This document shows, piece after piece, positions 1-64,000 of a stretch of 64,000 bases of DNA. The notes beneath the pieces are model-generated. The model saw only the letters and a program-made list of their open reading frames with translations. It searched no databases and had not been told where the DNA came from. Origin of the DNA: a virus; the IMG/VR virus record IMGVR_UViG_3300027969_000042, positions 1 to 64,000 of that record; one strand, given 5' to 3'. Both the position numbers and the translations under genes were made by a program. Within the stretch, counting starts at the first letter, position 1. Each line of letters opens with the position of its first letter.

Positions 1-1077
1 TCAGGGTTTTATGTAGTTTATGAAGGTTCAACAAACTTAGAAAAACCAGGATGGTATGGAATATCTCACTTAATGGAACATTTGGTTTGTAAATCATTTG
101 ACCACTTACAAGAAGACTTTGATAGAGACGGTATTGATTGGAATGCTTATACTTCATCAAATGAAATTGTATTCTATTTAACTGGTTTAGATGAAAAAGT
201 AAATAAATATAAAAATCAATTTGTTGATTTACTAACTTCTTTTAAGGTTACTAAAGAGGAATTTGAAAATGAAAGAAAAATCGTTCTTGAAGAGTATATG
301 GATTGTTTCAATGATCAATCACAAACACATATGTTAAATCTTTCTAGAAAGTTATTTAATGATTATGATCCAATTGGATTGAAAAAAGATTTAGAGAATC
401 TAAAATTTATGGATTGTCTTAACTTCTTTGAATTACAGTATGCAAAACCAACTAAAATTATCAATGTATCTAAAAACAAAGATTATAAAAATAAAGCAGT
501 TGAGTTTCAAGAAAGAAAAATCGTAACTAATTTAAGTTTTGGTAATCACGATACAGATTTAGAATTAAACAATGATTTTAAAGACAAAACTTCTGTTGTA
601 ATTCTTTCACCTGTAATTGAAGAAGATTTTGCATATGTTCACTTTATCAATGCTATGTTATCATTAGGATTGAAGTCTCCTTTATATCAAGAAATTAGAG
701 AGAAAAAAGGATTAGTTTATTTTGTTCACTGTTATCAGTCAAGAGTAAATGATAAGGGTTTAAACTCTATATCAACTTTAACTTCAAATAAGAACTTTGA
801 TGAGGTTGTAGAAGCAGTTAAGAAAGTAATTACAAATCCTGATAAATTTTTAACTAAAGAAAGATTTAACCTTGTTAAAGAATACTATGGTGTTAGAAAA
901 CAAAAAGATGAAATCAATAGATATGCTTCCGTAAATCAATGGATAAACCCTCCCAAATGGAGTGTCTATGACATATTAGAAGATGTTACTTTGAAAAAGA
1001 TTAAAGAAGTTTATACTAAGTATTATGACTTTGATAAGTTTTACATTTCCTCTGATAAGAAAGAATTTAAGAAATAA
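1..1077 (+). CDS. M16 (insulinase-like) zinc peptidase, 5'-partial
   Basis: Frame 1 is open from base 1 (SGFYVVYEGSTNLEKPGWYGISHLMEHLV) and gives the HxxEH motif upstream of the track's Met. It also has an NAYTS motif and LYQEIREKKGLVY, typical of M16. Confidence 0.9.
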   Translation, partial: SGFYVVYEGSTNLEKPGWYGISHLMEHLVCKSFDHLQEDFDRDGIDWNAYTSSNEIVFYLTGLDEKVNKYKNQFVDLLTSFKVTKEEFENERKIVLEEYMDCFNDQSQTHMLNLSRKLFNDYDPIGLKKDLENLKFMDCLNFFELQYAKPTKIINVSKNKDYKNKAVEFQERKIVTNLSFGNHDTDLELNNDFKDKTSVVILSPVIEEDFAYVHFINAMLSLGLKSPLYQEIREKKGLVYFVHCYQSRVNDKGLNSISTLTSNKNFDEVVEAVKKVITNPDKFLTKERFNLVKEYYGVRKQKDEINRYASVNQWINPPKWSVYDILEDVTLKKIKEVYTKYYDFDKFYISSDKKEFKK

Positions 1078-1082
1078 TAAAT

Positions 1083-1110
1083 AAAAAACCACTCAAATGA
1101 GTGGTTTTTT
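1083..1110. terminator. Bidirectional intrinsic terminator
   Basis: AAAAAACCACTC-aaat-GAGTGGTTTTTT between convergent genes. Confidence 0.85.
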
Positions 1111-1114
1111 GTTT

Positions 1115-1501
1115 TTAGAATTTATCCCAAGTTTTTATTTTCTTTGTTTCCGATTTTACTTCTTCCATATAATCACACATAGTAAGAGTTTCTGGCCCTA
1201 TAAAACCAGCATCATGCACCCAAACCTTAAAGAATTTACCATCTGATTTTCTTTTGAAAATACCATAAATAGTTTCTTCATCTTTACGGTCACCTTTTTC
1301 TGAATAAGCATCTTCAAACTTAAATTTTTCTCCTTCTGGAAATCCCCAGTTCAAACCAACAGCATCTCTTAAATAGAGTGTTAGCGCATAACTTACACTT
1401 TCATCATCACAAGAATCTTTGAACTCTTCATCTTGCATTAGATCTTCAATCAATTCACTTATATCTAACTTTTCCATATTTAATAGTTTTCTTTTACCCA
1501 A
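1115..1501 (-). CDS. Hypothetical acidic protein (true start probably MEKLD)
   Basis: 128-aa ORF overlapping the end of the HD gene. Confidence 0.7.
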   Translation of the reverse strand: MGKRKLLNMEKLDISELIEDLMQDEEFKDSCDDESVSYALTLYLRDAVGLNWGFPEGEKFKFEDAYSEKGDRKDEETIYGIFKRKSDGKFFKVWVHDAGFIGPETLTMCDYMEEVKSETKKIKTWDKF

Positions 1502-2037
1502 TCAACTAATTTTAGTAGATTTTCTGTATTATTTGGATATCTATCTAACATAGATTCTAAAAATTTCAATCTACCATCTTTGTAAGAATCACCGTATGCT
1601 TTATATTCTTCGTGAATACCATTTTCCCACTCTAATAATTGATCGAAATCTCTTTCAACAATATTCATATCATAGTAGTTAAATGATTCAGATAAGTTTG
1701 TTGTAGCTTCGTGAGTTTTAGTATCTAAAATCATTTGTCTAATGTCATTATTATCTTTATTATCTTTATCTTGACAACATTCAGTAAAGAATTCTGCGGA
1801 TTTTTCTTCGTTATCAGTTTTCATTGGATCATAAATACAATCATGAAAAAGTGCAGTGATTAGTAATTTCTCATATTCTTTTTGAGAGTATTTAGATTTT
1901 CCCTCATTGATTTGTTCAATTAAATCGTTTAAGTGATTTAAAGTATGATAAGATCTGTGTGATTCATTCCACATAGCTAGTAATGTAGTAACGTCACATT
2001 TAATATTCCATTCGTTTAATAGTTCTTGTAAATCCAT
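1480..2037 (-). CDS. HD-superfamily metal-dependent phosphohydrolase-like protein
   Basis: HRSYHTLNHL...ALFHDCIYDP...DNEEKSA...TKTH motifs. Confidence 0.8.
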   Translation of the reverse strand: MDLQELLNEWNIKCDVTTLLAMWNESHRSYHTLNHLNDLIEQINEGKSKYSQKEYEKLLITALFHDCIYDPMKTDNEEKSAEFFTECCQDKDNKDNNDIRQMILDTKTHEATTNLSESFNYYDMNIVERDFDQLLEWENGIHEEYKAYGDSYKDGRLKFLESMLDRYPNNTENLLKLVDWVKENY

Positions 2038-2041
2038 TTAT

Positions 2042-2191
2042 TTAATTATTTTTAATAAAGTATATATTAAATATTTTTTTTATACTTTCTTTACGAGAAT
2101 ACCTTCTATATGACTTATGTGAATTCATCATATTCATCATATGAGTATAAACATTTATACTACCTGTTCTCCTTGGTTTTAATAAGTACAT
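2042..2191 (-). CDS. Small ORF (49 aa) not in the track; ends ...RKESIKKIFNIYFIKNN
   Basis: Manual translation; carries a variant of the RxxKIxxI motif. Confidence 0.45.
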   Translation of the reverse strand: MYLLKPRRTGSINVYTHMMNMMNSHKSYRRYSRKESIKKIFNIYFIKNN

Positions 2192-2291
2192 TTTGTATTA
2201 TCTTTTTCCTTTTAATGGGTCTCATTAAAATATTTATTGTTGAATGAAAATTTCTCATAACATCATTATAAGTAGTTGCACCACTATCCAT
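2160..2291 (-). CDS. Small ORF (43 aa) MDSGATTYNDVMRNF...
   Basis: Manual translation; ATG lies 1 nt after the stop of 2293..2544. Confidence 0.4.
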   Translation of the reverse strand: MDSGATTYNDVMRNFHSTINILMRPIKRKKIIQNVLIKTKENR

Positions 2292-2292
2292 A

Positions 2293-2544
2293 CTATTTTT
2301 TAAGTATTTGATCAATTTTAGCTTCTCTGGCTTCTGCTTTCTCTCTTAATAAACGAGCCTCTCTTTCTTGTGGAGTTTCTTCACGTTTTTCAGACTTATC
2401 TGCTTTATAGTAACCTAAAAAGTCTTCAAGAGCACTGGTATAATTACCATATCGGTCAGATTTCATATAACTACCTAAATCGGAGTATTTATCTTTTATA
2501 CTATATGATTTTCTAAAATCATCAAAATAATTTTTATCGTTCAT
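2293..2544 (-). CDS. Hypothetical protein with C-terminal REAKIDQILKK tag
   Basis: 83-aa ORF. Confidence 0.75.
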   Translation of the reverse strand: MNDKNYFDDFRKSYSIKDKYSDLGSYMKSDRYGNYTSALEDFLGYYKADKSEKREETPQEREARLLREKAEAREAKIDQILKK

Positions 2545-2549
2545 TATAT

Positions 2550-3269
2550 CTATTTGTTTATTTGGTTAAAAATATATTGCATTCCTTTTGTGGCAACCTT
2601 TTTCACATGGTGGAAATAAGGTAATTTATAATCTGGTATATCATACATAACCATATCTATATTAGATGGTTCAATATAATATACGGGTACTTCTACATCT
2701 GTTAAAAATGGAATTTCATTTGCAGGTAAAACTTGTAAAGAAGTTCCGACTATTATACAATAGTCACATTGTTCTGCTGCTTTTACTGCTTTACTCATAT
2801 AATCTGGATTTAATGCCTCACCAAACCAAACGATATGTGGTCTTAGTTGAGATCCCTTATCACATTTGTCTCCTATATTTACGTCTTTTGTCCAATCATA
2901 GATTAGTCTTGGGTCTAATGTTGAACGTACTTTGGTTAGTTCTCCGTGTAAGTGTATTATGTTAGTAGATCCTGCTCTTTCGTGTAAGTTATCTACATTC
3001 TGTGTAACTACAGTTACATCAAATTCATTCTCTAACTCTGCTATAAGTCTATGTGCTAGATTTGGTTGTACAACTTTTAATTGTGCCCTACGTTCATTGT
3101 AGAATTTTAGTACTAATTCTTTATCTTTTCTCCATGCATCGATGGTAGCAACATCTTCAATCTTGAAATTGTTCCATAAGCTTTCCTTAGAGTCTCTAAA
3201 GGTTTCAATCCCGCTTTCTTTCGAGAGTCCTGCTCCAGAGAATACTAATATTTTTTTTCGGTTATTCAT
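2550..3269 (-). CDS. cobB: Sir2/CobB-family NAD-dependent protein deacylase (class III-like)
   Basis: GAGLSKESGIETFR, FYNERR (YxxR), PNLAH, TQNVDNLHERAG, HG, LRPHIVWFGE, GTSLQV. Confidence 0.92.
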   Translation of the reverse strand: MNNRKKILVFSGAGLSKESGIETFRDSKESLWNNFKIEDVATIDAWRKDKELVLKFYNERRAQLKVVQPNLAHRLIAELENEFDVTVVTQNVDNLHERAGSTNIIHLHGELTKVRSTLDPRLIYDWTKDVNIGDKCDKGSQLRPHIVWFGEALNPDYMSKAVKAAEQCDYCIIVGTSLQVLPANEIPFLTDVEVPVYYIEPSNIDMVMYDIPDYKLPYFHHVKKVATKGMQYIFNQINK

Positions 3270-3319
3270 ATTTAATTATAGTTAAAAGGGTAAAATTAGT
3301 TTAGATACTATTAATAAAT

Positions 3320-3329
3320 TTATATATAG
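3320..3329 (+). promoter_or_regulatory. TATATA[GC] motif, putative late promoter of the structural operon
   Basis: TTATATATAG about 20 nt before ATG 3350; the motif recurs before many genes. Confidence 0.5.
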
Positions 3330-3349
3330 ATAAAAACTAAACCGTTTTA

Positions 3350-6300
3350 ATGAGTTCAACAAATTTAGTGAAAAAAAGTTTATTCACCAAACCTTATTTA
3401 ATAACCACAGAGGAATTAAATCAAATTGGTCAGGATATTAATTTAGTAGGATATGACCCACAATTAAATCTAACAAGTGATGATACAAATGTCGTTTTAA
3501 AATATGGTATACCTTGTAGTCCTAAACTTCTAAATTGGGTTGAACCTTATCAGATTGCAGGTATTGATTATACTTTATTTTATACAGAAGTTAACTCTGG
3601 ATTTAGTATAGGAGATAGAGTATTTATAATCAATGGTACTTATGATAGTAATTTACTAATTACCGATGATAAGTATAAAAAAGGTCATGATGGTTATAAA
3701 GTTCTTTTTGTAGATAAATGTCAAGTTGTATTAGATATAGAATTTAATGGTAGTTTACCAAGTAACGAAGCAACAGAACCAAGTGATGACCTGGATAATC
3801 TAATTAAAGTTTATTATATTAAAGATCAGAATGACTTTATTCATGTAAATAGACAGATTACAACTCGTGGTGGTGATTTTGATTATAGATTTAATAGAAA
3901 TCAAAATAATATAATATTTGCACCAACACAAAGTTATAGTGTAATAAGTGGTTGGGGTGAATCATTGTCTTTATCTGATGGACCTGGGTTTTTTATTAAA
4001 GATGGAACTTCAAGTTGGGTTAATATAACTGACGAATTTATGATCGGTTCTTATTCTATTGCAGCTACAGCAAGTGCAAATAAAATACTGATATTAAATA
4101 ATAGTTTTAACTTCGTGGATGTAAGTTTTCAAGAGAATTTAGTTTATAGTTATGAAACAATTGGTACTTTTTCAAGTTGGCAAGTAAATGTAAAACATGA
4201 AAATAAAAATGTTCCTTTAATATCTAAATCTAATTTTAGAAATGGTACTTTTAATGGAAATTGGAATGGTGGTATTTATGGTAGTAATGATAAAAGAATT
4301 ACTTGGGGTTCTACCTCATCTATTTGGAATTCAGGTACTTTATTAAATACTATTTGGGAAAGGGGTATAATGGAATCCAAACAAAGTCAACCTCAAAGTT
4401 ATGTCTCAGAGTTTGATAATATTGTAGGTACTTTTGGTGCACCATACCAAAAATCAACTAATCCAGATAATGATGGATATGGTTATAACTTTGTTATAAA
4501 TTCAGAAATAAGAAATGCAATTATAAATAATGCAAATGTTAGTAATTCAATACTAGGTACATCATCTACACCATATTCAATTGTAGAAGAACATCTAAGA
4601 GGAACACTTACATCACAGTTTATACAGAATAATTTTAGTGACACACTTATAAATAAAGCTTATTTTGAAAGTTGTGGAATTCAAAATGCAAATATACAAA
4701 ACTCTGTTGTAAAAAATTCAAGAGTAGAAAATAGTAGATTTTATAATGTTAAGTCAATAAATACACATTATAAAAAGTCTTTATTTAAAAATTCTAATTA
4801 TATTAGTGATAACTCAATAAGAATATTACATTTTGAGGAGATAGAGTTTAGTCAAAGCGGTACAGCGTCTGCATCACATAAGGTTTATAAATTTTATATA
4901 AACAAAAGAAGTTATGAGAAGTTTAAGTTTAAAGATACCTTTTATATAAAAGGATTGAAAATAAATAGTAATACTACTTCATTACTCAACTTCTTTGATA
5001 AAAAATTTAAAATAGGACCTTATGTTGAATATACCGATGTGTTTAGTTTATCAGGAGGTATTTCTGGTAAACAATGGTATAAAAGGGGATTTGAGTATAA
5101 CTGTATGCTTTCAACTCCTAAAGATAACGATTATCTATCAGATGTTAATAGAGGTGCAAATTCTTTAAATTCAAATATTGCTACTAACAAAGATAACTTT
5201 GGATATTCTATTGATATTTTTGTTACTCTTGCAGATATTCAAACTAGTCCTATTACACTACCTAGTTATACAATACCTAGTGTTATTATTGATTATTCAG
5301 ATGCTTATATTTTAAACTCTGACTTTGAAAGTGGTATTTTTGAAAATTCTAATTGGAATAGTGGAAATCATTTCAATTTTAGTAATGATGTAAATATAAA
5401 ATTTGGGGATGACTATGATGAGCAGATATGGAATTTAGATGGTAAGTTTGGATATCTTTCAAATAGAGGAGAATATTATAATATGTCATTAGTTGGTGGA
5501 ACATCATCTATAAATGTTAAAACTCTTTATTCAGTTAATGATGGTCAAGCCACTGATTTGTATCCAGGTGGTATATATCCGGAAGTAGAAAAGGATTACT
5601 TAGCGGTAGATGAAGTAGTATTCTTAAATGCAGTCGATTATGATACTAGAGGAAAAGTAACTGGTATTTCTTTCTCTGGTACTGGATCAAATTATAGAGA
5701 TGTTGATGACCAGGGGAACCCACTGGGTGTAGGACTAAGAACAGCATATACTGGAGAAGGAACAGGACTAACTGTTGATATTACTACAAGTGTTATTGGT
5801 CAGGTGACTGGTTTCAGTTTAATATCTGAAGGTAGTGGTTACCCAAATTTGGGTTATAATATATATCTTACTGATAGTGGTGTTAACGGTGGAAATGGAC
5901 TACAATTTAGTATGATTGCTGGAAATACAAATTCAATTGCTATTGTACCTGGAACTGGACAATTTGGATATTCAGTAGGATCTACAGTATCTATGCAAAG
6001 AGTTCAACAAGGTGGTAGTAGTGATGATATTATTCTTATTACTTCTGTAAATAATGGTGCCGTTTTATCAGTAAATATTAATTATCCTGGTTTAGGATAT
6101 TCAAATGGTGATATACTAACAATCATTCAACCATCATCAGATAATAATGCAACCTTTTCAGTAACTGGTATAACAGGGTCTTTGACTAGACTACCGGATC
6201 AATATAAAATAGTAGAAAATCAATCAAGAGGTAACTATCAATTGCAAGAAATTATTGCAGCTGGTTCAACTAGTATTTTACCTGGTTTAACGGCAGGTGG

Positions 6301-9094
6301 TAAATTTAGTTCTTATGGTGCAAATAATAGATATGGATACTTACATAAAACTAAATTTTATAGATCAAAAATATTATCTGGTATATTTAAAAAGGCATAT
6401 TTTAACACATCTTTAATAAAAAATGAGTTATATGATGTTAGTGATAGAGAATTTAATAATGTTGAAAAAATAAAAAGTTTACTAATAGTAGATTCGATAT
6501 TTTCTAAAAATTCAAATATTCTATCTAGGGCAACTTATATGAACTCGTTTTTTGTTAAAAATTCTGATATATGGGAAAATGGTATTTTATATGATTCTAT
6601 TTGGAATGGTATGACATTTAATGATGGTTTGGTTAAATCTTCAACTTGGTTAGATGGTATATTTAATAATGGGTTATTCTATAGTTCAAATACTTTTGAT
6701 GGAAATACTACAAACTTCTCATATAATGAAAATAATATAAATTCTTTTTATAAAAGTGGTTTAACAAAAACTATAATTATTCCTCCAGGTGGTGGTCGTC
6801 CACGTAGTAAATTAGTATATAATAATAGGTTATCTTGGCAAAAAGGTACATTTATAAATGGAGAGTTTTATAAAAGTGATTGGGAGGGTGGAAATTTCAA
6901 TGGTGGTAAATTCTACTATTCGAAATTCTATGATGGTACGATAAATGGTGGTATAATAGGAGATGCTTCCATAACAACTGGATACACAAAAGTTTATAAT
7001 GGTATTATAAATTATACAACTGTTGAAAATGCAGAACTTATTGCACAGACAAATCTAAAATTACCATCATCTTCAATAAATAGCAATGGTACTATAAAAT
7101 GGTTAAATGGTATATTTAATGGTGGTGTTTTTAGTACATATAACAATCTTAACTTGGCTACTTGGTCAGGTGGTATATTTAATGGTGGGGAGTTTACTGG
7201 AACTGCAAAATGGTTAAACGGTGTATTTAATGGTGGTAAATTTACATCATATTATAATTCATCACAACTTATATTATATTCTGCATCAGATATTAAAGAT
7301 AATTACTCTTGGGAATATGGTGTATTTAATGGAGGTGAGTTTGGAATTGGAGATTTAAGTATATTAAATAATACGTCTGTTGTAAATAATTCAAGTTGGT
7401 TTGATGGAGAATTTAATGGAGGTTACTTTAAGGGTAAAGTTTGGAATAATGGTGTATTTACAGCTGGAGAGTTTAACGGAGGTGGAAGAACACAATCTGG
7501 TTATTATGCAATTGGTGGTACTCAATCAAATAATGCAAAAAACTTTATATCATCTTTTGGAACTTCAAGTATAAATAGTTATGGTATTTGGAAAAGTGGA
7601 TTTGTAACAGATACTAAGGATAGATACGTTAATAGAAGGATATATAATGATTCAAAAAGAGTAAGTGATACAAATATAAATTTAAAAACTGTTGTGTTAA
7701 GAGATGTGCTTTGGATGGGTGGTACATTTAGTCATCCAAGTGGAACTATACAAAACTCTGTTTGGATAGATGGTACATTTGAAAATGGTACATTTAGATC
7801 AAGTTCATTTAATCCATATGTAAATAGAAATATATTTTTACCAACATCTAGTCCAACCTTTAGTATTAGTGATACTTGTATTTGGAAAAATGGTACACTT
7901 ATAGATAGTGATTTTTATATATCAGAATGGGAAAATGGTAATTTTATATCTGGTAATGGATATGGAATGATTTGGAAAAATGGTATTGTAAGTTATATGA
8001 ATGCTTATAATATTTTTTGGGAAAACGGTCTTTGGAGAAATGGTAACTGGTATGGATCTAACTTTGATCTAAATCCAGATGGTAGTATAACCAGTGATTT
8101 TGAAAAACAGATTCTATTTAGAGGTATGAATTGGCCTTCCAGAGGTATTACTTCATCTTGTCATGTTTGGAATATCTTTTTAAATGAATCTCTTTCAAAT
8201 ATCAATAGTTTTATAGAATCACCTGCTACAGTGATAGATTATAATTCAACTATTATAGTTTCTGAGAGTTCTAATACACCACCAGTTTGGTTACCAAATT
8301 CAACATTTGGTGGTACAGTTAGTATACCACAACCTGTAGTAGACCCTATTACTATAGTATGGCAAGATACTCAAGTTAGTACAGATAGAATAGGAAGTGG
8401 AACACCACCAGTCTCAATTGTGATTGGACAAACAGGTTCGTACCAGACAACTCAAAGTGCGGTATGGGAATATAGTACTGATAATATAAACTGGGATAAT
8501 ACTTCACAAGTAGGTGGTGGTATCAATGATGTAATAAGCATTTCTACTACTTTTTATGTTTTATCAGGAGATACTTTCTTTAGAATTAAAGATGGTTTAC
8601 TAACCTCAAATGTTTTAAAATATACATTGACTTCCCTATATAATATTTCTTTTTTTGGTCCTAATTATTTAGTTCCTTTAGGTAATCCGCCATATGATGG
8701 ATATAATACTTTAAATGGGACTATCACTGTAAATCAAGCACCGGTTACTATCACTCTTAAAGCATTTTCTGGAACTGGTTACCTTTATACAGTACCACCA
8801 CCTGCAGGTAATGCTGGTTTTCAATATTATGTAGGTACGAATACAACTGGTGCAGTAATAATAAATGATCCAAATGGTTCAGCAGTGGTCGATCCATTAA
8901 CTGGAAGTTCATATATTACAAATCTAGTAGAATCTATCGGTCTAAATTATTCAACAGAAACAACAGATGAGTTACAAATAACACTAAATTTGGATGGGGT
9001 ATATGATATATCACTAGAAGGTTGGTTTTTATATAGTAATTCTTCAGAACCACAACCATATAATCCTGGATGTGGTAAAGTTACCCTAACATAA
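3350..9094 (+). CDS. Giant virion structural protein (baseplate/tail-associated) with GxFxx/GxWxx repeats
   Basis: 1914 aa; long runs such as WLNGIFNGGVF and WENGLWRNGNWYG; GxGY/GDxLTI repeats as in baseplate-wedge-like proteins. Confidence 0.65.
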   Translation: MSSTNLVKKSLFTKPYLITTEELNQIGQDINLVGYDPQLNLTSDDTNVVLKYGIPCSPKLLNWVEPYQIAGIDYTLFYTEVNSGFSIGDRVFIINGTYDSNLLITDDKYKKGHDGYKVLFVDKCQVVLDIEFNGSLPSNEATEPSDDLDNLIKVYYIKDQNDFIHVNRQITTRGGDFDYRFNRNQNNIIFAPTQSYSVISGWGESLSLSDGPGFFIKDGTSSWVNITDEFMIGSYSIAATASANKILILNNSFNFVDVSFQENLVYSYETIGTFSSWQVNVKHENKNVPLISKSNFRNGTFNGNWNGGIYGSNDKRITWGSTSSIWNSGTLLNTIWERGIMESKQSQPQSYVSEFDNIVGTFGAPYQKSTNPDNDGYGYNFVINSEIRNAIINNANVSNSILGTSSTPYSIVEEHLRGTLTSQFIQNNFSDTLINKAYFESCGIQNANIQNSVVKNSRVENSRFYNVKSINTHYKKSLFKNSNYISDNSIRILHFEEIEFSQSGTASASHKVYKFYINKRSYEKFKFKDTFYIKGLKINSNTTSLLNFFDKKFKIGPYVEYTDVFSLSGGISGKQWYKRGFEYNCMLSTPKDNDYLSDVNRGANSLNSNIATNKDNFGYSIDIFVTLADIQTSPITLPSYTIPSVIIDYSDAYILNSDFESGIFENSNWNSGNHFNFSNDVNIKFGDDYDEQIWNLDGKFGYLSNRGEYYNMSLVGGTSSINVKTLYSVNDGQATDLYPGGIYPEVEKDYLAVDEVVFLNAVDYDTRGKVTGISFSGTGSNYRDVDDQGNPLGVGLRTAYTGEGTGLTVDITTSVIGQVTGFSLISEGSGYPNLGYNIYLTDSGVNGGNGLQFSMIAGNTNSIAIVPGTGQFGYSVGSTVSMQRVQQGGSSDDIILITSVNNGAVLSVNINYPGLGYSNGDILTIIQPSSDNNATFSVTGITGSLTRLPDQYKIVENQSRGNYQLQEIIAAGSTSILPGLTAGGKFSSYGANNRYGYLHKTKFYRSKILSGIFKKAYFNTSLIKNELYDVSDREFNNVEKIKSLLIVDSIFSKNSNILSRATYMNSFFVKNSDIWENGILYDSIWNGMTFNDGLVKSSTWLDGIFNNGLFYSSNTFDGNTTNFSYNENNINSFYKSGLTKTIIIPPGGGRPRSKLVYNNRLSWQKGTFINGEFYKSDWEGGNFNGGKFYYSKFYDGTINGGIIGDASITTGYTKVYNGIINYTTVENAELIAQTNLKLPSSSINSNGTIKWLNGIFNGGVFSTYNNLNLATWSGGIFNGGEFTGTAKWLNGVFNGGKFTSYYNSSQLILYSASDIKDNYSWEYGVFNGGEFGIGDLSILNNTSVVNNSSWFDGEFNGGYFKGKVWNNGVFTAGEFNGGGRTQSGYYAIGGTQSNNAKNFISSFGTSSINSYGIWKSGFVTDTKDRYVNRRIYNDSKRVSDTNINLKTVVLRDVLWMGGTFSHPSGTIQNSVWIDGTFENGTFRSSSFNPYVNRNIFLPTSSPTFSISDTCIWKNGTLIDSDFYISEWENGNFISGNGYGMIWKNGIVSYMNAYNIFWENGLWRNGNWYGSNFDLNPDGSITSDFEKQILFRGMNWPSRGITSSCHVWNIFLNESLSNINSFIESPATVIDYNSTIIVSESSNTPPVWLPNSTFGGTVSIPQPVVDPITIVWQDTQVSTDRIGSGTPPVSIVIGQTGSYQTTQSAVWEYSTDNINWDNTSQVGGGINDVISISTTFYVLSGDTFFRIKDGLLTSNVLKYTLTSLYNISFFGPNYLVPLGNPPYDGYNTLNGTITVNQAPVTITLKAFSGTGYLYTVPPPAGNAGFQYYVGTNTTGAVIINDPNGSAVVDPLTGSSYITNLVESIGLNYSTETTDELQITLNLDGVYDISLEGWFLYSNSSEPQPYNPGCGKVTLT

Positions 9095-9110
9095 AAAATA
9101 TAAAATAAGT

Positions 9111-10985
9111 ATGGCGGCAATAACAATTTTAAGTAGAGCAGAAAATATTGGTATGTTTGGTGGGCAAAGCTATTGGGTGTTTCAAATATCATCAGTAGAT
9201 GCCGCCAATATACAATCATATCATTATGGTTTATCTATTGATACCTTATCGGGCACAAATAAAAAACCATCGCTTATATCAGATCCTTGGAGTGAAATAT
9301 ATACAGGATTTGGATTTACAAGTGATCCCTACGATAACCCTTTTGGTTGGAGTATAACTAATCCAAGTGTTGGATTATGGTATATATCCTTTGGTTTTTT
9401 TGTTCCAGGAGTAGAATTCACAAATGTAAATGATTGGACTAATTTTAAATGGGCTCCAGAAACGCCAATAACACCAACAACACCAACAGCACCAACAACT
9501 TCATCAAGTCTACCAATATTGTTACAATGGTCTAATGCTTTTGATGTAGATTATAATATAGAAGGATATGAATTGTCATATAAAACAACAGGTTCTTGGC
9601 AAGATATTGCATTTATATCTTCTTCTCAGACAAGCGGAAGTTATAGTTTTACTCCACAACAACTAATTACACACACATTTAGAGTAAGAATTCGTGATAC
9701 CGGTGGTGAGGTTAGTGAATATAAATATTTTAATTATGTAATTACTTCAAATTATCAAATATCAAGTGAATATAGTTTTCAAGGTGGAGAAAATAGTTGT
9801 CCAATTACAGTGTCAAATACAAACACATATTCTCCAATATTTCTTAGTAGTGAACCACCTGCACTTAATGTTGTTGTTTATACAAATAGTATACAAACAA
9901 ATACTTTTAATGGTATGATACTTCTTGCTAATCAGTATTGGATAATTAAAAGTCCTTCAGGTTTATTTTACTCATGTAAAATAAATTCTACTGGTGTTAT
10001 TGTTGAAGCTCCCTATTTATGTGGTGTAGGTAAAACTGCACGTATTTCTGCAGGTCGTGTAGGTAATACAGTAGCGGGTTTCTGTGATCTTCAATTGACT
10101 AATAATGTTTATTGGAATACAACAGATACTTTTGCAATTGGTACTAAGTTATATTCAGATAGTGGTTGTACTACACCATTTATTGGTGCTAAACTCTTTT
10201 ATATTGTAGAATATATAGATGTGTCGACATCAGTAACTTTGACAAAAGTAGTGCAAATTGGTACTAATGCAGATACATCTGTGATAGTCAGTATAGTCAA
10301 TAAAGCTACAGTATGTTCACTTATTAGACCTGGTTTTAGATCAGATCCAAATGCAAATTGTGCTAGTACTAGTACAATATCTTGTCATATAAGATCTGCT
10401 GATCCGGTCGGTGTTGCATCAGGTGATATAGTGTGTATAAATTCTTCAGGTACACCATTTCCCGGTGGAGATTTAACATATAGAGTATATATAACTACTT
10501 TACAAGTAACAAATCAAATTTATGCACTTTGTAAAATTAATAATGATGGACTTATAACAGTAACTCCGACATATTGTTCCAATTTTGGAATTGATTTAGG
10601 TGGTGGTTATTATGGTGGTACTGGTTATACTGGAGGTAGTGGACCAAAAATTATATGTAATCTATTATATAGTCAAGGATTCTTATCTAAAGAAATTTGG
10701 GAAGCAGATGAGAAGTTTGGAAGATTAATGATAAGAAAAAATAAAGAGGTTTTATTTGGATATCTTACTTGGGCAAAACCAGTAGTTAAATTCTTAACTA
10801 AGAATCCACAATATTCAAAGTATTTATATTTAGTATCAAAACCTTGGAACGAACACATGGCTTATACAATGGGAGTATTACCGAAAGATAATAAAATTGG
10901 AAAGATTATACATTATATTGGTAGTAAATTCTCTATTTTGGTCTATAAATTGATAACATCTAAAAGAAGGAAAAGAAGGAAATAA
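9111..10985 (+). CDS. Virion-associated protein with FN3-like domain, Cys-containing repeats and a C-terminal 'KIIC' module
   Basis: LQWS...GYELSYK...HTFRVRIRD (FN3-like); Gly-rich linker, then KIICNLLYSQG...DEKFG...GYLTWAKPVV; polybasic tail. Confidence 0.6.
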   Translation: MAAITILSRAENIGMFGGQSYWVFQISSVDAANIQSYHYGLSIDTLSGTNKKPSLISDPWSEIYTGFGFTSDPYDNPFGWSITNPSVGLWYISFGFFVPGVEFTNVNDWTNFKWAPETPITPTTPTAPTTSSSLPILLQWSNAFDVDYNIEGYELSYKTTGSWQDIAFISSSQTSGSYSFTPQQLITHTFRVRIRDTGGEVSEYKYFNYVITSNYQISSEYSFQGGENSCPITVSNTNTYSPIFLSSEPPALNVVVYTNSIQTNTFNGMILLANQYWIIKSPSGLFYSCKINSTGVIVEAPYLCGVGKTARISAGRVGNTVAGFCDLQLTNNVYWNTTDTFAIGTKLYSDSGCTTPFIGAKLFYIVEYIDVSTSVTLTKVVQIGTNADTSVIVSIVNKATVCSLIRPGFRSDPNANCASTSTISCHIRSADPVGVASGDIVCINSSGTPFPGGDLTYRVYITTLQVTNQIYALCKINNDGLITVTPTYCSNFGIDLGGGYYGGTGYTGGSGPKIICNLLYSQGFLSKEIWEADEKFGRLMIRKNKEVLFGYLTWAKPVVKFLTKNPQYSKYLYLVSKPWNEHMAYTMGVLPKDNKIGKIIHYIGSKFSILVYKLITSKRRKRRK

Positions 10986-11009
10986 TTCTCATAAGTAGTA
11001 TAGAAATTT

Positions 11010-11018
11010 AATATATAG
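11010..11018 (+). promoter_or_regulatory. TATATA[GC] motif
   Basis: AATATATAG 3 nt before ATG 11022. Confidence 0.5.
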
Positions 11019-11021
11019 TTT

Positions 11022-14000
11022 ATGCCATTTATAGATACAAATTTAATTCAGTCCTGGACCACATCGACCATATCATCACAAATTGGTATTAATAGAAATT
11101 CCAATAATGTTGGTAATATAGTTTATATTGATAGTAGAGTTATAGATTCTGATTATCCAAATGGAGGATATACTTATACTCAGGGTAAAAACTACCAAAT
11201 AGTTACTGGTGTATCAAGTTCAAGTTCAACAATTGGTGCACAATTATCTATTAGATTTAATGCACCCTTTAAAGACTCTATTGCATCAGTTACAACAGAC
11301 GTGTCTAGTATTACACAACCAGGTGTTGATTTTTATATTTATGCTACTCCTTTATCTACATTGAAATCAAAATCAATAGTTAGATATGGTGCGAATGATT
11401 CTTTTACACAATCAATAATTACAAAATCTACATTAAATGAAATTGACTTTTTAATAAATGGTTATAGAGAGTTTAGTTACTTAGATAGATCAATTGATGA
11501 TAGTACTCAACCAAGTGGATGGTATTTTGGCAATAGCTTAAATCCGTTTTCATATAATTGGATTTATAATTCTACTAGTATAGCACCAACATACTCTATA
11601 TTTGGTTCTGGTTTAGATATAATAGTTACTAAAAATTTTATTGCAAAACCGATAGAGTATGATACTTTTAGTTTAGAAATGAAATATACATCTGTTACAT
11701 TTAGTAACACAACTGACGGAATGAGTGTTTATATAGTTAGAAATGATTTACTAAAAACACCAATTTCTTGGGGTCCATCTATTGTAGATTTTACATCTTC
11801 AACAATATTTGCAACTACTAGTTTAATAGGTACAAATGCAAATGGCTCTAAAAACTATTTAGTTATCTCGGCATCACAAAGTGGTAATTATGCAGCAAGT
11901 TTGGATAATATTAATATCGTTGGAGCTTATCATCCTAAAAATAACTTATTACAACTAACTAGTGATGGTAGTGGAAGTTATTCTGGTACTACACCAATAA
12001 TAGTTGATATTCTTGAAGCAACTTATTCACATATACTACTTCAAAACGGAACTCCTTATACACTAACATCTAGAATTGGTAATGGTTTATTTAGATCCGG
12101 TATTTGGGAGAATGGTGTTTGGAATAGTGGTTGGAGAGATGATGAAGAGGCAAGAGACTTTGATGATGTTGCATTTTCAGTTTTAACGGAATCTGATATT
12201 TCATGGAAAATTGAAATTAGAGGTTCTACATACTCAATTGCAAACTTTGCAACTGGGTCTGCAGTATCAATCGGTAATATTATTGCAATAGATATAAACG
12301 ATAATAGAAAACTTTTAAAAGATTATTATAAGATAGAAAACTTAGGTATCGCATATAATTATTCTGTAACTGGGGAAACACAATCTGCTTATGGATGGAT
12401 GAGAGTAAATCTAGATACAACTTTTCCTTATAGAAGGATTGAGAAGGATTCTCAAAATCATAAGATAAAGGTAACTAAAAATATTTGGCTATCTGGTGGT
12501 TTCTTTAATGGTTATTTCTCTGGTGTTTGGAATAATGGATTATTCAAAGGATTCCCTCGTATCACAGAGATGTTTAATACACACTGGATTGACGGATTCT
12601 TTAATGGTGGTCATTTCAATTCTAATTATTCAGATACATATGATTTTACTGGATTTGATGCACGTCAAGCTTGTACTAATGGTTATATAAATTTAACATT
12701 TGGTGCTGTGCCAGGACATCCTGATGGACAATATACATCACTTTTACCAGGTGATTATATTTTAATTACTTTTGGAAGTAATATAGTTGATAGTGGTGGT
12801 TATGCCGGTGTTGCATTAGTTATTGCAGTAGATCATCAAATAAGTCCAACAACCGGTGCAATGATTGATGTTGTTACAATTGATAAAGTATTTAATGGAA
12901 GACCAATTACTGTTCCTCCAAATACTACAACACTGGGTTCTGTAATAAGATATACTGCAACTGGTTTAATACAAAATTTTAAATTCTATGATAATAATAG
13001 ATCTAAGATAAAGTCTATTGATAATCCATTATCTACTGCAGTATTTAGCTTTAATTCTTGGATTGATGTAAACTATGATTCTACTAGATCAGTTACTTTA
13101 GGTAGAGAATTTAGAATGTATGAACCACTTACTAAAAAATCTATAAATAGAAATAACCTATATGGATATCCAACCTATGATGTTTTGGCATCTTTATCAC
13201 GTTTTAGAGATAGTAATACTTTAGATTATAAACTATATAAATTAGGTACTAAATATAAGGTATTTACTGATTTTATTGGATCGGGTTCCGAATTTAATGA
13301 ACCATTTAATGAGCTAGATTTTAGTAACTTTATAAATGTGGGTTGGACTTCATCATATAATAATATAAATAACTTTTCTTTAAAAAGAACCGAAAATATA
13401 ATATCATTAAACAATCAATTATCTACCGACTTTTTAAACTCCGGGGTAACTGGTGATGAGTTATATGTAAATGCAAGTAATACAGGATTGATATTAAATA
13501 ATAATAATATAAATATTTCAAAATCTAGATATTCTATTGTAGAATTTGATGTTATAACCTATAGTGTTGCAAGTACAAACTTTACTTATAAAAACCCTAA
13601 TATTTATTTAGTAAAGAGTATTGATAGTACTGGACCATTTATAGAGACAATTTCTGTTGGACCTTCGGCATCATTAAATAATACTATACTAAGTAGTTAT
13701 TCACTTGGTATGAGTCCACCAGGTCCTCCAGGTATACAAGTAGATGATATTTTAGTTACGATTAATTTATATGGTGATGTTACTAGTACAATTATTAATT
13801 TACAAGCACCTAATGGTTCAATTATAAATGTTAAAAGAAATGGAAGTGGATTAGGTACAGAATTATCAAATACTAAGTTTAGTTTAAGAGATATATATAC
13901 TAAAATTTCATTAGGTACAACACCTTATATTGATACATATTTGATGGATAAGCAATTGAATCAAGGTGATGAATCATTTCAGCCACCGGTTGGACCAGTG

Positions 14001-15665
14001 GTTCCTTCTTATGTATCAGATGTTACTACATTATCACAACTAACAAGTGCAATCTATGGTGTTTGGAGATTATACATTAAATATAATCCACTTGGAGTTG
14101 TTCCTTGTGATTTAATAAATTGGTCAATAAGTATTCAGTATAAAGATTTGGTTAGTATAGATACAGAACCAATTTCAACATTACCAATATTAAATCTTTC
14201 TAATCTTAATTATGATATTACTACACAATTATCTGGTTATGATAATGTACAGATTTATAAAAAGATGAATTATCTTCCTATAAGAGAAAATGTTAATCAT
14301 TTAAAAGTAAAAAATACATTTAGATTAGATTCTATTGAAGAAGCTACACCTGCTAAGTGGGGTGGTTATGGAAAAAATCAAACAACAAAAAAGTATGAAT
14401 ATTTCTATAATAAAACTGATATGATGTTAAGTATCAATGGTAATGGTGCAACTGGTGCTAGTACGTCAATGTTAGTATTAGATAATCTTAATATGTATGA
14501 AGTAGATATGATTCCATTTTTTAAATATTTTGATGAAGATAATATCTACAAAGGAATACAAATTCCATATATTGGAGAAGCTCCAGATATTGATTACTTA
14601 AACTCTGACTTTGTATTTGTTGATAATATTACAGTTGGTGTTGATGCAATTGATGCAAACGGAAATAACTCTCTTGCAACAGATTGTCAAACAGCCGTAG
14701 TAATTAGTAATATACCAACAACAATACCTTCATTTGCAGTAGTTACAAATACAAGTCCAACTGCAACAGATTCACGATTATTTACGATTACTAAGAATGA
14801 CAATGATACTACTCCTTTACAATTAAATGCTTATATTGTGGCATCTAATATTAGTAATATACCAGCATCAGTTAGTTGGACAACAGTAACATCAACTGGT
14901 CCTACAATAACTATTATTTCAGGTAATACTTTAACTCCTACTGTTCAGGGATTTGGATCAGGTAACTATCGTTTAAGAGTTACTGCAGTATCTGCTACTT
15001 CAAGTAATTTATTATCACCAATAACAGATTATGCGTACATTAATATCAATGTTACTATACCAGTTGCAACGGTTCCTACTATACTAGTTGGTAATCCATC
15101 TAAGCTTAAAGGTGTTACTTATAGTGTAAATGATATTATTCCACAATTAGGTAAAAATATTTTATCTGGTGACTTACTAACTGGATATAGTAGCACTGCT
15201 GGTTCTGCAAATACTATAAAGATTCTATCAGTACCAACAGTTGGTAAACTAATTTATAACAATGTTACTGACTTAGTAGTAAATAGTGTGGTTACTGTCT
15301 CTGATATAACTAATTATAAAATGTATTACTTCCCTTGGGGTAATCCACAAGACAATGACTATGGAGAAGGTTCTGGATCATTGGCAGATATTACTACAGA
15401 GGGTTCTTCTTATACCACAACATTTACGTATGTAATTATTGATAATGTGGGTAATCAATCTCAAGTTATTACTATGTCACTAGTATGTACTAAAGGTGCC
15501 GTTTCTGTAACAACAATTGGAAATACTACTGGACCTTCACCTACACCTGGAAATGGATCTACTGGACCTACACCTGGTCAAGATTTTGAACAAGAGGACC
15601 CACAATATGAACCAGGTGAAGAACAAGGATCACAAGAAGGACAGGAACAAGATGGTTGGTGTTAA
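11022..15665 (+). CDS. Giant virion structural protein with GxW/F repeats, P-domain-like, PKD/Ig-like modules
   Basis: 1547 aa; GIWENGVWNSGW; DDILVTIN...LQAPNG...GVWRLYI...NWSISI (proprotein-convertase P-domain-like); GNYRLRVTA; TTFTYVIIDNVG. Confidence 0.65.
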   Translation: MPFIDTNLIQSWTTSTISSQIGINRNSNNVGNIVYIDSRVIDSDYPNGGYTYTQGKNYQIVTGVSSSSSTIGAQLSIRFNAPFKDSIASVTTDVSSITQPGVDFYIYATPLSTLKSKSIVRYGANDSFTQSIITKSTLNEIDFLINGYREFSYLDRSIDDSTQPSGWYFGNSLNPFSYNWIYNSTSIAPTYSIFGSGLDIIVTKNFIAKPIEYDTFSLEMKYTSVTFSNTTDGMSVYIVRNDLLKTPISWGPSIVDFTSSTIFATTSLIGTNANGSKNYLVISASQSGNYAASLDNINIVGAYHPKNNLLQLTSDGSGSYSGTTPIIVDILEATYSHILLQNGTPYTLTSRIGNGLFRSGIWENGVWNSGWRDDEEARDFDDVAFSVLTESDISWKIEIRGSTYSIANFATGSAVSIGNIIAIDINDNRKLLKDYYKIENLGIAYNYSVTGETQSAYGWMRVNLDTTFPYRRIEKDSQNHKIKVTKNIWLSGGFFNGYFSGVWNNGLFKGFPRITEMFNTHWIDGFFNGGHFNSNYSDTYDFTGFDARQACTNGYINLTFGAVPGHPDGQYTSLLPGDYILITFGSNIVDSGGYAGVALVIAVDHQISPTTGAMIDVVTIDKVFNGRPITVPPNTTTLGSVIRYTATGLIQNFKFYDNNRSKIKSIDNPLSTAVFSFNSWIDVNYDSTRSVTLGREFRMYEPLTKKSINRNNLYGYPTYDVLASLSRFRDSNTLDYKLYKLGTKYKVFTDFIGSGSEFNEPFNELDFSNFINVGWTSSYNNINNFSLKRTENIISLNNQLSTDFLNSGVTGDELYVNASNTGLILNNNNINISKSRYSIVEFDVITYSVASTNFTYKNPNIYLVKSIDSTGPFIETISVGPSASLNNTILSSYSLGMSPPGPPGIQVDDILVTINLYGDVTSTIINLQAPNGSIINVKRNGSGLGTELSNTKFSLRDIYTKISLGTTPYIDTYLMDKQLNQGDESFQPPVGPVVPSYVSDVTTLSQLTSAIYGVWRLYIKYNPLGVVPCDLINWSISIQYKDLVSIDTEPISTLPILNLSNLNYDITTQLSGYDNVQIYKKMNYLPIRENVNHLKVKNTFRLDSIEEATPAKWGGYGKNQTTKKYEYFYNKTDMMLSINGNGATGASTSMLVLDNLNMYEVDMIPFFKYFDEDNIYKGIQIPYIGEAPDIDYLNSDFVFVDNITVGVDAIDANGNNSLATDCQTAVVISNIPTTIPSFAVVTNTSPTATDSRLFTITKNDNDTTPLQLNAYIVASNISNIPASVSWTTVTSTGPTITIISGNTLTPTVQGFGSGNYRLRVTAVSATSSNLLSPITDYAYININVTIPVATVPTILVGNPSKLKGVTYSVNDIIPQLGKNILSGDLLTGYSSTAGSANTIKILSVPTVGKLIYNNVTDLVVNSVVTVSDITNYKMYYFPWGNPQDNDYGEGSGSLADITTEGSSYTTTFTYVIIDNVGNQSQVITMSLVCTKGAVSVTTIGNTTGPSPTPGNGSTGPTPGQDFEQEDPQYEPGEEQGSQEGQEQDGWC

Positions 15666-15695
15666 AAAATCTAGGTAATCACAAATTACAATAAT

Positions 15696-16217
15696 ATGAA
15701 TTTAAAATATGGTAAAATAGAAATAAATAATGTGGTTTGGTCTTCACCAAATATAGTATCATTTTTTAGTTGGAGAGATGACTTCTTTAAAATACCTAAT
15801 TCCGAAAAGTTTGATGTTTATTTAACAGGAAGTTTTTTGGATAAACTACTTGATAATGTTGGTAATCCTAATGATATTGATATTATTTTAGCGGGAAATC
15901 ATAATATACAGGATATTGAAAATGTGATTTATCAAGGTACAAAAATAGGTATAGAAAAGTATGGTATATTCTTTGATATTCATTGGGATAATAAAGTAAT
16001 TTATAACCCATATACTGATGAAGAAACTAAAAATGATAATATATATATGCTCGGAGATAAATGGATAGTCGATGGTGAAATTAAGAAGCAGTATAAACCG
16101 GCAGTAAAGATAGCAGATAGTTTATATAAAATTACATGGGGTCTCTCTAATAAAAAACATATAGATAAAATGAAAAGTGGTTATATTTATAAAGCACCAC
16201 TTTTAATTAACTACTAA
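15696..16217 (+). CDS. Pol-beta-superfamily nucleotidyltransferase-like protein, paralog 1
   Basis: YLTGSF...PNDIDIIL (GS plus DxD). Confidence 0.6.
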   Translation: MNLKYGKIEINNVVWSSPNIVSFFSWRDDFFKIPNSEKFDVYLTGSFLDKLLDNVGNPNDIDIILAGNHNIQDIENVIYQGTKIGIEKYGIFFDIHWDNKVIYNPYTDEETKNDNIYMLGDKWIVDGEIKKQYKPAVKIADSLYKITWGLSNKKHIDKMKSGYIYKAPLLINY

Positions 16218-16235
16218 AAATATATACAGTGTAAC

Positions 16236-16808
16236 TTGAATATAAAATATGGTAAAATAGATATAGATCTAGATAATTTGTTTATTCCGGATGTAGTATC
16301 ATTTTTTAGTTGGAGAGATGACTTCTTTAAAATACCTAATTCCGAAAAGTTTGATGTTTATTTACATGGTAGTTTTTTACATAAACTACTTGATAATGTT
16401 GGTAATCCTAATGATATTGATATTATTTTAGCGGGAAATCATAATATAGAGGACATTGAAAATGTAATTTACCAAGGTATAAAAATAGGTATAGAAAAGT
16501 ATGGTATATTCATTGATATTCGTTGGGATGATAATATAAACTATCTTTCTCCCGAATTAGCAAGTATTTGTGGATTTGATACATCTAAATCACTTGAAAA
16601 TTCTTCAAATTCTGTAAACGATTATGAATTCTATGTACATGGTGATAAGTTGATAATTGATGGTAAGACTAGAACAAGCTATAAATCTTCAATAAAGTTA
16701 GCAGATAGTTTATACAAAGTTACCTATACTGGAAAAGTAAGTAAAAAACACACATCTAAAGCGAAAAGTGGTTATACTTATAAAGAACCACTTTTAATTA
16801 ACTACTAA
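16236..16808 (+). CDS. Nucleotidyltransferase-like protein, paralog 2 (TTG start)
   Basis: YLHGSF...PNDIDIIL; N-terminal DNA nearly identical to 15696..16217. Confidence 0.6.
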   Translation: MNIKYGKIDIDLDNLFIPDVVSFFSWRDDFFKIPNSEKFDVYLHGSFLHKLLDNVGNPNDIDIILAGNHNIEDIENVIYQGIKIGIEKYGIFIDIRWDDNINYLSPELASICGFDTSKSLENSSNSVNDYEFYVHGDKLIIDGKTRTSYKSSIKLADSLYKVTYTGKVSKKHTSKAKSGYTYKEPLLINY

Positions 16809-17505
16809 TAATTAGTAAATATCCTACTTTACCAGGTTCAGTTTTAGAACAATGTCCCATTGCATCAATCTTTGTTTCTTCACCAGTTAGTTTTATCTTA
16901 GTAAGTTTTTGTTTTCCTAAAATACGTCTTTCACCTTTACAAGTATTACAAGGGTTTAGACCTACTTTACCTTTACCAAAACAAAATGGACAATCTAGAT
17001 CTCTATATTTTCCTGTTCCTTCACACAAATCACAACCATCTTCTGAGTCAAATATTTTCATAATATTACCATCATTATCTTTGATAACAATTTTAGAAGA
17101 AAGATCTTTTCCAGTACCATCACAAGGTTTACAACGAACCCATCTTTCGTATTCTAGTGTACCATCAAAGGTGTCATCAACTTTAATATGAATATTATAA
17201 ACTTCATTCTTTTTAAACTTTTCATATTTATCCTTAGTATCATCATATGAGTAGTCAAAGTTTGTTTCAAAAAGTTCAAAGTATTCGTTATAACAATTTC
17301 CAAATTTACTTTTCTTATCATAGTCTTCTCTTTCATCACCACATAAAATATCATAGGCTTCGGTCATCTCACCAAAGATAATTGGATCTCCGCCTTTGTC
17401 TGGGTGGTTAGTAAAAGAAAGTTTATAGTAAGCTTTCTTAATTTCTTTTTCGGTTGATGTATTTGCCACACCAAGTAAGGAATAATAATTTTTATTTAAG
17501 TTCAT
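16798..17505 (-). CDS. dnaJ: DnaJ-like co-chaperone (J domain plus CxxCxGxG zinc finger, short C-terminus)
   Basis: NYYSLLGV...KKAYYKL...HPDKGG; CKPCDGTG, CDLCEGTG, CPFCFGKG, CNTCKGER. Confidence 0.9.
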   Translation of the reverse strand: MNLNKNYYSLLGVANTSTEKEIKKAYYKLSFTNHPDKGGDPIIFGEMTEAYDILCGDEREDYDKKSKFGNCYNEYFELFETNFDYSYDDTKDKYEKFKKNEVYNIHIKVDDTFDGTLEYERWVRCKPCDGTGKDLSSKIVIKDNDGNIMKIFDSEDGCDLCEGTGKYRDLDCPFCFGKGKVGLNPCNTCKGERRILGKQKLTKIKLTGEETKIDAMGHCSKTEPGKVGYLLIISS

Positions 17506-17707
17506 GTGCTATTATTAGTTCTGATATTTTTTCTTCTATAACCAAATATTCATAGTTTAAGACAATATCAGAAACATCTTCTGAAAATTCATCTTCAATT
17601 ATTAAACAATCTGTGTTCTCGATAAAAGAAATCAATTTCTTTAATCCTTGGCTCTGATAAACCGTTAAAATCTTTTCCTTACTTAAATAGCGCTTGTTAA
17701 ATCCCAT
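17492..17707 (-). CDS. Hypothetical protein
   Basis: 71-aa ORF overlapping the dnaJ start. Confidence 0.65.
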   Translation of the reverse strand: MGFNKRYLSKEKILTVYQSQGLKKLISFIENTDCLIIEDEFSEDVSDIVLNYEYLVIEEKISELIIAHELK

Positions 17708-17847
17708 ATTTTTATTAATTTATTTATTTTTCTTACTCTTAAAAACTTTCTATATTCTACCCAATTCATTCCTGTAGGAACAGGTTGTCCTTGTACACCT
17801 GTTACTCCAATTGGTCCTTGCACACCAAATGTTATATTATTATTCAT
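17683..17847 (-). CDS. Small ORF (54 aa) with collagen-like GxQG triplets and RVRKINKLI tag; not in the track
   Basis: Manual translation MNNNITFGVQGPIGVTGVQGQPVPTGMNWVEYRKFLRVRKINKLIKIWDLTSAI. Confidence 0.55.
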   Translation of the reverse strand: MNNNITFGVQGPIGVTGVQGQPVPTGMNWVEYRKFLRVRKINKLIKIWDLTSAI

Positions 17848-17855
17848 ACATTTGT

Positions 17856-19553
17856 TTAGTTATCATATTCTACCTCTTCAATAGAAGAAAATACTTCTTT
17901 ATTTATCTTAATAATTCTATCAAACATTTCTTGATTCAAAATTGCGTGATGAACAACAAATATATTGATGTTATAATCATTTGCAAACGATTTAAGAAGC
18001 AATAATATAGAATCTATACCTTCGATGTCAATTGATGAAAAAACCTCGTCCAAGAACAATATATTGATATGTTTCTTAGTTCTAATTAGTTTTAAATAAG
18101 CAATTAAGATGGCTATATTTACCTTTTTAGATTCTCCGGTACTTAATGAATCATGTTCAACAACAGAACCTAACGTTTTAATTTCTGAACTAAATGTCTC
18201 ATCTAATTTTACATCAAATGGTAATCCCATTTTCTTAATGTTTTCTGCAATAAAATGATTTATTGGTTTAATAATACCTGCTATAATTGATTTCTTAGCA
18301 CCATCTTCACTAAATACTCTTGTAAGTTCTTTATAGAATAATTCTTTCTCTTTGCAGATAGTTATATGATCTTGACTAACAGTTTTTTTAGAATCTAATT
18401 CACCAATAGTATTTTGGAATTCTTGTACATTTACTGATTCACCAGTTTCTTTTGATTTCTTTGTATTAAGAGCATCAATTTGAGACTTATAATTTCTAAG
18501 AAGATAGTTTAAATCATTAAATGAAGTTGTTGTACTATCTGCAATAGTTTTTAACTTTGTTTGTTTTGATTTAATTGAAGTGATATTATCATTTATTTCT
18601 GATAATACTGATTCAAAACTTTCTTTCTTTTCAACTAAAGTGGTTCTAAGACTAATAAAGTGATCTGAATTGAAATCTGTACTACAAGTAGGACATTTAC
18701 CAGAATCATAAAGACTTATTTCTCTTTGAACATTTCTAACTTCATTTTGAGTATTACTTAATTGTCTTTTTTCAATATCTAATTCGTCAGTAAGTATCTT
18801 TTCTTTTTCTTTAATCTTATCTACTTTTTCTTTAAGAAGTTTATAGTCTTCTTTTTTAGAATTCATTTCCTCAGTAAGAGTTTCAATTTCTTGTTGTATA
18901 TTCTCTTTTGCCTTCTCAATTGCTTTCTCAATAGATTTCTGTATTGAACCAATAGAATCTTCTAATGTTCTAATTTCAGAATCCAATGATGTCATTCTAA
19001 GTTTGTTATTCTTATTTATATCTTTAAGAATACCATTTAAGATATTGATCACTTCTAGATTAAATAATTTATCTAATAGTAATTGTTTCTCTTCATTTGT
19101 TAAAGAAATAAAGTTTTTAAAGTCATTGATAGACATTGAGATAAATGATTTGAATGTTTCTATATCTAAACCGATATACTTTTCAATTTTATCATCTATG
19201 TTTGCTTTACCTGCTCTTTCATTGGGAATACCGTTTTCAATCAATTCTAATACACCAGGAGAAATACCTCTTTTAATTTCTACATCTGTTCCGTTTGAAA
19301 TAAATTTTATACGATTTAATAGTTCACCGTTTATACGGTTTGGCAACGAAGAAAGTTTGTGCCATTTTTTTGCTTTACCAGATTTTACTTTTCCGTAAAT
19401 AGCATATTCAAAAGATTCAAGTAATGAAGATTTACCATTACCATTATTTCCTACAAGAAGAACCAATTCTCCTTTTTCTGTGTTTAATTTTAATACTTGT
19501 TCATTATTTCCAAAGGATTTATACCCTCTTATTCCTATTTCACTAATTAGCAT
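17856..19553 (-). CDS. T4 gp46/SbcC/Rad50-like recombination endonuclease ATPase subunit
   Basis: Walker A GNNGNGKSS, coiled coil, CPTC zinc hook, LSTGE signature, LFLDEV Walker B, VVHH. Confidence 0.92.
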   Translation of the reverse strand: MLISEIGIRGYKSFGNNEQVLKLNTEKGELVLLVGNNGNGKSSLLESFEYAIYGKVKSGKAKKWHKLSSLPNRINGELLNRIKFISNGTDVEIKRGISPGVLELIENGIPNERAGKANIDDKIEKYIGLDIETFKSFISMSINDFKNFISLTNEEKQLLLDKLFNLEVINILNGILKDINKNNKLRMTSLDSEIRTLEDSIGSIQKSIEKAIEKAKENIQQEIETLTEEMNSKKEDYKLLKEKVDKIKEKEKILTDELDIEKRQLSNTQNEVRNVQREISLYDSGKCPTCSTDFNSDHFISLRTTLVEKKESFESVLSEINDNITSIKSKQTKLKTIADSTTTSFNDLNYLLRNYKSQIDALNTKKSKETGESVNVQEFQNTIGELDSKKTVSQDHITICKEKELFYKELTRVFSEDGAKKSIIAGIIKPINHFIAENIKKMGLPFDVKLDETFSSEIKTLGSVVEHDSLSTGESKKVNIAILIAYLKLIRTKKHINILFLDEVFSSIDIEGIDSILLLLKSFANDYNINIFVVHHAILNQEMFDRIIKINKEVFSSIEEVEYDN

Positions 19554-19601
19554 TTAATATAATAATTTCTTATTTATATAGTAAATGCTTATATAAGTTG
19601 A

Positions 19602-19886
19602 TTATTCTTCATCAAAGAAGCCAGAAAAATCTATTTCATCCAGTCTTCCTAAAATTTCATCATAAGGAATAACTTTTTTCATTATATCTAGTACTAAGTT
19701 ATTATAACCAGACCATAACTCTACCTGACCTATAATTTGTTCTAAATCATCATCTATTGTTAGTGTTACAAAATTATCTTTATAATAAAAAGTGGTGTCA
19801 TAGTAGTTATCTTCATAATTTAATGAAATAAGTACTAAAACACCATCTTCAAATTTTCCTAAATATTCAATTATATCAAAGGTCAT
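19602..19886 (-). CDS. Hypothetical acidic protein
   Basis: 94-aa ORF in a coupled gene run. Confidence 0.65.
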   Translation of the reverse strand: MTFDIIEYLGKFEDGVLVLISLNYEDNYYDTTFYYKDNFVTLTIDDDLEQIIGQVELWSGYNNLVLDIMKKVIPYDEILGRLDEIDFSGFFDEE

Positions 19887-20110
19887 TATCCTAATATAGT
19901 TTCAATTTTTTCTTCTCTTTCTTCTTGAGTTATATTTTTCAAGTAACCACCTCTAACTAAGGTATTCATAATACATTGTGCTTGTTTTGTTCTACCATCA
20001 ACATATAAATTCATCATATCTCTGTAATAGTCATGTATATTTTTTCTCTCGTCTTCTGTGTTTAGATTTGATACTTTATCAAGGTCTAAATAGTAGTCTT
20101 CTAATTTCAT
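19886..20110 (-). CDS. Hypothetical protein with C-terminal REEKIETILG tag
   Basis: 74-aa ORF. Confidence 0.7.
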   Translation of the reverse strand: MKLEDYYLDLDKVSNLNTEDERKNIHDYYRDMMNLYVDGRTKQAQCIMNTLVRGGYLKNITQEEREEKIETILG

Positions 20111-20116
20111 ATTTAA

Positions 20117-20389
20117 TTATAATTTTTGTCCAACAACAAATTCAATTTTTTTGAATTTATCATCAGTATCGGTAAAAACGATTTGTATCTTATCCACATC
20201 AACAAATTCTTTTGCTTCTCCAGAAAATTCGTTTACCATTACGTCTTTTTTATAGATTACATCAATTCCAGGTTCTTCTCCTAAAAATCTACGCATATCT
20301 TCTTTAATTTGTGAGATTTTCCAATCATCATTTACAAAGTCAATTTTTGAAATATATTCTCTAATTGAAAATTCTTTAAGTGAACTCAT
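20117..20389 (-). CDS. Hypothetical protein
   Basis: 90-aa ORF. Confidence 0.7.
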   Translation of the reverse strand: MSSLKEFSIREYISKIDFVNDDWKISQIKEDMRRFLGEEPGIDVIYKKDVMVNEFSGEAKEFVDVDKIQIVFTDTDDKFKKIEFVVGQKL

Positions 20390-20422
20390 ACTTATATTTT
20401 ATTTTTTATATTTTATTTATTA

Positions 20423-20755
20423 CTAAAAGTTGGGTTTATCTAAGTAGTATGTATTGTGTTCAGTAATAAACTCAAAGTTATCGTGTAATGTCTGACAATA
20501 TCCATTAAATGAGTGAACATCTTCTTGTGTTAGTTTAAACCATTCACCTCTAACTCTTTTACTTCTAAAAATTCTATGAAGACTTGATTCTATTTTAGTT
20601 CCCCATTTTGATGTAAATGAGTCAACTAAATAAAGATCTGCTGCATTACCAGTCTTAAACTCTTTCAGACGTTTTTCAATCTTTCTTTTAGTAAAACCTA
20701 TTTTATGTAGTTTTTCACCTTCTATATCCGCACAAATTAAATAAATGTTTGTCAT
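20423..20755 (-). CDS. GIY-YIG-related T5orf172/MUG113-like nuclease domain protein
   Basis: IYLI...HKIGFT...KRLKEFKTGN...ESSLHRIF...RGEWF. Confidence 0.8.
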   Translation of the reverse strand: MTNIYLICADIEGEKLHKIGFTKRKIEKRLKEFKTGNAADLYLVDSFTSKWGTKIESSLHRIFRSKRVRGEWFKLTQEDVHSFNGYCQTLHDNFEFITEHNTYYLDKPNF

Positions 20756-20766
20756 AGAAGTATATA

Positions 20767-21169
20767 TTACTTCTTCTTGACTCTCTTTTTTTCTTTTTTT
20801 ATGGATTTAACAACTGGTTTTTTATAGACTTCAACTAAAGTATCACCATAGTTGACTTTTTCATAGTAATATCTAATAGATACCAAATTATGTCTTCTAT
20901 CTATTTCTAATCTACCAAAAACTTTAGCACCTTTGATGTTTACGATATAAGGACCATTTTTTAATAACCTACCTTTTTAATATACTATCACAAACCTCTC
21001 TTCTTATAAGAGGTCTGGATTTATAATTAGAATAAACAACCATTGTATCTGAACTTCTAACACTACTTATTGATTCCATTCCATCATATCCATAGGTATA
21101 GTATTGTACCTTTTGTTGTGAATAAACAAAAGTGGTTAGAAATAGAAATATGATTTTTATTATTTTCAT
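20767..21169 (-). pseudogene. Signal-peptide-bearing protein split by a +1 frameshift in an A5 run (20974-20978)
   Basis: 66-aa ORF MKIIKIIFLFLTTFVYSQ... stops at AAA AGG TAG; removing one A continues it through 70 more codons (GRLLKNGPY...KKEKKRVKKK*). Confidence 0.6.
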
Positions 21170-21348
21170 TTAGAAGATTTCAATAGTGTAAAGTCATGTT
21201 CTCGAACATAAACTCCAGGACTAATATACATATTCTTTTCTGGTAGACCTAATATTCTTCTTAATTTTTTTAAACGATTATGCCTTCTAATTCTTCTTAC
21301 TAACCTATGATCAATTTCATTGGATATAAATCCTGGACTTCTACTCAT
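21166..21348 (-). CDS. 60-aa peptide with two tail-sheath N-terminal-like motifs flanking an RLKKLRRIL tag
   Basis: Likely start ATG 21348: MSRSPGFISNEID...RLKKLRRILG...MYISPGVYVREHDFT. Confidence 0.6.
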   Translation of the reverse strand: MSRSPGFISNEIDHRLVRRIRRHNRLKKLRRILGLPEKNMYISPGVYVREHDFTLLKSSK

Positions 21349-21667
21349 TGACTTTAAATATATTATTGATTTTTCTTTTTCTTGTTGTGTGTTTTGTATC
21401 ACCATATTGATAATCAGCATAAAATAATTGACCACTAGGGGCGGGTAATGGTTTAACGGATACTAAATCAAGGCCGATAGTTTGTGCAGCAACTTTCATT
21501 GCGATTGGAAACATACTTGGAAAACTTGAAGTACTTGTTGTAGTTTGTGATTGGAATCCAGCATATTGAGACATCCAGGTGGATTTAGATCCAGTTAGAC
21601 CCATATTACCAATAAGATTATCCCATTTATATTGGGTATCTTTTCTGGTATTTTTTAAATTTTTCAT
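21341..21667 (-). CDS. Truncated major-capsid-protein (T4 gp23-like) fragment with C-terminal RKRKINNIF tag
   Basis: FPIAMKVAAQTIGLDLVSVKPLPAPSGQLFYADYQYG resembles the gp23-family segment (..IAYDICGVQPMTGPTGLIFAMRSRY); only 108 aa. Confidence 0.65.
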   Translation of the reverse strand: MKNLKNTRKDTQYKWDNLIGNMGLTGSKSTWMSQYAGFQSQTTTSTSSFPSMFPIAMKVAAQTIGLDLVSVKPLPAPSGQLFYADYQYGDTKHTTRKRKINNIFKVNE

Positions 21668-21703
21668 AATAAAAATTTGTTTATTATAGAAAAATTTATC
21701 ATG

Positions 21704-21991
21704 TTAGTTTAGAGTTTTATACTCTTGTTTAATTTCAGTTTCTAGTTCAGACTCTTGTTGTTCGTCTAATTGTTTATTAAACTCTTTTTTATACCAAGAA
21801 ATTAGTTGATGAATGATAATATCTTCTGCTTCACCATTACTGACTGCATTATAATCACCTTCTTCAACCCATTCTTTTACTTCATCAGCAAGCATTTCAG
21901 AAACGGTTTCTTCTGTGAATTGTTCTTTAATCTTTACAACTGCATGATGTTTATCAAAAGTGTTCTCATTATATTTTCTTAAATATCTCAT
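21704..21991 (-). CDS. Hypothetical acidic protein, CTS-like N-terminus (MRYLRKYNE)
   Basis: 95-aa ORF. Confidence 0.7.
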   Translation of the reverse strand: MRYLRKYNENTFDKHHAVVKIKEQFTEETVSEMLADEVKEWVEEGDYNAVSNGEAEDIIIHQLISWYKKEFNKQLDEQQESELETEIKQEYKTLN

Positions 21992-22404
21992 ATCTCATTA
22001 TTATATTTTACATAAATACTCATTCCTGAAGCTTCTTTTATAGGATGTGATTTTAATTCCTCTATTGTAAATGGAGTAGTTTCACTATTATTGTCCCATA
22101 GTAATACAACTTGCTCATCATCTAAATCCGTATTCTCTGGAACTAACTTATATTTCTTATTTATAATTTCTACAAATGGAATTAAATGATCTTTAAGTTT
22201 ATCCCATTTTATATTTTTATCATCTACTGAGTAAATCTCTATTACTATACATTCATCTATGAATTGATATTCATACACGCCAACTTCAATATTATTATCA
22301 TCTAGTAAGTAAGCCAGATACATCTCACTAACTTCCTTTAGTTCATTTATAAAGTCTTCAATATGAAAATTTTCAAATAATTTATAAAACTTTAAATATT
22401 TCAC
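21988..22404 (-). CDS. Hypothetical protein, CTS-like N-terminus (GTG start)
   Basis: 138 aa; shares ELxExxExxLAYLxD...IKWDxxKDHxIPF with 51971..52435. Confidence 0.7.
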   Translation of the reverse strand: MKYLKFYKLFENFHIEDFINELKEVSEMYLAYLLDDNNIEVGVYEYQFIDECIVIEIYSVDDKNIKWDKLKDHLIPFVEIINKKYKLVPENTDLDDEQVVLLWDNNSETTPFTIEELKSHPIKEASGMSIYVKYNNEI

Positions 22405-23357
22405 TACTTCAATTTAATATGTACATATAACCAGAATGAGTGTGGTTTAACACTAATCAGAACTTTTTGACCCCATTTTTTAGTCATAACCCAAGTAGTG
22501 AAATTGTTTTTAATATTCAATAATTCACCTTCATCTAATTTACCATTATCCCACTTACCAATACCATAGTATCCAAATGAAATTACTTTATCAGAAATTG
22601 TTGGCTTTGATTCTTTTTCAAAATATCCAGGTTTAAAATCTTTCATATCAGTTTTAATCTTACCAAGAAGTAACATATCGGTATGTGATATATTTACAAT
22701 TTCTTTTTTCAAAGAAGCTGCTGATTTAGATTCAATAGTTACTAACCATCTTAAAACTGAAGGAGTTAGTTTGAATTGTCCAATTGGATTTAATTTATCA
22801 TAAGTAACACCATATTCAAATGTTCCATCACATTTAATACCAAAGTAAAGACCACATTCATTTTTACCATAATCAATCATATCTAAATATCTTGTCAATG
22901 ATTTGAATCTACTAAATACAGATTTAACATCTTCTGATGATAGGTCTGGATAATAATAAAATAATAAGAAATGAGAAGGACATTTTTCAACATTTGAGCC
23001 TTTCTCTTTTTGACCTAGTGCGGTCAATGATTTTAAAAATGAATTAAAGATTGATTTACCAGCAATTGTAATTTCAGCAGACTCATTGATTTCGGTTGAA
23101 ACCAAAATCTCAGGTTCTTTTTCTTCGATACCATTTTGAAGATAAGTATCAATTTGTGATTTAATATCATCTTGTTCAGATTGTTCTAATGTATTTATAG
23201 CATTAGACAGTCTTATATTAGAAGGTATATCTCCTAAAAATCGATTTACTATGTTTTTAACATATTCATCATCATACAAAGACTCAACCCACTCTCCAAG
23301 TGAATTGAAGTCTTGTAATTCAGATTCTTTAATAAACTCTAAATACTTCTTTATCAT
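22404..23357 (-). CDS. Hypothetical protein, candidate internal head protein (MIKKYLEFIKES)
   Basis: 317 aa; preceded by TAATATATAC. Confidence 0.75.
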   Translation of the reverse strand: MIKKYLEFIKESELQDFNSLGEWVESLYDDEYVKNIVNRFLGDIPSNIRLSNAINTLEQSEQDDIKSQIDTYLQNGIEEKEPEILVSTEINESAEITIAGKSIFNSFLKSLTALGQKEKGSNVEKCPSHFLLFYYYPDLSSEDVKSVFSRFKSLTRYLDMIDYGKNECGLYFGIKCDGTFEYGVTYDKLNPIGQFKLTPSVLRWLVTIESKSAASLKKEIVNISHTDMLLLGKIKTDMKDFKPGYFEKESKPTISDKVISFGYYGIGKWDNGKLDEGELLNIKNNFTTWVMTKKWGQKVLISVKPHSFWLYVHIKLK

Positions 23358-23389
23358 AGAGTATATATTAAAAATATATTTTACTTTAT

Positions 23390-26300
23390 TTAATTTTTAC
23401 TAGACTCTATTGTAGAGATTACTTGTTTAGATGTAATTGATTTACTACATTCAAATTGTTTATCAGTTCCTTTATTTATAGGACACCAATTCCAATCACC
23501 TGCATCTAATCTATGTGAATTAAAACATCCATTACAAACAGATTCATTAAATATTCTAATAATATTTTCATCTAATGGTTCAGTAATAGGTTTACTAAAT
23601 CCTGATATAATCACAGTCTTTTTATTTAAAGCCCAAGATAACCAACTGATACCTGAACTTATACCAATAAACATCTCACAATTGTATAAATATGTTATTA
23701 AGGTATCCATTGAAGTATCTTTCATATGAATAACACCTTCTGGATTTTTATTACCCATATATCCATCTTCTTCTGAACTTACAATAACTACTTCATAACC
23801 ATTTAATTTATAATGGTCTACAATATCCTGCCACCCAGTTGGATTATTCCAATACTTTGCTTGTGCAGTTGAGTGTACTGCAATACAGATATATTTATTA
23901 TCTAATGGAGAATTTTTATCATTTACTTTAATAAATGGTTTTATTGAACTTTCTTCTAATCCTAAAATATCGGATGTTGTTGCTTGTAAAGGAATATTTT
24001 TAAATTCTCTTGGATTTTTATAAACATTCATTTTATTATTATCATAAAACCATCCTATCGTATAACTACAATAAGTATTCTCATAAGTTGCTCCAGGATT
24101 TACAAAATTTAATCTAGGATATTTCTCAGTATCAAATAAAAAGTTTTTGAATGTACTAACAATCACAATACAGTTATTTTTTTGTGCAAATTCATTTATA
24201 TGTGGTGTCCAAGCTAAGGTATCTCCTAAAGATGATGATTCTAAGCTAACTCTAACGATTTTATTATTTAAGTTAAATTCATCTATAGTTATCTCTTTAG
24301 TTGTTAGATTTTCAACTTGAATTCTCCAATTCACAAAATATCTAATAGAGCATCTAGTCCATTGATTTGATGATATTATACATTCGTATAATACTTTATT
24401 TTTATCAGAATCAATAAACTTAACAAGATATTTATAACCAGAATCACCAAGTATCTCAACAAATGGTCCATCTAAATACTTTATATCAATTCTATTTTTG
24501 ATTTCAAATTTATTATCATTAATATCTCTCTTTATTAAATGATTTTTAATGATAATATTTGCATTTGAGTTATCACTATTAAATAAATCGATAAATGTTT
24601 CTTGTTCATCTGATATGGTGATTCCTTTTAATATATCACTTTTATCAATTTTAACTAATTTTCGGGGTATATCCGCAATAATTTCATACTTATTGTTTAT
24701 TATATACTTTTGATTATTATTTTGCATAAATATAATATAATAGTCTTCTTCTGAATTCCCTACTATACAACCAGACTTACTCAACCATCTATTATTTATC
24801 TCGACTGCATTTATAATATTGTTTGGTTTTAAGAGTTCTATATCACTAATATTTGTTTTTATATTAAATTCCTCTAAAGCAGAACCAATAGCATCTTCTA
24901 AAAATCCCTTATTTTTATATTTAAAATAATTTTTCTTTGAATTTAATGGTTCTATGATTTTATAAAAAGAATTACTCTCTACTGAAAATAACCCACTATT
25001 GACTGATATAGATTCTCCTATATTAAATCCATATCCAACAAATTCATATTTATTTAATAAATGTGAATTTTCTTCTAGTAAATTGGTATTTATTATATAA
25101 TCATAATTTACAAAATGAACCTTTTTAAAACTATTAACAATTGCAAGCGATAACCCATTTTTTATTAGTTTAAGTGCAGCATAACTATGATTATATTGAA
25201 ATGGTAATGTAATATCACAGTCAGTGTGATTCCAATATGTATATGGTAGATAACCATATAAATTTGCTTCCTTTGAATTAATAGTTGGATTATCTTTATC
25301 AATAATTACATAATCTACCAAGTCTGATATATAATCAGGTACTTTTATATGAGATGATAAAATAACAGTATAACCCTTATTCTTATTTACATTTATACAT
25401 TGTTCTAATAAGTTTAGTTTCTCTTGGTCATCTGCATGTGACATTATTACAACTGCATCTAATTTAGTAATCAAGTTTAAACTTTTTAATATGTTGAATG
25501 AATCTTGACCTATCCTTGTCCAATTAAATTTATTTTTAATTATTTCGGCATCTTTTAAGGCAGTTTCTTTTTTATTAGTATAGTTTTCATAACAATCAAC
25601 TAAAACTCTCTGTAAGTCATTGTAATCAGGTTCTGCATATAGTCCAGGTGTATCACCAGCAAATCCTAAGTCTCTACCAATGTTTGCAGGTAATTCTGTT
25701 CTTATAGAAACTGGATTTCCTAATCCTTGTGCAAATTCTAATTGAGCACCCCAATTTGAGTATATTACTGGAGTTCCTGCTGCCATAGCTTCTATCAAAG
25801 GGATATTCCAACCTTCACTACGAGCACACGTAATTAAGACATTACCGGTTTTAATATAGTTTACATACTCCTCATATTTTGGAAAATGAAGAACTTTTAT
25901 TCTATCATCATTAAAGTTATAATGTTTTAATCTTTCCTCAGTTGAATTAAATCCATCTACTGAATAGAGATTATCTGTACTTAGTATAAGTTCTACATTA
26001 TCATTATTCGGGAATGATTTTAAAAAGGTATCAATTATCTCTGGTACTGCTTTTCTATAATCCCATCTACCAAAAAACATAAATTTGAATTTATCATTAT
26101 TACTCTCAATATGATCAAAAAATATAGAGTTTACTCCTTCATTTACAACAAAAACTTTATCAGCAGGATAACCTTGTTTAATAATCATATCTTTGTGCCA
26201 TTGTGTAACAACCCAAATGTAGTCAAACTTTAGAAGTTGATTGAAAAATACTTGCTCTAGCTCAGTACTTTCCCAAACAGTGTAAGCTATTTTAATTTTA

Positions 26301-26620
26301 GCTTTATAATCTTGGTAGAAATAGTTATGGTGCATATCCATAAGTACAATATCAACATCTTGTTCAAAATCTTGTTTATGTGTCCAAGGTAAATTTGGAA
26401 ATGAGTGTGATATAGGGTAATCAGAATATGTATTATCTGAATTACTTAATGTAATTTTATCTAAAATTGAATAGTCAATTTCATCCAACTGGGGATTAGA
26501 ATCCCAGGTATAATTTCTAACTCTTAAATCAACATGTTTTGATAATTCTCTAAAAAAATTTCTTGCGTGTGCTGCAAAACCAGTATGACCTAAATAGCAG
26601 GTATGTGCTCTAACTTTCAT
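23390..26620 (-). CDS. Multidomain glycosyltransferase: GT4-like N-terminus plus TibC/Aah-like (GT9 fold) O-glycosyltransferase C-terminus
   Basis: GRWDYRKA...RSEGWNIPLIEAMAAGTPVI (GT4); ESSSLGDTLAW...FIGISSGISWLSWALNKKTVIISGFS...CNGC...WNWCP...FECSKSIT (heptosyltransferase-like, Cys cluster). Confidence 0.85.
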   Translation of the reverse strand: MKVRAHTCYLGHTGFAAHARNFFRELSKHVDLRVRNYTWDSNPQLDEIDYSILDKITLSNSDNTYSDYPISHSFPNLPWTHKQDFEQDVDIVLMDMHHNYFYQDYKAKIKIAYTVWESTELEQVFFNQLLKFDYIWVVTQWHKDMIIKQGYPADKVFVVNEGVNSIFFDHIESNNDKFKFMFFGRWDYRKAVPEIIDTFLKSFPNNDNVELILSTDNLYSVDGFNSTEERLKHYNFNDDRIKVLHFPKYEEYVNYIKTGNVLITCARSEGWNIPLIEAMAAGTPVIYSNWGAQLEFAQGLGNPVSIRTELPANIGRDLGFAGDTPGLYAEPDYNDLQRVLVDCYENYTNKKETALKDAEIIKNKFNWTRIGQDSFNILKSLNLITKLDAVVIMSHADDQEKLNLLEQCINVNKNKGYTVILSSHIKVPDYISDLVDYVIIDKDNPTINSKEANLYGYLPYTYWNHTDCDITLPFQYNHSYAALKLIKNGLSLAIVNSFKKVHFVNYDYIINTNLLEENSHLLNKYEFVGYGFNIGESISVNSGLFSVESNSFYKIIEPLNSKKNYFKYKNKGFLEDAIGSALEEFNIKTNISDIELLKPNNIINAVEINNRWLSKSGCIVGNSEEDYYIIFMQNNNQKYIINNKYEIIADIPRKLVKIDKSDILKGITISDEQETFIDLFNSDNSNANIIIKNHLIKRDINDNKFEIKNRIDIKYLDGPFVEILGDSGYKYLVKFIDSDKNKVLYECIISSNQWTRCSIRYFVNWRIQVENLTTKEITIDEFNLNNKIVRVSLESSSLGDTLAWTPHINEFAQKNNCIVIVSTFKNFLFDTEKYPRLNFVNPGATYENTYCSYTIGWFYDNNKMNVYKNPREFKNIPLQATTSDILGLEESSIKPFIKVNDKNSPLDNKYICIAVHSTAQAKYWNNPTGWQDIVDHYKLNGYEVVIVSSEEDGYMGNKNPEGVIHMKDTSMDTLITYLYNCEMFIGISSGISWLSWALNKKTVIISGFSKPITEPLDENIIRIFNESVCNGCFNSHRLDAGDWNWCPINKGTDKQFECSKSITSKQVISTIESSKN

Positions 26621-26812
26621 CTAACTTATATAGAAATCTTTATAAAGAGTTTATTGTATTATGATATTGTGTTTTTAATTCTTCTCTTTCATCAATTATC
26701 GATTGAGTGATCGGAGTTCCGTCCATAACAAATCTTTCTATAGCTTCTCGGTATATTATTCATCTCATAATTATTCATATTACTATATATAAAATAAGAA
26801 CTATTGAAATAA

Positions 26813-26840
26813 AAAAAAGTCTCAAAATAGAGACTTTTTT
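26813..26840. terminator. Intrinsic terminator
   Basis: AAAAAAGTCTC-aaaata-GAGACTTTTTT downstream of the fibre operon. Confidence 0.8.
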
Positions 26841-26850
26841 TTATTACCTT

Positions 26851-27342
26851 TTACACCAAAGTAAAACATGCACCAGAAGTAGGTCTACTTATTCCAATAT
26901 AATCTACAGAGGTAGGATTTAAAGAAGTAGTAGGAGAACTTTTAAATGTTATTTCCTCACTTGGTTGTCCTATTGCTACTGGTTCAGTAGAGATAAGTCT
27001 AATTCTCCATATAGGGCTGGTCCTATCTATAATGTGTGATAATAGTGTAGAATAAGTAATAGGTTCCATATCTATTACTTGACTTGATTTAACAACATTT
27101 CCAGTGTATGTTGGATAACCATCTCGATCTAATTCTTGAAAATTTAGTGTACCTAAAAATATATAATCTAAATAAGGAGAAGATATACAAATTGCAGATG
27201 GATATTGAATTGTATAAGAAGATAGTTTATCATTTAGTGAATTGTAAAAGTCTTCAAGATCTTTCCCACTATATATTTGTGAAAAATAATTATCTATTGT
27301 AGTTATTTCTAGTGGATTTGTTTCTGCAGCTCTTATTGGCAT
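26851..27342 (-). CDS. Hypothetical protein, tandem paralog 2
   Basis: AAETNPLEITTI...GISRPTSGAC shared with 27362..27790. Confidence 0.75.
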   Translation of the reverse strand: MPIRAAETNPLEITTIDNYFSQIYSGKDLEDFYNSLNDKLSSYTIQYPSAICISSPYLDYIFLGTLNFQELDRDGYPTYTGNVVKSSQVIDMEPITYSTLLSHIIDRTSPIWRIRLISTEPVAIGQPSEEITFKSSPTTSLNPTSVDYIGISRPTSGACFTLV

Positions 27343-27361
27343 TATTTATTTATTTATTTTT

Positions 27362-27790
27362 TTATAATTGACACGCACCAGAAGTAGGTCTACTTATTCC
27401 TTCATAATTTACTTTAGTAGGGTCTAAAGAAGTTGTAATTGAACTAGGTATTTCAATTATAGAGAAGCCTGAAGACAGTGTAATCTTCCACAAACCTTGG
27501 TCATAGTATAGTGAACCATCATAGATTAGTTTGGCTTGACCTGGAGCTGATCTTTCAATATCTCCAAAGTACATTGGGTAATGGTTCACGTCAAGATAGG
27601 TAAAATTTAATGTGCCTAATAATGTAGCATCTTCAAAATTAGAAGATAAGCAAATTTCTGATGGATATTTATAAGAAAATAATTTATCATTTAGTGCAGC
27701 ATAAAATTCTTGAAGTTGCTTTCCTTCATATATTTTTGAAAAATAACCATTTATTGTAGTTATTTCTAGTGGATTTGTTTCTGCAGCCAT
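27362..27790 (-). CDS. Hypothetical protein, tandem paralog 1
   Basis: 142 aa; same N- and C-terminal motifs as 26851..27342. Confidence 0.75.
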   Translation of the reverse strand: MAAETNPLEITTINGYFSKIYEGKQLQEFYAALNDKLFSYKYPSEICLSSNFEDATLLGTLNFTYLDVNHYPMYFGDIERSAPGQAKLIYDGSLYYDQGLWKITLSSGFSIIEIPSSITTSLDPTKVNYEGISRPTSGACQL

Positions 27791-27806
27791 TATTTTTATA
27801 TATTTT

Positions 27807-30800
27807 TTAGTTTGAATATGTCACACTTAGTCTTTCACTAATTAGTATTTCTAAATCAATTTCTACATAGCCAGAAAAAATCTCAGTAGATTGTGCAAAT
27901 AATGTTATAAAAAAATCACTTGAGCTTGCAATACTATTATCTAATATAAAGAAAGCTTTTGTTAGTGGTATTATATCACCAGTAGTAAAATCTTTAACCA
28001 ATCCATTTACTGTAAATGGAGTTGTTGTATTCACAAACGTATTCACACTGGATGCAACTACTGTTGATGAATTAGAACTATTTATTATTTCTCTTGGTGC
28101 GTCACCAGAAATTGAGATAACTCCAACTAATAATGCATAGATTGGTTCCGAGTTATTAAATGTTGCCCTACCCTTTAATTTATATTTTTTATAAATATCT
28201 CCACTATCATAAGTTACTAAACCAGATAGCTCGGCAATTGTACTTTCTACCAAAGTTTCTAAACTACCTTGTATATATTGATATGAAATACTTTCTCCTG
28301 TACCTCCTGTACCTGCTGGTCCTTGTGGTCCTTGTGGACCGGCTGGACCTGCTGGTCCTTGAGCACCTGTATTTCCTTGAAGTCCTTGAGCACCTGCTGG
28401 TCCTTGAGCACCTGCTGGTCCTTGAGCACCTGCTGGTCCTTGAGCACCTGTATTTCCTGTATTTCCTAGGCTACCTTGAGCACCTGTTCTGACAAAAGAG
28501 AATATAATTGAATCTCCTTGATTAAATGTTCCATTTCCAGATTGGTAAGTTGCGGTAAAATTCCTATGTGTTGTTAGACTTGTTATTGTAGATATGTTAT
28601 ATACCACAAATGTATTACTATCACCTTTCTTACTTAACATTAAAGTACCTCTATTTGGAAAAGTTCCAGCAGAAGCTATACTATTAAAGTATGTTGACAA
28701 TGAAGTACCATTTATATCATTTGTATTTACATATAAAGTACCTGTAGAAAGTGATGAGGTTGCTGAAAAGTTTATAGTTCCATTTACAAGTGAATTAGTT
28801 GCAGAAAAAACACCAATTACATATTCAAATCCAACTGAAAAATTACCAGTAGCACCTGTGGCACCAGTTGCACCAACACCTGCAATAACTGATAATGTTC
28901 CATCAATTGACATAGTAAGTCCTGTACCTATATTAAGTGAATGTGTGTGATCTTGTCTTGCAAAAGCATTTTTAATACCTTCTGTATTAGTTTTCCCTAT
29001 TGGTTCTGGAACTCCAGTTGCTAAAGCATCTAAACCATTTGGTAAATGTCTTGATGCATGTGATTCAATAGTTACTCCATTTATTTGTCCTACTCCTACA
29101 ATTGAGTTACTTGCCATTACTAAATCATTAGCCATTGGTCTATTACCATTAACTAATAAGTATTGTGGATGGTCATCTGCTGATAATCCTTGTAGATTAC
29201 CATGTGTTGAAGAAGCATTTACTCCACTTGATTTAAAGCCAATAACTGGTCTAATATCCAATATATTATAAATTGTACTTAATCCTTCTTGTATTATAAT
29301 ACTTGCAATAGGTACAATTGCATCTTCAAAATAATTTGGTGGAATTGGAAGTGGAGCTCCTTCTACATCAATAGCTCCTTCGTATTGTTGTTGTCCTACA
29401 ACTAATAAATACTTTTCAGTATCACCTTCACCATTTACATATAAAGTGTGTTTTGTATAATAAGATGCAGACATACCAACTAAACTTCCATTTATATCAT
29501 ATAAATTAGTAACAATATTTGTATCTGTTATTATACAGTCTGTTCCATTTAAAACAAACTGACTAAATGTAATTCCTAAACCGCCATATGGCATATAATT
29601 TTTACTACCAAAATAATAAGAACCTCTTGATACATTTAAACTAAAAGTTGCACCCTCTGTTACTAAAGAACCTCTTTCATAAATTGAACCTAATGCTTTC
29701 CTATTAAAAGTAATTAATTTATTAGTAGTATGTTCAGCATCTATAAAACTTCTATCAATTAAAATAACTTCACCATTGTGTGTTATAACTCTTCCTAAGA
29801 CAATAGTATTTGTAGTATTTGGCATTGATGCGGCTTCTGAAAATAAACCGGTATTAGGAAAATTTTCATTTACATAAATATACACTGCAGAATTAGTTGC
29901 ACTAACTTCAAATGAAGTCTCAGGCCAGTCTATTCTTAAAATATTATGATTATTAGACTCTAAATATCCATATCCACTTGATATACTTACTGTCTGACCT
30001 GAATACATTGATATTTCGCCTCCTGTCAAAACACCCATTCCAGAACCTTCAAAAATAAGTGTTGATAAATCAGTGTGAGTTCCATCAGCATATGTTATTG
30101 ATATTTTTCTTGTAATATCAAACTCACCATCATCTCTATCTAAGAATCCCCAATAAATATTTGAACTTTCATTAAATATTTTTTCATGTGAACTACTTCC
30201 TTGAAATGTTCCAAAAGTATTAGGATGTGCAATATAAAAATCACAATCACAATCTTTTATAGAAACTGAGTTTAATGTAAATTTTGATGCAGTACCAACA
30301 TTTCCGATTTCAAATCCTTTAGTATAGTTACTAATTTCAAAAGAAGATATATTTATATTGGCTCCATTTTGTCCATAAAATCCAGAGTCTGAGTCATAAA
30401 CTCCAGTAATAGATCCACCAAAAACACTAATAGATGAATTTTCACCACTTATCCAATTTGATATAGAACCTGTTACACCTACCTCAGTATAATAATTTTC
30501 ACAATTTGCAAATGCTAATATTCCATTTTCGGATTCGACTTTCATACCATATGAATATTCACCATTAAAATCAATATACTCCCCAAAAAAAGATGTATCT
30601 TTAGTAATACCTCTTACTAAAATCATTGTATCACAATCATACATAGATAACTTATGTACTAATGAAAATCCATCTAAATCTTGACATACAATTGCTGCAT
30701 AGCCTGGACCTACACCTACTATAGTTAGATATGATAAGTATATACTATCATTACATATAAATAAATGTTGATTTAAACTATTAGGAATAACCTGTGTTGT

Positions 30801-31757
30801 TTGAATATCACTACCTTCAATACTTATATAAGATTTTCCAGTAAAATCTATTGTATCTTCTTCAAAAATACCTGGTCCAATCGAAATATAATATCTATTC
30901 TCAGATGATGAATCAGTGATTGAGTCAACGGCTGCTTTAATAGATGTAAAGTCACCACCTATTTTACTAACATGTATAACATTAGGATCTTTAGGTGTGT
31001 TATCTAATTGTGCCCAATCATTATTTGTGTAAATATATGAGTGTGTACCATCATAATACATAGAACCACCAGTAGGATTTAAAGGAGTTATAATTGGTAT
31101 TAAGTTAAAATTATTTGTTGCTAATGAACTAAATGTTGCAGATGTAGTAAGTGTATCAATTACATTAGTTACATAGTTTTGAACATCTTTATCAATTAGA
31201 AAAGGTGTTTTTGTAGTTAATATATCTATTTGTTCTTTTAATCTAATAAGAGCTAATTTTGATTCATTAGAAGTTGAGAATTCTAACGTAATACCCTTAT
31301 TACTTTTTAAACTTATTTTTAAAAGATTATTAGATACATTTGTGTTTATAATATAAAATGGATCAATAGTATATTTTACTATTAAATCAACATCCATGAT
31401 CTTAATATTTCTATCAGATTCGGTTATGGGTCTTAAAAATGTAGTATAACTAAATGGTGCAGTAAAATAACCAACAACTCCTTGAGTCGAATTATCAACA
31501 TAATCATTTGTTTGTAATAATGTTGAAATTTGTTGTTGTAGTTTAGATTGTGCTAATATAGTATCATCAAAGTTTATGAAATCTAATGTAATTAGCTTAC
31601 CACTTTTTAGTGTAACTTTTAAAAGATTTGCTTCTGAAGTAACATCTGTAATGAATGTTGGTTTTAAAGTAAATGTTAAATTTCCACCATTATCAAAAAG
31701 TCTTATACTTTTATCAGAGCCTATTGGCTTTAAAAAACTATCACTACTATAACTCAT
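27807..31757 (-). CDS. Tail fibre/spike-like protein with pectin-lyase-like module and collagen repeats
   Basis: 1316 aa; [18 protein letters not shown]...IGPGIFEE; HGNLQGLSADDHPQYL; HASRH; GAQGPA repeats; paralog of 31796..37420. Confidence 0.75.
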   Translation of the reverse strand: MSYSSDSFLKPIGSDKSIRLFDNGGNLTFTLKPTFITDVTSEANLLKVTLKSGKLITLDFINFDDTILAQSKLQQQISTLLQTNDYVDNSTQGVVGYFTAPFSYTTFLRPITESDRNIKIMDVDLIVKYTIDPFYIINTNVSNNLLKISLKSNKGITLEFSTSNESKLALIRLKEQIDILTTKTPFLIDKDVQNYVTNVIDTLTTSATFSSLATNNFNLIPIITPLNPTGGSMYYDGTHSYIYTNNDWAQLDNTPKDPNVIHVSKIGGDFTSIKAAVDSITDSSSENRYYISIGPGIFEEDTIDFTGKSYISIEGSDIQTTQVIPNSLNQHLFICNDSIYLSYLTIVGVGPGYAAIVCQDLDGFSLVHKLSMYDCDTMILVRGITKDTSFFGEYIDFNGEYSYGMKVESENGILAFANCENYYTEVGVTGSISNWISGENSSISVFGGSITGVYDSDSGFYGQNGANINISSFEISNYTKGFEIGNVGTASKFTLNSVSIKDCDCDFYIAHPNTFGTFQGSSSHEKIFNESSNIYWGFLDRDDGEFDITRKISITYADGTHTDLSTLIFEGSGMGVLTGGEISMYSGQTVSISSGYGYLESNNHNILRIDWPETSFEVSATNSAVYIYVNENFPNTGLFSEAASMPNTTNTIVLGRVITHNGEVILIDRSFIDAEHTTNKLITFNRKALGSIYERGSLVTEGATFSLNVSRGSYYFGSKNYMPYGGLGITFSQFVLNGTDCIITDTNIVTNLYDINGSLVGMSASYYTKHTLYVNGEGDTEKYLLVVGQQQYEGAIDVEGAPLPIPPNYFEDAIVPIASIIIQEGLSTIYNILDIRPVIGFKSSGVNASSTHGNLQGLSADDHPQYLLVNGNRPMANDLVMASNSIVGVGQINGVTIESHASRHLPNGLDALATGVPEPIGKTNTEGIKNAFARQDHTHSLNIGTGLTMSIDGTLSVIAGVGATGATGATGNFSVGFEYVIGVFSATNSLVNGTINFSATSSLSTGTLYVNTNDINGTSLSTYFNSIASAGTFPNRGTLMLSKKGDSNTFVVYNISTITSLTTHRNFTATYQSGNGTFNQGDSIIFSFVRTGAQGSLGNTGNTGAQGPAGAQGPAGAQGPAGAQGLQGNTGAQGPAGPAGPQGPQGPAGTGGTGESISYQYIQGSLETLVESTIAELSGLVTYDSGDIYKKYKLKGRATFNNSEPIYALLVGVISISGDAPREIINSSNSSTVVASSVNTFVNTTTPFTVNGLVKDFTTGDIIPLTKAFFILDNSIASSSDFFITLFAQSTEIFSGYVEIDLEILISERLSVTYSN
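28384..28450. repeat. 18-bp tandem repeat (about 3.7 copies) encoding the collagen-like GAQGPA
   Basis: CCTTGAGCACCTGCTGGT x3 plus a partial copy. Confidence 0.9.
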
Positions 31758-31795
31758 TTTATTAAAATATTTTTATATAACTATATATAAAAAAA

Positions 31796-34700
31796 TTATA
31801 ATTCTATTATTGACATACTAATATCCCTTACTCTTGAAGTCCCACCTACAATTGACGATAAACTTATATCTACCCAAAGTGCCGTATTTAGCGATAGACC
31901 ACTTACAATTGCATTTAGTGAGAATGGCACTCTAGGTACTGATGTACCACCACCGGATGTATTTATATACATTTTAACTAGTCCACCTTGTGCACTACCA
32001 GTTAGTATGGCACCATTTATTGGTGGTGTTCCTGTTCCTGTTCTTATTTGTACTTCGGAACCGTTAGTATCACCAACACTATTATCTATATCACCTGATA
32101 TAATTATCAGTATTTTTCCAGAAAAAGTTGGTGTTATCGATGCAGATAATCCCATCATTACACCAGTTATCGAAGTAGTAGTATTTGGATCACTAGGTGT
32201 TTTCTGAGTAGTTGTATTCACAACAGAACCAGTTGCTCCAGTTGCTCCGGATGTTCCTGATGAACCACTTGTACCTGATGAACCAGATGAACCACTTGTT
32301 CCTGAAGAACCACTTGGACCTGTAGCACCAATTATACCACTTGTACCTGATGAACCGGATGTTCCAGAAGAACCACTTGGACCTGTAGCACCAATTATAC
32401 CACTTGTACCTGATGAACCACTTGTACCTGATGAACCGGATGTTCCAGAAGAACCACTTGGACCTGTAGCACCAATTATACCACTTGTACCTGATGAACC
32501 ACTTGTACCGGATGTACCTCTTGTACCCGAAGAACCAGATGAACCACTTGTTCCAGATGAACCAGAACTACCGGATGAACCACTTGTTCCAGATGAACCA
32601 CTTGTACCTGATGAACCACTTGTACCGGATGAACCACTTGTGCCGGATGAACCATTACTACCAGTCGGACCAGTATTTATAGGTGCAGTTTGCCAAGTTG
32701 CGGCAGTTGCAGAAACGGCCATTAAAACCTGTCCTATACTAGGTGCAGTTGCACCTGCTATATAAACTGGAGTTGTATTTGTTTTTAAACTATCAGATTC
32801 AACATAATTTGTCAAACCGGTTATTGTCTTATTTGTTAAAGATTGTGTCAAACTTGTTATATTATCTAATATAACTTTATCAGTGCTTAACATAAATCCA
32901 TTATCAATACTTGTTACAACAGAGTGTAAAGTACCACCTGGTTGATTACCGTGTGCGTGAATATGATCTTGTCTTGCAAAAGCATTTACTCCACCAATTT
33001 GACTAAAAGTTCCAATTGTAGAAGGTGTTCCCGTTGGTAAAGGATCTACTCCACCAGGAAGATGTCTTGAAGCATGAGATGTAATACTAACATTGTTTAT
33101 TAAGTTTACACCAGTAATAGAGTTGCTACCCATTTGTAAATTACTAGTTAGTGCTCTTGTACCATTTGATAATAAGTATTGTGGATGGTCATCATTAGAT
33201 AATCCTATTAAAGAAGAGTGTTCTGAGGATGCATTAATACCAGCTGCTCTAAAACCAACTAATGGTCTTTGATCTCTAATCTCTGCTATACTTGCAGTTC
33301 CTTGTTGAACTATAATACCAGCAATTAAAGCGACTGCATCGGTAAAATAATCTGGAGGTGTTGCCAAATTAGCAACTTGTGCTGCTAATATATCAGTATG
33401 TTGAGTATTATCATAAACCATAAAATATTTCTCTTCTATACCATCTCCAATTACATATAATGAGTGTTTTGCATAGTATGATGCACTTAATGAAATTAAA
33501 GAGTTAGTACCAGCATAATAGTTATTATCAACTGAATTAGTTGATGAGATTATCCAATCACCTAAACCATCAGGATAATAACTACTAAATGTAATTCCTA
33601 TTCCACCAGACGGATTAAATTCATTGGCACCAAAGTAGTATGTTCCTTGTGAAACATTTAATTGTAATGATTGTGATGCATTTTGCGTTACAATAGACCC
33701 AGAAGAATAAATCGGACCCAATCCTTTTCTCAATAATTTAACTGCTCTATTTGACCAGTGTTCCGCAGGAAGTGGTGTTTTTTCAATAAACTCAAATCCC
33801 ACCGAATTTGTTCTTACTCTACCTAATAATATATTTGCAGAAGTATCTGGAATAGTAGTATCAGAGGTTAAAACCTTTGATTCATTAAAATAAATATATC
33901 TAGTTGAATGTGGTGTAATACCTATTGATGAATTATCCCAATCATGTCTGTTTAAAATACCGACCGTACCAATAAATCCAGAGTTTATATGAAAATATCC
34001 AAATCCAGCAGCAACACTAAGTGTTAAACCACTTCCATTAGATAATTCACCGCCTTCAATAACACCCATTGTAGATGCTCTTGATATAAGTGTAGATACA
34101 TCAGTTGTTACTGTTGGTGTATATGTAATATTTAATCCACCAGAAATTGTAAAATCTCCAATTACTGAATCAGAATATGCTATACTTACACCATCTGCCA
34201 AAGTAACTACTTTTGATTTTTCAAATGAACCATTTAAGTTTCCTATTGTATCAGGATGATTTATTTGTATATGATGATTTGTAGTTTGACAAGATATACC
34301 AACACCAATTATATTAGAAGCAGTATCTAAACCAGTTGTTGGATTAGTAATACCATAGTCCCATGATGTATAATTTACTGCATTTAATCTAGATTTTGCA
34401 CCATTTTCAATTATTAAAAATGTTGATCCTAATTGAATAGTCCCTGCATTTGCTTGCACCGAGTTCATTACAATCTCACAATTTATACCAGATGCTTTTG
34501 CAAACCAAGTTGGTTTAACAGTTGCCATACCTTGTGAATAACAATGTAAAAGTAAGATTCTTGAAGGTACTGAGTTATTATTGTTATAAGCAGTAAATCC
34601 TTTATCAAATTCAAATGAATCTCCGTATCTTGAATCTACTACTTGTACAGTTGTTCTACTAGTGTCTGCATAACAAATAACATGTGAATCATTAGTACCA

Positions 34701-37420
34701 AATATAACATCTTTTATAATAAATGCACTTTGATCTGTACCAGTAGGTGATGTATGATAAAATGCAGCATAACCTAAACCGGCACCAGTTACTGTAATAC
34801 CGGATACTGCACAATCATCTTTTCCTAAGAATATATGTTGTGTATTTGTTTTAGGTAAAACTCTTGTGGTTCTACTTCCTTTTATATCAACATAAGATCT
34901 CATTTGAATAGTATCTTCATAATAATCACCAGGACCAACATTTATTGTATATCCATTTGTTATTGTAGCATCATTTACAGATTCAACTGCTGCTTTAATA
35001 GAAGTAAAATCTCCACCTTTTTTAGATACTGTTATTAAGTTTATATCTCTATTTACAACATAAAATGGTGCCAATTTAGGGATATTTATTTTTTCATATT
35101 TAATTGCACCAAAAATTTCTCCTTGCGTATCAGGATGTTCAATAAGTAAGTCATATGAAACACTTTCTAATAATTTAATACCATTTGATTTGAATGTTGA
35201 GAATGTACCAACATTACCAACTTTTACTGCATTATACCAATTGGTAAAATATGAACCAACTACATCTAGTGATGCACCATCTTCTAAATAAGCACCAATA
35301 CCATATCCTTCACCTTTATTACCAGATGTCAGTATATCAACTGATGCACCAACTCCTGATATAAAAGTACCAATTGAGTTTGTACCACCTATTGGTAAAT
35401 TATAATAATTTTCTAAATTCACATAAGAGATAAATTCATTTTCTGAAATAACTTTAACACCATAAGAATACACTCCATTAAAATCGATATATTCTCCATA
35501 AAATTCACTATCAACAGAGTTTGCAGTTACTTCAATACCTATATCACAACTTTCAAATGAAATTTTATGAACTTGTGAGTAGTTACCATTATTATAGACT
35601 CTAATGGCAGGAACTCCAATTGAACTATTTTGTATTGTTAAAAATGAAATTTCATTATTTGTACCTAAATCAAAAACTACATTATCTGCAATTGGTTCTA
35701 TAACTACTGAATCAATAGATGAACCAACAATAGATACATATGGACTATTAGTTAAATCTATAGTAGGTTCTAAATAAATACCTGGATTTACTTTAATAAT
35801 ATATCTGTTATTCTCATCCATATCATTAATAGATGCAACTGCAGCTGCTAATGATTGATGATCTCCATCTCTTTTTGCAACAGTTATAATTTTTAAGTCA
35901 TAGTTATAAATATAAAATGGTGCACCGTCTAAATAAAATTTAGTATGGTCAACAACTCCAAAACAAAATCCTGTTGTTAAAGGATGCTCAATATAAAAAT
36001 CATATATACCAGATTCTGATATAGATAAGCTATTTAATCTTAAATCTGGTGCATTTAAACCTTCATTTTTTGAATATATTGTTTTTTCAAATCCTCTTAA
36101 TGTTGATGCTAGTGCAATTACTTGAGCACCATCATAAACAATTATACCAGTTGTACCAGTTGCTGGTTTTACTCGTATTGTTGAGTTTGTCAATGTAAAT
36201 AATGTATTTACACCATATACTGTAATAAATGTTACAAGTGGTGATACTAAGTCATAGTAATTACAATCTACTAATAAAATTTGTGTAATAACCTCATTAG
36301 TATTATTTACTAAAAATCCATATTTATTTGTACCTGTAATTGTACATCTATTTACATGAACCAATGACTTTTCTACTGCACCATAACAATGTACCTGTGT
36401 TTCATTATTTTTAAAATTACAATCTCTAATAACAAATTCAACTCCACCAGTACCTTCATGATAAACTGCTAATCCACCAATCCCATTGGCACCACTTAAA
36501 GTTACTTTATTGATTGATGACTCATCACAACCTATAAAAATAGTACTTGTGCTATCAATTGGTTTAACAATTACTCCACCGGTAGTATCACCGATAACAG
36601 AAATATGTGATTTCATTGTTATTGTGTCTTCTTCATATACACCAGGTCCAACTTTAATAATAAATGGATTAGATGCAGATGCGGTTGTAATTGAATCAAC
36701 TGCTTCTTTAATACTTGAAAATTGATTAGATCCAGTTGTTCCTTTTTTAACAGTAATTATATTGGTATCATAGATTTGTAAATCTAATTGATCGATTGCT
36801 AATTGCACATTAGTTTGTGTTAGACTACCAATTGGTTCATAAGTTACTAATGATGCAGTAAATGATGTTGGTGTTAGTCCGATCTCTCCTTGTGGTCCTG
36901 TCACTCCTTGAGGTCCAGGTATAGTTGAATCCGCTCCTGTTGCACCGATTGGTCCTATTTCTCCTTGAGGTCCTGTTGCACCGATTGGTCCTTGAGGTCC
37001 AGGTATATTTGAATCCGCTCCTGTTGCACCGATTGGTCCGATCTCTCCTTGTGGTCCAGTTGCACCGATTGACCCTACTTCTCCTTGAGGTCCAGTTGCA
37101 CCAGTCGTTGCTTGTTCAAATACATGTGTTACGTAGTTTTGAATATCTTTATCTATTAGAATAGGTACGTTACTAGTTAGTGTATCTATCTGTTGTTGTA
37201 ATCTTATTAAAGCAAGTTTTGCCTCATTTTGTGTTGAGAAATCTATTATTACAACTTTTAATGACTTTAAACTTATTCTTAATAGATTATTATCAACAGA
37301 TACATTTATTATAACAAATGGATTTATTGTATATTTAATATCATTAGTATCATCTAAAACTTTAATACTTCTGTCAGATGTAGTAATTGGTCTCAAAAAT
37401 TTATAGTAACTATAACTCAT
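31796..37420 (-). CDS. Long tail fibre/spike-like protein with three pectin-lyase-like modules, collagen and GSSGTS repeats
   Basis: 1874 aa; three 'ITV[KA]K..G.F.S...AV.SI...I.V.PG.Y.E' starts; [12 protein letters not shown] repeats; GSSGTS tract. Confidence 0.78.
32230..32670. repeat. Low-complexity 9/18-bp-unit repeat encoding (GSSGTS)n with GIIGATGPS spacers
   Basis: Repeated GATGAACCACTTGTACC units. Confidence 0.9.
36880..37105. repeat. Collagen-like Gly-X-Y repeat region
   Basis: Repeated TTGCACCGATTGGTCC and duplicated GADS[NT]IPGPQG blocks. Confidence 0.85.
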
Positions 37421-37435
37421 TATTTTAATTTATTT

Positions 37436-38572
37436 TTATACTGTTATTGTAAGGTCCATATGAACACCTTCTAATGTATTGTGTGCTATATCAGAAAAAT
37501 TGAATGTTAGTGAATATGTACCTGGTACTAATATTGTTGAAATACTTGCGGTTGAACTACTTAAAATTATATTAGAAGGTTGCATAGACATAGTTCCATC
37601 TCTATTATCATGTATTGTATCAACTAATAAATCAATCAATAGTGATGAATCTATATAAGATCCACTTACACCATAAGTTGATAAAGAGAACTCTGTAGAG
37701 AAAGTTAAACCCATTGATGTATTATAAGGACCATTGATTAAATCACCGTTAAATGCAATAAAATCATTATCTAAATCACCAACTGAATTATTAAAGTAAA
37801 CAGTAGGATCTTCATTATCACCAGTAGGTATTGCATCAATGTTAATATCTGGATTTTCAATTATATAATTTAATATTGAGTGAGCTTGATAAGCATCATA
37901 TTCTGTTAAAAATTGTAGGAAAATAGTTCCATAACTAGCATCATCTATAATTAAAATTGTGCCAGTTTTTTCAATTGTTTCGATATTCACAATTTCGATA
38001 TAAATCAAAGGTCTAATAGTAGTTCCTTTATCATTTATCTTAATAGATTCTCCTATAATATGTGTTTTAATATCTGTATAATTTAAACCAACAAATGAAG
38101 TACTTGATTTATTTACAGAGTCATTAAAGAATGTATATGTGTCATCAATAACACCAACCATAACATCTAATGATACTGGATATTTTTCACTTGGATTTGA
38201 TAGATAAAGTTGTTTGATTCTGTTAGTTGAGTTACCAGTTAAAACCATCATTTGTGCCATTGTATGAACTTTGGCCATATCATCATAAAAGCACCAATTT
38301 ATATAGTTGTCTTCTTCAACTGATTTTTGATTATAAACAGCTTTTATACAAAGAAAAGTTGCATTATCACCTAGTCCTAAATGATTTAATAAGTAATTGG
38401 TTTGTCCAGATTTAAGTATAACTCTACTTCTAAGTAATTGTTTATATGGCATTCTTAAATCAGAAACAGTAAGTCTATCTACTGTATTGGCACCTTCGAT
38501 TGCAATAAAATCTCCTCCACTTACTTTGATATATTGAGCACTAGCTCCAAATAATGATGATTGACATCCCAT
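37436..38572 (-). CDS. Putative virion structural protein
   Basis: 378 aa, in the structural operon, preceded by TAATATATAC. Confidence 0.6.
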   Translation of the reverse strand: MGCQSSLFGASAQYIKVSGGDFIAIEGANTVDRLTVSDLRMPYKQLLRSRVILKSGQTNYLLNHLGLGDNATFLCIKAVYNQKSVEEDNYINWCFYDDMAKVHTMAQMMVLTGNSTNRIKQLYLSNPSEKYPVSLDVMVGVIDDTYTFFNDSVNKSSTSFVGLNYTDIKTHIIGESIKINDKGTTIRPLIYIEIVNIETIEKTGTILIIDDASYGTIFLQFLTEYDAYQAHSILNYIIENPDINIDAIPTGDNEDPTVYFNNSVGDLDNDFIAFNGDLINGPYNTSMGLTFSTEFSLSTYGVSGSYIDSSLLIDLLVDTIHDNRDGTMSMQPSNIILSSSTASISTILVPGTYSLTFNFSDIAHNTLEGVHMDLTITV

Positions 38573-38618
38573 AATAAATTATTAATTTTAATGTATATAT
38601 TAAAAATTAAAAATCTAT

Positions 38619-41330
38619 TTACTTAATATCTTCAATATTTATTGCATACCTCTCTTTTAATACATCAGAATTTGATATTCTAGTTATTCTAATTTTTTTA
38701 CCTTTATTAAAACTAAAATAAGGCATATTAGAAAGTAAATAACCATTATTTACATTATTTATATTATTTGTAGCAGTTGAGTTAAAAGATAGTGGTAATG
38801 ATGCTGTTGAACCATAGTTAACTAAACTTGCATTTGAACTAATATCTAGTATTATATAAGAATCTACTGAATCTACTGACTGAACTGTATATTGACCAGA
38901 AAAATCATAAATAGAAGAAGTTCCAACAAATAAGTTATTTAAGTGAAGAACATCACCAGTTTTAATTGAATTTGTTACTAACTCTTGAGGTGCTTTTAAA
39001 GGTACCCTCAATACAGAACCAACATCCAAAAGTATTAACTTATCTAAGTTTATTTCAAACTTAAACTCATTCCATAAGTAAGATGAATTAGGTTGTTGTG
39101 TGAATGTGTTATAGTAAACTGGTAAGTTTATACCACCTGCTAGTAAAACTTGTGTTGTTGCCTGAGTAGTTGTGTTTATAATATCAGTATTCATATAAAT
39201 ATCTAACATCTTATTCTGAGTAGAGAAGTTACCAGCAACAATATTAATATCAACTGATTGTTTATAATATAAATCCTTATCAAAAATAAAAGTTAGTTTA
39301 TCATTATTAGTTAAGTCCAACTCAACTTCATCATTATTAGTGAAATTTACTAAAAAGTCTCTATTTTTAGGAACTGTTAAAGTCGCGGGTATAATACCTT
39401 GTGAACTATACATATCAGTTGCATTATAAACATAAACTCTTTCATAAGAAGTATTTACTGTGTCTAATTGTATATACGGTGGTGTTCCGGGAACTGTAGT
39501 AACATCTATAGTTTCTGATGATAAAATTTGATTAGTTGAATATAATCTTAATAAACTTTCAAGATTTTGAATTTTTGTATTTAGTGTTGCTAAATCTGTT
39601 TGTGTGTAAATTAAACTTTTTAAGAAGGTTACTTCATCTCTAACATTACCTTGTTCTGCAAGTAGATTTATAAAACTGTCATTTGTTGCAGCAAGTTTAG
39701 ACATTGACTTATTAAACAAGTTCATACTAAACATGGAATTTATAGCATCAGGATTATATGAATCTTGTGGATTTTCATTTATTATATTAAAGTTAAGATT
39801 TAAACTAAATGCAAATGAAGTACCATCTTGTATTCCATTAGTTACAAACTTTTTATAAGTTGGAAATCTTAAACTTGTTTCTTCAGGAATTACATTATTA
39901 TCCGGGTGATCTAAAAATGAAACACCATATAAATTAGTTGTTGATTTACCACTATTATCCTCAACAGTATAATACCATAAAATAGCATTAAATTCAAATG
40001 CAACTGGTGGTAAATTATTTATCTCTAAAGCATTAAATTGATCAAAGTTAGTTAAGTTTCTACCTAAGATATTCATTTTAACATAGTGATTAGTATTAAA
40101 GTTCATTGTAATACCATCAATGTTTTTACCATTGACAATAGGTGAATTTATATTACCATCTATACCATAATATTTACCACTTCTTCTGAATGAGTCACCA
40201 GGTGCTGTTTCATATGTAAAATCGGTAGTATCATATTGTCCAAAGTAAGAACCTGGATAATTTTGTGGTGTATTTACAATTGGTGAATTAAATGATTCTG
40301 CTCCAATTATTTCTGGTTGATATTGACTAGGAATAATAGGAAAAGTTTTATTAGGTTTGTAATTCACATCCGTCATCGTTCTAAAAAGAATGTCTGGTGT
40401 TTGACCAGTATGATCTGGAATATGTGCATGAACCTCTGTATAAGAACGATTAGCTTGTTGAACATTACTAACACCTTGTACTTCACCAATATATCTAACT
40501 AATCTATTATAAACTAATTTTGCCTTACCAGTTACAGGTGAAGTATTTAAACTAAAGACATTATTAGTAGCTAATTCAAATGTTACTATATTTCCACTAA
40601 CTGATCTTACTCTTACATTTATACCACTATCGGTTTCTATACCTTGTAAATCTGATATAGCCTGTGTAGACAATCCTATTACATTATAAATATTTACAAC
40701 ATCACCAATTACAAAGTTAGTAGTACCATTGAAGGTAATTACTAAATACCCAGTTGATCCATCAAAATATGGTGTGTCCCACTCAACAACTTCTCTTTCC
40801 TTCCATAAATATTCTGGAAAGTATTGATCATCATTTACATTACCTGATTGAAACTCTGCCAAATTACTAAAGTATTCGTCATCTGGAATAGCAGGTTCAA
40901 AATCAATTATATTTAATTTCTTTGCCCATTTAAAGAAAATCTTTTCTGTTGTAGTTTCAAGTGCATTGTTATCATAATAATACTCAGTATTATTTAGTTT
41001 TGATTCTTTTATAGTAACTTCTTGATTTGCGACATAGTTTCTTAATGATTCGATTATTTCTTCACTAAAATTTGCAGCAGGTGTTGCAGCAAATGATTTT
41101 TTAAATTTAGTTTCAAAGTCAAAGTAAATTGGTTTTGATGCAGTTGGTGAACCAGTAGCCTCTGTATATTGTTCAGTTACTTGCTTTGGTAGATTTAATA
41201 AAGCGTATTTAGAAAAATACATTTTATAATTTGAGTTCTGATATGCTGCTGAAATATCTTCTGCTGCACTAGGGAACGCATAAAACGTAGTACCGTTAGT
41301 CTTTAGTGATTTATATAAAGGACAAGACAT
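38619..41330 (-). CDS. Putative baseplate/virion structural protein
   Basis: 903 aa, beta-rich, with a short coiled-coil segment; upstream of the fibre genes. Confidence 0.6.
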   Translation of the reverse strand: MSCPLYKSLKTNGTTFYAFPSAAEDISAAYQNSNYKMYFSKYALLNLPKQVTEQYTEATGSPTASKPIYFDFETKFKKSFAATPAANFSEEIIESLRNYVANQEVTIKESKLNNTEYYYDNNALETTTEKIFFKWAKKLNIIDFEPAIPDDEYFSNLAEFQSGNVNDDQYFPEYLWKEREVVEWDTPYFDGSTGYLVITFNGTTNFVIGDVVNIYNVIGLSTQAISDLQGIETDSGINVRVRSVSGNIVTFELATNNVFSLNTSPVTGKAKLVYNRLVRYIGEVQGVSNVQQANRSYTEVHAHIPDHTGQTPDILFRTMTDVNYKPNKTFPIIPSQYQPEIIGAESFNSPIVNTPQNYPGSYFGQYDTTDFTYETAPGDSFRRSGKYYGIDGNINSPIVNGKNIDGITMNFNTNHYVKMNILGRNLTNFDQFNALEINNLPPVAFEFNAILWYYTVEDNSGKSTTNLYGVSFLDHPDNNVIPEETSLRFPTYKKFVTNGIQDGTSFAFSLNLNFNIINENPQDSYNPDAINSMFSMNLFNKSMSKLAATNDSFINLLAEQGNVRDEVTFLKSLIYTQTDLATLNTKIQNLESLLRLYSTNQILSSETIDVTTVPGTPPYIQLDTVNTSYERVYVYNATDMYSSQGIIPATLTVPKNRDFLVNFTNNDEVELDLTNNDKLTFIFDKDLYYKQSVDINIVAGNFSTQNKMLDIYMNTDIINTTTQATTQVLLAGGINLPVYYNTFTQQPNSSYLWNEFKFEINLDKLILLDVGSVLRVPLKAPQELVTNSIKTGDVLHLNNLFVGTSSIYDFSGQYTVQSVDSVDSYIILDISSNASLVNYGSTASLPLSFNSTATNNINNVNNGYLLSNMPYFSFNKGKKIRITRISNSDVLKERYAINIEDIK

Positions 41331-41386
41331 AAATTTATAGTGTATATTTTATTTATATATAAAAAAATGAAACCTCTATTAAATGA

Positions 41387-41411
41387 AAAATCCTCACTTA
41401 CTGAGGATTTT
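41387..41411. terminator. Intrinsic terminator
   Basis: AAAATCCTCA-cttac-TGAGGATTTT. Confidence 0.8.
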
Positions 41412-41435
41412 ATTTTATAACAAAATTTAGAATTA

Positions 41436-41806
41436 TTATTTAAAATTTTTAATTTTTTGTAATCTAGATTTAAAACTAACTGCGGTTTTATAGTCTCTTT
41501 CCATTAAGGATGGATTATTCCTACTTATTGACTTTACTACACTATCAGATAAACTTAATAGAGTATCACAGTAATCAGTTATAACATTACGTTCAATCTG
41601 TAAATCTAAATATACTTTTTCTAAACTATCAATTGCAGATTTCATAGTCCATATATAATCACTTAATTCATTATATGATCTAAAATAAGTATTAGATTTA
41701 AGATAATCTATAGAATCTTTAATTATTTTTAATTCTTTAATTCTTTTTTCTCAAGTTTTGCAATTGGATCTGATTTGAACCAATTAAATTTTTCTAAGTG
41801 TTTCAT
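41436..41806 (-). pseudogene. Helical protein split by a -1 frameshift in an A6 run (41744-41749)
   Basis: ATG 41806 (TAATG-coupled to the upstream gene) gives 25 aa; one extra A joins it to 41436..41645 as a 123-aa ORF; the -1 frame opens only at this run. Confidence 0.65.
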
Positions 41807-42225
41807 TATTTATTTATCATTTTAACGACTTCCATAAAAGCACGTTCTGTTCCTTTAATTACATATTCGTATAAACCAAACGCATTTACTTCTGTAGGTG
41901 ATTCATCATAGAACTTTATATTGTTTAAGATCTCATCTATATCATTTCTAAACTTTAAATAAAAGTCATATATATCAGAATCATTTATAAATCCTTCAAC
42001 TTTAACATCTTCTGGATTCTTTTCAAATGATTCAATAAATGATTTTAGTTCACCACCACTTTTTTGTATAGTATTTTCAATCATTTTATTTATTTCTTCT
42101 TTAACTTCAGTATATTTAGAACCATCTAAAGATTTAATACCTTCTGATTCTACTGGTGTTTCGGTTTGAACCTGAGTTGTTGACTCATCTGCTTCGTTTA
42201 TAAACTGTGAATATTTCTTTATCAT
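41806..42225 (-). CDS. Hypothetical acidic protein, CTS-like N-terminus (MIKKYSQFINEA)
   Basis: 139 aa; preceded by TAATATATAG. Confidence 0.75.
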   Translation of the reverse strand: MIKKYSQFINEADESTTQVQTETPVESEGIKSLDGSKYTEVKEEINKMIENTIQKSGGELKSFIESFEKNPEDVKVEGFINDSDIYDFYLKFRNDIDEILNNIKFYDESPTEVNAFGLYEYVIKGTERAFMEVVKMINK

Positions 42226-42254
42226 ATACTATATATTAAATTTAAAATATAATT

Positions 42255-45200
42255 TTAACTCCATTTTGCTTTTTCTCCAAAAGTACCATCATACCAAATA
42301 CCTCCTTGCCAGTATCCAGTTTCAAAAATACCATTTGTCCAAATACCTGATCTCCAATCAGTATTTCTAAATCTACTTATAACTCTCATCTTTGTTTCAA
42401 CACCATTTCTATTTTCAAAATAAAAGTCATCATCGTAATAAGTACTACTATTATTAATATTAATATCAGAATCTATATAGATTCTAGTTGTTTTATTATC
42501 TAAATCTGGATTTTCTGCATAAAGTATTTTATATCTTTCTCTTCTAAAATAAGAACTGTAGTATGAACCACCAGATGATAACTGTTCTCCTTTAGGAACA
42601 ATAGTAATCTCATCTCCTATATTAAATCTAAATACTCCATTTAATGTTAAATAAGAATTATCTTGACTAATTTTAACTTTTATTATTTGTATCTCTTCTG
42701 ATATACCACCATACCAAACCCCTGATTTAAAATCAATATTATAGAAAATACCACCATATACATCACCAGAATACCAAGAACCAGTATACCATATTGAATA
42801 TTTATGTGATAAGGAAACTTGAGGTTCATCATTATTATCTAGTATCATTCTTGAATAAAAGCTACCGCTTAACCATTGACCACCATGCCAAGTTGCGGTT
42901 CTACTATTAAATGCTTTTGTTCCAAATCTGGATAAGCCATTTTTTTCCTCAAAAATACCATCATACCACATACCATTCTCAAAGTCTCCACCATTCCATT
43001 TACCATCAATCCAAAATGTTGGATCGTTGTTACAGTTCAGTATACCATCATTCCAAGTACCTGCTATCCAAATTCCACCAGAGAATTCACCATCATTCCA
43101 AGTACCATCATTCCAAGTACCTTTATACCAGTCTCCTGTATTCCAAGTACCACCATACCATCTACCATCAACCCAAACTCCATCGTTCCAAGTACCATCA
43201 TACCATCTTCCAGAAAACCAAGTTGATAAAGATTTATCTGAAGTGTTGTTGGCAACTTCAACAGATATTAAATTATCTTTAATTTTTTTAGCATTCCAAG
43301 TACCACCATACCAATCTCCCGATTTCCAAATACCTGACATCCAAGTACCACCAAACCATCTACCACATTCCCAATTACCTTTATACCAAATAATATTATT
43401 GGCATCAGTTCCAATTATAGCATCAGTAATTTCTGCTTCTAATATCCAAGGATAATTTAACGATAGTGTCTCAACTGTTAAACCATCAACTAGTCTAAAT
43501 CTAAACTTATTAAAATCAACATTTACTAAACTATAAACATCACCTGATAGGTTCAAATTATCAATACTTAATTCTATTGCATTCTTACCTCTTTTATCAA
43601 CACCAATATCAATAATATCAATTGGTTGATAATTTAAAAATGGATCTCTTTTAACATATTTAACAAATCCAGTATCACCAACAGTATTGGCACTAAAAGG
43701 TAAGTCAATATAGAAATTTAATGAATTTACTACAGTTACATTTTGATATCCAAAGTATTGTTGATTTAAAAACTGTGATGAGAAAGTACCTCCATTAAAC
43801 TCTAATGTAACACTATCACCAGTTTTTAAATCATGATTATCTTTACATATTATTAAAACCTTTCCATTATAATTAGTAGTACCAATGATAGGAATAGTAT
43901 ATTCCTTGGCAAGTCTTGTAATATTCATTGCCATCTCATTTTTATAATCAATATAAATTAAAGCAGATAATTCTCTGATAGTATCTACATCAGATAATAA
44001 TACTTTTGCATATGAATCAGTTGGTATTTTAAAGTTTAAATCTCTTTCATAGTTATAAAATTCTGATCCAAGTAACAAGTCTTTTTTCTTTAATAAACCT
44101 CTTTGTATATTATTTAATTCTTGTAAGTCATGACTAATTTGTAATAATGTACGTCTTGATTTAATATCCATTAAAGTAGGATAGTCTGATGTAGAATTTA
44201 TACTTGTTGCAAAGTTTATTTTTTTGTGAAATTCTATAACAAAAGGAGTATTACTAAAATTGGTGTCAGTTGTTATTTCTTTTTTCATAACTAACAATCT
44301 CTCGGTAGTATATGTATCATTTGATGTATAAATAGTAAGATCAATAAAAGTATTGATAAATATACTCTCCCACTCTAATCTCAAATCAGAACCAAAATAT
44401 ATCTTGTTTGATACATAATTATAATCAAAGTAAACCTCTGTTGTTGTTGTACTAGATGCAATTGATGCTGGTACAGATCTATAATCAGGCATTGCTAAGT
44501 ATTCTTTATTTGCATAAAATTTAGGAGTTGGACTCGTATTGTCATTTAATTGCTCTAAATAATCTAAAAGATTATATGTAGGAGTATATCCAAACTTTAG
44601 AAATCCACCAGTATATGACATCGTTGCAATAACAGAGTTAGTTCCTAATCGTATATCATCATTTACAAATACATTAGTTGCTAAGTTATAATATGATGTT
44701 AAGTTGTTAAATTTAGCATTTATAGTTATATTTGATGGAGTGTCTGAACTAGGTGGTGTATAGTTTAAATTATAACCATTAGAAATTGGATGTGAATTAA
44801 AATTATTTTCTAATTCACCAACTGTTTTATATTTATTTAGATTTATTATATTTATAGGACTACTTGTTTTAGTTAAATTTGTAATAATATTCTCATTAAA
44901 ATTAGTAAACATATAAAGATAGTTAAATGATCGATTTGAGGGTGCCATTTGACGTTCAAATTCACTTTGTGGTAAATTCTGAGGTATTGTTAATTCTGAA
45001 ATTCTATTAACAACAAAATTACCATCAACTACATCACTTTCCAATCTGATAACATCACCAACTCTAACAAGATATGTCATAGGTACTCTAATAATCATTA
45101 TTGAATCCTTCAAATAAATTGTAGATAATGCGGTAGGATATGTAATAGTAGGTGGATTCAATCCATTAAACCTACTTTGTTCAAAGTCAATTGATGGAGG

Positions 45201-48098
45201 TGCTAATCTTTCTAATTGAGTAAGTGAATTTGTTACATCATCAGAAATAACTGAGAATGAACCACTGACTGTAGAGTATGAGAAAGTTGTTGATATTAAA
45301 ACTTTTGTTGACTCATCAAGTGGTGAATACGTACCACCTGCATAGTATCTAAATGTCTTTTCAGTATCCTTCCAATATGTTAACCAATTTGTTTCTGATT
45401 GAGTCATAAAACTTGGAGCCGTTGCACCATGTATAAGAGGATCAAACCATAAATTAGATACGCTAGAAGTTAGTGAAACTATATTTGGATCTTGATAAAT
45501 AAAGTTTATACTCCAGTTACTAAATGTTCCTACAGGTGTACTTACTATTGGTTCAATCGGTCCGCCTAGTACAGGTGATGCAAATCTACCAAAAGGATCA
45601 ATAGATCTTACACGTGGTTCTACTACATCAATATATAATGTCCAGTTTCCATTTATAGAAGAATTTGAAAATAACTCACTAAATATGTTAGTATTTGATA
45701 TCCAACCAGTTCCTCCAATTCCTAATATTTTATCCATTTGATATTTCTTATTATTATAAGAAATATCTGGAGTGCTACTAAAATTAGTATAAACAGTGCT
45801 AGTACAGAACTTAGTATTTGAAAAGGTTAGACCAGTACCACTATTATTTCTTTTAAGATTTATTACTTTACCACTAGGTGATTTTAAGTTCACTCTTAAT
45901 TTATTTATTGATGTTGTATTTAAGTTTAAATTTACTTCAATATTAAGTGGAATCGGATTATTATTACCAACTGTTATAGTATCTGTAGTAACGGAATTAG
46001 TCATAATTGACATGGCCGAAGTTGTTGATGTAATTAGAAAGTTACTAAAAGTACTTGATAGATAAAAGACTGCCTCATTTGGTAATCTATAATCACCAAG
46101 ATCTGTAAAAAAGTTTAATTTACCTGCAATATCATAATCTAAAAATAACATTTTTGATTTTAATCTTGAGTCCAAAGTTGGATCTGGTGTGTTAAATACA
46201 AGTGTATTATAGTCTGCTTTCAATAATAAAGAACTATTACCACAAACTACTAATTCATTTGCATTATAATTAAATATCTTATTTACATATAGATTACTCT
46301 CTGGTTGAGCATTTTGTGAATTTCTGATAGTATTAGAGTAGATATTATCAACTCCAACATATTGAAATGAGTCTAAGTTAAATGATGATATACCATATGC
46401 AGGCCCACCTGTGTTGTTGGCTCTTAACCAACTAAAGTAAAATATATTTGATGATGTACCAGTACCTTCAAATCTTGTAATTGACTTAATATCACCATAA
46501 TCTTCTTTAAAAGACAAATAAATAAAATCAAAATTAGGTATTGAACTGTTTATGTCATAAACAATTATTTTATTCTCTGCAGTTGTTAGTAATAATATCT
46601 CTTTATCTGGTAAACTGCTTTGTGTGGAGTATGAGAAACTTAAACCCCAAGAACTTTTTGTTATATACATATCATTGATGTTATCAACAAGTAAATATTC
46701 CTCAAAATCATCTATAAATCTAGAAACTCTTCTTTTATAGACATCCCATCCTTGAATATCTTCTTTTAATTCAAGAAATACTCCTGAATTACCTACAATA
46801 TAAATACTACTAGATGTATAAAATATTGCTTTGTTGTAATAGTATGAATCAAAGTCATCAACTATTATTTTTTGACAAGTTAAACCATCATCTATTATCA
46901 ATATTGTGTTTAGATCACCAACAATTACACCTTTAATATCATTATAAAATGAAACAGACTTTAAATTAGTTGTAACACCAGTATCAATTTTCTCAATAGT
47001 GAAGTCATGTTTTCTTACTTTTAAAAGTATTCCATTATCACCACATATCCAATAGTACTTTTCTGTTTGTGAAATACTTCTAAGATTTACTTTATATTTA
47101 TTTGGGATGATATTAGATAATCCTCCTTGAGTATTTAAAATAACACCAAATTCTCCTACTGCAATAGTTCTTTCCGGAATACTATAAGTAATTCCTTTCA
47201 AATAGTAAGATTGTGTTGTATATTTAACTACATCATAATAGTTTATTTCAAATAGATTATTATAATCAACTCTATTTCTAAGTAACCAATTATGTTTTTC
47301 TTTAAACTCAATGGGTTCATTTAAAGATGTTGTTGGATAATAACCATTTAATAGTCTACTTAAATGAAATTGCTTTTCTGCATTGATATTTCCAAGTTTA
47401 ACAGAAACACTGTATCTAATACAGTCCGCATAATCACTTAATTCCGTAGTTTTATATAACTTACCCTTATTAAATGTATAAATACCATTATCAGAGTTAT
47501 AGAAGTTATATTCTATAGTTGCACCATAGTCTTGAATAACTGTATAGTGACCCTTAAAATATGTATTGGGATCTCTATCAAATGGTAGGGTAGTAGTTGA
47601 TATTTGATCTTTTACCAATATTCTATGACCATTTAATACTTTAACATCATCAATATATAACTCATTAAAAGTTGCACCTAAATCTAAAAATCTAGTAGTA
47701 GTTGCTATATCAACATATATGAAGTTTTTTACTGAATCCTTTATAAGTCTATCTGGGGTAAATAAGTTTTTTAAAGTTAAACCATACTCAGATACATACT
47801 TTTCATAAAAATCATATGATGTAAGGTTAGTTATTGGAGATTTAAAATTAGATGGAAGACCAGTTAAATAACTATAAGGTGAACCAACCACATCTACATA
47901 CCAATTTCTTGGTTCATATTCACCTAAAATATCATAAATATTCTCTAAATTATTTATAGGTAAGTAAGTTGCACCACTAAGACACTTAGAGTAGAATCTT
48001 GTAGAAGCGAGCTCTTGCTTTAAATAGTCAAAATTATTTTTTGATATTTTATCTTCAACGGTTACCCATTTGTTATAATCAGTATTAAATGTCCACAT
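42255..48098 (-). CDS. Giant virion protein: Ycf48/BNR-like propeller repeats, P-domain-like module, long GxWxx pentapeptide array
   Basis: 1947 aa; AVGEFGVIL/ICGDNGILL/IVGDLNTIL; LKSPSG...NGNWTLYI...NWSINF; GNWECGRWFGGTWMSGIWKSGDWYGGTW. Confidence 0.7.
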   Translation of the reverse strand: MWTFNTDYNKWVTVEDKISKNNFDYLKQELASTRFYSKCLSGATYLPINNLENIYDILGEYEPRNWYVDVVGSPYSYLTGLPSNFKSPITNLTSYDFYEKYVSEYGLTLKNLFTPDRLIKDSVKNFIYVDIATTTRFLDLGATFNELYIDDVKVLNGHRILVKDQISTTTLPFDRDPNTYFKGHYTVIQDYGATIEYNFYNSDNGIYTFNKGKLYKTTELSDYADCIRYSVSVKLGNINAEKQFHLSRLLNGYYPTTSLNEPIEFKEKHNWLLRNRVDYNNLFEINYYDVVKYTTQSYYLKGITYSIPERTIAVGEFGVILNTQGGLSNIIPNKYKVNLRSISQTEKYYWICGDNGILLKVRKHDFTIEKIDTGVTTNLKSVSFYNDIKGVIVGDLNTILIIDDGLTCQKIIVDDFDSYYYNKAIFYTSSSIYIVGNSGVFLELKEDIQGWDVYKRRVSRFIDDFEEYLLVDNINDMYITKSSWGLSFSYSTQSSLPDKEILLLTTAENKIIVYDINSSIPNFDFIYLSFKEDYGDIKSITRFEGTGTSSNIFYFSWLRANNTGGPAYGISSFNLDSFQYVGVDNIYSNTIRNSQNAQPESNLYVNKIFNYNANELVVCGNSSLLLKADYNTLVFNTPDPTLDSRLKSKMLFLDYDIAGKLNFFTDLGDYRLPNEAVFYLSSTFSNFLITSTTSAMSIMTNSVTTDTITVGNNNPIPLNIEVNLNLNTTSINKLRVNLKSPSGKVINLKRNNSGTGLTFSNTKFCTSTVYTNFSSTPDISYNNKKYQMDKILGIGGTGWISNTNIFSELFSNSSINGNWTLYIDVVEPRVRSIDPFGRFASPVLGGPIEPIVSTPVGTFSNWSINFIYQDPNIVSLTSSVSNLWFDPLIHGATAPSFMTQSETNWLTYWKDTEKTFRYYAGGTYSPLDESTKVLISTTFSYSTVSGSFSVISDDVTNSLTQLERLAPPSIDFEQSRFNGLNPPTITYPTALSTIYLKDSIMIIRVPMTYLVRVGDVIRLESDVVDGNFVVNRISELTIPQNLPQSEFERQMAPSNRSFNYLYMFTNFNENIITNLTKTSSPINIINLNKYKTVGELENNFNSHPISNGYNLNYTPPSSDTPSNITINAKFNNLTSYYNLATNVFVNDDIRLGTNSVIATMSYTGGFLKFGYTPTYNLLDYLEQLNDNTSPTPKFYANKEYLAMPDYRSVPASIASSTTTTEVYFDYNYVSNKIYFGSDLRLEWESIFINTFIDLTIYTSNDTYTTERLLVMKKEITTDTNFSNTPFVIEFHKKINFATSINSTSDYPTLMDIKSRRTLLQISHDLQELNNIQRGLLKKKDLLLGSEFYNYERDLNFKIPTDSYAKVLLSDVDTIRELSALIYIDYKNEMAMNITRLAKEYTIPIIGTTNYNGKVLIICKDNHDLKTGDSVTLEFNGGTFSSQFLNQQYFGYQNVTVVNSLNFYIDLPFSANTVGDTGFVKYVKRDPFLNYQPIDIIDIGVDKRGKNAIELSIDNLNLSGDVYSLVNVDFNKFRFRLVDGLTVETLSLNYPWILEAEITDAIIGTDANNIIWYKGNWECGRWFGGTWMSGIWKSGDWYGGTWNAKKIKDNLISVEVANNTSDKSLSTWFSGRWYDGTWNDGVWVDGRWYGGTWNTGDWYKGTWNDGTWNDGEFSGGIWIAGTWNDGILNCNNDPTFWIDGKWNGGDFENGMWYDGIFEEKNGLSRFGTKAFNSRTATWHGGQWLSGSFYSRMILDNNDEPQVSLSHKYSIWYTGSWYSGDVYGGIFYNIDFKSGVWYGGISEEIQIIKVKISQDNSYLTLNGVFRFNIGDEITIVPKGEQLSSGGSYYSSYFRRERYKILYAENPDLDNKTTRIYIDSDININNSSTYYDDDFYFENRNGVETKMRVISRFRNTDWRSGIWTNGIFETGYWQGGIWYDGTFGEKAKWS

Positions 48099-48101
48099 AA
48101 A

Positions 48102-48337
48102 TTATTTCTTTACTTTTAATTTCCAAATAACTGTCTTGCTGTCCAATTTAACATCACTTTTGATAATTCTAACTTTTGACTTTTTTAACACTTCTCTTAT
48201 ATTAGATATAAATGTATCATATTGATAAATATCTTTTATGTAGTTTGAAATGTCGATTAAGTAGTAAGTTTCATCTGAGAATATTAAATCATAAATTAAA
48301 TCATCAGTTTTCTTCACAACAAAAAAATTTTTTTCAT
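48102..48337 (-). CDS. Hypothetical protein; GTG start at 48317, or ATG 48337 with a -1 shift in A7T7
   Basis: ATG directly follows TAATATATAC but is out of frame by one base. Confidence 0.55.
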
Positions 48338-48383
48338 TGTATATATTAAAATTTGAGTACCTATAAAGAAAATAATTGTTATA

Positions 48384-49169
48384 TTATTGTTGTTTATAAC
48401 GTTTCATGATTTCTATTAAGAATGGATCTCTAACAATATCATCCTCTGTAAATTCAATAAATCCAATACCTGGAACTCCTTGAAGTCTATCCCAAGCATC
48501 ATCTAAACCACATTTCTCACCTTTATTCAATTTTAAGTCAATTTGGTCTGAATCTCCCATTATTACTAACTTAGATTCTTCTCCCATTCTAGAAATAAAA
48601 GTTTTCATTTCTACCGGAGAACAGTTTTGTGATTCATCAAAAATACAAAAAGAACCAACTGGATTACCTTGAGCATCCCATTTTCCAAATGTAGATCCTC
48701 TTAAAAAGTTTAATACAGTGTCTTTTATAACACCTCTTTCTTTTAGTAATTTTGTTGGTTCTGTTCCTATTAGTTTTGTTAAGCTATCATAAAAATGTGT
48801 GTAATAACTTAAAGTTTTTTCATTTATATCTCCAGGTAAGGCACCTAAACCTCTACTGGATGTTATTTCAACAATTGGTTTTGTTAAAACGATTTGATCT
48901 ATATTTACAGTTGGATCTTTAATACATTCTAATGCAGTTAGTAAAGATATTAAAGTTTTTCCTGTTCCTGCAGCACCTCTTACAAATGTTATTCTATTTT
49001 CTAGAATAGTATCGTGCATTTCTTTTTGTTTTTTGTTTTTGAATTTACAATTTACTCTAAATTGTGGAGTGCCCTGTGGTATTACTTTTTCTTTTGGTGT
49101 TCTTTTTACCGGTTCTACTTTTGTTTCGTCTGCAATTGGTTTCTTTGTGGTTCTTCTGCGTACACTCAT
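48384..49169 (-). CDS. phoH: PhoH-family ATPase
   Basis: GAAGTGKT, IVLTKP, LGALPGDINEK, FLRGSTF, IFDESQN, TFISRMGEESKLVIMGDSDQIDL, DIVRDP. Confidence 0.95.
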   Translation of the reverse strand: MSVRRRTTKKPIADETKVEPVKRTPKEKVIPQGTPQFRVNCKFKNKKQKEMHDTILENRITFVRGAAGTGKTLISLLTALECIKDPTVNIDQIVLTKPIVEITSSRGLGALPGDINEKTLSYYTHFYDSLTKLIGTEPTKLLKERGVIKDTVLNFLRGSTFGKWDAQGNPVGSFCIFDESQNCSPVEMKTFISRMGEESKLVIMGDSDQIDLKLNKGEKCGLDDAWDRLQGVPGIGFIEFTEDDIVRDPFLIEIMKRYKQQ

Positions 49170-49257
49170 AAATTTAAAGTCTTATTTTTTAATATATATT
49201 ATATTACTTCTTCTCTATAAAGATTAGAAAAGGATTATACAATTTAATATATACAGT

Positions 49258-49485
49258 ATGAAATTTATACTTGAATACAAAGCATTTTATAAAGAAGGTG
49301 ATATTGTTCTTACTGAATACTGGTATAATGATATGATAACACCAGTAAGAATAATTGAAAAGGTCTCAAAATCCAGATTTAAAGTAAGTCATGATGTAGA
49401 AGGTTCTTCTATCAGAAATGCACCTGATGAAGTAATAAAGACATCTGAAATATTAGATAAACATAAAACAAAAAACCCATCATAA
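49258..49485 (+). CDS. Small beta-barrel-like (SH3/Tudor-like) hypothetical protein
   Basis: 75 aa; YKEGDIVL...PVRIIEK...FKVSH; preceded by TAATATATAC. Confidence 0.6.
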   Translation: MKFILEYKAFYKEGDIVLTEYWYNDMITPVRIIEKVSKSRFKVSHDVEGSSIRNAPDEVIKTSEILDKHKTKNPS

Positions 49486-49496
49486 GATGGGTTTTT
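49471..49496. terminator. Bidirectional terminator
   Basis: AAAAACCCATC-ataa-GATGGGTTTTT. Confidence 0.85.
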
Positions 49497-49499
49497 TTA

Positions 49500-50693
49500 T
49501 TAGTCTAACATTTCTTCTACTAAACACTCGTAGAAAAATTTATCATAATCATTGTTCTCAATATCTAAATATTGTTCTCTAATTACTTCTAATTCTCTTT
49601 CTTTCAACTTAGTACCATTGTACTTTGATAAAAGCCAATCGTATTGTTTATCATTTGGAGTAGAAATTTCTACTAAGTTTCCACCATTATCGAAGTAAGT
49701 TTTACCTTTTTTCTTTTGATTTCCTCTTCTTGTTGATTTTTTACCACCATTTCGCATCATTATATCATCTGCACCAGTGTTATCATACCAATCTTCATAG
49801 TAAGTAACGTCTCTGCTCTTAGTACCACTTCTACTCCAAGAACTTCCACTATCAGCTCTTTTAGTTCTAGTAGCATAGTTATCCCAGTCTGCAGGATAAG
49901 AAGCTGTAGTATAAGTTTTGAAAGATTTACCTTCATAAACTGATGTATCTCTTTTTGTTGGTAAGTTTTCCCAATCAACTAATAAACAAGCACTCGCTAA
50001 ATTTACTAAGTGTCTTATATCTTGATTTTCACTTTTAGTGTGTTCTGAATAATAACCTACTGAAACATTTGTACATTCTGGAATAAGGTCAACAAACTCA
50101 GCAGAGTCAGTGTAAACACCACCATCATCTTTAATATATTTTAATTTGTAATCTGATTTGTTTAATTCAGCACAAAAAGCATCTGCAAATTCATCTGAAC
50201 AACATCTTGCCCAAGATTGGTGTGTAATAATTGAGGTAGTACCTCTTCTATCAAAAGAAATAATTCTATCATATATACCTTTAAATTCACCATATTTTGC
50301 TGCTAAACCAGAACCAATACAACCAACTTCTTCACCAATGAAAAAGTAGTATGTTCCTGGAATGTTATGTTTCATCATCCAAATCATAACTGATACGCCT
50401 GCTTTATCATCAGCACCAAGTGTAGTTGTGCCATCAGTTCTAATAGTCTCACCATCAAGTACATGTTTTACTGGTTCGTGTTTACTAGAAACTGTATCTA
50501 AGTGAGAAGCAAAAATTGTTCTTGATTCTCCGATCTTGTAGAAGTAATTTCCGTGAGTGTCTTTACTGATGTCTTTTGGTAAATAACCAAGACTTACCAT
50601 TTCTTCTAAACAAATATCCTCATATCCGTGAGGGTAAGTCTTTGAAGTCAGTTTAAGAAACAACTCAGGAATAAATTTGTTTACGTTTATCAT
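49500..50693 (-). CDS. M28/M20-like zinc peptidase with low-complexity C-terminal extension
   Basis: ASHLDTV, LGADDKAGV, GEEVGCIGS, ISFDRRG, YTDSAEF, NVSVGYYSEHT. Confidence 0.88.
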   Translation of the reverse strand: MINVNKFIPELFLKLTSKTYPHGYEDICLEEMVSLGYLPKDISKDTHGNYFYKIGESRTIFASHLDTVSSKHEPVKHVLDGETIRTDGTTTLGADDKAGVSVMIWMMKHNIPGTYYFFIGEEVGCIGSGLAAKYGEFKGIYDRIISFDRRGTTSIITHQSWARCCSDEFADAFCAELNKSDYKLKYIKDDGGVYTDSAEFVDLIPECTNVSVGYYSEHTKSENQDIRHLVNLASACLLVDWENLPTKRDTSVYEGKSFKTYTTASYPADWDNYATRTKRADSGSSWSRSGTKSRDVTYYEDWYDNTGADDIMMRNGGKKSTRRGNQKKKGKTYFDNGGNLVEISTPNDKQYDWLLSKYNGTKLKERELEVIREQYLDIENNDYDKFFYECLVEEMLD

Positions 50694-50711
50694 CTATTTT
50701 ATTTATTTATT

Positions 50712-50719
50712 CAAAGATA
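50712..50719 (-). promoter_or_regulatory. Bacteroidota sigma70 -7 element TAnnTTTG
   Basis: TATCTTTG 18 nt upstream of ATG 50693, with TTTG further upstream. Confidence 0.65.
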
Positions 50720-50860
50720 CAAAAAAAATTATAAACAAACAAGAAAAATATAATATATATCGTTATAGCTGTTATATAATTCATGTCGGGTATCAATAGG
50801 GTGCCTTTGAGATTTAATTGAGAATCAAAGATATGGATAAAAAAATTAAAAAACAAAAAA

Positions 50861-51904
50861 ATGGCAAAACAAGTCAAAACTACTGTCCCAAGTGCGTGGA
50901 TAGTAAATTCCAATGATAGAGGAAGAAAATCTATCAAAAAAGGTAAAGTTTATCTATCAGATAAAGAAGAATTTCAGATAGAATTATTTAACCCACTTCA
51001 AGACTGCGTTCTAGCAGACATTAAATTAAACGGTAACTCAATTTCAAAATCAGGATTAGTTTTAAATCCAGGACAAAGATTTTATTTAGATTGTTTTATT
51101 GACGATAAGAAAAAATTTATTTTTGATACTTATGAAGTTGATGATACCGATGAAACTACACAAGCAATTGCTAAAAATGGATTATTAGAAGTTTTCTTCT
51201 ATAAAGAATCTGTTGTTACTTTACAAAATTGGAGTGATAGATTTAATAGAATTTTAACTACTCGAACTTATCCCTACTGGGTTTATCCAACTTATCCTTA
51301 CTGGGGTAATACTGTTACAATCGGTGCTCCTTATTGTGGTACAGGAACAACAAATACGTTTACTACTACTAATCTTACAAGTGGTAGTATTGATTTAAGT
51401 AATCTTAATATATCAACCGGTAATGCTTATTATTCTTCAAATACAATGGCAATAAATTCTTCTTATACTAACAATGTTTCTCTTACGAGTGCAATTGGTG
51501 GTAGTGCTAAAAGTATTGAAACTGGTAGAATTGGTAAAGGAGATAATTCTAAACAAAAGTTTGAATCAGTTGATATGGATTTTGATAAATACTATATCGC
51601 ATCAACAATTCTACAAATCTTACCAGAAAGTAGAAGACCGATTGAAACTAAAGAAATTAAAGTTCATAAAAATCTAATTGAGGTAAAAGTACCTAAAGGA
51701 CTTAGTAAGGATTCAATTTCTAAAATCGAAGAATTAGTATCTGATTTTGTATGGGAGAAAGATACAAATGAAAATAGAGATAAGATTGATGATAAAATAA
51801 AATCAGTTGAACTATTACAAAAACTTGGTGAATTACATAAAGCAGGAATTTTAACTGATGAAGAATTCACAACAAAGAAAGTAGAATTACTTTCTAAAAT
51901 ATAA
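50861..51904 (+). CDS. Hypothetical protein with C-terminal SHOCT domain
   Basis: LQKLGELHKAGILTDEEFTTKKVELL; beta-rich N-terminal domain; Thr/Ser-rich linker. Confidence 0.8.
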   Translation: MAKQVKTTVPSAWIVNSNDRGRKSIKKGKVYLSDKEEFQIELFNPLQDCVLADIKLNGNSISKSGLVLNPGQRFYLDCFIDDKKKFIFDTYEVDDTDETTQAIAKNGLLEVFFYKESVVTLQNWSDRFNRILTTRTYPYWVYPTYPYWGNTVTIGAPYCGTGTTNTFTTTNLTSGSIDLSNLNISTGNAYYSSNTMAINSSYTNNVSLTSAIGGSAKSIETGRIGKGDNSKQKFESVDMDFDKYYIASTILQILPESRRPIETKEIKVHKNLIEVKVPKGLSKDSISKIEELVSDFVWEKDTNENRDKIDDKIKSVELLQKLGELHKAGILTDEEFTTKKVELLSKI

Positions 51905-51928
51905 TTAAACTAATAACAGCTATAGAAG

Positions 51929-51953
51929 AAAAGAGGGTTTTTAACTCTCTTTT
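51929..51953 (+). terminator. Intrinsic terminator
   Basis: AAAAGAGGGTT-ttt-AACTCTCTTTT then a T-run. Confidence 0.7.
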
Positions 51954-51970
51954 TTTTATATATATGTGAT

Positions 51971-52435
51971 ATGAGATACCTAAAGAGATATAACGAAGCA
52001 AAAGATACTAGAAGTTTCTATTTTAGTGCCAAACCCGAAGAAGGTGAATTAGATGAACTTAGAGATTTCTGTGAAACACATTTAGCTTATCTTGTAGATA
52101 AAGACTTTGTAGTTGATGTCTCAAATGATTTTACTCATAAAAACTTTCATATTTCTATTCTTAAAGAAGGAAGTAAATATAAAGGATTTACTTGGGAAGA
52201 AATTAAAGATCATTTTATTCCTTTTTTAACACACTTATCAAGAAAATATGATATATGTTATGAAAGTGTAAAATTTAACCCGTTAGTGGGTGGACTTCCT
52301 AAAACATATACATCATATGATGTTGATAGAATTATATCAGAAGATGATCTTAAATTGTTTATTTACTTTCGTGAATTAGAAACTATTTCAGAAGTTTCAA
52401 TTGATATTGAATATAAAATGAATTTACAAGACTAA
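51971..52435 (+). CDS. Hypothetical protein, CTS-like N-terminus (MRYLKRYNEA); paralog of 21988..22404
   Basis: ELRDFCETHLAYLVD...TWEEIKDHFIPF. Confidence 0.75.
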   Translation: MRYLKRYNEAKDTRSFYFSAKPEEGELDELRDFCETHLAYLVDKDFVVDVSNDFTHKNFHISILKEGSKYKGFTWEEIKDHFIPFLTHLSRKYDICYESVKFNPLVGGLPKTYTSYDVDRIISEDDLKLFIYFRELETISEVSIDIEYKMNLQD

Positions 52436-52439
52436 AAAT

Positions 52440-52463
52440 AAAACCATCAATTAAGATGGTTTT
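52440..52463. terminator. Bidirectional terminator
   Basis: AAAACCATC-aattaa-GATGGTTTT. Confidence 0.8.
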
Positions 52464-52606
52464 ACTAATTCTCTTAACTTAACTATAACAAATCTTTTTC
52501 TAAAATCTATTACATATTGTGCTAGATTAAACCATCGTAATTCAATTAGTTTATTTAGTATATTTGATGTTATAGAAAGTAATATAAAGTATATTTCTTT
52601 TCTCAT
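52451..52606 (-). CDS. Small hydrophobic/basic ORF (51 aa), not in the track
   Basis: Manual translation MRKEIYFILLSITSNILNKL...; ATG 1 nt after the stop of 52608..52853. Confidence 0.4.
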   Translation of the reverse strand: MRKEIYFILLSITSNILNKLIELRWFNLAQYVIDFRKRFVIVKLRELVKPS

Positions 52607-52607
52607 T

Positions 52608-52853
52608 TTAAATCTCTGTTTCTTTTATTAAATCAATTATTCTTTGTCTACTATCTTTACATTGTTCTAAACAACTTTGTAACATTTCTAATCCGGCAGG
52701 ATGGTTTAAAATTTTATCTAATCTTTCCTCTGATAATAAATCCACTAAAGTCCAAAACGGACCTAATTGATTTCTCAATTTTGCTTGTGGTGTTTCATTT
52801 ATCCAATTTCCTTCTTGGTCTTTATGACCTGTACTTTCACTAAACTTTTTCAT
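52608..52853 (-). CDS. Hypothetical protein (MKKFSES N-terminus)
   Basis: 81 aa. Confidence 0.65.
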   Translation of the reverse strand: MKKFSESTGHKDQEGNWINETPQAKLRNQLGPFWTLVDLLSEERLDKILNHPAGLEMLQSCLEQCKDSRQRIIDLIKETEI

Positions 52854-53425
52854 TACTTTTGTAAGTTCATATATTCTTTTAGTTTCAATAAAATATAATC
52901 AGTTATTAAATCTGATGCTTGGATATTTTTCAATTGTTTAATATCTAATTTTACTGACTTAGACATTCCTTCGTGTTTTGTTCCATCACCTTTTGGTACA
53001 ATTTCCTCAAAATCTTTATTGTGAAGTGGAATAATATAAGGATAAACTTTATTAGCATTCATCTTAGTTAAAAACAAAGGTCTCAACGCTTCTAGTTCAA
53101 AGTCTTCTCTCAAAACAATACCTGCTTCTTCTTCAAGTTCTCTTGTAATTGCTAAATCATGTGATTCACCTTCTTCTGTGCCACCACCGACTAATGTAAG
53201 ATGATATTCTTGTCCGTCTGTATATTTGAATGTTGGAATATATTCGTATCTTAAAATGACTTGATTTGATTCAATCAAGTAAGGTATACAAACAACATAA
53301 TCTTTATGTCTTACAATCGACCAGTCTTCGAATTTAATGACTGACATATGTTTATCTTGATAAAGTGGTTCTTCTTTATCTTTTTTAAATTCTTCTTTTG
53401 GTTTAAGGCTACTAAATTTATCCAC
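52853..53425 (-). CDS. Nudix hydrolase (ADP-ribose pyrophosphatase-like)
   Basis: GGGTEEGESHDLAITRELEEEAG Nudix box; VILRYEYIP. Confidence 0.85.
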   Translation of the reverse strand: MDKFSSLKPKEEFKKDKEEPLYQDKHMSVIKFEDWSIVRHKDYVVCIPYLIESNQVILRYEYIPTFKYTDGQEYHLTLVGGGTEEGESHDLAITRELEEEAGIVLREDFELEALRPLFLTKMNANKVYPYIIPLHNKDFEEIVPKGDGTKHEGMSKSVKLDIKQLKNIQASDLITDYILLKLKEYMNLQK

Positions 53426-53458
53426 TTTACTATATTAGTTTTTCTTATATATTAAATT

Positions 53459-54097
53459 TTAATATCTATAATTGCGGGTCGGCTTGCGGCATTTTAATTG
53501 ACTTTTGCAATTGTTTAACTCAGAATTCCCTGCTTCTAAACGAGCAGACTTTCTCTTTAGAACCAAGCCTTCGATCATATCAATTTCTACTAAATCATTA
53601 TACAAATCTAAAAAGTTTGATGTATAAGACTTCACTCTATAAATGTTCTCTGATATACCGTATAAGTAAGGTTTCTCACAAGCTTTTGTACCATACAATT
53701 TGTCAAGTAAGACAACTCTTTCTTCAAAAGTTTTACCAACTAAAGAATCTCCATCTAAAACAAGAATGTCAAAGATAACAAACTTATGATTGAAAACTTT
53801 ACGATTTTCATCACTCTTACTTTTATTCATATACTCACCATTGATTACCATCCATTCACCATTTCCACGGTACATAGATTTTAATTCTTCATCGGTAATT
53901 TGAAAGTTAGTAAGTCTGCCATTGTGTCTATTCATTACAATGTGTTTTTCACCATTAGTGTAAATGGTACAGTTTGAACCATTAAGTTTTGGTTGTCCTA
54001 AAAGTGTGTTATTATCCCAGAAGTCTAAATCACTAGACATTATCGCGTTTTTTGGACGTGGTGGGTAGATGTATCTATAGTTTGAGTATTTTGCCAT
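53459..54097 (-). CDS. ATP-dependent ligase/capping-enzyme-superfamily adenylation domain (stand-alone)
   Basis: QPKLNGSNC (motif I), NGEY, FVIFDIL, IEGLVLK, C-terminal KCRK; no OB domain. Confidence 0.75.
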   Translation of the reverse strand: MAKYSNYRYIYPPRPKNAIMSSDLDFWDNNTLLGQPKLNGSNCTIYTNGEKHIVMNRHNGRLTNFQITDEELKSMYRGNGEWMVINGEYMNKSKSDENRKVFNHKFVIFDILVLDGDSLVGKTFEERVVLLDKLYGTKACEKPYLYGISENIYRVKSYTSNFLDLYNDLVEIDMIEGLVLKRKSARLEAGNSELNNCKSQLKCRKPTRNYRY

Positions 54098-54101
54098 AGC
54101 T

Positions 54102-54109
54102 CAAAGATA
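54102..54109 (-). promoter_or_regulatory. TAnnTTTG promoter element
   Basis: TATCTTTG 4 nt upstream of ATG 54097. Confidence 0.65.
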
Positions 54110-54123
54110 CAATAAAAAAATAA

Positions 54124-54144
54124 ATCCACCAAAGATTGGTGGAT
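54124..54144. terminator. Hairpin, probable terminator
   Basis: ATCCACCAA-aga-TTGGTGGAT. Confidence 0.65.
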
Positions 54145-54184
54145 ATTTATGCAACATCATGATAAACTATATAATATAATCGCC

Positions 54185-54838
54185 TTAATTTTTCCAGTTG
54201 AAATTCTTAAAGAACACAAATAAGTCTTTATTGTGTTTTCTTTTACTTTCAAACATATGGTTCTCGGCATTATTTACCATTTCTAGTTTTTGCTCAATAA
54301 TTTGAACTGGGTCTTGTATCTTGTAAGTTTTCTTATTAAAAGTAAATGTATTATATTTTACTTTATCATTATTATCTAAAAAGAAATCTACATTAAAAGT
54401 TTGTCTTTTATTGAAAATACGTTTCCAACTGAAATCTTCTGTGATATATTGATAACCAAGCCTTTCAGAATTTACAGGAATGTTTTCATCACCATATCTA
54501 TTTTTATTAAATCCTCCAGTAGGTCTTTTATCGACAATTAAATCAATGTCTTTAATTTCTCTATTTATTAGAGAATATAAATTTAGAGCTAGTGAACCAG
54601 TAATGATAGAATCAGGATATTGATTACCTATAAATCTTAGATAACTTTCATATCTATCAAAGGTATTTTCAAAAACTTTAAACTTTACGTCTTCGGTAAT
54701 CAATCTAATTTTTAAGTTTCTAATTTCACTCAAAGGTGAAAAATCTGAGGGTATCTCAGTGTAAGTATATCCAACCATATCTCCGTCTTCCATTTTAATT
54801 GTTAAGTTCTTGTAGTAATTCTGACTCAATAAAGTCAT
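54185..54838 (-). CDS. Nucleotidyltransferase-like protein (likely start ATG 54793, MEDG)
   Basis: SIITGSLALNLY...REIKDIDLIV...VDFFL. Confidence 0.75.
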   Translation of the reverse strand: MTLLSQNYYKNLTIKMEDGDMVGYTYTEIPSDFSPLSEIRNLKIRLITEDVKFKVFENTFDRYESYLRFIGNQYPDSIITGSLALNLYSLINREIKDIDLIVDKRPTGGFNKNRYGDENIPVNSERLGYQYITEDFSWKRIFNKRQTFNVDFFLDNNDKVKYNTFTFNKKTYKIQDPVQIIEQKLEMVNNAENHMFESKRKHNKDLFVFFKNFNWKN

Positions 54839-54899
54839 TATACATTTGTGATAAATAGTATGCTTGTTCAGCAGAATAATTTTCTAAATCGTAGTCCAT
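54795..54899 (-). CDS. Small acidic ORF (34 aa) MDYDLENYSAEQAYYLSQMYNDFIESELLQELNN
   Basis: Manual translation; directly downstream of a TAnnTTTG promoter. Confidence 0.55.
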   Translation of the reverse strand: MDYDLENYSAEQAYYLSQMYNDFIESELLQELNN

Positions 54900-54915
54900 A
54901 GTGTTTATATTTCTA

Positions 54916-54923
54916 CAAATATA
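54916..54923 (-). promoter_or_regulatory. TAnnTTTG promoter element
   Basis: TATATTTG 16 nt upstream of ATG 54899. Confidence 0.65.
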
Positions 54924-54966
54924 CAAAAATTATTTTAAATAATTTGACTAATTTTATTATATCTTA

Positions 54967-55407
54967 CTATTGATTTACTAAATTTTGAAGCTTGTTCTGC
55001 TGTGTATATAAACGTCCTGAGAAATTGACTGGAGATCCGTGTGTTAAATGTCCACCGTGAGATAAATCAAATCCTAAAATTTTATCACCAGGTTTTAAAC
55101 AAGCGTGAAAAACCGCAGTATTTGCTTGAGAACCAGAGTGTGGTTGTACATTGACATATTCTACACCAAATAATTCCTTGGCTCTTTCAATGGCGATTTT
55201 TTCTACAACATCGACAACTTCACAACCACCATAGTATCTTTTATCTGGATAGCCTTCTGCGTATTTATTTGTTAAACAAGATCCGGCAGCTTTCATTACT
55301 TGATCACTTACAAAGTTTTCTGATGCAATAAGTTCTATTCCGTGAATTTGTCTACTCTCTTCTTCTAATATAAGATCAAAGATTTTACTATCATTTTGTA
55401 CTTTCAT
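54967..55407 (-). pseudogene. glyA: N-terminal third of serine hydroxymethyltransferase (truncated)
   Basis: [49 protein letters not shown]; ends after SGRLY, before the PLP-lysine (THKT) region. Confidence 0.9.
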
Positions 55408-55422
55408 TTTTTTAATTTTTTT

Positions 55423-55839
55423 TTATATTATAAAACCTGTCTGTAGATTATCTAAAAATCTTTGAGGTAAATAAATGTTTCTTAATTTCATTGCAGATTT
55501 AAAAAGAGGTGCAATTTCTTCCACGGTAAAATAAGCTAAGTTACAACCTAATTCAACTACATAAAAAGTTAGATGTTTATTATCTTTAGCAAACTGAAGA
55601 AAAGTATCAACACCCAGTTTAATCTCACCTAAACTTACTGGTTGATACTCTTTTCGTAGTTCTTTTGTTATTATAGCATATGATTGACCTTGAAGTCCTT
55701 CAGATTGTCCATATATAGCACCAAACTTATTTCTTGCGGTTAAGGCAGCACCTTTTCCGTGTCTTCCTTGACGGTTACTACCGAAAACGAAGATCTCATT
55801 TTCTTTTAATTCTTTTATGTAATTAGGTGTTACGTACAT
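55423..55839 (-). CDS. A1S_2505-like phage protein (Macro-related fold suspected)
   Basis: IFVFGSNRQGRHGKGAA...FGAIYGQSEGLQGQSYAIIT...LGCNLA. Confidence 0.75.
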   Translation of the reverse strand: MYVTPNYIKELKENEIFVFGSNRQGRHGKGAALTARNKFGAIYGQSEGLQGQSYAIITKELRKEYQPVSLGEIKLGVDTFLQFAKDNKHLTFYVVELGCNLAYFTVEEIAPLFKSAMKLRNIYLPQRFLDNLQTGFII

Positions 55840-56176
55840 CTTTTCTAATTAAATCTCCAAGTGTTGGTCTTTCAGTTCTTACTGTTCCACCAGGTAGTCC
55901 TAGTAAATCATTTATTCGTTTTTCTCTCAAAACTTCTTTTGAGTAGAAAGATTCCATATCAACTGCATGATACATTTTTCTTCCTTTACTATGAATATAA
56001 TCTAAGTTAGGTAAAAGGTGTAAATTTCCATCGGCAGATTTATTATAACCATAGTCATAATAATTATCATATTCTTCCCATCCAGAATAGTAATAGTAGT
56101 CCCACCACATGGTAGTTTCCATTTTTACTTCTGATCTAAAAAGTTTATCCTCGTATGTTTTATTTATTGCTCTCAT
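55823..56176 (-). CDS. Tyr-rich hypothetical protein with REKRINDLLG tag
   Basis: 117 aa. Confidence 0.65.
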   Translation of the reverse strand: MRAINKTYEDKLFRSEVKMETTMWWDYYYYSGWEEYDNYYDYGYNKSADGNLHLLPNLDYIHSKGRKMYHAVDMESFYSKEVLREKRINDLLGLPGGTVRTERPTLGDLIRKDVRNT

Positions 56177-56492
56177 TGAAAATTTTTCCTATTCTCCAAT
56201 CTCTTATATTTATCTTAAAATCTTCAAATGAATCTGAATCTGCGAACAATTCAATTCTTTCATTTATTTCTTTTATCAAATTTTCTAACTCAGGTGTATT
56301 ATACATACTTTTACCTGGATAAACACATTCTACTTTACTTTCTCCTTGAACTGGTAATACCCACGTAGTTATATTATCATAACTAAGTTGATTTTTAAAT
56401 TCTGCTAGATGTTGGGCAGCAGTTTGACGTGACATCCCAGCAATACTTACATAAAAAGCAAAAATTGGATTATCTAAATTTAATTCTCCCAT
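56160..56492 (-). CDS. Hypothetical protein with C-terminal RDWRIGKIF tag
   Basis: 110 aa. Confidence 0.7.
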   Translation of the reverse strand: MGELNLDNPIFAFYVSIAGMSRQTAAQHLAEFKNQLSYDNITTWVLPVQGESKVECVYPGKSMYNTPELENLIKEINERIELFADSDSFEDFKINIRDWRIGKIFNESNK

Positions 56493-56506
56493 AACAATTT
56501 TATTTG

Positions 56507-56938
56507 TTATATGATTAAATCTAATAGATGTTCTACTCTATTAAAGATTTTATCTTTAGCTTCTTCTTTTGTTAGAAACCCACACCAATCTAATTCATCT
56601 GCTTGAAGATTTTCAATAGGCACAATTTCACTTTCTAAACCAATTTCAGAAATATCTTCTATATAAACGGTGTATAAGTATAATCTCTTATAGTTCTCAC
56701 CATATTTATCTACATAATTTACTACAATAGGTTCTTCTTTATTACTAATTTGTTCTCTAGTGATTATAATAGAAGTTTCTTCTGCTAATTCTCTAATTGC
56801 AGCGACTATTCGTTTTTCATCTTTTTCAATTCCTCCTTTGGGAAATGAGAAAGTTTTCTCCCATCTTGCATTAGTGGCATGAGAAAGAAGAATTTTAGTG
56901 TTATTTAAAATTATTATTATACCTGCAGACTTTTTCAT
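56507..56938 (-). CDS. Nudix hydrolase
   Basis: FSFPKGGIEKDEKRIVAAIRELAEETS. Confidence 0.9.
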   Translation of the reverse strand: MKKSAGIIIILNNTKILLSHATNARWEKTFSFPKGGIEKDEKRIVAAIRELAEETSIIITREQISNKEEPIVVNYVDKYGENYKRLYLYTVYIEDISEIGLESEIVPIENLQADELDWCGFLTKEEAKDKIFNRVEHLLDLII

Positions 56939-56940
56939 CT

Positions 56941-57558
56941 TTAATTAAATGTTAAATTATAGACCTCTTGTATTGCCAAAATACCATTTGGTTTAATTTC
57001 TCTTGTTCCAATTCCAGCAAAATTTTCACTTGTAATAACCGGTGTACCTTTTAACTCTCTAAACGATAATGACGTATATGACCATCTAAACCATTTATCT
57101 TTGTCTTGATCAAAAACATAAACTGTTTTTTGATTATCAACTGCCATTTGAACCGCATAACCTGTACCACCATCAACTACTTCAAATTGTGACTTATTAT
57201 AAAATCCTTTTGAACCCTTTTTACCTGCTGCTACAATAGTTCCTATAGCAAATACTTCATCAGAATACTTTACTTGTGCCCAATTTCTTGCTAACAAGTT
57301 CATAAATCTGTGAATACCAAATCTACCTAAAGTTTTATTAGCAATCTGAATTGCTTTTACTCCTTCTTCATAGTCAGTATCACTAATCTCTACTTTATTA
57401 TCAGTAGTATGATACTTTGTCTTATAAGAATAAGCTTTAGTTTTCACACCATAGATAGTACCTTTATTTTCCCAAACAGTGTCCGCACCCTCAGCACCGC
57501 CAGAGTGACAAACAATTTTCGTTAAGTCAATTGGTACATTACCAAATATATCTATCAT
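56941..57558 (-). CDS. SLOG-superfamily (YspA/YAcAr-like) nucleotide-binding protein
   Basis: VCHSGGAEGADTVW...DGGTGYAVQMA...VYVFDQ...FAGIGTR. Confidence 0.65.
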   Translation of the reverse strand: MIDIFGNVPIDLTKIVCHSGGAEGADTVWENKGTIYGVKTKAYSYKTKYHTTDNKVEISDTDYEEGVKAIQIANKTLGRFGIHRFMNLLARNWAQVKYSDEVFAIGTIVAAGKKGSKGFYNKSQFEVVDGGTGYAVQMAVDNQKTVYVFDQDKDKWFRWSYTSLSFRELKGTPVITSENFAGIGTREIKPNGILAIQEVYNLTFN

Positions 57559-57872
57559 ATTCCTAATTCTTTTAATTTATTATCTCTTAAAGAAGATTTA
57601 TAATCTTCTGTCTGTGTTATAAAGTACTCGTCCATTTCTTCTAAAGTAAAATAATAATTTTTTACTTTTTCCTCATAAGGTAAGTTCCACCAATTTGGTT
57701 TATCATAAACAAAACTATCATCTTCGATACAGAAACCATAACCTTCTTTTTCAGTTGCTCCATTCCACATTAAGTCACCACAACCTTTTATTTTGTAGTG
57801 ACCTTTTAGTTTTAATGTTTCATATTGTTTTATACAAACAACTTGATCTCCCATTTCAAATCTATCGTCCAT
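57555..57872 (-). CDS. Hypothetical protein with C-terminal RDNKLKELGI tag
   Basis: 105 aa; FEMGDQVVC start. Confidence 0.7.
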   Translation of the reverse strand: MDDRFEMGDQVVCIKQYETLKLKGHYKIKGCGDLMWNGATEKEGYGFCIEDDSFVYDKPNWWNLPYEEKVKNYYFTLEEMDEYFITQTEDYKSSLRDNKLKELGI

Positions 57873-58044
57873 TTGTTAAAGATAATATTTTATTTTTTCT
57901 TTGTTCTATTTTTTTAAGTTTTTTCTTAATCACTGAAACTCTTTTCATTGTCGCAGATGTAGAAATCTCTTTTGTTCCATAATATGAGTTTATCTGTATT
58001 TTTAACCAAGCTAATTCTGCTTTAAGATTTCCCATGATGATCAA
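57862..58044 (-). CDS. Small basic protein with RKNKILSL tag
   Basis: 60 aa. Confidence 0.5.
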   Translation of the reverse strand: MIIMGNLKAELAWLKIQINSYYGTKEISTSATMKRVSVIKKKLKKIEQRKNKILSLTNGR

Positions 58045-58603
58045 CTTTATGAACTTCTCTTTTACTCATTATTGAGTAAATTTCGTTTATGTGATATGGT
58101 CTAAAATCTTTATGAGTATCTACACCAACATCCATAGATCTTCCGTAATCAGGAATACTTCCGTGTGAATGTCCGTAAAGGTGTATTGTACCTCTATGAG
58201 ATTTTGGCCATATTCTGTGAGAGTAATGTGATAAATGGAATTGTTGTTTTCCAACATATCCAGTATAAACATACCCTACACTTGTAAAAAGTTCCTGTAA
58301 TTCTAAAGAATCCTCAATTTCTTGATCGTGGTTTCCTAAAATTAAGTGAATGTTTTTACAAATTAAAGAGTTTCTAAACTCTCTAATTGTTCTAGCATCA
58401 CCAAACGCAAAGTCTCCAAGGTGATACAAAGTATCGTCCTCTTTAACATATTTGTTGATGTTAGCAATTAAAGCTTCGTTCATTTGTTGAACGCTTGTAA
58501 ACTTTCTGAACCCGTCCGTCCAACGAGAAACTTCTTTTCCCGCGATGTTCTTGTGACCATAATGTGTATCACTGGTGAACCATATATTCATTTCTTTTTT
58601 CAT
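58022..58603 (-). CDS. Calcineurin-like metallophosphoesterase
   Basis: FTSDTHYGH, YHLGDFA, ILGNHD, LSHY, HLYGHSH, MDVGVD. Confidence 0.92.
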   Translation of the reverse strand: MKKEMNIWFTSDTHYGHKNIAGKEVSRWTDGFRKFTSVQQMNEALIANINKYVKEDDTLYHLGDFAFGDARTIREFRNSLICKNIHLILGNHDQEIEDSLELQELFTSVGYVYTGYVGKQQFHLSHYSHRIWPKSHRGTIHLYGHSHGSIPDYGRSMDVGVDTHKDFRPYHINEIYSIMSKREVHKVDHHGKS

Positions 58604-58609
58604 TTAACA

Positions 58610-58617
58610 CAAATATA
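58610..58617 (-). promoter_or_regulatory. TAnnTTTG promoter heading the 52-58.6 kb leftward operon
   Basis: TATATTTG 6 nt upstream of ATG 58603. Confidence 0.65.
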
Positions 58618-58643
58618 CGAAAAAAAAGTTTTATATATACATT

Positions 58644-58889
58644 ATGATTATAAAAAGTTTTAATAAGTTCAACGAAAGTCTTAGTGATCCAATTTTTACA
58701 GATGAGATTCCTCATTATGGTGAATACTATACTATTCCTGAATTTAAAGAAGCTATAGAAGATGGTGACATTACAAAAGATGATGGAACTGGTTATTATT
58801 CAAATGGAGAACATATGAGTAGAAAGAATCCTGTTTTTGATTCAGAAGAACCAGATGGTTCAAGATATGTAATTTGGTTTAATAAATAA
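58644..58889 (+). CDS. Acidic hypothetical protein, CTS-like N-terminus (MIIKSFNKFNES)
   Basis: 81 aa; preceded by TTATATATAC. Confidence 0.72.
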   Translation: MIIKSFNKFNESLSDPIFTDEIPHYGEYYTIPEFKEAIEDGDITKDDGTGYYSNGEHMSRKNPVFDSEEPDGSRYVIWFNK

Positions 58890-58904
58890 AAAATATAAAA
58901 TATT

Positions 58905-59135
58905 ATGATAAAAAAATTCAACGAATTTCTAAAAGAGTCTTACAGACCTAATGAAGGACAAGATGGTTCAACTAGTGTTCATTTAAAAGATGAAGAATTG
59001 GACTTATTCCAAACAGAAGGTTCTTTAAGAACTTTAATTACTGATGAGAAAATCTCTTTGGTTGGAAACGATTTATGGTATCACGAAGATGATAAACAAA
59101 CTATTGATACATTAAGTAACTACTTTAGTATATAA
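58905..59135 (+). CDS. Acidic hypothetical protein, CTS-like N-terminus (MIKKFNEFLKES)
   Basis: 76 aa. Confidence 0.72.
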   Translation: MIKKFNEFLKESYRPNEGQDGSTSVHLKDEELDLFQTEGSLRTLITDEKISLVGNDLWYHEDDKQTIDTLSNYFSI

Positions 59136-59149
59136 AAAAATAAACAAAT

Positions 59150-60871
59150 ATGAAAATTAAAAAAACAAATTTTCTATTATTAAGATCAGCATCAATTTTA
59201 TTGATGCTGTTCGTGTATAATGGATATTCGCAATGTACGAATACTACTACATGGGATGGAACTGGTTGGTCTAATGGATTTCCAGATTCCGTAACAACTG
59301 CTGTTATAGATGGAGCTTATGATACAATCAACGATGGTTCCATAGATTGTTGTTCTCTTTCTGTTACTAACCAGGGAAATTTAACTATAAGCTCCGGTGA
59401 CTACTGTAATATCTATTCAAATATTACTGTTGATCCAGCTGGTATATTATTAGTAAAGTCAGGTGGTTCTCTTATTCCTAATAATAATAGTGCGGTCTCT
59501 ACTGGGATTGTTAAGGTTGAGAGAAAAACACCGCTCACTAAGAGATACGATTATACATATTGGAGTAGTCCAGTTTCTACAACAATAGGAACTGCTTTGT
59601 TACCCGCTAAATGGGAACCTAATTATACATTTACATTCTATACGCCTAATTTCTATGATGTCGAAACACGTTACCAAACCACATTTATTTCAAATTTCCC
59701 GGATGGTCAAGATGACAATGGTGATACTTGGACAAGAACTAATATAGCAAATAGCATGATTCCGGGTAAAGGATATGCTTCAATGATTAAATCAATAACT
59801 GCAACCGGAGTATATCCTAGAATAGAAACCGTTACTTTTATAGGTTCTCTAAATACTGGTGTAATTACTATACCTTTGGATTTAAGTCAAAATACTGCAA
59901 GCGATGTTGATGATTTTAATTTAGTAGGAAATCCATATTCCGCAAGTATAAACTCAAACGACTTTATCGATGAAAATATCTTAAATATCTCAGGAACTTT
60001 ATATTTTTGGACACATGCAAATACATTGACTACATCATATTCAGGTTTAGAACAATTCAACTTCTCCGCAAATGATTATGCTAAGTACACTAAATTAGGC
60101 GGGATAAATGCAGTCTTCGGCGGTAAAAAACCTTCCAATGTTATAGGAAGCGGTCAAGGGTTTTTAGTAGAAGCAGAAAGTGCAAATAACTTAGTTTTTA
60201 CACCTAATTTAATGTCAAAGGCTTATGTTAATACAACAGCAGTTTCTTTTTTTAGAGGTAGTAATAATAACAAAAGAAAACTTTGGTTAAATATGACAGA
60301 TGGTGAATTGTTTTCTCAACAACTAATTGGTTATAACTCAAGTTCTGACTTAGAATATAATAAAGGTTGGGATAGTGGATGGGAAAGTAGTATCGCAGTT
60401 GCTAGATTACCTCTTAAATTTTATTCAATAGAAGAAAATTATCACTATGATATCCAAGCAAGAGGTAGATTCGACGAAGATGACGAAGTTAGATTAGGTT
60501 ATTTTAGTGCAGCAAACGCTCAATTTACTATTAGTATTGATCAGAAAGAAGGAAAAATTAAAGATGTTTATCTATATGATGAAGTTTTTGATATATGGCA
60601 CGATCTTTCAGTACCATATACTTTTGATACTACTACTGGAGAATTTAATACACGATTCCGTATAAGATATAAACTACCAGAAGATGAAGACGATCATGAT
60701 GATAAAATTAAGAGTAATCTAGTTAAGAAGATAGATGTTTACGATTTATTTAATAGAAGGATTGATTCAATTGAAGGTGATAATTTAGATAATCTACCAT
60801 CTGGTCAAATCTTAATACTTAAAATATATCAAGGTGATGAAGTAATAACTAAAAAATACTTTAAAAAATAA
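59150..60871 (+). CDS. Flavobacterial T9SS-cargo-like secreted protein (host-derived)
   Basis: Signal peptide; YTYWSSPV, FNLVGNPY, GSGQGFLV, LWLNM...QQLIGY, YDIQARG, VYLYD, RFRIRY; degenerate C-terminal sorting domain (IDVYDL...ILILKI...VITKK). Confidence 0.75.
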   Translation: MKIKKTNFLLLRSASILLMLFVYNGYSQCTNTTTWDGTGWSNGFPDSVTTAVIDGAYDTINDGSIDCCSLSVTNQGNLTISSGDYCNIYSNITVDPAGILLVKSGGSLIPNNNSAVSTGIVKVERKTPLTKRYDYTYWSSPVSTTIGTALLPAKWEPNYTFTFYTPNFYDVETRYQTTFISNFPDGQDDNGDTWTRTNIANSMIPGKGYASMIKSITATGVYPRIETVTFIGSLNTGVITIPLDLSQNTASDVDDFNLVGNPYSASINSNDFIDENILNISGTLYFWTHANTLTTSYSGLEQFNFSANDYAKYTKLGGINAVFGGKKPSNVIGSGQGFLVEAESANNLVFTPNLMSKAYVNTTAVSFFRGSNNNKRKLWLNMTDGELFSQQLIGYNSSSDLEYNKGWDSGWESSIAVARLPLKFYSIEENYHYDIQARGRFDEDDEVRLGYFSAANAQFTISIDQKEGKIKDVYLYDEVFDIWHDLSVPYTFDTTTGEFNTRFRIRYKLPEDEDDHDDKIKSNLVKKIDVYDLFNRRIDSIEGDNLDNLPSGQILILKIYQGDEVITKKYFKK

Positions 60872-60875
60872 AATA

Positions 60876-60901
60876 AAAACCCAACAATTAGTTGGGTTTT
60901 T
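60876..60901. terminator. Bidirectional terminator
   Basis: AAAAACCCAAC-aatt-AGTTGGGTTTTT. Confidence 0.85.
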
Positions 60902-61613
60902 TTATATACATTCTTAAATTCTCCCATAAAAACTGAAAGATATTATCAATTTGGTCATATTTAATTCTAATCAAATTTATATAATTCTCTTCACAATAAT
61001 CATTCTTAATTTTGTCATTTAACTTCATTCTTTGATAAGTTTTAGAGCCACCTAACGTATCAACAGGCTCAAAGTGATATAATCCATCAAACTCAATACA
61101 TGTTCTAATAGACTCAATATAAAAGTCAAATGATATATTATTAATAAATAGTTTATGTTTATAATCTATATTAAATTTTTTAAGAAAATCCATAATTTCT
61201 TTTTCTCCTTCTAAATCATATTTATTTAAAGTATCATTTAAAATAGATTCTTCGTTCTTTCTAAACTCTGGTGCCAATCCTTCTAAATGAGATTTAGCTC
61301 TTTGTTCATAAACAATACCATTATAAATAACTTTAATATTATTTAGTGCTCCTTCATACTTAGTTAAAGAATAATCATATTTATCTTTCCATACTTCCTT
61401 GGCCTCTAATATAAATTGTTCGGTAGTTTTTTTATAAAGTACTTTCTCTGGACATCTACCAGATAAATGCTTTATTACTTTTTGATAATAAACATTATCA
61501 TCAAATTTAACTTTTATAGTATCTGATACCTTTACTTTATCAGATAAATCTATGTATTCATACTTATATCCGTGTATATTATGTGCCTTTTCTAAAAATT
61601 TTAATCTTGTCAT
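60888..61613 (-). mobile_element. Free-standing homing-endonuclease-like gene (DUF723-type repeats plus PD-(D/E)xK/DUF559-like domain)
   Basis: FLEKAHNIHGYKYEY / FILEAKEVWKDKYDYS repeats; FDFYI...CIEFDGLYHF...KNDYC...LIRIKY. Confidence 0.75.
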
Positions 61614-61637
61614 ATACTATATATCAAAAAGTTATAC

Positions 61638-61674
61638 CCCCTTTCAAAACTTTTTTAAAAAATGTTGAAAGGGG
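61638..61674. promoter_or_regulatory. Imperfect 37-bp palindrome in the divergent endonuclease/uvsX spacer
   Basis: CCCCTTTCAA...TTGAAAGGGG with no adjacent T-run. Confidence 0.55.
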
Positions 61675-61725
61675 AGAGTAATAAGTTTATATATACATTA
61701 TAGAAAAAATTAATAATTAAAGATT

Positions 61726-62958
61726 ATGGCAAAAGTTGCAAAAGAAGTTAAAAAATTTGAATTTAGTAAAGTAGGAACAATTCTAGATAATATTGGAAAA
61801 AGTATTCCAATTGTTATTGAAAAAGAAATAAAAGAAAAAGTATTCATTTCAACGGGTGTATATTTAGTAGATGCTGCAATGTCAGGTAGATTACTTAATG
61901 GTGGTATAGCGACTAATAGAATTAGTGTTTTTGCTGGTGAATCAGGTGCAGGAAAGTCGTTTATGTGTTTCTCGTGTGCAAAACACGCACAAAAAGCAGG
62001 ATATAGTGTTATTTATATTGATACTGAAAATGCTATTGATTTGGAAGATTTACCAAAATATGGTGTAGATAATTCAATAGATAAATTTAGATTAGTTCGT
62101 TCGAATAAAGTTGAAGATGTGAATATGTTATTAACACAATTGATTGATGATTTAAAAGAACAAAAAATGGCTGGTTATGAATTACCTAAATTACTAATAG
62201 TTATTGATTCATTGGGTCAAATGGCTTCAAATAAAGAAAAAAATGACTTATTAAAAGGAGATATTAAACAAGATATGACTAAAGCTAAAGCATTAGGATC
62301 TTTATTTAGAAGTATCAATACAGATCTTGGATATTTAGATATTCCACTTTTAGTTGCAAATCACACATATTTAACTATGGATCTTTTTCCTAAATCTGTA
62401 ATGAAAGGTGGTAATGGTCTATTATATTCTGCGTCAGTTATCGGTATGATGTCAAAATCACAACTTAAAACTGGTGAAGAAGATGATATGGATTTAGGTT
62501 CAAGTGGTATTTCAGTTTTATTTAAAACACAGAAGTCTAGATTGGCAAAACCTAAGAAAATCAGATTTGATATTTCATTTGCACATGGTATGAATCCTTT
62601 CACTGGATTAGATGCTTTCTGTAGACCAGAGTACTTTGATAAAATTGGTATTGCGAAAGGTAAAATGGAAGTTGATAAATCAACTGGTGAAATGAAGTTT
62701 ATTCCGGGTGGAATTAGATGGTATATTGATCACTTAAATAAATCAGTACATACTAAACAATTATTCACTCAAGAGGTATTCACTCAAGAGGTATTAGAAA
62801 AAATGGAACCAATTGTAAATGATTACTTTAGATTTAAGTCTTTAGATGAAATAGAAGACGTTGAGAAAGAATTCAATAGTATCATCGGTGATGAAGATGA
62901 TACAACAGATGATAACGGATTTACAGACTCAGCAGATGCTGATGATATTTTCGGATAA
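61726..62958 (+). CDS. uvsX: UvsX/RecA-like recombinase
   Basis: ISTG...D..MSG...GGI; AGESGAGKS; IYIDTE; IVIDSLG; DMTKAK; VANHTY; GGNGLLYSAS. Confidence 0.92.
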   Translation: MAKVAKEVKKFEFSKVGTILDNIGKSIPIVIEKEIKEKVFISTGVYLVDAAMSGRLLNGGIATNRISVFAGESGAGKSFMCFSCAKHAQKAGYSVIYIDTENAIDLEDLPKYGVDNSIDKFRLVRSNKVEDVNMLLTQLIDDLKEQKMAGYELPKLLIVIDSLGQMASNKEKNDLLKGDIKQDMTKAKALGSLFRSINTDLGYLDIPLLVANHTYLTMDLFPKSVMKGGNGLLYSASVIGMMSKSQLKTGEEDDMDLGSSGISVLFKTQKSRLAKPKKIRFDISFAHGMNPFTGLDAFCRPEYFDKIGIAKGKMEVDKSTGEMKFIPGGIRWYIDHLNKSVHTKQLFTQEVFTQEVLEKMEPIVNDYFRFKSLDEIEDVEKEFNSIIGDEDDTTDDNGFTDSADADDIFG

Positions 62959-62977
62959 AAATAAAAAAATATTGCTT

Positions 62978-63118
62978 ATGAAAATTTTAGACAGAATGTT
63001 ATTATTTTGTATGTGGTTATCATTAAGGTTTGATAAATTAGATACAACAGATAGAAAGATATTTGACTGTATACCAGAACAAAAGAACAAAAAGAGAAGA
63101 GAAATGCAACTTATATAA
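62978..63118 (+). CDS. Small hypothetical protein (46 aa)
   Basis: ATG 62978 within the track ORF 62861..63118. Confidence 0.4.
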   Translation: MKILDRMLLFCMWLSLRFDKLDTTDRKIFDCIPEQKNKKRREMQLI

Positions 63119-63174
63119 AAATTAAAACCCCTTTATTAAAGTGGGTTTAAAAACAAAAAAAAATAAAAATTATT

Positions 63175-63348
63175 ATGACAAAACAAGAAATTTACGAACA
63201 GTTGAAAACTTTGTGGGAAGACTTTGATACAAATCACAACAAAACAACTAAGAAATCTGATGCAGATGCTCGTAAAGCATTAGGAGAAATTAAAAAATTA
63301 GTAACTCCTTATAGAACGGAATCGGTTAATGAAGCTAAAGCACAATAA
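63175..63348 (+). CDS. Hc1 (histone H1-like, Bacteroidota-type) small DNA-binding protein; not in the track
   Basis: Manual translation MTKQEIYEQLKTLWEDFDTNHNKTTKKSDADARKALGEIKKLVTPYRTESVNEAKAQ; ARKA..E..K....YR.ES pattern. Confidence 0.7.
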   Translation: MTKQEIYEQLKTLWEDFDTNHNKTTKKSDADARKALGEIKKLVTPYRTESVNEAKAQ

Positions 63349-63425
63349 GTAGTAGTAGTTTATAGTTTATTTTTCCTTATTTCTTAAAATAAGGTGGTGG
63401 AAGTTCAACTAACCGGTTGACCCTG

Positions 63426-63456
63426 AAAAACCCTCAAATCTAATTTGAGGGTTTTT
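63426..63456. terminator. Bidirectional terminator
   Basis: AAAAACCCTCAAAT-cta-ATTTGAGGGTTTTT. Confidence 0.88.
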
Positions 63457-63973
63457 TGTTTTCTCCATAACTTAAAGTACTTTTCTTATACCAAAGTATC
63501 CAATAAAGTACTGTAAATAAAGATCCAAATGGTGTTTTTAAATCAGAGTAGTATCTAATAATAAAATCAATAACATGTCCAAAAATCATTATAAAAAGAA
63601 ATAAGATAAACATCTTATCAAGTTTTTTAGAGTAAAGTGATCTTTTAATATTGTTGATATGTTGTTTTTTTATAAAAAATCTACTAGTCAGATCTTGTAA
63701 CTTTTCGTCTCTACTACAAGACGTACACATTTTAAAATCTTCTGATCTTTCATTCTGTGAAACCCTTGTAAATATACCACTAAGTTGATTAAATTTATTT
63801 ACTTGATTTTGTTCTATATCTGGTATAATATCTTGTTTACAAGAATAACATTTGATACCTTGTTGTACATCAAATGTTATTAGTGTTTTTTTCTTACGTA
63901 ATCGAAATAATAAAACTGATACAATAATCATTACTAATAATGACATTAAAGTAAAAAAGAAAGATACTGTCAT
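63440..63973 (-). CDS. Membrane protein with CxxC...CxxC zinc finger and internal RDEKLQDL tag
   Basis: N-terminal TM helix, KCYSC...MCTSC, two C-terminal TM helices. Confidence 0.75.
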   Translation of the reverse strand: MTVSFFFTLMSLLVMIIVSVLLFRLRKKKTLITFDVQQGIKCYSCKQDIIPDIEQNQVNKFNQLSGIFTRVSQNERSEDFKMCTSCSRDEKLQDLTSRFFIKKQHINNIKRSLYSKKLDKMFILFLFIMIFGHVIDFIIRYYSDLKTPFGSLFTVLYWILWYKKSTLSYGENKKPSN

Positions 63974-64000
63974 TATGCTAAAATTAGTTCTAAAAACTTA

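Follow-up and report, generated by a model that had tools for sequence, protein, structure and literature searches.

In an uncultured Bacteroidota phage, about one in eight proteins carries the same peptide of approximately 13 residues, in most cases at or near the C-terminus; in relatives of 634-735 kb, the share reaches up to one in five. This tag is under selection as a peptide, is attached to mutually unrelated, fast-turning-over and mostly non-late orphan proteins, and is conserved in their orthologues. It is best explained, with a probability of roughly 0.55, as a portable C-terminal docking helix that is read by one shared partner. The instances in Table 1 come from the window, a 64,000-nucleotide stretch of viral DNA (positions 1 to 64,000 of IMG/VR record IMGVR_UViG_3300027969_000042) contained in a 177.5-kb contig of this phage, hereafter the source contig. 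The original prediction had described a helical tag on about 13 small proteins; the phenomenon is confirmed and is far wider than this set.

The consensus of the tag is K-[SQ]-x-[IL]-R-[DEN]-x-K-[IL]-[NKD]-x-[IL]-[LF], followed by a tail of 0-9 polar residues (mode 1, mixed K, N, D and E) and the stop; in the GLP form of the tag, 22-27 residues separate the motif from the stop. The patterns used were the strict one, R-x-x-K-[IL]-x-x-[IL]-[LIF], its extended version with [KR] at position 4, and a relaxed pattern, R...h..h (h, aliphatic), within the last 18 aa. All 12 peptides that had been listed with coordinates were located in the respective minus-strand ORFs. Five of the 13 (REAKIDQIL, RVRKINKLI, REEKIETIL, RLKKLRRIL and RKRKINNIF) fit the pattern exactly as it had been written, but two require R at position 4 and the others are looser. 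Similarly, the statement that the tag usually ends the protein holds for eight peptides located 1-9 residues from the end (ORFs starting at 2042, 2293, 17683, 19886, 21341, 56160, 57555 and 57862), but not for two that continue for another 25-27 aa (21166 and 55823; the '...LLG[LM]P' form) or for two deep internal ones. The latter, RNLKIRLI (54695..54721 (-), 169 aa from the end of the 217-aa ORF 54185-54838) and RDEKLQDL (63686..63712 (-), 81 aa from the end of the 177-aa membrane-like ORF 63440-63973), are best taken as chance matches. The count of about 13 includes two or three such internal matches and omits the three relaxed instances marked as new in Table 1. The stub RYNKISQII maps to about 54938-54964, in a frame that is not called as a gene.

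Table 1. Instances of the C-terminal tag in the window
Peptide	Coordinates (strand)	ORF	Length (aa)	Residues before stop	Remarks
RKESIKKIF	2069..2095 (-)	2042-2191	49	8	loose match, S at position 4
RKKIIQNVL	2184..2210 (-)	2160-2291	43		new; relaxed, with the position-4 I of the LR756504 dialect
REAKIDQIL	2302..2328 (-)	2293-2544	83	2	strict match; orphan
RVRKINKLI	17713..17739 (-)	17683-17847	54	9	
REEKIETIL	19892..19918 (-)	19886-20110	74	1	
RLKKLRRIL	21250..21276 (-)	21166-21348	60		internal, followed by GLPEKN and 21 residues; ORF outside gene calls
RKRKINNIF	21356..21382 (-)	21341-21667	108	4	basic tag
RLQKIKNFK	41439..41465 (-)	41436-41645	69	extreme end	new; relaxed
RQRIIDLIK	52623..52649 (-)	52608-52853	81	4	new; relaxed
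REKRINDLL	55901..55927 (-)	55823-56176	117		followed by GLPGG; 25-aa extension
RDWRIGKIF	56178..56204 (-)	56160-56492	110	5	
RDNKLKEL(G)	57561..57587 (-)	57555-57872	105	1	
RKNKILSL(T)	57874..57900 (-)	57862-58035	57	3	

Orthologues of the tagged proteins retain the tag. In LR745206 (634 kb), the closest relative in GenBank, the counterpart of ORF 2042-2191 (308370-308522) has the C-terminus ...SVKKIFNI, the orthologue of ORF 57555-57872 ends in RDRKINSIIND, and that of ORF 56160-56492 in RNWRLGELLKNGDN; the latter gene adjoins ORF 269176-269556, which matches ORF 55823-56176 and contains RERKIDQILGL plus 22 aa. The family of ORF 19886-20110 includes 88 metagenomic homologues, and its orthologues in LR745206 and LR756504 are likewise tag-terminated. 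In an alignment of 27 members of this family, R65, E67, K68 and L73 are invariant, the linker preceding the tag is prone to indels, including one of 4 aa directly before R65, and the tail past the motif is variable. With AlphaFold, the pLDDT is 81-93 for the body and about 53 for the tag helix (residues 62-73). The tag probably is a poorly anchored terminal helix on a variable linker.

Among the 190 crude gene calls of the source contig, 10 strict matches were observed versus 1.0 expected from whole-protein shuffles and 0.8 from shuffles of 30-aa blocks; eight of the 10 begin within the last 20 aa (0.06-0.09 expected). With [KR] at position 4, there are 14 matches (1.3 expected), 11 of which begin within the last 20 aa (0.1 expected). 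None of the 300 shuffles equalled these counts, so that the anticipated enrichment over shuffled controls was borne out. The relaxed tag is present in 23 of 180 proteins (3 expected). None of the giant virion proteins has the strict motif at its end, as had been noticed originally. The source genome has a G+C content of 28% and its proteome abounds in K, I, L and N, and the next start codon follows shortly after the tag; both features would be compatible with a chance pattern of an AT-rich proteome or with a translated DNA or RNA signal, such as a promoter, terminator or recombination site. This explanation is refuted computationally, not only by the shuffles. The Arg codons at position 1 (AGA 71%, AGG 16%, CGN 11%) follow the genome-wide usage (77/12/10), exchanges between I and L at fixed positions alter the first codon base, and no DNA similarity was detected around the tag outside the motif. 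Furthermore, the tag is found at the end of one of 883 non-gene stop-to-stop ORFs of the source contig versus 11 of 190 genes, and, in another count, on 3 of 3431 non-gene ORFs versus 97 of 955 genes; a reversed-pattern control yielded no matches. The genome-like synonymous codon usage at the fixed positions and the motif-free non-coding frames indicate that selection acts on the peptide.

The nearest relatives of the source phage are huge phages with predicted Bacteroidetes hosts (PMC7162821); the labels 'effectors' for the carriers and Flavobacterium for the host, which had been proposed along with the tag, are unsupported. The strict motif occurs 103 times in LR745206 (4.0 expected), with 89 occurrences in the last 20 aa (0.5 expected), and 97 of 113 tag instances begin within the last 20 residues. 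The relaxed tag in the last 18 aa was found in 202 of 920 proteins of LR745206 (21 expected), 173 of 903 of LR756504 (22 expected) and 37 of 514 of LR756501 (8.8 expected), and is absent from the more distant relatives LR756500, PTm1 and Lak-B1. The tag comes in three clade-specific dialects, uniform inside one genome and different between clades, which share one fixed face of the helix, made up of R1, aliphatic residues at positions 5 and 8, L9 and, often, K at positions -4 and 4. At position 2, one dialect has D, E, N or K, the second has K and the third T. On the opposite face of the helix, D2 with K6 in one clade is replaced by K2 with E6 in another, as expected of solvent-exposed, helix-stabilising residues. 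The uniformity of the dialect in each genome could also arise by lineage-specific expansion of one family or by gene conversion.

The tag-bearing proteins range from 35 to 731 aa, and their bodies are mostly BLAST singletons (25 of 25 in the source contig, 206 of 212 in LR745206 and 132 of 189 in LR756504). None of the 55 tagged proteins with 100 aa or more matched Pfam, whereas 55 untagged controls matched 28 families, and a PHROGs search of the tagged proteins returned two families, both of unknown function; the original remark that no family names the tag was thus correct. Some of the bodies are fragments of structural proteins, including capsid protein (in ORF 21341-21667, a diverged copy of the major capsid protein N-terminus), scaffold (repeats) and collagen-like fibre (ORF 17683-17847 is a Gxx fragment similar to the giant fibre proteins). 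On both sides of the tagged ORF 21166-21348, there are peptides resembling the N-terminus of the sheath protein. These data support the proposal of a C-terminal module that is portable, is selected as a peptide and is carried by small proteins with no other relationship. The long tandem arrays of 65-165 aa genes in LR756504 and LR756501, with extended conserved C-termini ([FY]xT[LI]xE[YH]-RK... and E[WF]KN[FWY]K-RT..., respectively), would be compatible with a different origin, in which a single small ancestral protein was duplicated in tandem and the bodies diverged beyond recognition, leaving the last helix conserved in a structural or oligomerisation role. The clustering of the tagged genes (42% of the tagged genes are followed by a tagged gene versus 17% of the untagged ones) and the orphan status of all tagged proteins fit this scenario. 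Nevertheless, it appears unlikely given that the bodies are singletons even within the arrays, the lengths vary widely, the linker is prone to indels and packing of the helix on the body is not predicted with confidence. Moreover, the capsid and collagen-like fragments, with which, together with the scaffold repeats, such ancestry is incompatible, already indicate several folds.

The C-terminal tag is found in 8% of the genes in units with only TATATA promoter-like motifs compared to 22-29% of the genes elsewhere, and the former units contain 29 of the 40 giant proteins; tagged proteins are depleted in these probable late transcription units, with timing assigned from promoter-like motifs in crude gene calls and not from expression data. 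This depletion, along with the lack of the tag in Pfam-recognisable enzymes and giant virion proteins and its presence on fragments of capsid and scaffold proteins, is also what would be expected if the tag had the narrower function of a degron or processing signal, which marks non-late orphans for removal or trimming. In this scenario, a phage ClpP with a host unfoldase, a host AAA+ protease or a phage M16 zinc peptidase would clear early proteins, along with potentially poisonous pieces of structural genes, at the onset of assembly. The source phage has a bona fide ClpP (PF00574, E 2.6e-67), and the gene directly downstream of clpP is tag-terminated (REKKIDDLLDNNIGFF in the source phage, RDYKIQKIME in LR745206). 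All five tag-bearing genomes, and none of the three tagless ones, encode an M16 peptidase in which the HxxEH motif is intact. However, the distributions of ClpP and the tag differ (tags without ClpP in LR756501, ClpP without tags in LR756500), no unfoldase was found on the contig, where AAA matches were limited to a clamp loader and a RecA-like protein, and the tag lies 0-9 residues from the end whereas ssrA-type degrons are read at the carboxylate. About 30 other clade-specific genes have the same phyletic pattern as the M16 peptidase, so this pattern points to no single partner. The M16 peptidase and ClpP are unproven candidate readers, and degradation, one of several roles that had been suggested for the tag, is not favoured by the distribution of ClpP and can be entertained only tentatively.

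Several properties of the tag, that is, its terminal position, helical character, basic charge (net +1.8 to +2.8) and three aliphatic residues on one face, resemble those of weak amphipathic helices that would direct proteins to the inner face of the membrane, similarly to the C-terminal helices of MinD and FtsA; the basic form RKxKIxxIF, in particular, is similar to the MinD tail. Membrane targeting nevertheless seems improbable. The mean hydrophobicity (-0.25 to -0.38) is below that of untagged C-termini and the hydrophobic moment (0.24-0.34) is no higher, although both come from a simple scale that also fails to separate the MinD tails. Furthermore, the common form lacks aromatic residues and its positions 2 and 6 are occupied by D, E or N, and binding to lipids does not require an invariant Arg at an exact position.

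Overlap with the following gene is more frequent for tagged than for untagged genes (61 vs 37%, 50 vs 22% and 44 vs 20%). Such an excess (61 vs 37%) is also predicted by a role in translation. In this case, the last residues of the protein, within the ribosome exit tunnel when the stop codon is reached, would modulate termination or re-initiation on the overlapping gene; the placement of the tag inside the last 9-18 residues and the absence of SD sequences from Bacteroidetes mRNAs (PMC6847099) are compatible with this effect. We consider it very improbable because the distance to the stop is variable, 0-9 residues or 22-27 in the GLP form, whereas the known arrest peptides need exact spacing, because roughly a fifth of the tagged genes of LR745206 (37 of 169) have no adjacent gene on the same strand, and because the overlap bias may merely reflect dense arrays of small genes.

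No published description of this tag was found in the literature. Anatomical parallels are the encapsulation peptides of bacterial microcompartments and the cargo-loading peptides of encapsulins, which consist of a terminal helix of 10-20 residues on a poorly conserved linker, are attached to enzymes and bind one partner, the shell protein. The tag similarly combines a fixed face with a variable linker and is a terminal helix on a flexible tether, but its carriers are orphans without a recognisable domain; no shell-type gene was noticed among the proteins scanned. The C-terminal clamp-binding tails, such as those of T4 gp43, gp33 and gp55, which bind gp45, and the PIP box are also short C-terminal motifs with h-x-x-h-h spacing through which several clients use one ring. 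In contrast, the tag is found on no replication enzyme (the phage PolB piece ends in ...VVMDIFGGF and the RecA/UvsX-like protein in ...DDIFG), and the Gln of the PIP box, located three residues ahead of the first hydrophobic position, is missing, with D/E/N/K, K or T at position 2 depending on the dialect and a fixed Arg instead. In the case of the degrons and adaptor tails of AAA+ proteases (the ssrA tag, the MuA tail and the ClpX-binding tail of SspB), one machine likewise recognises many unrelated proteins via a short C-terminal peptide. The tag differs from these in sequence, in being helical and in showing no co-occurrence with phage ClpP; unlike ssrA, where the element consists of the last 2-3 residues with the carboxylate, it is not fixed at the carboxylate.

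The preferred reading of the tag as a docking helix implies that the short helix would be tethered to the body through the variable linker and its fixed face would dock on a single shared reader, encoded by the phage or by the host. Such a reader would let the phage treat non-late accessory proteins as a class, whether to localise them, deliver them to a target, process them or turn them over. As no reader was identified, we infer binding from the anatomy alone; of the docking module that recruits proteins to one hub, as originally proposed, the portable C-terminal module stands, and no partner has emerged that would establish recruitment or the identity of the hub. Most of the genes in the largest phage genomes are small and unannotatable, and a label on a fifth of them is a handle on this dark matter, marking a class of proteins that the phage handles alike, probably the early accessory or host-takeover set. 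The 13-residue peptide is a simple bait for the reading machine, and more than a thousand metagenomic contigs can be searched for a reader that co-varies with the three dialects. A reader encoded by the host would be a target shared by many phage effectors in Bacteroidota, whereas one encoded by the phage would mean that the virus owns a sorting or turnover system of a size not described in phages. The latter possibility can be extended, speculatively, to a phage-run addressing system in which a dedicated, possibly phage-encoded reader (the M16 peptidase being a candidate) would sort, process or clear 13-22% of the proteome, the non-late orphan accessory proteins, and co-evolve with the tag into dialects, while a second, N-terminal tag would operate in parallel for late packaged proteins.

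Another comparable system is the capsid targeting sequence (CTS) of T4, an N-terminal peptide of the late packaged internal proteins IPI-III and Alt that is cut after L/I-x-E by the prohead protease. Like the C-terminal tag, the CTS is a short portable peptide on unrelated proteins of one phage with one destination; the tag differs in its C-terminal location, evident from the start positions given above for the source contig and LR745206, and in its orphan carriers, which, judging from the motif-based timing, are mostly not late packaged proteins. A separate CTS-like N-terminal tag, MK[HY][LI]Kx[FY]xE, is present in the same genomes, mostly on different proteins.

The R-x-x-[KR]-[IL]-x-x-[IL]-[LIF]-type motif that lies near the C-termini of small orphan proteins of this phage (hereafter, C-tag) is a real, portable helix tag selected at the peptide level, and is present on 13-22% of the proteins in a clade to which the largest known phage genomes belong. 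The peptides listed in the original prediction are all found in their reported places; five conform exactly to the pattern as written, R-x-x-K-[IL]-x-x-[IL]-[LIF] (the strict pattern), another two deviate from it by an R at position 4, and two have to be set aside as deep internal matches. Two of the listed tags are followed by an extension of 25-27 aa, and one peptide lies in a reading frame outside the gene calls, which are crude (190 genes in the contig and 955 in the complete genome of LR745206, the closest GenBank relative). The anticipated excess over composition shuffles is borne out: on the contig, the strict pattern is seen 10 times, with 1.0 (whole-protein shuffles) or 0.8 (30-aa blocks) expected, and 8 of the matches begin within 20 residues of the C-terminus (0.06-0.09 expected). 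When [KR] is allowed at position 4, there are 14 matches vs 1.3 expected, and 11 vs 0.1 at the C-terminus; the observed counts were reached in none of 300 shuffles. The excess recurs in LR745206, with 103 strict motifs vs 4.0 expected, of which 89 (0.5 expected) lie in the last 20 residues. At the DNA level, a pattern for R-D-x-K-I-x-x-I-L has 20 matches in LR745206 and 15 in LR756502, whereas the reversed DNA pattern, used as a control, has none in either genome.

The contig itself (an IMG/VR virus record) is linear, 177,545 bp long, with ~28% G+C and a CheckV completeness of 74%; its first 64 kb make up the window. Its major capsid protein is 71% identical to that of LR745206 (634,780 bp), 70% to that of LR756502 (642 kb), 52-53% to those of LR756504 and LR756501 (735 kb), 35% to that of LR756500, and 29% to those of Lak phages and Tenacibaculum phage PTm1. 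Al-Shayeb et al. 2020 (PMC7162821) described the 634-735 kb genomes as 'Mahaphage' and predicted Bacteroidetes as their hosts. The word 'C-terminal' does not occur in the text of that article, and searches of the literature yielded no published account of the C-tag. An unsupervised screen of C-termini for enriched spaced triplets gave as its top signal the relaxed form of the tag, R...h..h (h, aliphatic), which ends 23 of 180 proteins of the contig (3 expected), 202 of 920 in LR745206 (21 expected), 173 of 903 in LR756504 (22 expected) and 37 of 514 in the first 400 kb of LR756501 (8.8 expected). There is no such excess in LR756500 (14 observed, 11 expected; 400 kb sampled), PTm1 (11 and 7.6) or Lak-B1 (9 and 9.7; 400 kb read with table 11, although the Lak code is probably different).

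Several lines of evidence place selection on the peptide. Synonymous codon choice at the fixed positions, examined in 97 tags of LR745206, matches genome usage (Arg: AGA 71%, AGG 16%, CGN 11%, vs 77/12/10 genome-wide), and I/L exchanges in the tags alter the first codon base. The tag terminates 11 of 190 genes in the contig and 97 of 955 in LR745206, but only 1 of 883 and 3 of 3431 non-gene ORFs, respectively. No DNA similarity among tag flanks was detected beyond the 27 coding bases, and a mobile DNA repeat or MITE is rejected on this ground. The genome-like codon usage, dissimilar flanks and scarcity of the tag in non-gene ORFs thus jointly indicate selection on the peptide. NUMOD/IENR nuclease motifs, HTH, inteins and group I intron read-through were dropped because of a misfit in spacing or context.

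The carriers are small (median 94 aa vs 144 aa for all proteins). After removal of the tag and the eight preceding residues, 25 of the 25 tagged bodies in the contig, 206/212 in LR745206, 132/189 in LR756504 and 29/40 in LR756501 are BLAST singletons. The prediction that no known family names the tag holds, in that Pfam and PHROGs searches were uninformative: of 55 LR745206 carriers 100 aa or longer, none matched Pfam and two matched PHROGs, both of unknown function. By comparison, a control set of 55 untagged proteins, drawn at random with lengths of 100-250 aa, matched 28 Pfam families, among them DHFR, ClpP, deformylase and an RF-1 domain. The tag is kept in the LR745206 orthologues of six tagged genes of the contig, and one family, that of the 74-aa protein with the tag REEKIETIL, retains it in all three clades; most other tagged genes have no orthologue, so their turnover is fast. 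A family relic remains a rival explanation of the tag. Some structural-gene pieces bear a basic form of the tag, RKxKIxxIF (see the table), and comparable tagged pieces are present in LR745206, which also has a counterpart of the capsid N-terminal fragment. A GIY-YIG-like nuclease gene adjoins this fragment, and a 60-aa ORF in the same neighbourhood contains two sheath-N-terminus-like peptides; the nuclease and capsid-fragment region (20423-20755 and 20969-21667) resembles the debris or the cargo of a homing-type element.

The tag exists in three dialects: K-[SQ]-x-[IL]-R-[DEN]-x-K-[IL]-[NKD]-x-[IL]-[LF] in the contig, LR745206 and LR756502, [FY]xT[LI]xE[YH]-R-K-x-[KIR]-I-[EDN]-[NED]-L-[LI] in LR756504, and E[WF]KN[FWY]K-R-T-[KE]-L-[IM]-D-[KE]-M-L-N in LR756501. 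Constant across the dialects are R1, the aliphatic residues at 5 and 8, and L9, which on a helical wheel share one face with K-4 and K4. On the opposite face, the charge is swapped between dialects (D2/K6 vs K2/E6), as would fit exposed, helix-stabilising pairs. In the family of the 74-aa protein (88 homologues, 27 aligned), four residues never vary (R65, E67, K68 and L73), an indel of 4 aa immediately precedes R65, and the tail beyond the motif is variable. The AlphaFold model of this protein has a confident helical body (pLDDT 81-93), and residues 62-73 form a terminal helix whose pLDDT is ~53; in this model, the tag helix is unanchored to the body. A membrane anchor remains a rival reading of this helix, and the hydrophobic moment of the tag speaks neither for nor against membrane binding. 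On the best reading, one shared, putative partner (the reader) recognises the tag as an address or docking label.

About 30 genes have the same phyletic pattern as the tag, and two of these stand out. One encodes an M16 (insulinase/pitrilysin-type) zinc peptidase, which is cut by the contig start; the orthologues in LR745206 and LR756504 are ~370 aa long with HxxEH intact. Each of the five huge-phage genomes with the tag encodes this peptidase (LR756501 has two copies), whereas LR756500, Lak-B1 and PTm1 lack it; it has more than 1100 metagenomic homologues. A complex prediction with two M16 copies and the tagged 74-aa protein scored 0.00, which speaks neither for nor against binding. The other encodes a clade-specific 129-aa protein, the most conserved one shared by the contig and LR745206 (95% identity; the median is 60%), with 1684 metagenomic homologues at 86-98% identity. 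It was dropped as a hub candidate because ESM Atlas gave only weak P-loop-kinase leads, the AlphaFold pLDDT is 62 and Foldseek found no match at E <= 0.001. A degron or processing signal remains a rival to the docking label. A tagged gene follows ClpP in both the contig and LR745206; in the contig, it encodes a 153-aa orphan, without a homologue in the relatives, that ends in the tag and an IGFF tip (REKKIDDLLDNNIGFF), an IGF-like sequence resembling the ClpP-docking loops of ClpX. ClpP as the reader is rejected, however, because its phyletic pattern does not match that of the tag. The sliding clamp is likewise unlikely and was rejected as the leading idea because the C-terminal PolB piece (...VVMDIFGGF) and the RecA/UvsX-like protein (...ADADDIFG) end not in the tag but in a common DIFG tail, similar to the clamp-binding tails of T4. 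The gp45 Pfam model has no match on the contig; a 260-aa gene that adjoins PolB and has no Pfam match may encode a clamp. A translational role remains among the rivals as well. Translational bypass or a nascent-peptide link to the PolB gap is rejected given that the peptide upstream of the gap lacks the tag.

Positions of the features discussed (contig numbering; G000, whole-contig positions)
Feature	Position	Strand	Remark
M16 zinc peptidase	1-1077	+	truncated
Tandem paralogue pair	15696-16217 / 16236-16808
Collagen-like fragment	17683-17847		tagged
Tagged 74-aa protein	19886-20110
GIY-YIG-like nuclease region	20423-20755 and 20969-21667	-	T5orf172/MUG113-type
60-aa ORF	21166-21348
Diverged capsid N-terminus	21341-21667	-	tagged
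N-terminal-tag genes (examples)	21988-22404, 22404-23357, 41806-42225, 58644-58889, 58905-59135
Tandem paralogue pair	26851-27342 / 27362-27790
Deep internal matches	54185-54838, 63440-63973
RecA/UvsX-like protein	61726-62958	+
Capsid C-terminus	69875-70108		tag inserted
C-tags beyond the window	69875, 70095, 93452, 125108, 131305, 135523, 170732
129-aa protein	G000 108310-108699 (L003:4310-4699)	+
ClpP, then tagged orphan	G000 125108-126135 (L004:1108-2135)	-	bona fide phage ClpP
C-terminal PolB piece	G000 132621-133922	-
260-aa gene	G000 135704-136486
Part of prohead scaffold/protease	170732-170863		tagged

The tagged genes are clustered, and overlap with the next gene is more common than for untagged small genes. 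Two promoter-like motifs are enriched in the intergenic DNA of the contig and LR745206, a TATATA-type box and TAnnTTTG, the latter being the Bacteroidetes -7 box (PMC6847099). The TATATA-type box lies upstream of 73 of the 104 transcription-unit starts on the contig, precedes 17 of 19 giant proteins there (29 of 40 in LR745206), and is associated with giant virion genes and with an N-terminal mass tag, MK[HY][LI]Kx[FY]xE, whereas TAnnTTTG precedes other units; the two are probably late and host-type promoters, respectively. In LR745206, 8% of the genes in TATATA-only units carry the C-tag vs 22-29% elsewhere (Fisher p = 4e-6 for TATATA-only vs TAnnTTTG-only units), and in the contig, 6% vs 16%. 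The C-tag is confined to small orphan proteins, which, judging from these motifs, are probably mostly non-late. The N-terminal tag, found in 15 proteins on the contig and 72 in LR745206, resembles the capsid targeting sequence of T4; it is enriched in TATATA units and mostly occurs on proteins other than the C-tagged ones. The two tandem paralogue pairs have near-identical C-terminal ends (...SGY[IT]YK[AE]PLLINY and ...GISRPTSGAC...). In LR756500, the N-terminal tag is present and the C-tag is absent; its C-termini are enriched in '[NQ]-A-[DE]' and '[DE]-[FYW]-G' ends, which are possibly another tag or clamp-type tails.

Follow-up and report, generated by a model that had tools for sequence, protein, structure and literature searches.

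A 60-codon gene in the genome of an uncultured giant phage encodes a shortened, fast-evolving copy of the strand that links tail-sheath subunits, joined to a short basic helix. The same helix is found on mini-copies of the capsid, head-protease and polymerase proteins in this group of phages. The gene contains two S-P-G-[VF]-x3-E-x-D motifs and belongs to a large unnamed family of 50–100-aa proteins whose profile aligns with the N-terminus of the tail sheath of related megaphages. Literature searches and all family libraries examined returned no description of such genes, and the function we propose for them below is inferred from sequence alone.

Organization of the sheath-arm gene and its neighborhood

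The window analyzed here is a 64,000-nt stretch (positions 1 to 64,000) of IMG/VR virus record IMGVR_UViG_3300027969_000042, a contig of 177,545 bp (hereafter G000) with about 28% GC. Its nearest named relatives are the uncultured 642-kb and 635-kb phages LR756502 and LR745206, which belong to the cluster of the largest known megaphages (PMC9723777). Features discussed below are as follows, in window coordinates.

21166–21348, minus strand: 60-aa tagged sheath-arm mini-protein gene
21310–21339, minus strand: arm motif 1 (SPGFISNEID), hypervariable among close relatives
21244–21285, minus strand: basic helix, or tag (RHNRLKKLRRILGL), of the R-x-x-K-[IL]-x-[KR]-[IL]-[LF]-G-L type, its helical form being predicted
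21187–21228, minus strand: arm motif 2 (YISPGVYVREHDFT), the conserved arm of this subfamily
21341–21667, minus strand: partner gene encoding a 108-aa MCP N-terminal fragment (propeptide-like region through the V-x-P-x-x-x-P-x-G strand) with a tag-like C-terminus
20767–21169, minus strand: downstream translationally coupled signal-peptide gene, frameshifted in the window
20423–20755, minus strand: T5orf172/MUG113 (GIY-YIG-like) gene that flanks the cassette in all relatives
17683–17847, minus strand: tagged mini-ORF of 54 aa with collagen-like triplets
2042–2191, minus strand: tagged mini-ORF of 49 aa

A sequence-only reading had described this ORF as carrying two tail-sheath N-terminal arm motifs flanking a basic tag, directly downstream of a capsid fragment whose ORF it overlaps by 8 nt, and that observation was confirmed. 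The two motifs lie at residues 4–13 (S-P-G-F-x3-E-x-D) and 43–52 (S-P-G-V-x3-E-x-D). The pattern SPG[VIF]x3ExD occurs exactly twice in the six-frame translation of the whole contig, both times in this ORF, whereas about 0.003 occurrences are expected from residue frequencies and none appeared in 100 shuffles. The start of the gene overlaps the stop of the 108-aa ORF by 8 nt (ATGAGTAG), and its stop overlaps the next ATG (ATGA), which is typical of translational coupling. The upstream ORF is a genuine MCP N-terminal fragment (Pfam Gp23, E 5e-5; phrog_138, E 4e-6) and matches residues 14–132 of the contig’s own 575-aa major capsid protein (BLASTP E 2e-17). The flanking T5orf172 gene was identified with Pfam PF13455 (E 7.5e-18) and PF10544 (E 6e-11).

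The coupled downstream gene encodes a small signal-peptide protein. A tblastn search with the intact 123-aa homologue from locus L015 (L numbers denote loci of related genomes and contigs) splits into two frames in the window, corresponding to ORFs of 66 and 39 aa. The whole gene is absent from the near-identical relatives L031 and L034, so it is an insertion polymorphism.

In LR756502, LR745206 and three IMG/VR contigs, gene order is the same: a 317-aa gene, a 95-aa gene, the MCP N-fragment, the small ORF, the T5orf172/GIY-YIG-like gene, and a 90-aa gene. The small ORF in these genomes starts with the same arm motif, followed by a basic R-x-x-K-I-x-K-I-F-type stretch. Overall, the pair of MCP fragment and peptide is syntenic in more than 12 contigs (L004–L008, L015, L031–L039). 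In two protein clusters (P numbers denote protein clusters), P0178 and P0180, the latter with 11 members, the MCP fragment and the sheath mini-protein are naturally fused, which links the two genes functionally. A programmed frameshift joining the two ORFs was considered, but the frame offset differs between genomes (+1 in the window, L006 and L007; −1 in L004 and L015), so that separate, coupled genes is the simpler reading even though true fusions exist.

Homology to the N-terminus of the tail sheath

Searches with the window peptide itself found nothing, either by tblastn against the phage database or in Pfam and PHROGs, and a search of phages with P0002 was likewise negative. However, a profile built from three of the relatives’ peptides found 212 protein clusters at 90% identity, 56–81 aa in length, with E values down to 1e-30. 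An exhaustive HMMER search of 1.84 billion representatives found 59 clusters at 50% identity, with all true hits 32–104 aa long; P0152, P0162 and P0182 were spurious long hits. Every named member is annotated as a hypothetical protein, and no Pfam or PHROG family covers them. The S, P, G, D, R, K and I positions are invariant in the family.

Several lines of evidence tie this family to the tail sheath. The relatives’ sheath is a 1283–1330-aa protein, with the 1283-aa protein of LR756502 at L012 confirmed as a sheath by phrog_34521 (E 4e-92), and its N-terminus carries K-R-P-G-I-F-I-E-E-x-D. The canonical mini-proteins align colinearly with sheath residues 5–48 (BLASTP E 0.002), and longer members continue through the sheath motifs K-G-P-x-N-x-P and D-F-x-x-x-F-G. 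Profile–profile comparison of the family with sheath N-termini gave 98.1% probability (hhalign E 8e-14) over sheath residues 5–63 of the related >600-kb megaphages, interrupted by an 11-residue insertion that is the tag (11–15 residues across the family). A long member, P0154, searched against 2.3 Gb of phage DNA hit only the sheath N-termini of the >630-kb phages. The best local BLASTP match of the window peptide within a 1296-aa sheath is its second motif against residues 8–25. In contractile tails the sheath N-terminus pairs with a neighbor’s C-terminus, and this two-stranded handshake augments a hairpin in the next ring (PMC10304247).

The window protein is nonetheless a fragment paralogue rather than a sheath, as it has no Pfam or PHROG hit and lacks the sheath core and C-terminal domains. 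No sheath gene was found in the 177.5-kb contig, either with PF04984 or by tblastn with the relatives’ sheaths, so that comparisons rest on sheaths from other genomes. The arm resembles generic sheath N-termini (for example that of the L020 sheath) more than the K-R-P-G-I-F-I-E-E arm of the relatives’ sheaths. Window ORF 27807–31757 (1316 aa) was considered as the missing sheath but is a collagen-repeat fibre. A terminase origin for the C-terminal half of the canonical mini-proteins was also considered because the terminase large subunit (TerL) of relatives (L021 1526–3664 and L022 1697–3841) has I-I-T-S-T-P-N-G-x-N-x-F, nearly the same string as the post-tag segment, and is hit by the profile at E 0.007–0.04. 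Given the colinearity of long family members with the sheath, we treat this likeness as coincidental.

Variable architecture and rapid evolution

The usual layout of the family is arm, tag, and sheath hairpin. Of the 120 best hits, 115 have a single arm, the tag, and the hairpin segment ending in F-P-Q-I-W, while five, at 81–94% identity to the window, have two arms. A 92%-identical peptide is carried by a 611-kb contig. In the window’s subfamily the post-tag hairpin (I-I-T-S-T-P-K-G-P-x-N-F-P type) is absent and replaced by a second arm, and the window gene is therefore a derived variant of the family. A 46%-identical two-armed form occurs in IMG/VR and metagenome contigs, and I42, S43, P44, G45, V46, Y47, E50 and D52 of the second arm are invariant across seven sequences down to that identity.

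Bivalency is not stable. In L031 and L033/L034 the flanking genes are 93–100% identical to the window in DNA, yet the first-arm region is replaced by unrelated sequence, while the tag plus second arm remains 93% identical. Against L034, the tag stretch is 93% identical in nucleotides, whereas neighboring bins are about 49% and 32%. The first arm is present in the window type, the L015 type, and, in another version, the L032/L039 type. L032 has a stop inside arm 2, and L038 consists of the tag plus arm 2 only. The second arm is conserved in L031 and L033–L038. The conserved core of this subfamily is therefore the tag followed by a C-terminal arm, the reverse of the canonical order, which argues for a modular arm-plus-tag logic.

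Both genes of the pair evolve much faster than their neighbors. Against L034, the peptide has dN 0.26 and omega 0.38 and the MCP fragment dN 0.126 and omega 0.30, compared to dN 0.004–0.019 and omega 0.02–0.10 for flanking genes. More distant pairs give omega 0.45–0.83 for the peptide versus 0.11–0.20 for neighbors. These values must be interpreted with caution because they rest on 55–60 codons, and fast evolution with omega still below 1 also fits relaxed constraint. The gene is broken or degenerate in L008, L005 and L032, and the arm motif is lost in LR745206. A sigma-70 promoter scan gave fewer sites than shuffled sequence, and so says nothing about timing of expression.

A tag shared with fragments of other core proteins

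AlphaFold2 predicts a helix at residues 8–32 of the window peptide with moderate confidence (block pLDDT 73–84), with low-confidence, mostly unstructured ends, as expected for arms that fold on binding. Overall confidence of the two models obtained was low (pLDDT 62–64; 64 for the window peptide), and the helix is the best-predicted part of both.

A tag HMM ranked seven small ORFs at the top of the contig. The best hit is the window peptide (E 1.6e-4). The others are the MCP N-fragment; a 77-aa ORF at contig 69875–70108 that copies MCP residues 510–534 with the tag inserted (E 9e-7); its 43-aa upstream neighbor (contig 70095–70226); the 49-aa ORF at window 2042–2191 (E 0.011); a 47-aa ORF at contig 170732–170875, minus strand, that copies residues 142–199 of the 730-aa prohead protease; and the 54-aa ORF at window 17683–17847. 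The 43-aa and 77-aa ORFs overlap and form a second coupled pair (contig 69875–70226, minus strand, outside the window), with homologues in two relatives (L023, L024). No parent protein was found for the 43-aa and 49-aa ORFs. The 54-aa ORF has about four collagen-like triplets and matches the collagen region of the 1874-aa fibre protein at BLASTP E 0.004, which is weak evidence because the sequence is of low complexity.

The protease-derived ORF is conserved as a 47–62-aa tagged ORF (also in L027 and at 50580–50741 of contig G001) and copies a D-[IL]-V-x-D-P-G-F stretch of the prohead protease/scaffold protein (contig 160745–162937). The parent itself has a tag-like S-K-I-N-E-L-F-N segment about 40 residues further on. 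In LR745206, a 79-aa tagged ORF (L026 255–494; LR745206 83154–83390) carries the D-F-A-S-L-Y-P-S motif of family-B polymerases (PolB) and matches the polymerase genes of three relatives. These genes encode only 512–515 aa, so the polymerase may be split.

Different tags use different codons, which indicates conservation as protein and excludes the tag as a DNA element. Tag-like motifs are enriched in the last 25 residues of the contig’s proteins, with 7 observed versus 0.6 expected for the strict pattern and 13 versus 3.3 for the loose one. Several small neighboring proteins (window 2293–2544, 17492–17707, 19886–20110 and 20117–20389, all minus strand) end in an acidic variant, R-E-x-K-I-x-x-[IL]-[LI].

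Possible roles of the sheath-arm mini-protein

The analysis establishes that the gene encodes a mini-paralogue of the N-terminus of the phage’s own type of contractile tail sheath, carrying the arm strand (P-G-[VI]-[YF]-x-x-E-x-D) that in sheaths forms the inter-subunit handshake beta-sheet, and that this strand is joined to a conserved basic helix shared with mini-genes copying short pieces of the MCP N- and C-termini, the prohead protease and PolB. It likewise establishes that the ancestral layout has become arm, tag, arm in the window’s lineage, and that the gene is conserved, coupled to an MCP fragment, accessory, and fast-evolving. Binding, and any effect on assembly, are inferred. As the reading we rank first, we tentatively hypothesize that the peptide is a modular adaptor, in which the arm would dock by beta-strand complementation onto sheath subunits at the handshake site, as a fragment binds its parent protein, and the tag would dock onto one unidentified common partner. 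The result would be modulation of sheath polymerization, most probably inhibition or sequestration, of the phage’s own sheath or that of a co-infecting relative. In this view the gene behaves as an accessory, rapidly evolving gene and not as a fixed structural part, and the second arm is the working arm and the first an optional extra valency. Parent-derived fragments can inhibit their parent proteins (PMC9245647). However, inhibition of the phage’s own sheath would need a rationale such as timing or self-immunity.

The interpretation offered by the sequence-only reading was partly supported. It had proposed a bivalent sheath mimic that caps or cross-links sheaths and that forms, with the MCP fragment, a two-gene virion-mimic cassette. 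Alignment of the motifs to sheath N-terminal arms, conservation of the ORF, recurrence of the tag, and synteny of the pair, some of which had been set out beforehand as checks, all came out in favor of sheath mimicry. Bivalency, however, is not the family’s design, and fixed bivalent capping or cross-linking is not shown. The term virion-mimic cassette is too narrow because the pair is part of a wider set that includes non-virion proteins (PolB, prohead protease).

Among alternatives, the best surviving, though unlikely, is a structural edge piece: a virion or assembly component that completes the handshake sheet where the sheath lattice ends, at the baseplate-proximal or terminator-proximal ring, with the MCP fragment doing the same at a capsid lattice edge and the two arms imitating the two-stranded handshake sheet. 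Terminators and initiators do join the handshake by strand augmentation (PMC10304247), the peptide carries exactly the arm element, it is fused to or coupled with an MCP arm fragment, and it lies on the same strand downstream of fibre genes. Against this, the gene is dispensable or degenerate in several relatives, its first arm is swapped between genomes with near-identical flanking genes, it evolves 10–50 times faster than its neighbors while sheath N-termini are conserved, it is not located in the tail module, and the tag also occurs on PolB and protease fragments.

An immune decoy is somewhat less likely. In this reading the tagged fragments would imitate epitopes of core phage proteins (MCP, sheath, protease, PolB) that host sensors recognize, and would block or mislead those sensors. 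Bacterial STAND sensors detect MCP, tail proteins and DNA polymerases (bioRxiv 10.64898/2026.01.04.697583), the fragment set covers hallmark proteins, and evolution is fast. By analogy, the MCP fragment would cover the region equivalent to the T4 gp23 Gol peptide. However, the sensors described recognize whole core folds rather than 10–20-residue strands, a binding decoy would be expected to trigger such sensors rather than block them, and sheath sensing is only conjectured in that paper.

About equally unlikely is tag-driven cargo, in which the tag is a sorting signal (for example for capsid targeting, clamp binding, or protease/chaperone delivery) carried by many small proteins and the arm an evolutionary leftover with no binding role of its own. 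Enrichment of tag-like motifs at the C-termini of many unrelated small proteins and the better-predicted helix favor this. However, the arm residues S, P, G, E and D are as invariant as the tag across the family, and independent fragments of other core proteins keep their parents’ most conserved motifs. Least likely is a decaying remnant duplicated by recombination next to a homing-endonuclease-like gene and carried along without function, suggested by the flanking T5orf172/GIY-YIG-like gene, local indels, the L032 nonsense variant, the frameshifted neighbor and the origin of the fragments in gene termini, but weakened by 212 clusters with intact ORFs and invariant residues in a stop-rich genome, omega of 0.3–0.5 rather than about 1 for most pairs, protein-level conservation of the tag, and maintained translational coupling.

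Comparison with described systems shows partial resemblances. The peptide shares the arm strand of contractile sheath proteins (T4 gp18 type; PHROG 23 and 34521; Pfam PF04984/PF22671 region), and the canonical family is colinear with sheath residues 5–63, but a basic helix is inserted, a second arm replaces the post-arm hairpin in the window’s version, and the gene lies far from the tail module. The tail terminator (P1 gp24) and sheath initiator (gp25/TssE type) extend the four-stranded handshake sheet by donating terminal strands (PMC10304247), as an isolated arm could do. Those proteins are folded domains without sequence similarity to the sheath arm and are essential and conserved, whereas this peptide is a sequence copy of the arm, is dispensable in some relatives and evolves fast; it gave no family hits to a gp15- or gp25-like fold, and its model is a single helix with low-confidence ends. 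Plant and animal microProteins and engineered dominant-negative fragments (PMC9638782, PMC9245647) are small proteins derived from an interaction element of a larger protein and act by binding that protein family. The window peptide is likewise homologous to such an element, its binding being only inferred. These are known from eukaryotic transcription factors and photoreceptors or from synthetic libraries, and we found none described as natural phage genes and none with a shared tag. The T4 capsid-targeting sequence and the clamp-binding C-terminal tails of T4 gp43, gp33 and gp55 are also short linear motifs shared by otherwise unrelated proteins and presumably read by one partner, but the tag is unlike them in sequence and varies in position (internal or C-terminal).

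A broader and more speculative possibility, which we consider unlikely on present evidence, is that these megaphages run a modular system of self-fragments plus tag. Short copies of the most conserved interaction strands of core proteins (sheath, MCP, prohead protease, PolB, fibre) would act as built-in binders for those proteins, and one shared helix would hand the bound target to a common partner such as a chaperone, a protease, a compartment or the capsid. The two-armed peptide would be a bivalent version bridging two sheath subunits, and the system would serve to time assembly or to sabotage co-infecting relatives. If the arm really docks on the sheath, the mini-protein would be the first natural phage microProtein made from a piece of its own structural protein, and the wider set would be a previously unknown way for a virus to address its own, or a rival’s, core machinery. 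It would also offer ready-made peptide probes for the sheath handshake, a conserved feature of phage tails, tailocins, T6SS and other contractile injection systems. The family additionally gives a concrete handle on the many unannotated small genes of the largest known phages.

Other genes of the window and its relatives

The sheath proteins at L012 4322–8173, L013 4067–7954 and L014 4404–8294 are two to three times the usual size, and the sheath-family match lies only in the C-terminal third and at the extreme N-terminus. The 1316-aa fibre-like protein at window 27807–31757 (minus strand) has a long G-x-x collagen tract and two copies of an N-terminal repeat of about 75 aa, and lies upstream of a 1076-aa glycosyltransferase-like gene on the same strand. 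Just downstream of the mini-gene cluster, window 16798–17505 and 17856–19553 (both minus strand) encode a DnaJ-like protein (J domain plus zinc-finger domain) and an SbcC/Rad50-like ATPase. A phage DnaJ is one conceivable reader of a basic-hydrophobic tag.

Follow-up and report, generated by a model that had tools for sequence, protein, structure and literature searches.

A giant uncultured phage of the Mahaphage clade of megaphages (predicted Bacteroidota hosts) maintains a small, well-conserved gene that copies only the first quarter of the phage's own major capsid protein (MCP), including that protein's least changeable stretch, and joins it to a short tag carried by roughly one in ten of the phage's small proteins. 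The product most likely acts as a molecular mimic, i.e., a tagged bait resembling unassembled capsid protein, although this reading is tentative and both the binding and its target are inferred. The window analyzed comprises positions 1 to 64,000 of IMG/VR record IMGVR_UViG_3300027969_000042, and the gene lies at 21341..21667 on the minus strand (ATG start, 108 aa, stop codon included).

The mini-gene is intact and under selection

An earlier note, made from the sequence alone, described this ORF as a stand-alone MCP fragment fused to a tag, residing among accessory genes rather than at a broken MCP locus. That observation was confirmed, since the ORF, its MCP-like segments and its C-terminal RKRKINNIF were all found as described. 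To determine whether the resemblance to capsid protein exceeds chance, we performed profile searches, and these matched Pfam Gp23 (PF07068; E = 5.2e-5, aa 50-94 on profile positions 6-50 of 376) and PHROG 138, "major head protein" (E = 3.8e-6). The Pfam score of 23.3 bits lies about 1 bit below the gathering cut-off of 24.4, and the match does not cover the HK97-fold body, whereas the phage's own MCP scores 97 bits over positions 6-353. BLASTP against that MCP (575 aa; 158930..160657 of the contig, designated G000) gave E = 4e-20, with the alignment extending from Met1 to residue 133. In addition, a profile of the small family aligned to T4 gp23 residues 4-134 (PDB 6uzc; E = 9e-4), including ...DICGVQPMNSPTGQVF....

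Since the full-length MCP gene lies 138 kb away, the ORF is not part of a disrupted MCP locus. We found 83 homologous clusters of 59-189 aa, of which about 58 are 97-113 aa long, 66-97% identical, and of conserved synteny. The 80 best loci of an IMG/VR scan were almost all full-length MCPs rather than mini-genes. The earlier note had named the absence of a profile match, or neutral decay with variable stops, as grounds for abandoning its view, and neither was observed. Ten codon-aligned relatives are all open at the same length, without stops or frameshifts, and median dN/dS is 0.31, with 0.14 in the core and 0.08 in the tag (pS ~0.3).

A neutral remnant, i.e., a 5' piece of an MCP gene left by an old rearrangement and open only by chance, might be suggested by the start at the ancestral Met1 and by a nearby T5orf172/MUG113 nuclease-like gene. 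However, this possibility is very improbable, as it is contradicted by the retention of length and frame in the close clusters, the dN/dS values, the conserved upstream element, the conserved coupling to the next ORF, and an architecture that is kept in LR756502, a complete 642-kb relative, at only ~40% identity. We likewise rejected a recent duplicate or gene-conversion partner of the resident MCP. The protein is only 32% identical to the phage's own MCP, and its F-P-S and P-x-G-x-L-x-Y-x-D-Y-x-Y-G features resemble other MCP lineages. Moreover, MCP N-termini are ~90% identical between this phage and LR756502, while the mini-genes are ~40% identical and differ by a 50-aa insert, indicating that the mini-gene evolves much faster than the MCP.

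Architecture of the protein

Residues 8-42 (21542..21646, minus strand) form two predicted helices equivalent to the start of the MCP propeptide (K14-W15 ... W31-x-x-x-Y35) and align to MCP aa 8-40. AF2 placed helices at 8-20 and 27-42, as compared to 8-21 and 28-48 in the MCP model, and dN/dS for this part is 0.32. Residues 43-51 (21515..21541, minus strand) are a Ser/Thr-rich linker (dN/dS 0.94; pLDDT below 50 at aa 43-47) that replaces about 41 MCP residues, including the conserved H-x-I-N-E/N-A-Y stretch, which we take to be the protease maturation site. In the MCP, N42-E43-N44-A45-Y46 of this stretch are nearly invariant.

Residues 52-89 (21401..21514, minus strand) make up a helix followed by two extended segments, the invariant core of the whole family, and correspond to T4 gp23 at about aa 90-134. 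The Gol region of T4 gp23 occupies about aa 93-122, and this block is its equivalent by homology. The MCP counterpart, aa 85-131, is near-invariant across 38 MCPs that are only 52-82% identical overall, and every near-invariant residue of the small family is also an MCP residue. Thus, the mini-gene copies the most constrained block of the MCP. However, positions 75, 78, 80, 82, and 84 vary, so that one face of the last strand is free to change although both faces are fixed in the MCP. Since these sites were chosen after they had been seen, and their dN/dS of 1.13 is compatible with relaxed constraint, the excess variability should be read with caution.

Residues 96-108 (21344..21382, minus strand) comprise the tag RKRKINNIF plus a KVNE tail, which is invariant or nearly so in 58 close homologues (dN/dS 0.08 with pS 0.29) and lies within an AF2 helix at 91-106. 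For the whole protein, AF2 with 94 sequences returned a pLDDT of 60 and a pTM of 0.20, with four helices and an extended segment but no domain. The model therefore shows no autonomous fold able to form capsomers, as would be expected of a bait.

A shared tag and the promoter-like elements

The motif R-x-x-[KR]-[IL]-x-x-[IL]-[LIF] is about 13-fold enriched in this contig (14 occurrences against 1.1 expected) and was found 97 times against 6.2 in LR756502. Within 12 residues of the C-terminus, 11 hits were observed against 0.08 expected in this contig and 81 against 0.47 in LR756502. RKRKINNIF, which ends 4 residues before the stop, belongs to this class. A DNA-level repeat does not explain the tag, given its low dN/dS at a pS of 0.29 and the spacing of its conserved positions (i, i+3, i+4, i+7, i+8). 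The tag is C-terminal in the close family but lies inside a loop in the distant homologues L092, L094, and L095 and in that of LR756502. Of 197 small homologues, 121 carry it, against 0.5 after shuffling and 0 of 13 full MCPs, indicating that tag and Gol block are an obligate pair with the tag in variable positions. Two leads on its function remain, namely a sliding-clamp tail, since the spacing h-x-x-I-F is shared with this phage's PolB tail ...RLSVVMDIFGGF, or a handle for a Clp-type unfoldase.

An ATATATA[G/C] motif, which we consider late-type, precedes the MCP, portal, protease, terminase, and sheath genes. In LR756502, this motif precedes 3 of 74 tagged small genes as compared to 153 of 641 untagged ones (p = 1.9e-5), and this contig shows the same direction. 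The mini-gene has no such motif within 70 nt upstream. Instead, a conserved promoter-like element, TTCTATAAT (21683..21691, minus strand), is located 15 nt upstream of its ATG and is present at the same distance in all 10 relatives examined, including LR756502, even where it overlaps the upstream gene's coding sequence. Its function as a promoter is inferred; no -35 match was found, Bacteroidota promoters differ, and a host-type early promoter is kept only as a lead. The timing of expression is also inferred from motifs alone. Indeed, an upstream gene (22404..23357) carries the late-type motif and no terminator is predicted before the mini-gene, so late co-transcription is possible.

Sister genes copy other virion segments

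A second gene of the contig (69875..70108 of G000, 77 aa) equals MCP aa 507-555, a C-terminal hairpin, with the tag at the hairpin turn, and is itself a family of more than 60 conserved clusters. In LR756502, we found three tagged MCP pieces and a portal piece. Immediately downstream of the mini-gene, a translationally coupled peptide of 59/60 aa (21166..21345, minus strand) has its ATG inside ...AATGAGTAG, an 8-nt overlap, and carries two sheath-N-terminus-like motifs flanking an RLKKLRRIL tag. This ORF is conserved in 11 of 12 related loci and in LR756502. In the six-frame translation of LR756502, the motif PG[VIL][FYN][VITLF].E.D occurs only at the sheath N-terminus and in this peptide. However, the peptide gave no Pfam or PHROG hit, no sheath hit in the PDB, and no tblastn hit in phage records, and the resemblance therefore rests on a motif only. 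Profile searches with PF04984 and PF17482 found no sheath gene on this contig, which is a fragment of a genome of probably 0.4-0.64 Mb; the sheath was found in LR756502.

Possible functions of the mini-gene

The earlier note had proposed that the protein could titrate a host capsid sensor, poison a competing phage's head assembly, or regulate its own, and this interpretation is only partly supported by our results. The analysis establishes homology to the MCP, conservation, selection, the reality and mobility of the tag, the lack of an autonomous fold in the model, the class-level depletion of the late-type motif, and the existence of sister genes. In contrast, binding by mimicry, the identity of any target (whether a capsid sensor, the MCP of a rival phage, or the phage's own MCP), the timing of expression, and the role of the tag are inferences. 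Copying of the most invariant MCP block, rapid evolution with one strand face free to vary, membership in a gene class depleted of the late-type motif, and the sister genes are consistent with a mimic or decoy but do not prove one.

In the view we prefer, though without strong confidence, the protein is not a capsid subunit but an unfolded, partner-dependent copy that acts by competitive mimicry. It would present the one MCP segment that the phage cannot mutate to whatever recognizes that segment in newly made, unassembled capsid protein and, through the tag, would couple that complex to a common reader of all tagged proteins. The preferred target would be a host factor that senses or binds nascent gp23-type MCP, although no such sensor is known for these phages. 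The precedent is T4, in which the 29-aa Gol peptide, or more stably the first ~100 aa (a quarter) of gp23, binds EF-Tu and triggers the Lit protease of E. coli e14 (PMC3014915). The gene would then be an anti-defence bait made outside, or ahead of, the late capsid program, working alongside sister baits that copy the MCP C-terminal hairpin and the sheath arms. However, in a Lit-type host a free Gol-like peptide would be expected to activate the protease rather than block it, and EF-Tu is too abundant to be titrated.

The main rival, which we consider less likely, is interference with or control of assembly. The mimic could bind MCP subunits, either the phage's own or those of co-infecting gp23-type phages or induced prophages, supplying in trans the N-arm helix and the P-domain/E-loop strands, and so cap or poison folding and lattice growth or hold the MCP back until the proper time; the coupled peptide would do the same for the sheath "handshake." In HK97-fold and sheath structures, the copied elements (N-arm helix, strand, and first E-loop strand; the C-terminal hairpin in the sister gene; sheath N-arms) are strands that pair with other parts of the same or the neighboring subunit. 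In addition, all MCP-invariant residues are retained, the N- and C-terminal mimics co-occur on the same genomes and copy segments that should lie in the same sheet, and the 8-nt coupling to the sheath-arm-like peptide is conserved. On the other hand, the core is nearly identical to the phage's own MCP (17 of 20 residues), so a poison would not spare the phage itself. Furthermore, one strand face is unconstrained although the MCP partner surfaces are invariant, the gene belongs to a class depleted of the late-type motif, and this reading gives no role to a tag shared with roughly 80 unrelated small proteins.

It is also conceivable, but unlikely, that the protein is targeted to the prohead, where its propeptide-like helices would bind the scaffolding core as the MCP propeptide does, to be built in and delivered with the DNA, the tag serving as a second address or a DNA-binding tail. 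The N-terminal 40 aa keep the K-W ... W-x-x-x-Y signature of the propeptide, and distant family members keep an H-x-x-N-E site like that at the conserved MCP I-N-E/N-A-Y position, which would fit a life inside the prohead. Neighboring genes carry CTS-like N-termini, a class enriched for the late-type motif, and late read-through is possible. However, the close family has lost the N-E site and the whole cleavage stretch, while other members (L076, L082, L094, and L095) lack the propeptide helices altogether yet keep the Gol block plus tag. C-tagged and CTS-like N-tagged sets barely overlap (3 proteins) and have opposite promoter-motif biases.

Similarly unlikely is a modulator of translation or of MCP folding capacity, in which the Gol-equivalent block would bind host EF-Tu or a chaperonin without blunting immunity. 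In T4, Gol binds EF-Tu domains II/III, prefers EF-Tu:GDP, and inhibits its GTPase, and this was proposed to hold for all gp23-type MCPs (PMC3014915). The mini-gene spans the same region, but EF-Tu binding by this block in Bacteroidota is hypothetical. Moreover, other tagged mini-genes copy MCP regions that are not Gol (aa 421-451 and 507-555), as well as sheath-like and portal pieces, and the common denominator is therefore virion-protein mimicry rather than EF-Tu.

Bacterial immune systems often fire on conserved virion proteins, e.g., capsid (CapRel, Lit), portal and terminase (Avs), and tail tube (DSR2), and phages cannot easily mutate these blocks. A conserved gene that copies exactly the least mutable capsid block, in unfolded form, and links it to a universal tag suggests a different way out, in which the phage could present the trigger itself as a bait or use capsid pieces to control assembly. 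Either outcome would be new biology for the largest known phages, and would offer a handle on what their genome-wide tags are for and why the Gol region binds EF-Tu. A literature search found no published description of capsid-fragment decoys or of megaphage C-terminal tags. As a more speculative and improbable extension, Mahaphage-type megaphages may run a "tagged bait" system of small, non-late proteins, each copying one unchangeable block of a virion protein (the MCP N-terminus with the Gol block, the MCP C-terminal hairpin, an MCP A-domain helix, the sheath arms, or a portal segment) and displaying the same docking helix. Such baits would capture host factors that recognize those blocks and hand them to one phage-encoded reader for sequestration or unfolding, in the manner of an adaptor-plus-degron system, a candidate reader being the ClpA/C-like double AAA+ ATPase at 440544..442667 of LR756502. 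The sliding clamp and the portal of LR756502 are further candidate readers of the tag. This would be a new principle of anti-immunity in phages.

Comparison with known systems

The closest known system is the Gol region of T4 gp23, which covers the homologous stretch, the most conserved part of gp23-type MCPs, and for which a free peptide or the first quarter of the protein suffices for partner binding (PMC3014915). Here, however, the stretch is a separate, selected gene with its own upstream element and a tag, about 41 propeptide residues are deleted, and the predicted host is a member of the Bacteroidota rather than E. coli. With the gp23-type MCP and its vertex paralogue gp24 (PF07068, HK97 fold), the protein shares clear common ancestry over the N-terminal 133 residues, but at 108 aa against 575 aa it lacks the whole P-domain spine, the A-domain, and the insertion domain, and cannot form capsomers.

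Like the capsid-targeting sequence (CTS) proteins of T4 (IPI-III, Alt) and the CTS-like N-tagged proteins of this phage, it joins a short portable peptide to a body, and its propeptide-like helices could bind a scaffold. However, its N-terminus (MKNLKNTRKD) does not fit the M-K-x-[LI]-K-x-[FY]...E pattern, it lacks an [LI]-x-E cleavage site, no late-type motif lies directly upstream, and it carries the C-tag instead; a CTS-type head protein was thus rejected, at least for the close family. The nearest published analogues of the tag are the clamp-binding tails of T4/RB69 gp43, gp33, and gp55, but the tag is also found in internal loops in this family and usually ends in I-L rather than in aromatic residues.

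Capsid-derived restriction factors of animals (Fv1, enJS56A1) are similar in concept only, being truncated or diverged capsid-protein genes kept because they interfere with capsid function by mimicry; those are host genes acting against incoming or assembling retroviruses, without homology to the mini-gene, which is encoded by the virus itself. Finally, the capsid-redirecting proteins of satellites (P4 Sid, SaPI CpmA/B, PLE TcaP) are also small accessory proteins, which act on another element's capsid assembly, but they are alternative scaffolds rather than MCP fragments and share neither the tag nor homology with the mini-gene.

A small gene related to the N-terminus of the major capsid protein

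The earlier note described a 108-aa ORF with segments resembling a gp23-type major capsid protein (MCP), and this observation held, since an ATG-started ORF of 108 aa containing those segments was found at window 21341..21667 on the minus strand. The ORF product matched the Pfam Gp23 profile (E 5.2e-5; aa 50-94 on profile positions 6-50), although its score of 23.3 bits was below the cut-off of 24.4, and it also matched PHROG 138, "major head protein" (E 3.8e-6). The 177,545-bp IMG/VR contig (29% G+C), of which the window is the first 64 kb, also carries a full gp23-type MCP of 575 aa at 158930..160657 (97 bits). BLASTP aligned the small ORF to residues 1-133 of this MCP, starting at Met1 (E 4e-20, 32% identity), with a single gap of about 41 residues, and a profile of the family aligned to T4 gp23 residues 4-134 (PDB 6uzc, E 9e-4). 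The protein therefore equals the two N-terminal propeptide helices plus the helix-strand-strand block around ...LPIAMKVAAQTIGLDLVSVKP...G-x-L-F-Y-x-D-Y-x-Y-G. The deleted part includes the nearly invariant H-S-I-N-E/N-A-Y stretch of the MCP which, by analogy with T4, we infer to be the maturation-protease site.

To determine whether the ORF is a gene or debris, we examined its homologues. The protein search returned 83 clusters of 59-189 aa, about 58 of which are 97-113 aa long and 66-97% identical. Twelve related loci with DNA showed the same neighborhood, i.e., a glycosyltransferase (about 1,275 aa), a 317-aa gene, a 94/95-aa gene, the mini-gene, a short overlapping ORF, variable ORFs, T5orf172, and an SbcC-like gene. 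Since some of these relatives sit on contigs of 433, 635, and 640 kb, the phage is probably a megaphage whose true genome is much larger than the 177.5-kb contig, and the 74% completeness assigned by CheckV is probably an over-estimate. Nei-Gojobori dN/dS over 10 sequences had a median of 0.31, with no stops or frameshifts. By region, dN/dS was 0.32 in the N-terminal helices, 0.94 in the linker, 0.14 in the core equivalent to the Gol region of T4 gp23, and 0.08 in the C-terminal tag, with pS about 0.3. Thus, neither of the outcomes that had been set as grounds for refutation (no profile match to gp23-family MCPs, or neutral decay with variable stops) was observed, the ORF is a gene as the earlier note had claimed, and a neutral remnant of an MCP gene is very unlikely. 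An exhaustive search of representative sequences gave 391 clusters at 50% identity with E below 1e-3, many of them short; however, the intermediate lengths are mostly MCP fragments at contig ends, while a few carry only the Gol-like block inside other proteins of 190-254 aa.

Comparison with the complete 642,428-bp megaphage LR756502, a member of the Mahaphage clade with a predicted Bacteroidetes host (Al-Shayeb 2020; PMC7162821), showed the same cassette, consisting of a 165-aa paralogue of the MCP N-terminus followed, with an ATGA overlap, by a 65-aa ORF that starts MRFVSPGVYTKEVD, and then T5orf172. LR756502 also encodes a TonB-dependent receptor (Plug domain plus beta-barrel) at 150950-153001 (in our locus numbering, L112:10950-13001, minus strand), which fits a Gram-negative, Bacteroidota-type host. 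The MCP N-terminus of LR756502 is about 90% identical to that of the present phage. In contrast, the two mini-genes are only about 40% identical, and the LR756502 copy has a 50-aa insert that neither MCP has. In addition, the F-P-S and P-x-G-x-L-x-Y-x-D-Y-x-Y-G features of the mini-gene resemble other MCP lineages more than the resident one. The mini-gene is therefore an old, fast-evolving paralogue, and not a recent copy or a gene-conversion partner of the resident MCP. Although MCP residues 85-131 are essentially invariant in 38 MCPs that are 52-82% identical overall, positions 75, 78, 80, 82, and 84 of the mini-gene vary, alternating with invariant P77, L81, Y83, and D85, so that one face of the last strand has lost its constraint.

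The tag and its distribution

The C-terminal RKRKINNIF fits the motif R-x-x-[KR]-[IL]-x-x-[IL]-[LIF]. Among the 190 proteins of this contig, the motif occurred 14 times against 1.1 expected from shuffled sequences, with 11 occurrences within 12 aa of the C-terminus against 0.08 expected. Among the 1,023 proteins of LR756502 (L105-L137), it occurred 97 times against 6.2 expected, with 81 within 12 aa of the C-terminus against 0.47 expected, and the consensus in that genome is R-[DN]-x-K-[IL]-[ND]-x-[IL]-L followed by 0-5 residues. The conserved positions (1, 4, 5, 8, 9) lie on one face of a helix, and AF2 predicts a helix there. The low dN/dS with normal pS argues for selection on the protein and not on a DNA repeat. 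The tag stays with this family but moves. It is C-terminal in the close family, inside the 50-aa insert (N-R-D-G-K-I-D-S-I-I) in LR756502 and family member L092, between the helix and the strand in members L094 and L095, and C-terminal again in member L056. Of 197 small homologues, 121 carry the strict motif, against 0.5 after shuffling, while none of 13 full-length MCPs does. The claim of the earlier note that the fragment is fused to a tag is therefore correct, and the fusion is a defining property of the family.

Two other proteins may bear on how the tag is read. The C-terminal part of PolB, at 132621-133925 of the contig (minus strand), ends in ...TKRLSVVMDIFGGF, a tail like the clamp-binding tails of T4/RB69 whose hydrophobic spacing resembles the tag. 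LR756502 encodes, at 440544-442667 (L127:544-2667), a ClpA/C-like double AAA+ ATPase (AAA_2 E 2e-70, ClpB_D2-small) with no Clp_N domain and a unique N-terminus, pieces of which are copied by two small ORFs; it is a candidate tag reader only.

Other small genes resembling virion proteins

The next ORF (window 21166..21345, minus strand; 59/60 aa) starts inside the last codons of the mini-gene, with an 8-nt overlap, and is translationally coupled to it. It is conserved in 11 of 12 related loci, and carries two copies of a Y-x-x-P-G-[VI]-x-x-x-E-x-D motif, which resemble a sheath N-terminus, around an R-L-K-K-L-R-R-[IL]-L tag (here RLKKLRRIL-G-L-P). In LR756502 it is present as the 65-aa form with one motif. 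In the six-frame translation of LR756502, this motif occurred only at the N-terminus of the 1,283-aa sheath and in the 65-aa peptide (0.025 expected). However, we built the motif from those two sequences, and no HMM, PDB, or tblastn search supported the resemblance.

Outside the window, a 77-aa ORF at 69875..70108 of the contig (minus strand; L003:1369-1602, minus strand) aligned to MCP residues 507-555 (E 6e-5; Pfam Gp23 positions 303-336), with the tag Y-F-R-K-S-K-I-R-R-L-L-G-M-P inserted exactly at the turn of the C-terminal beta-hairpin. This second capsid mini-gene is itself conserved in more than 60 clusters, on the same long contigs as the first, and the adjacent 43-aa ORF (70095-70226) also ends in a tag. 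In LR756502, five small ORFs hit the MCP. The first, copying aa 8-129, has the C-tag motif, here inside the insert. The other four (277261-277446, 501868-502047, 80294-80539, and 542908-543423) copy aa 513-546 and aa 421-451, each with a C-terminal tag, aa 44-88, with an N-terminus like a capsid-targeting sequence (CTS) and the late-type motif described below upstream, and aa 54-86, also with the late-type motif upstream. All three BLAST hits from tagged small proteins to large proteins were to the MCP. A 153-aa ORF (316849-317310) two genes downstream of the cassette copies residues 277-335 of the portal (portal PF07230, E 1e-57). A weaker case is the tagged 54-aa ORF at window 17683..17847 (minus strand), whose collagen-like G-P-I-G-V-T-G-V-Q-G stretch matched aa 141-159 of the 1,874-aa fibre-like protein (31796-37420) at only E 0.007.

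Upstream motifs and inferred expression class

The motif ATATATA[G/C] lies 15-35 nt upstream of 78 of 190 genes on this contig, e.g., those at 158930-160657, 22404-23357, and 20423-20755. In LR756502 it precedes the MCP, portal, head protease, large terminase, and sheath genes, but not the DNA polymerase, helicase, nuclease, or Clp-like ATPase genes; the RNR large-subunit gene is an exception. We therefore infer that it is probably a late-type promoter. Among proteins of 200 aa or fewer in LR756502, 3 of 74 C-tagged genes have the motif, against 153 of 641 others (p = 1.9e-5), whereas genes with CTS-like N-terminal tags are enriched for it (46 of 92, p = 1e-10), and this contig shows the same directions. 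The mini-gene lacks the motif and instead has a conserved TTCTATAAT 15 nt before the ATG in every relative, including LR756502. However, the 317-aa gene upstream carries the late-type motif and no terminator is predicted in between, so late read-through cannot be excluded. The three genes upstream of the mini-gene (window 21704-21991, 21988-22404, and 22404-23357, minus strand) start with CTS-like peptides (MRYLRKYNEN, MKYLKFYKLFENF, and MIKKYLEFIKESE), and the 317-aa gene is conserved as far as LR756502.

Predicted structure and possible mechanism

AF2 modelling with 94 sequences gave pLDDT 60 and pTM 0.20, with predicted helices at 8-20, 27-42, 53-64, and 91-106 and an extended segment at 65-90. 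The MCP model (pLDDT 67) has the corresponding elements, i.e., H8-21, H28-48, H88-108, and E119-128. On these predictions the mini-protein therefore has no fold of its own, and should acquire structure only on a partner.

What the data require is a selected, partner-dependent protein that keeps every MCP-invariant residue of this block, has one strand face free to vary, and retains the tag, whereas the binding by mimicry, the target, and the role of the tag are inferred. The simplest mechanism would be competitive mimicry of unassembled MCP, with the tag linking the complex to a common reader. The proposals of the earlier note, that the protein could titrate a host capsid sensor, poison the head assembly of a competing phage, or regulate that of its own, are partly supported, in that the data are consistent with a mimic or decoy role but do not prove it. 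We tentatively prefer a host factor as the target. The mini-gene evolves fast while the MCP is frozen, it belongs to a class depleted of the late-type motif, and its sister genes copy other invariant virion blocks, which are the kind of features that immune sensors use. Binding to the MCP itself, as an assembly poison or control, is conceivable but doubtful, and both a scaffold-bound head protein and a modulator of EF-Tu or a chaperone appear unlikely.

Searches of the available literature found no description of phage-encoded capsid-fragment genes or of the tag. The closest precedent for a host target is T4, in which this very region, as a free peptide or as the first quarter of gp23, binds EF-Tu and triggers the Lit abortive-infection protease (PMC3014915). 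The mini-protein is not a member of the MCP family in any functional sense, and it is not a T4-type CTS protein.
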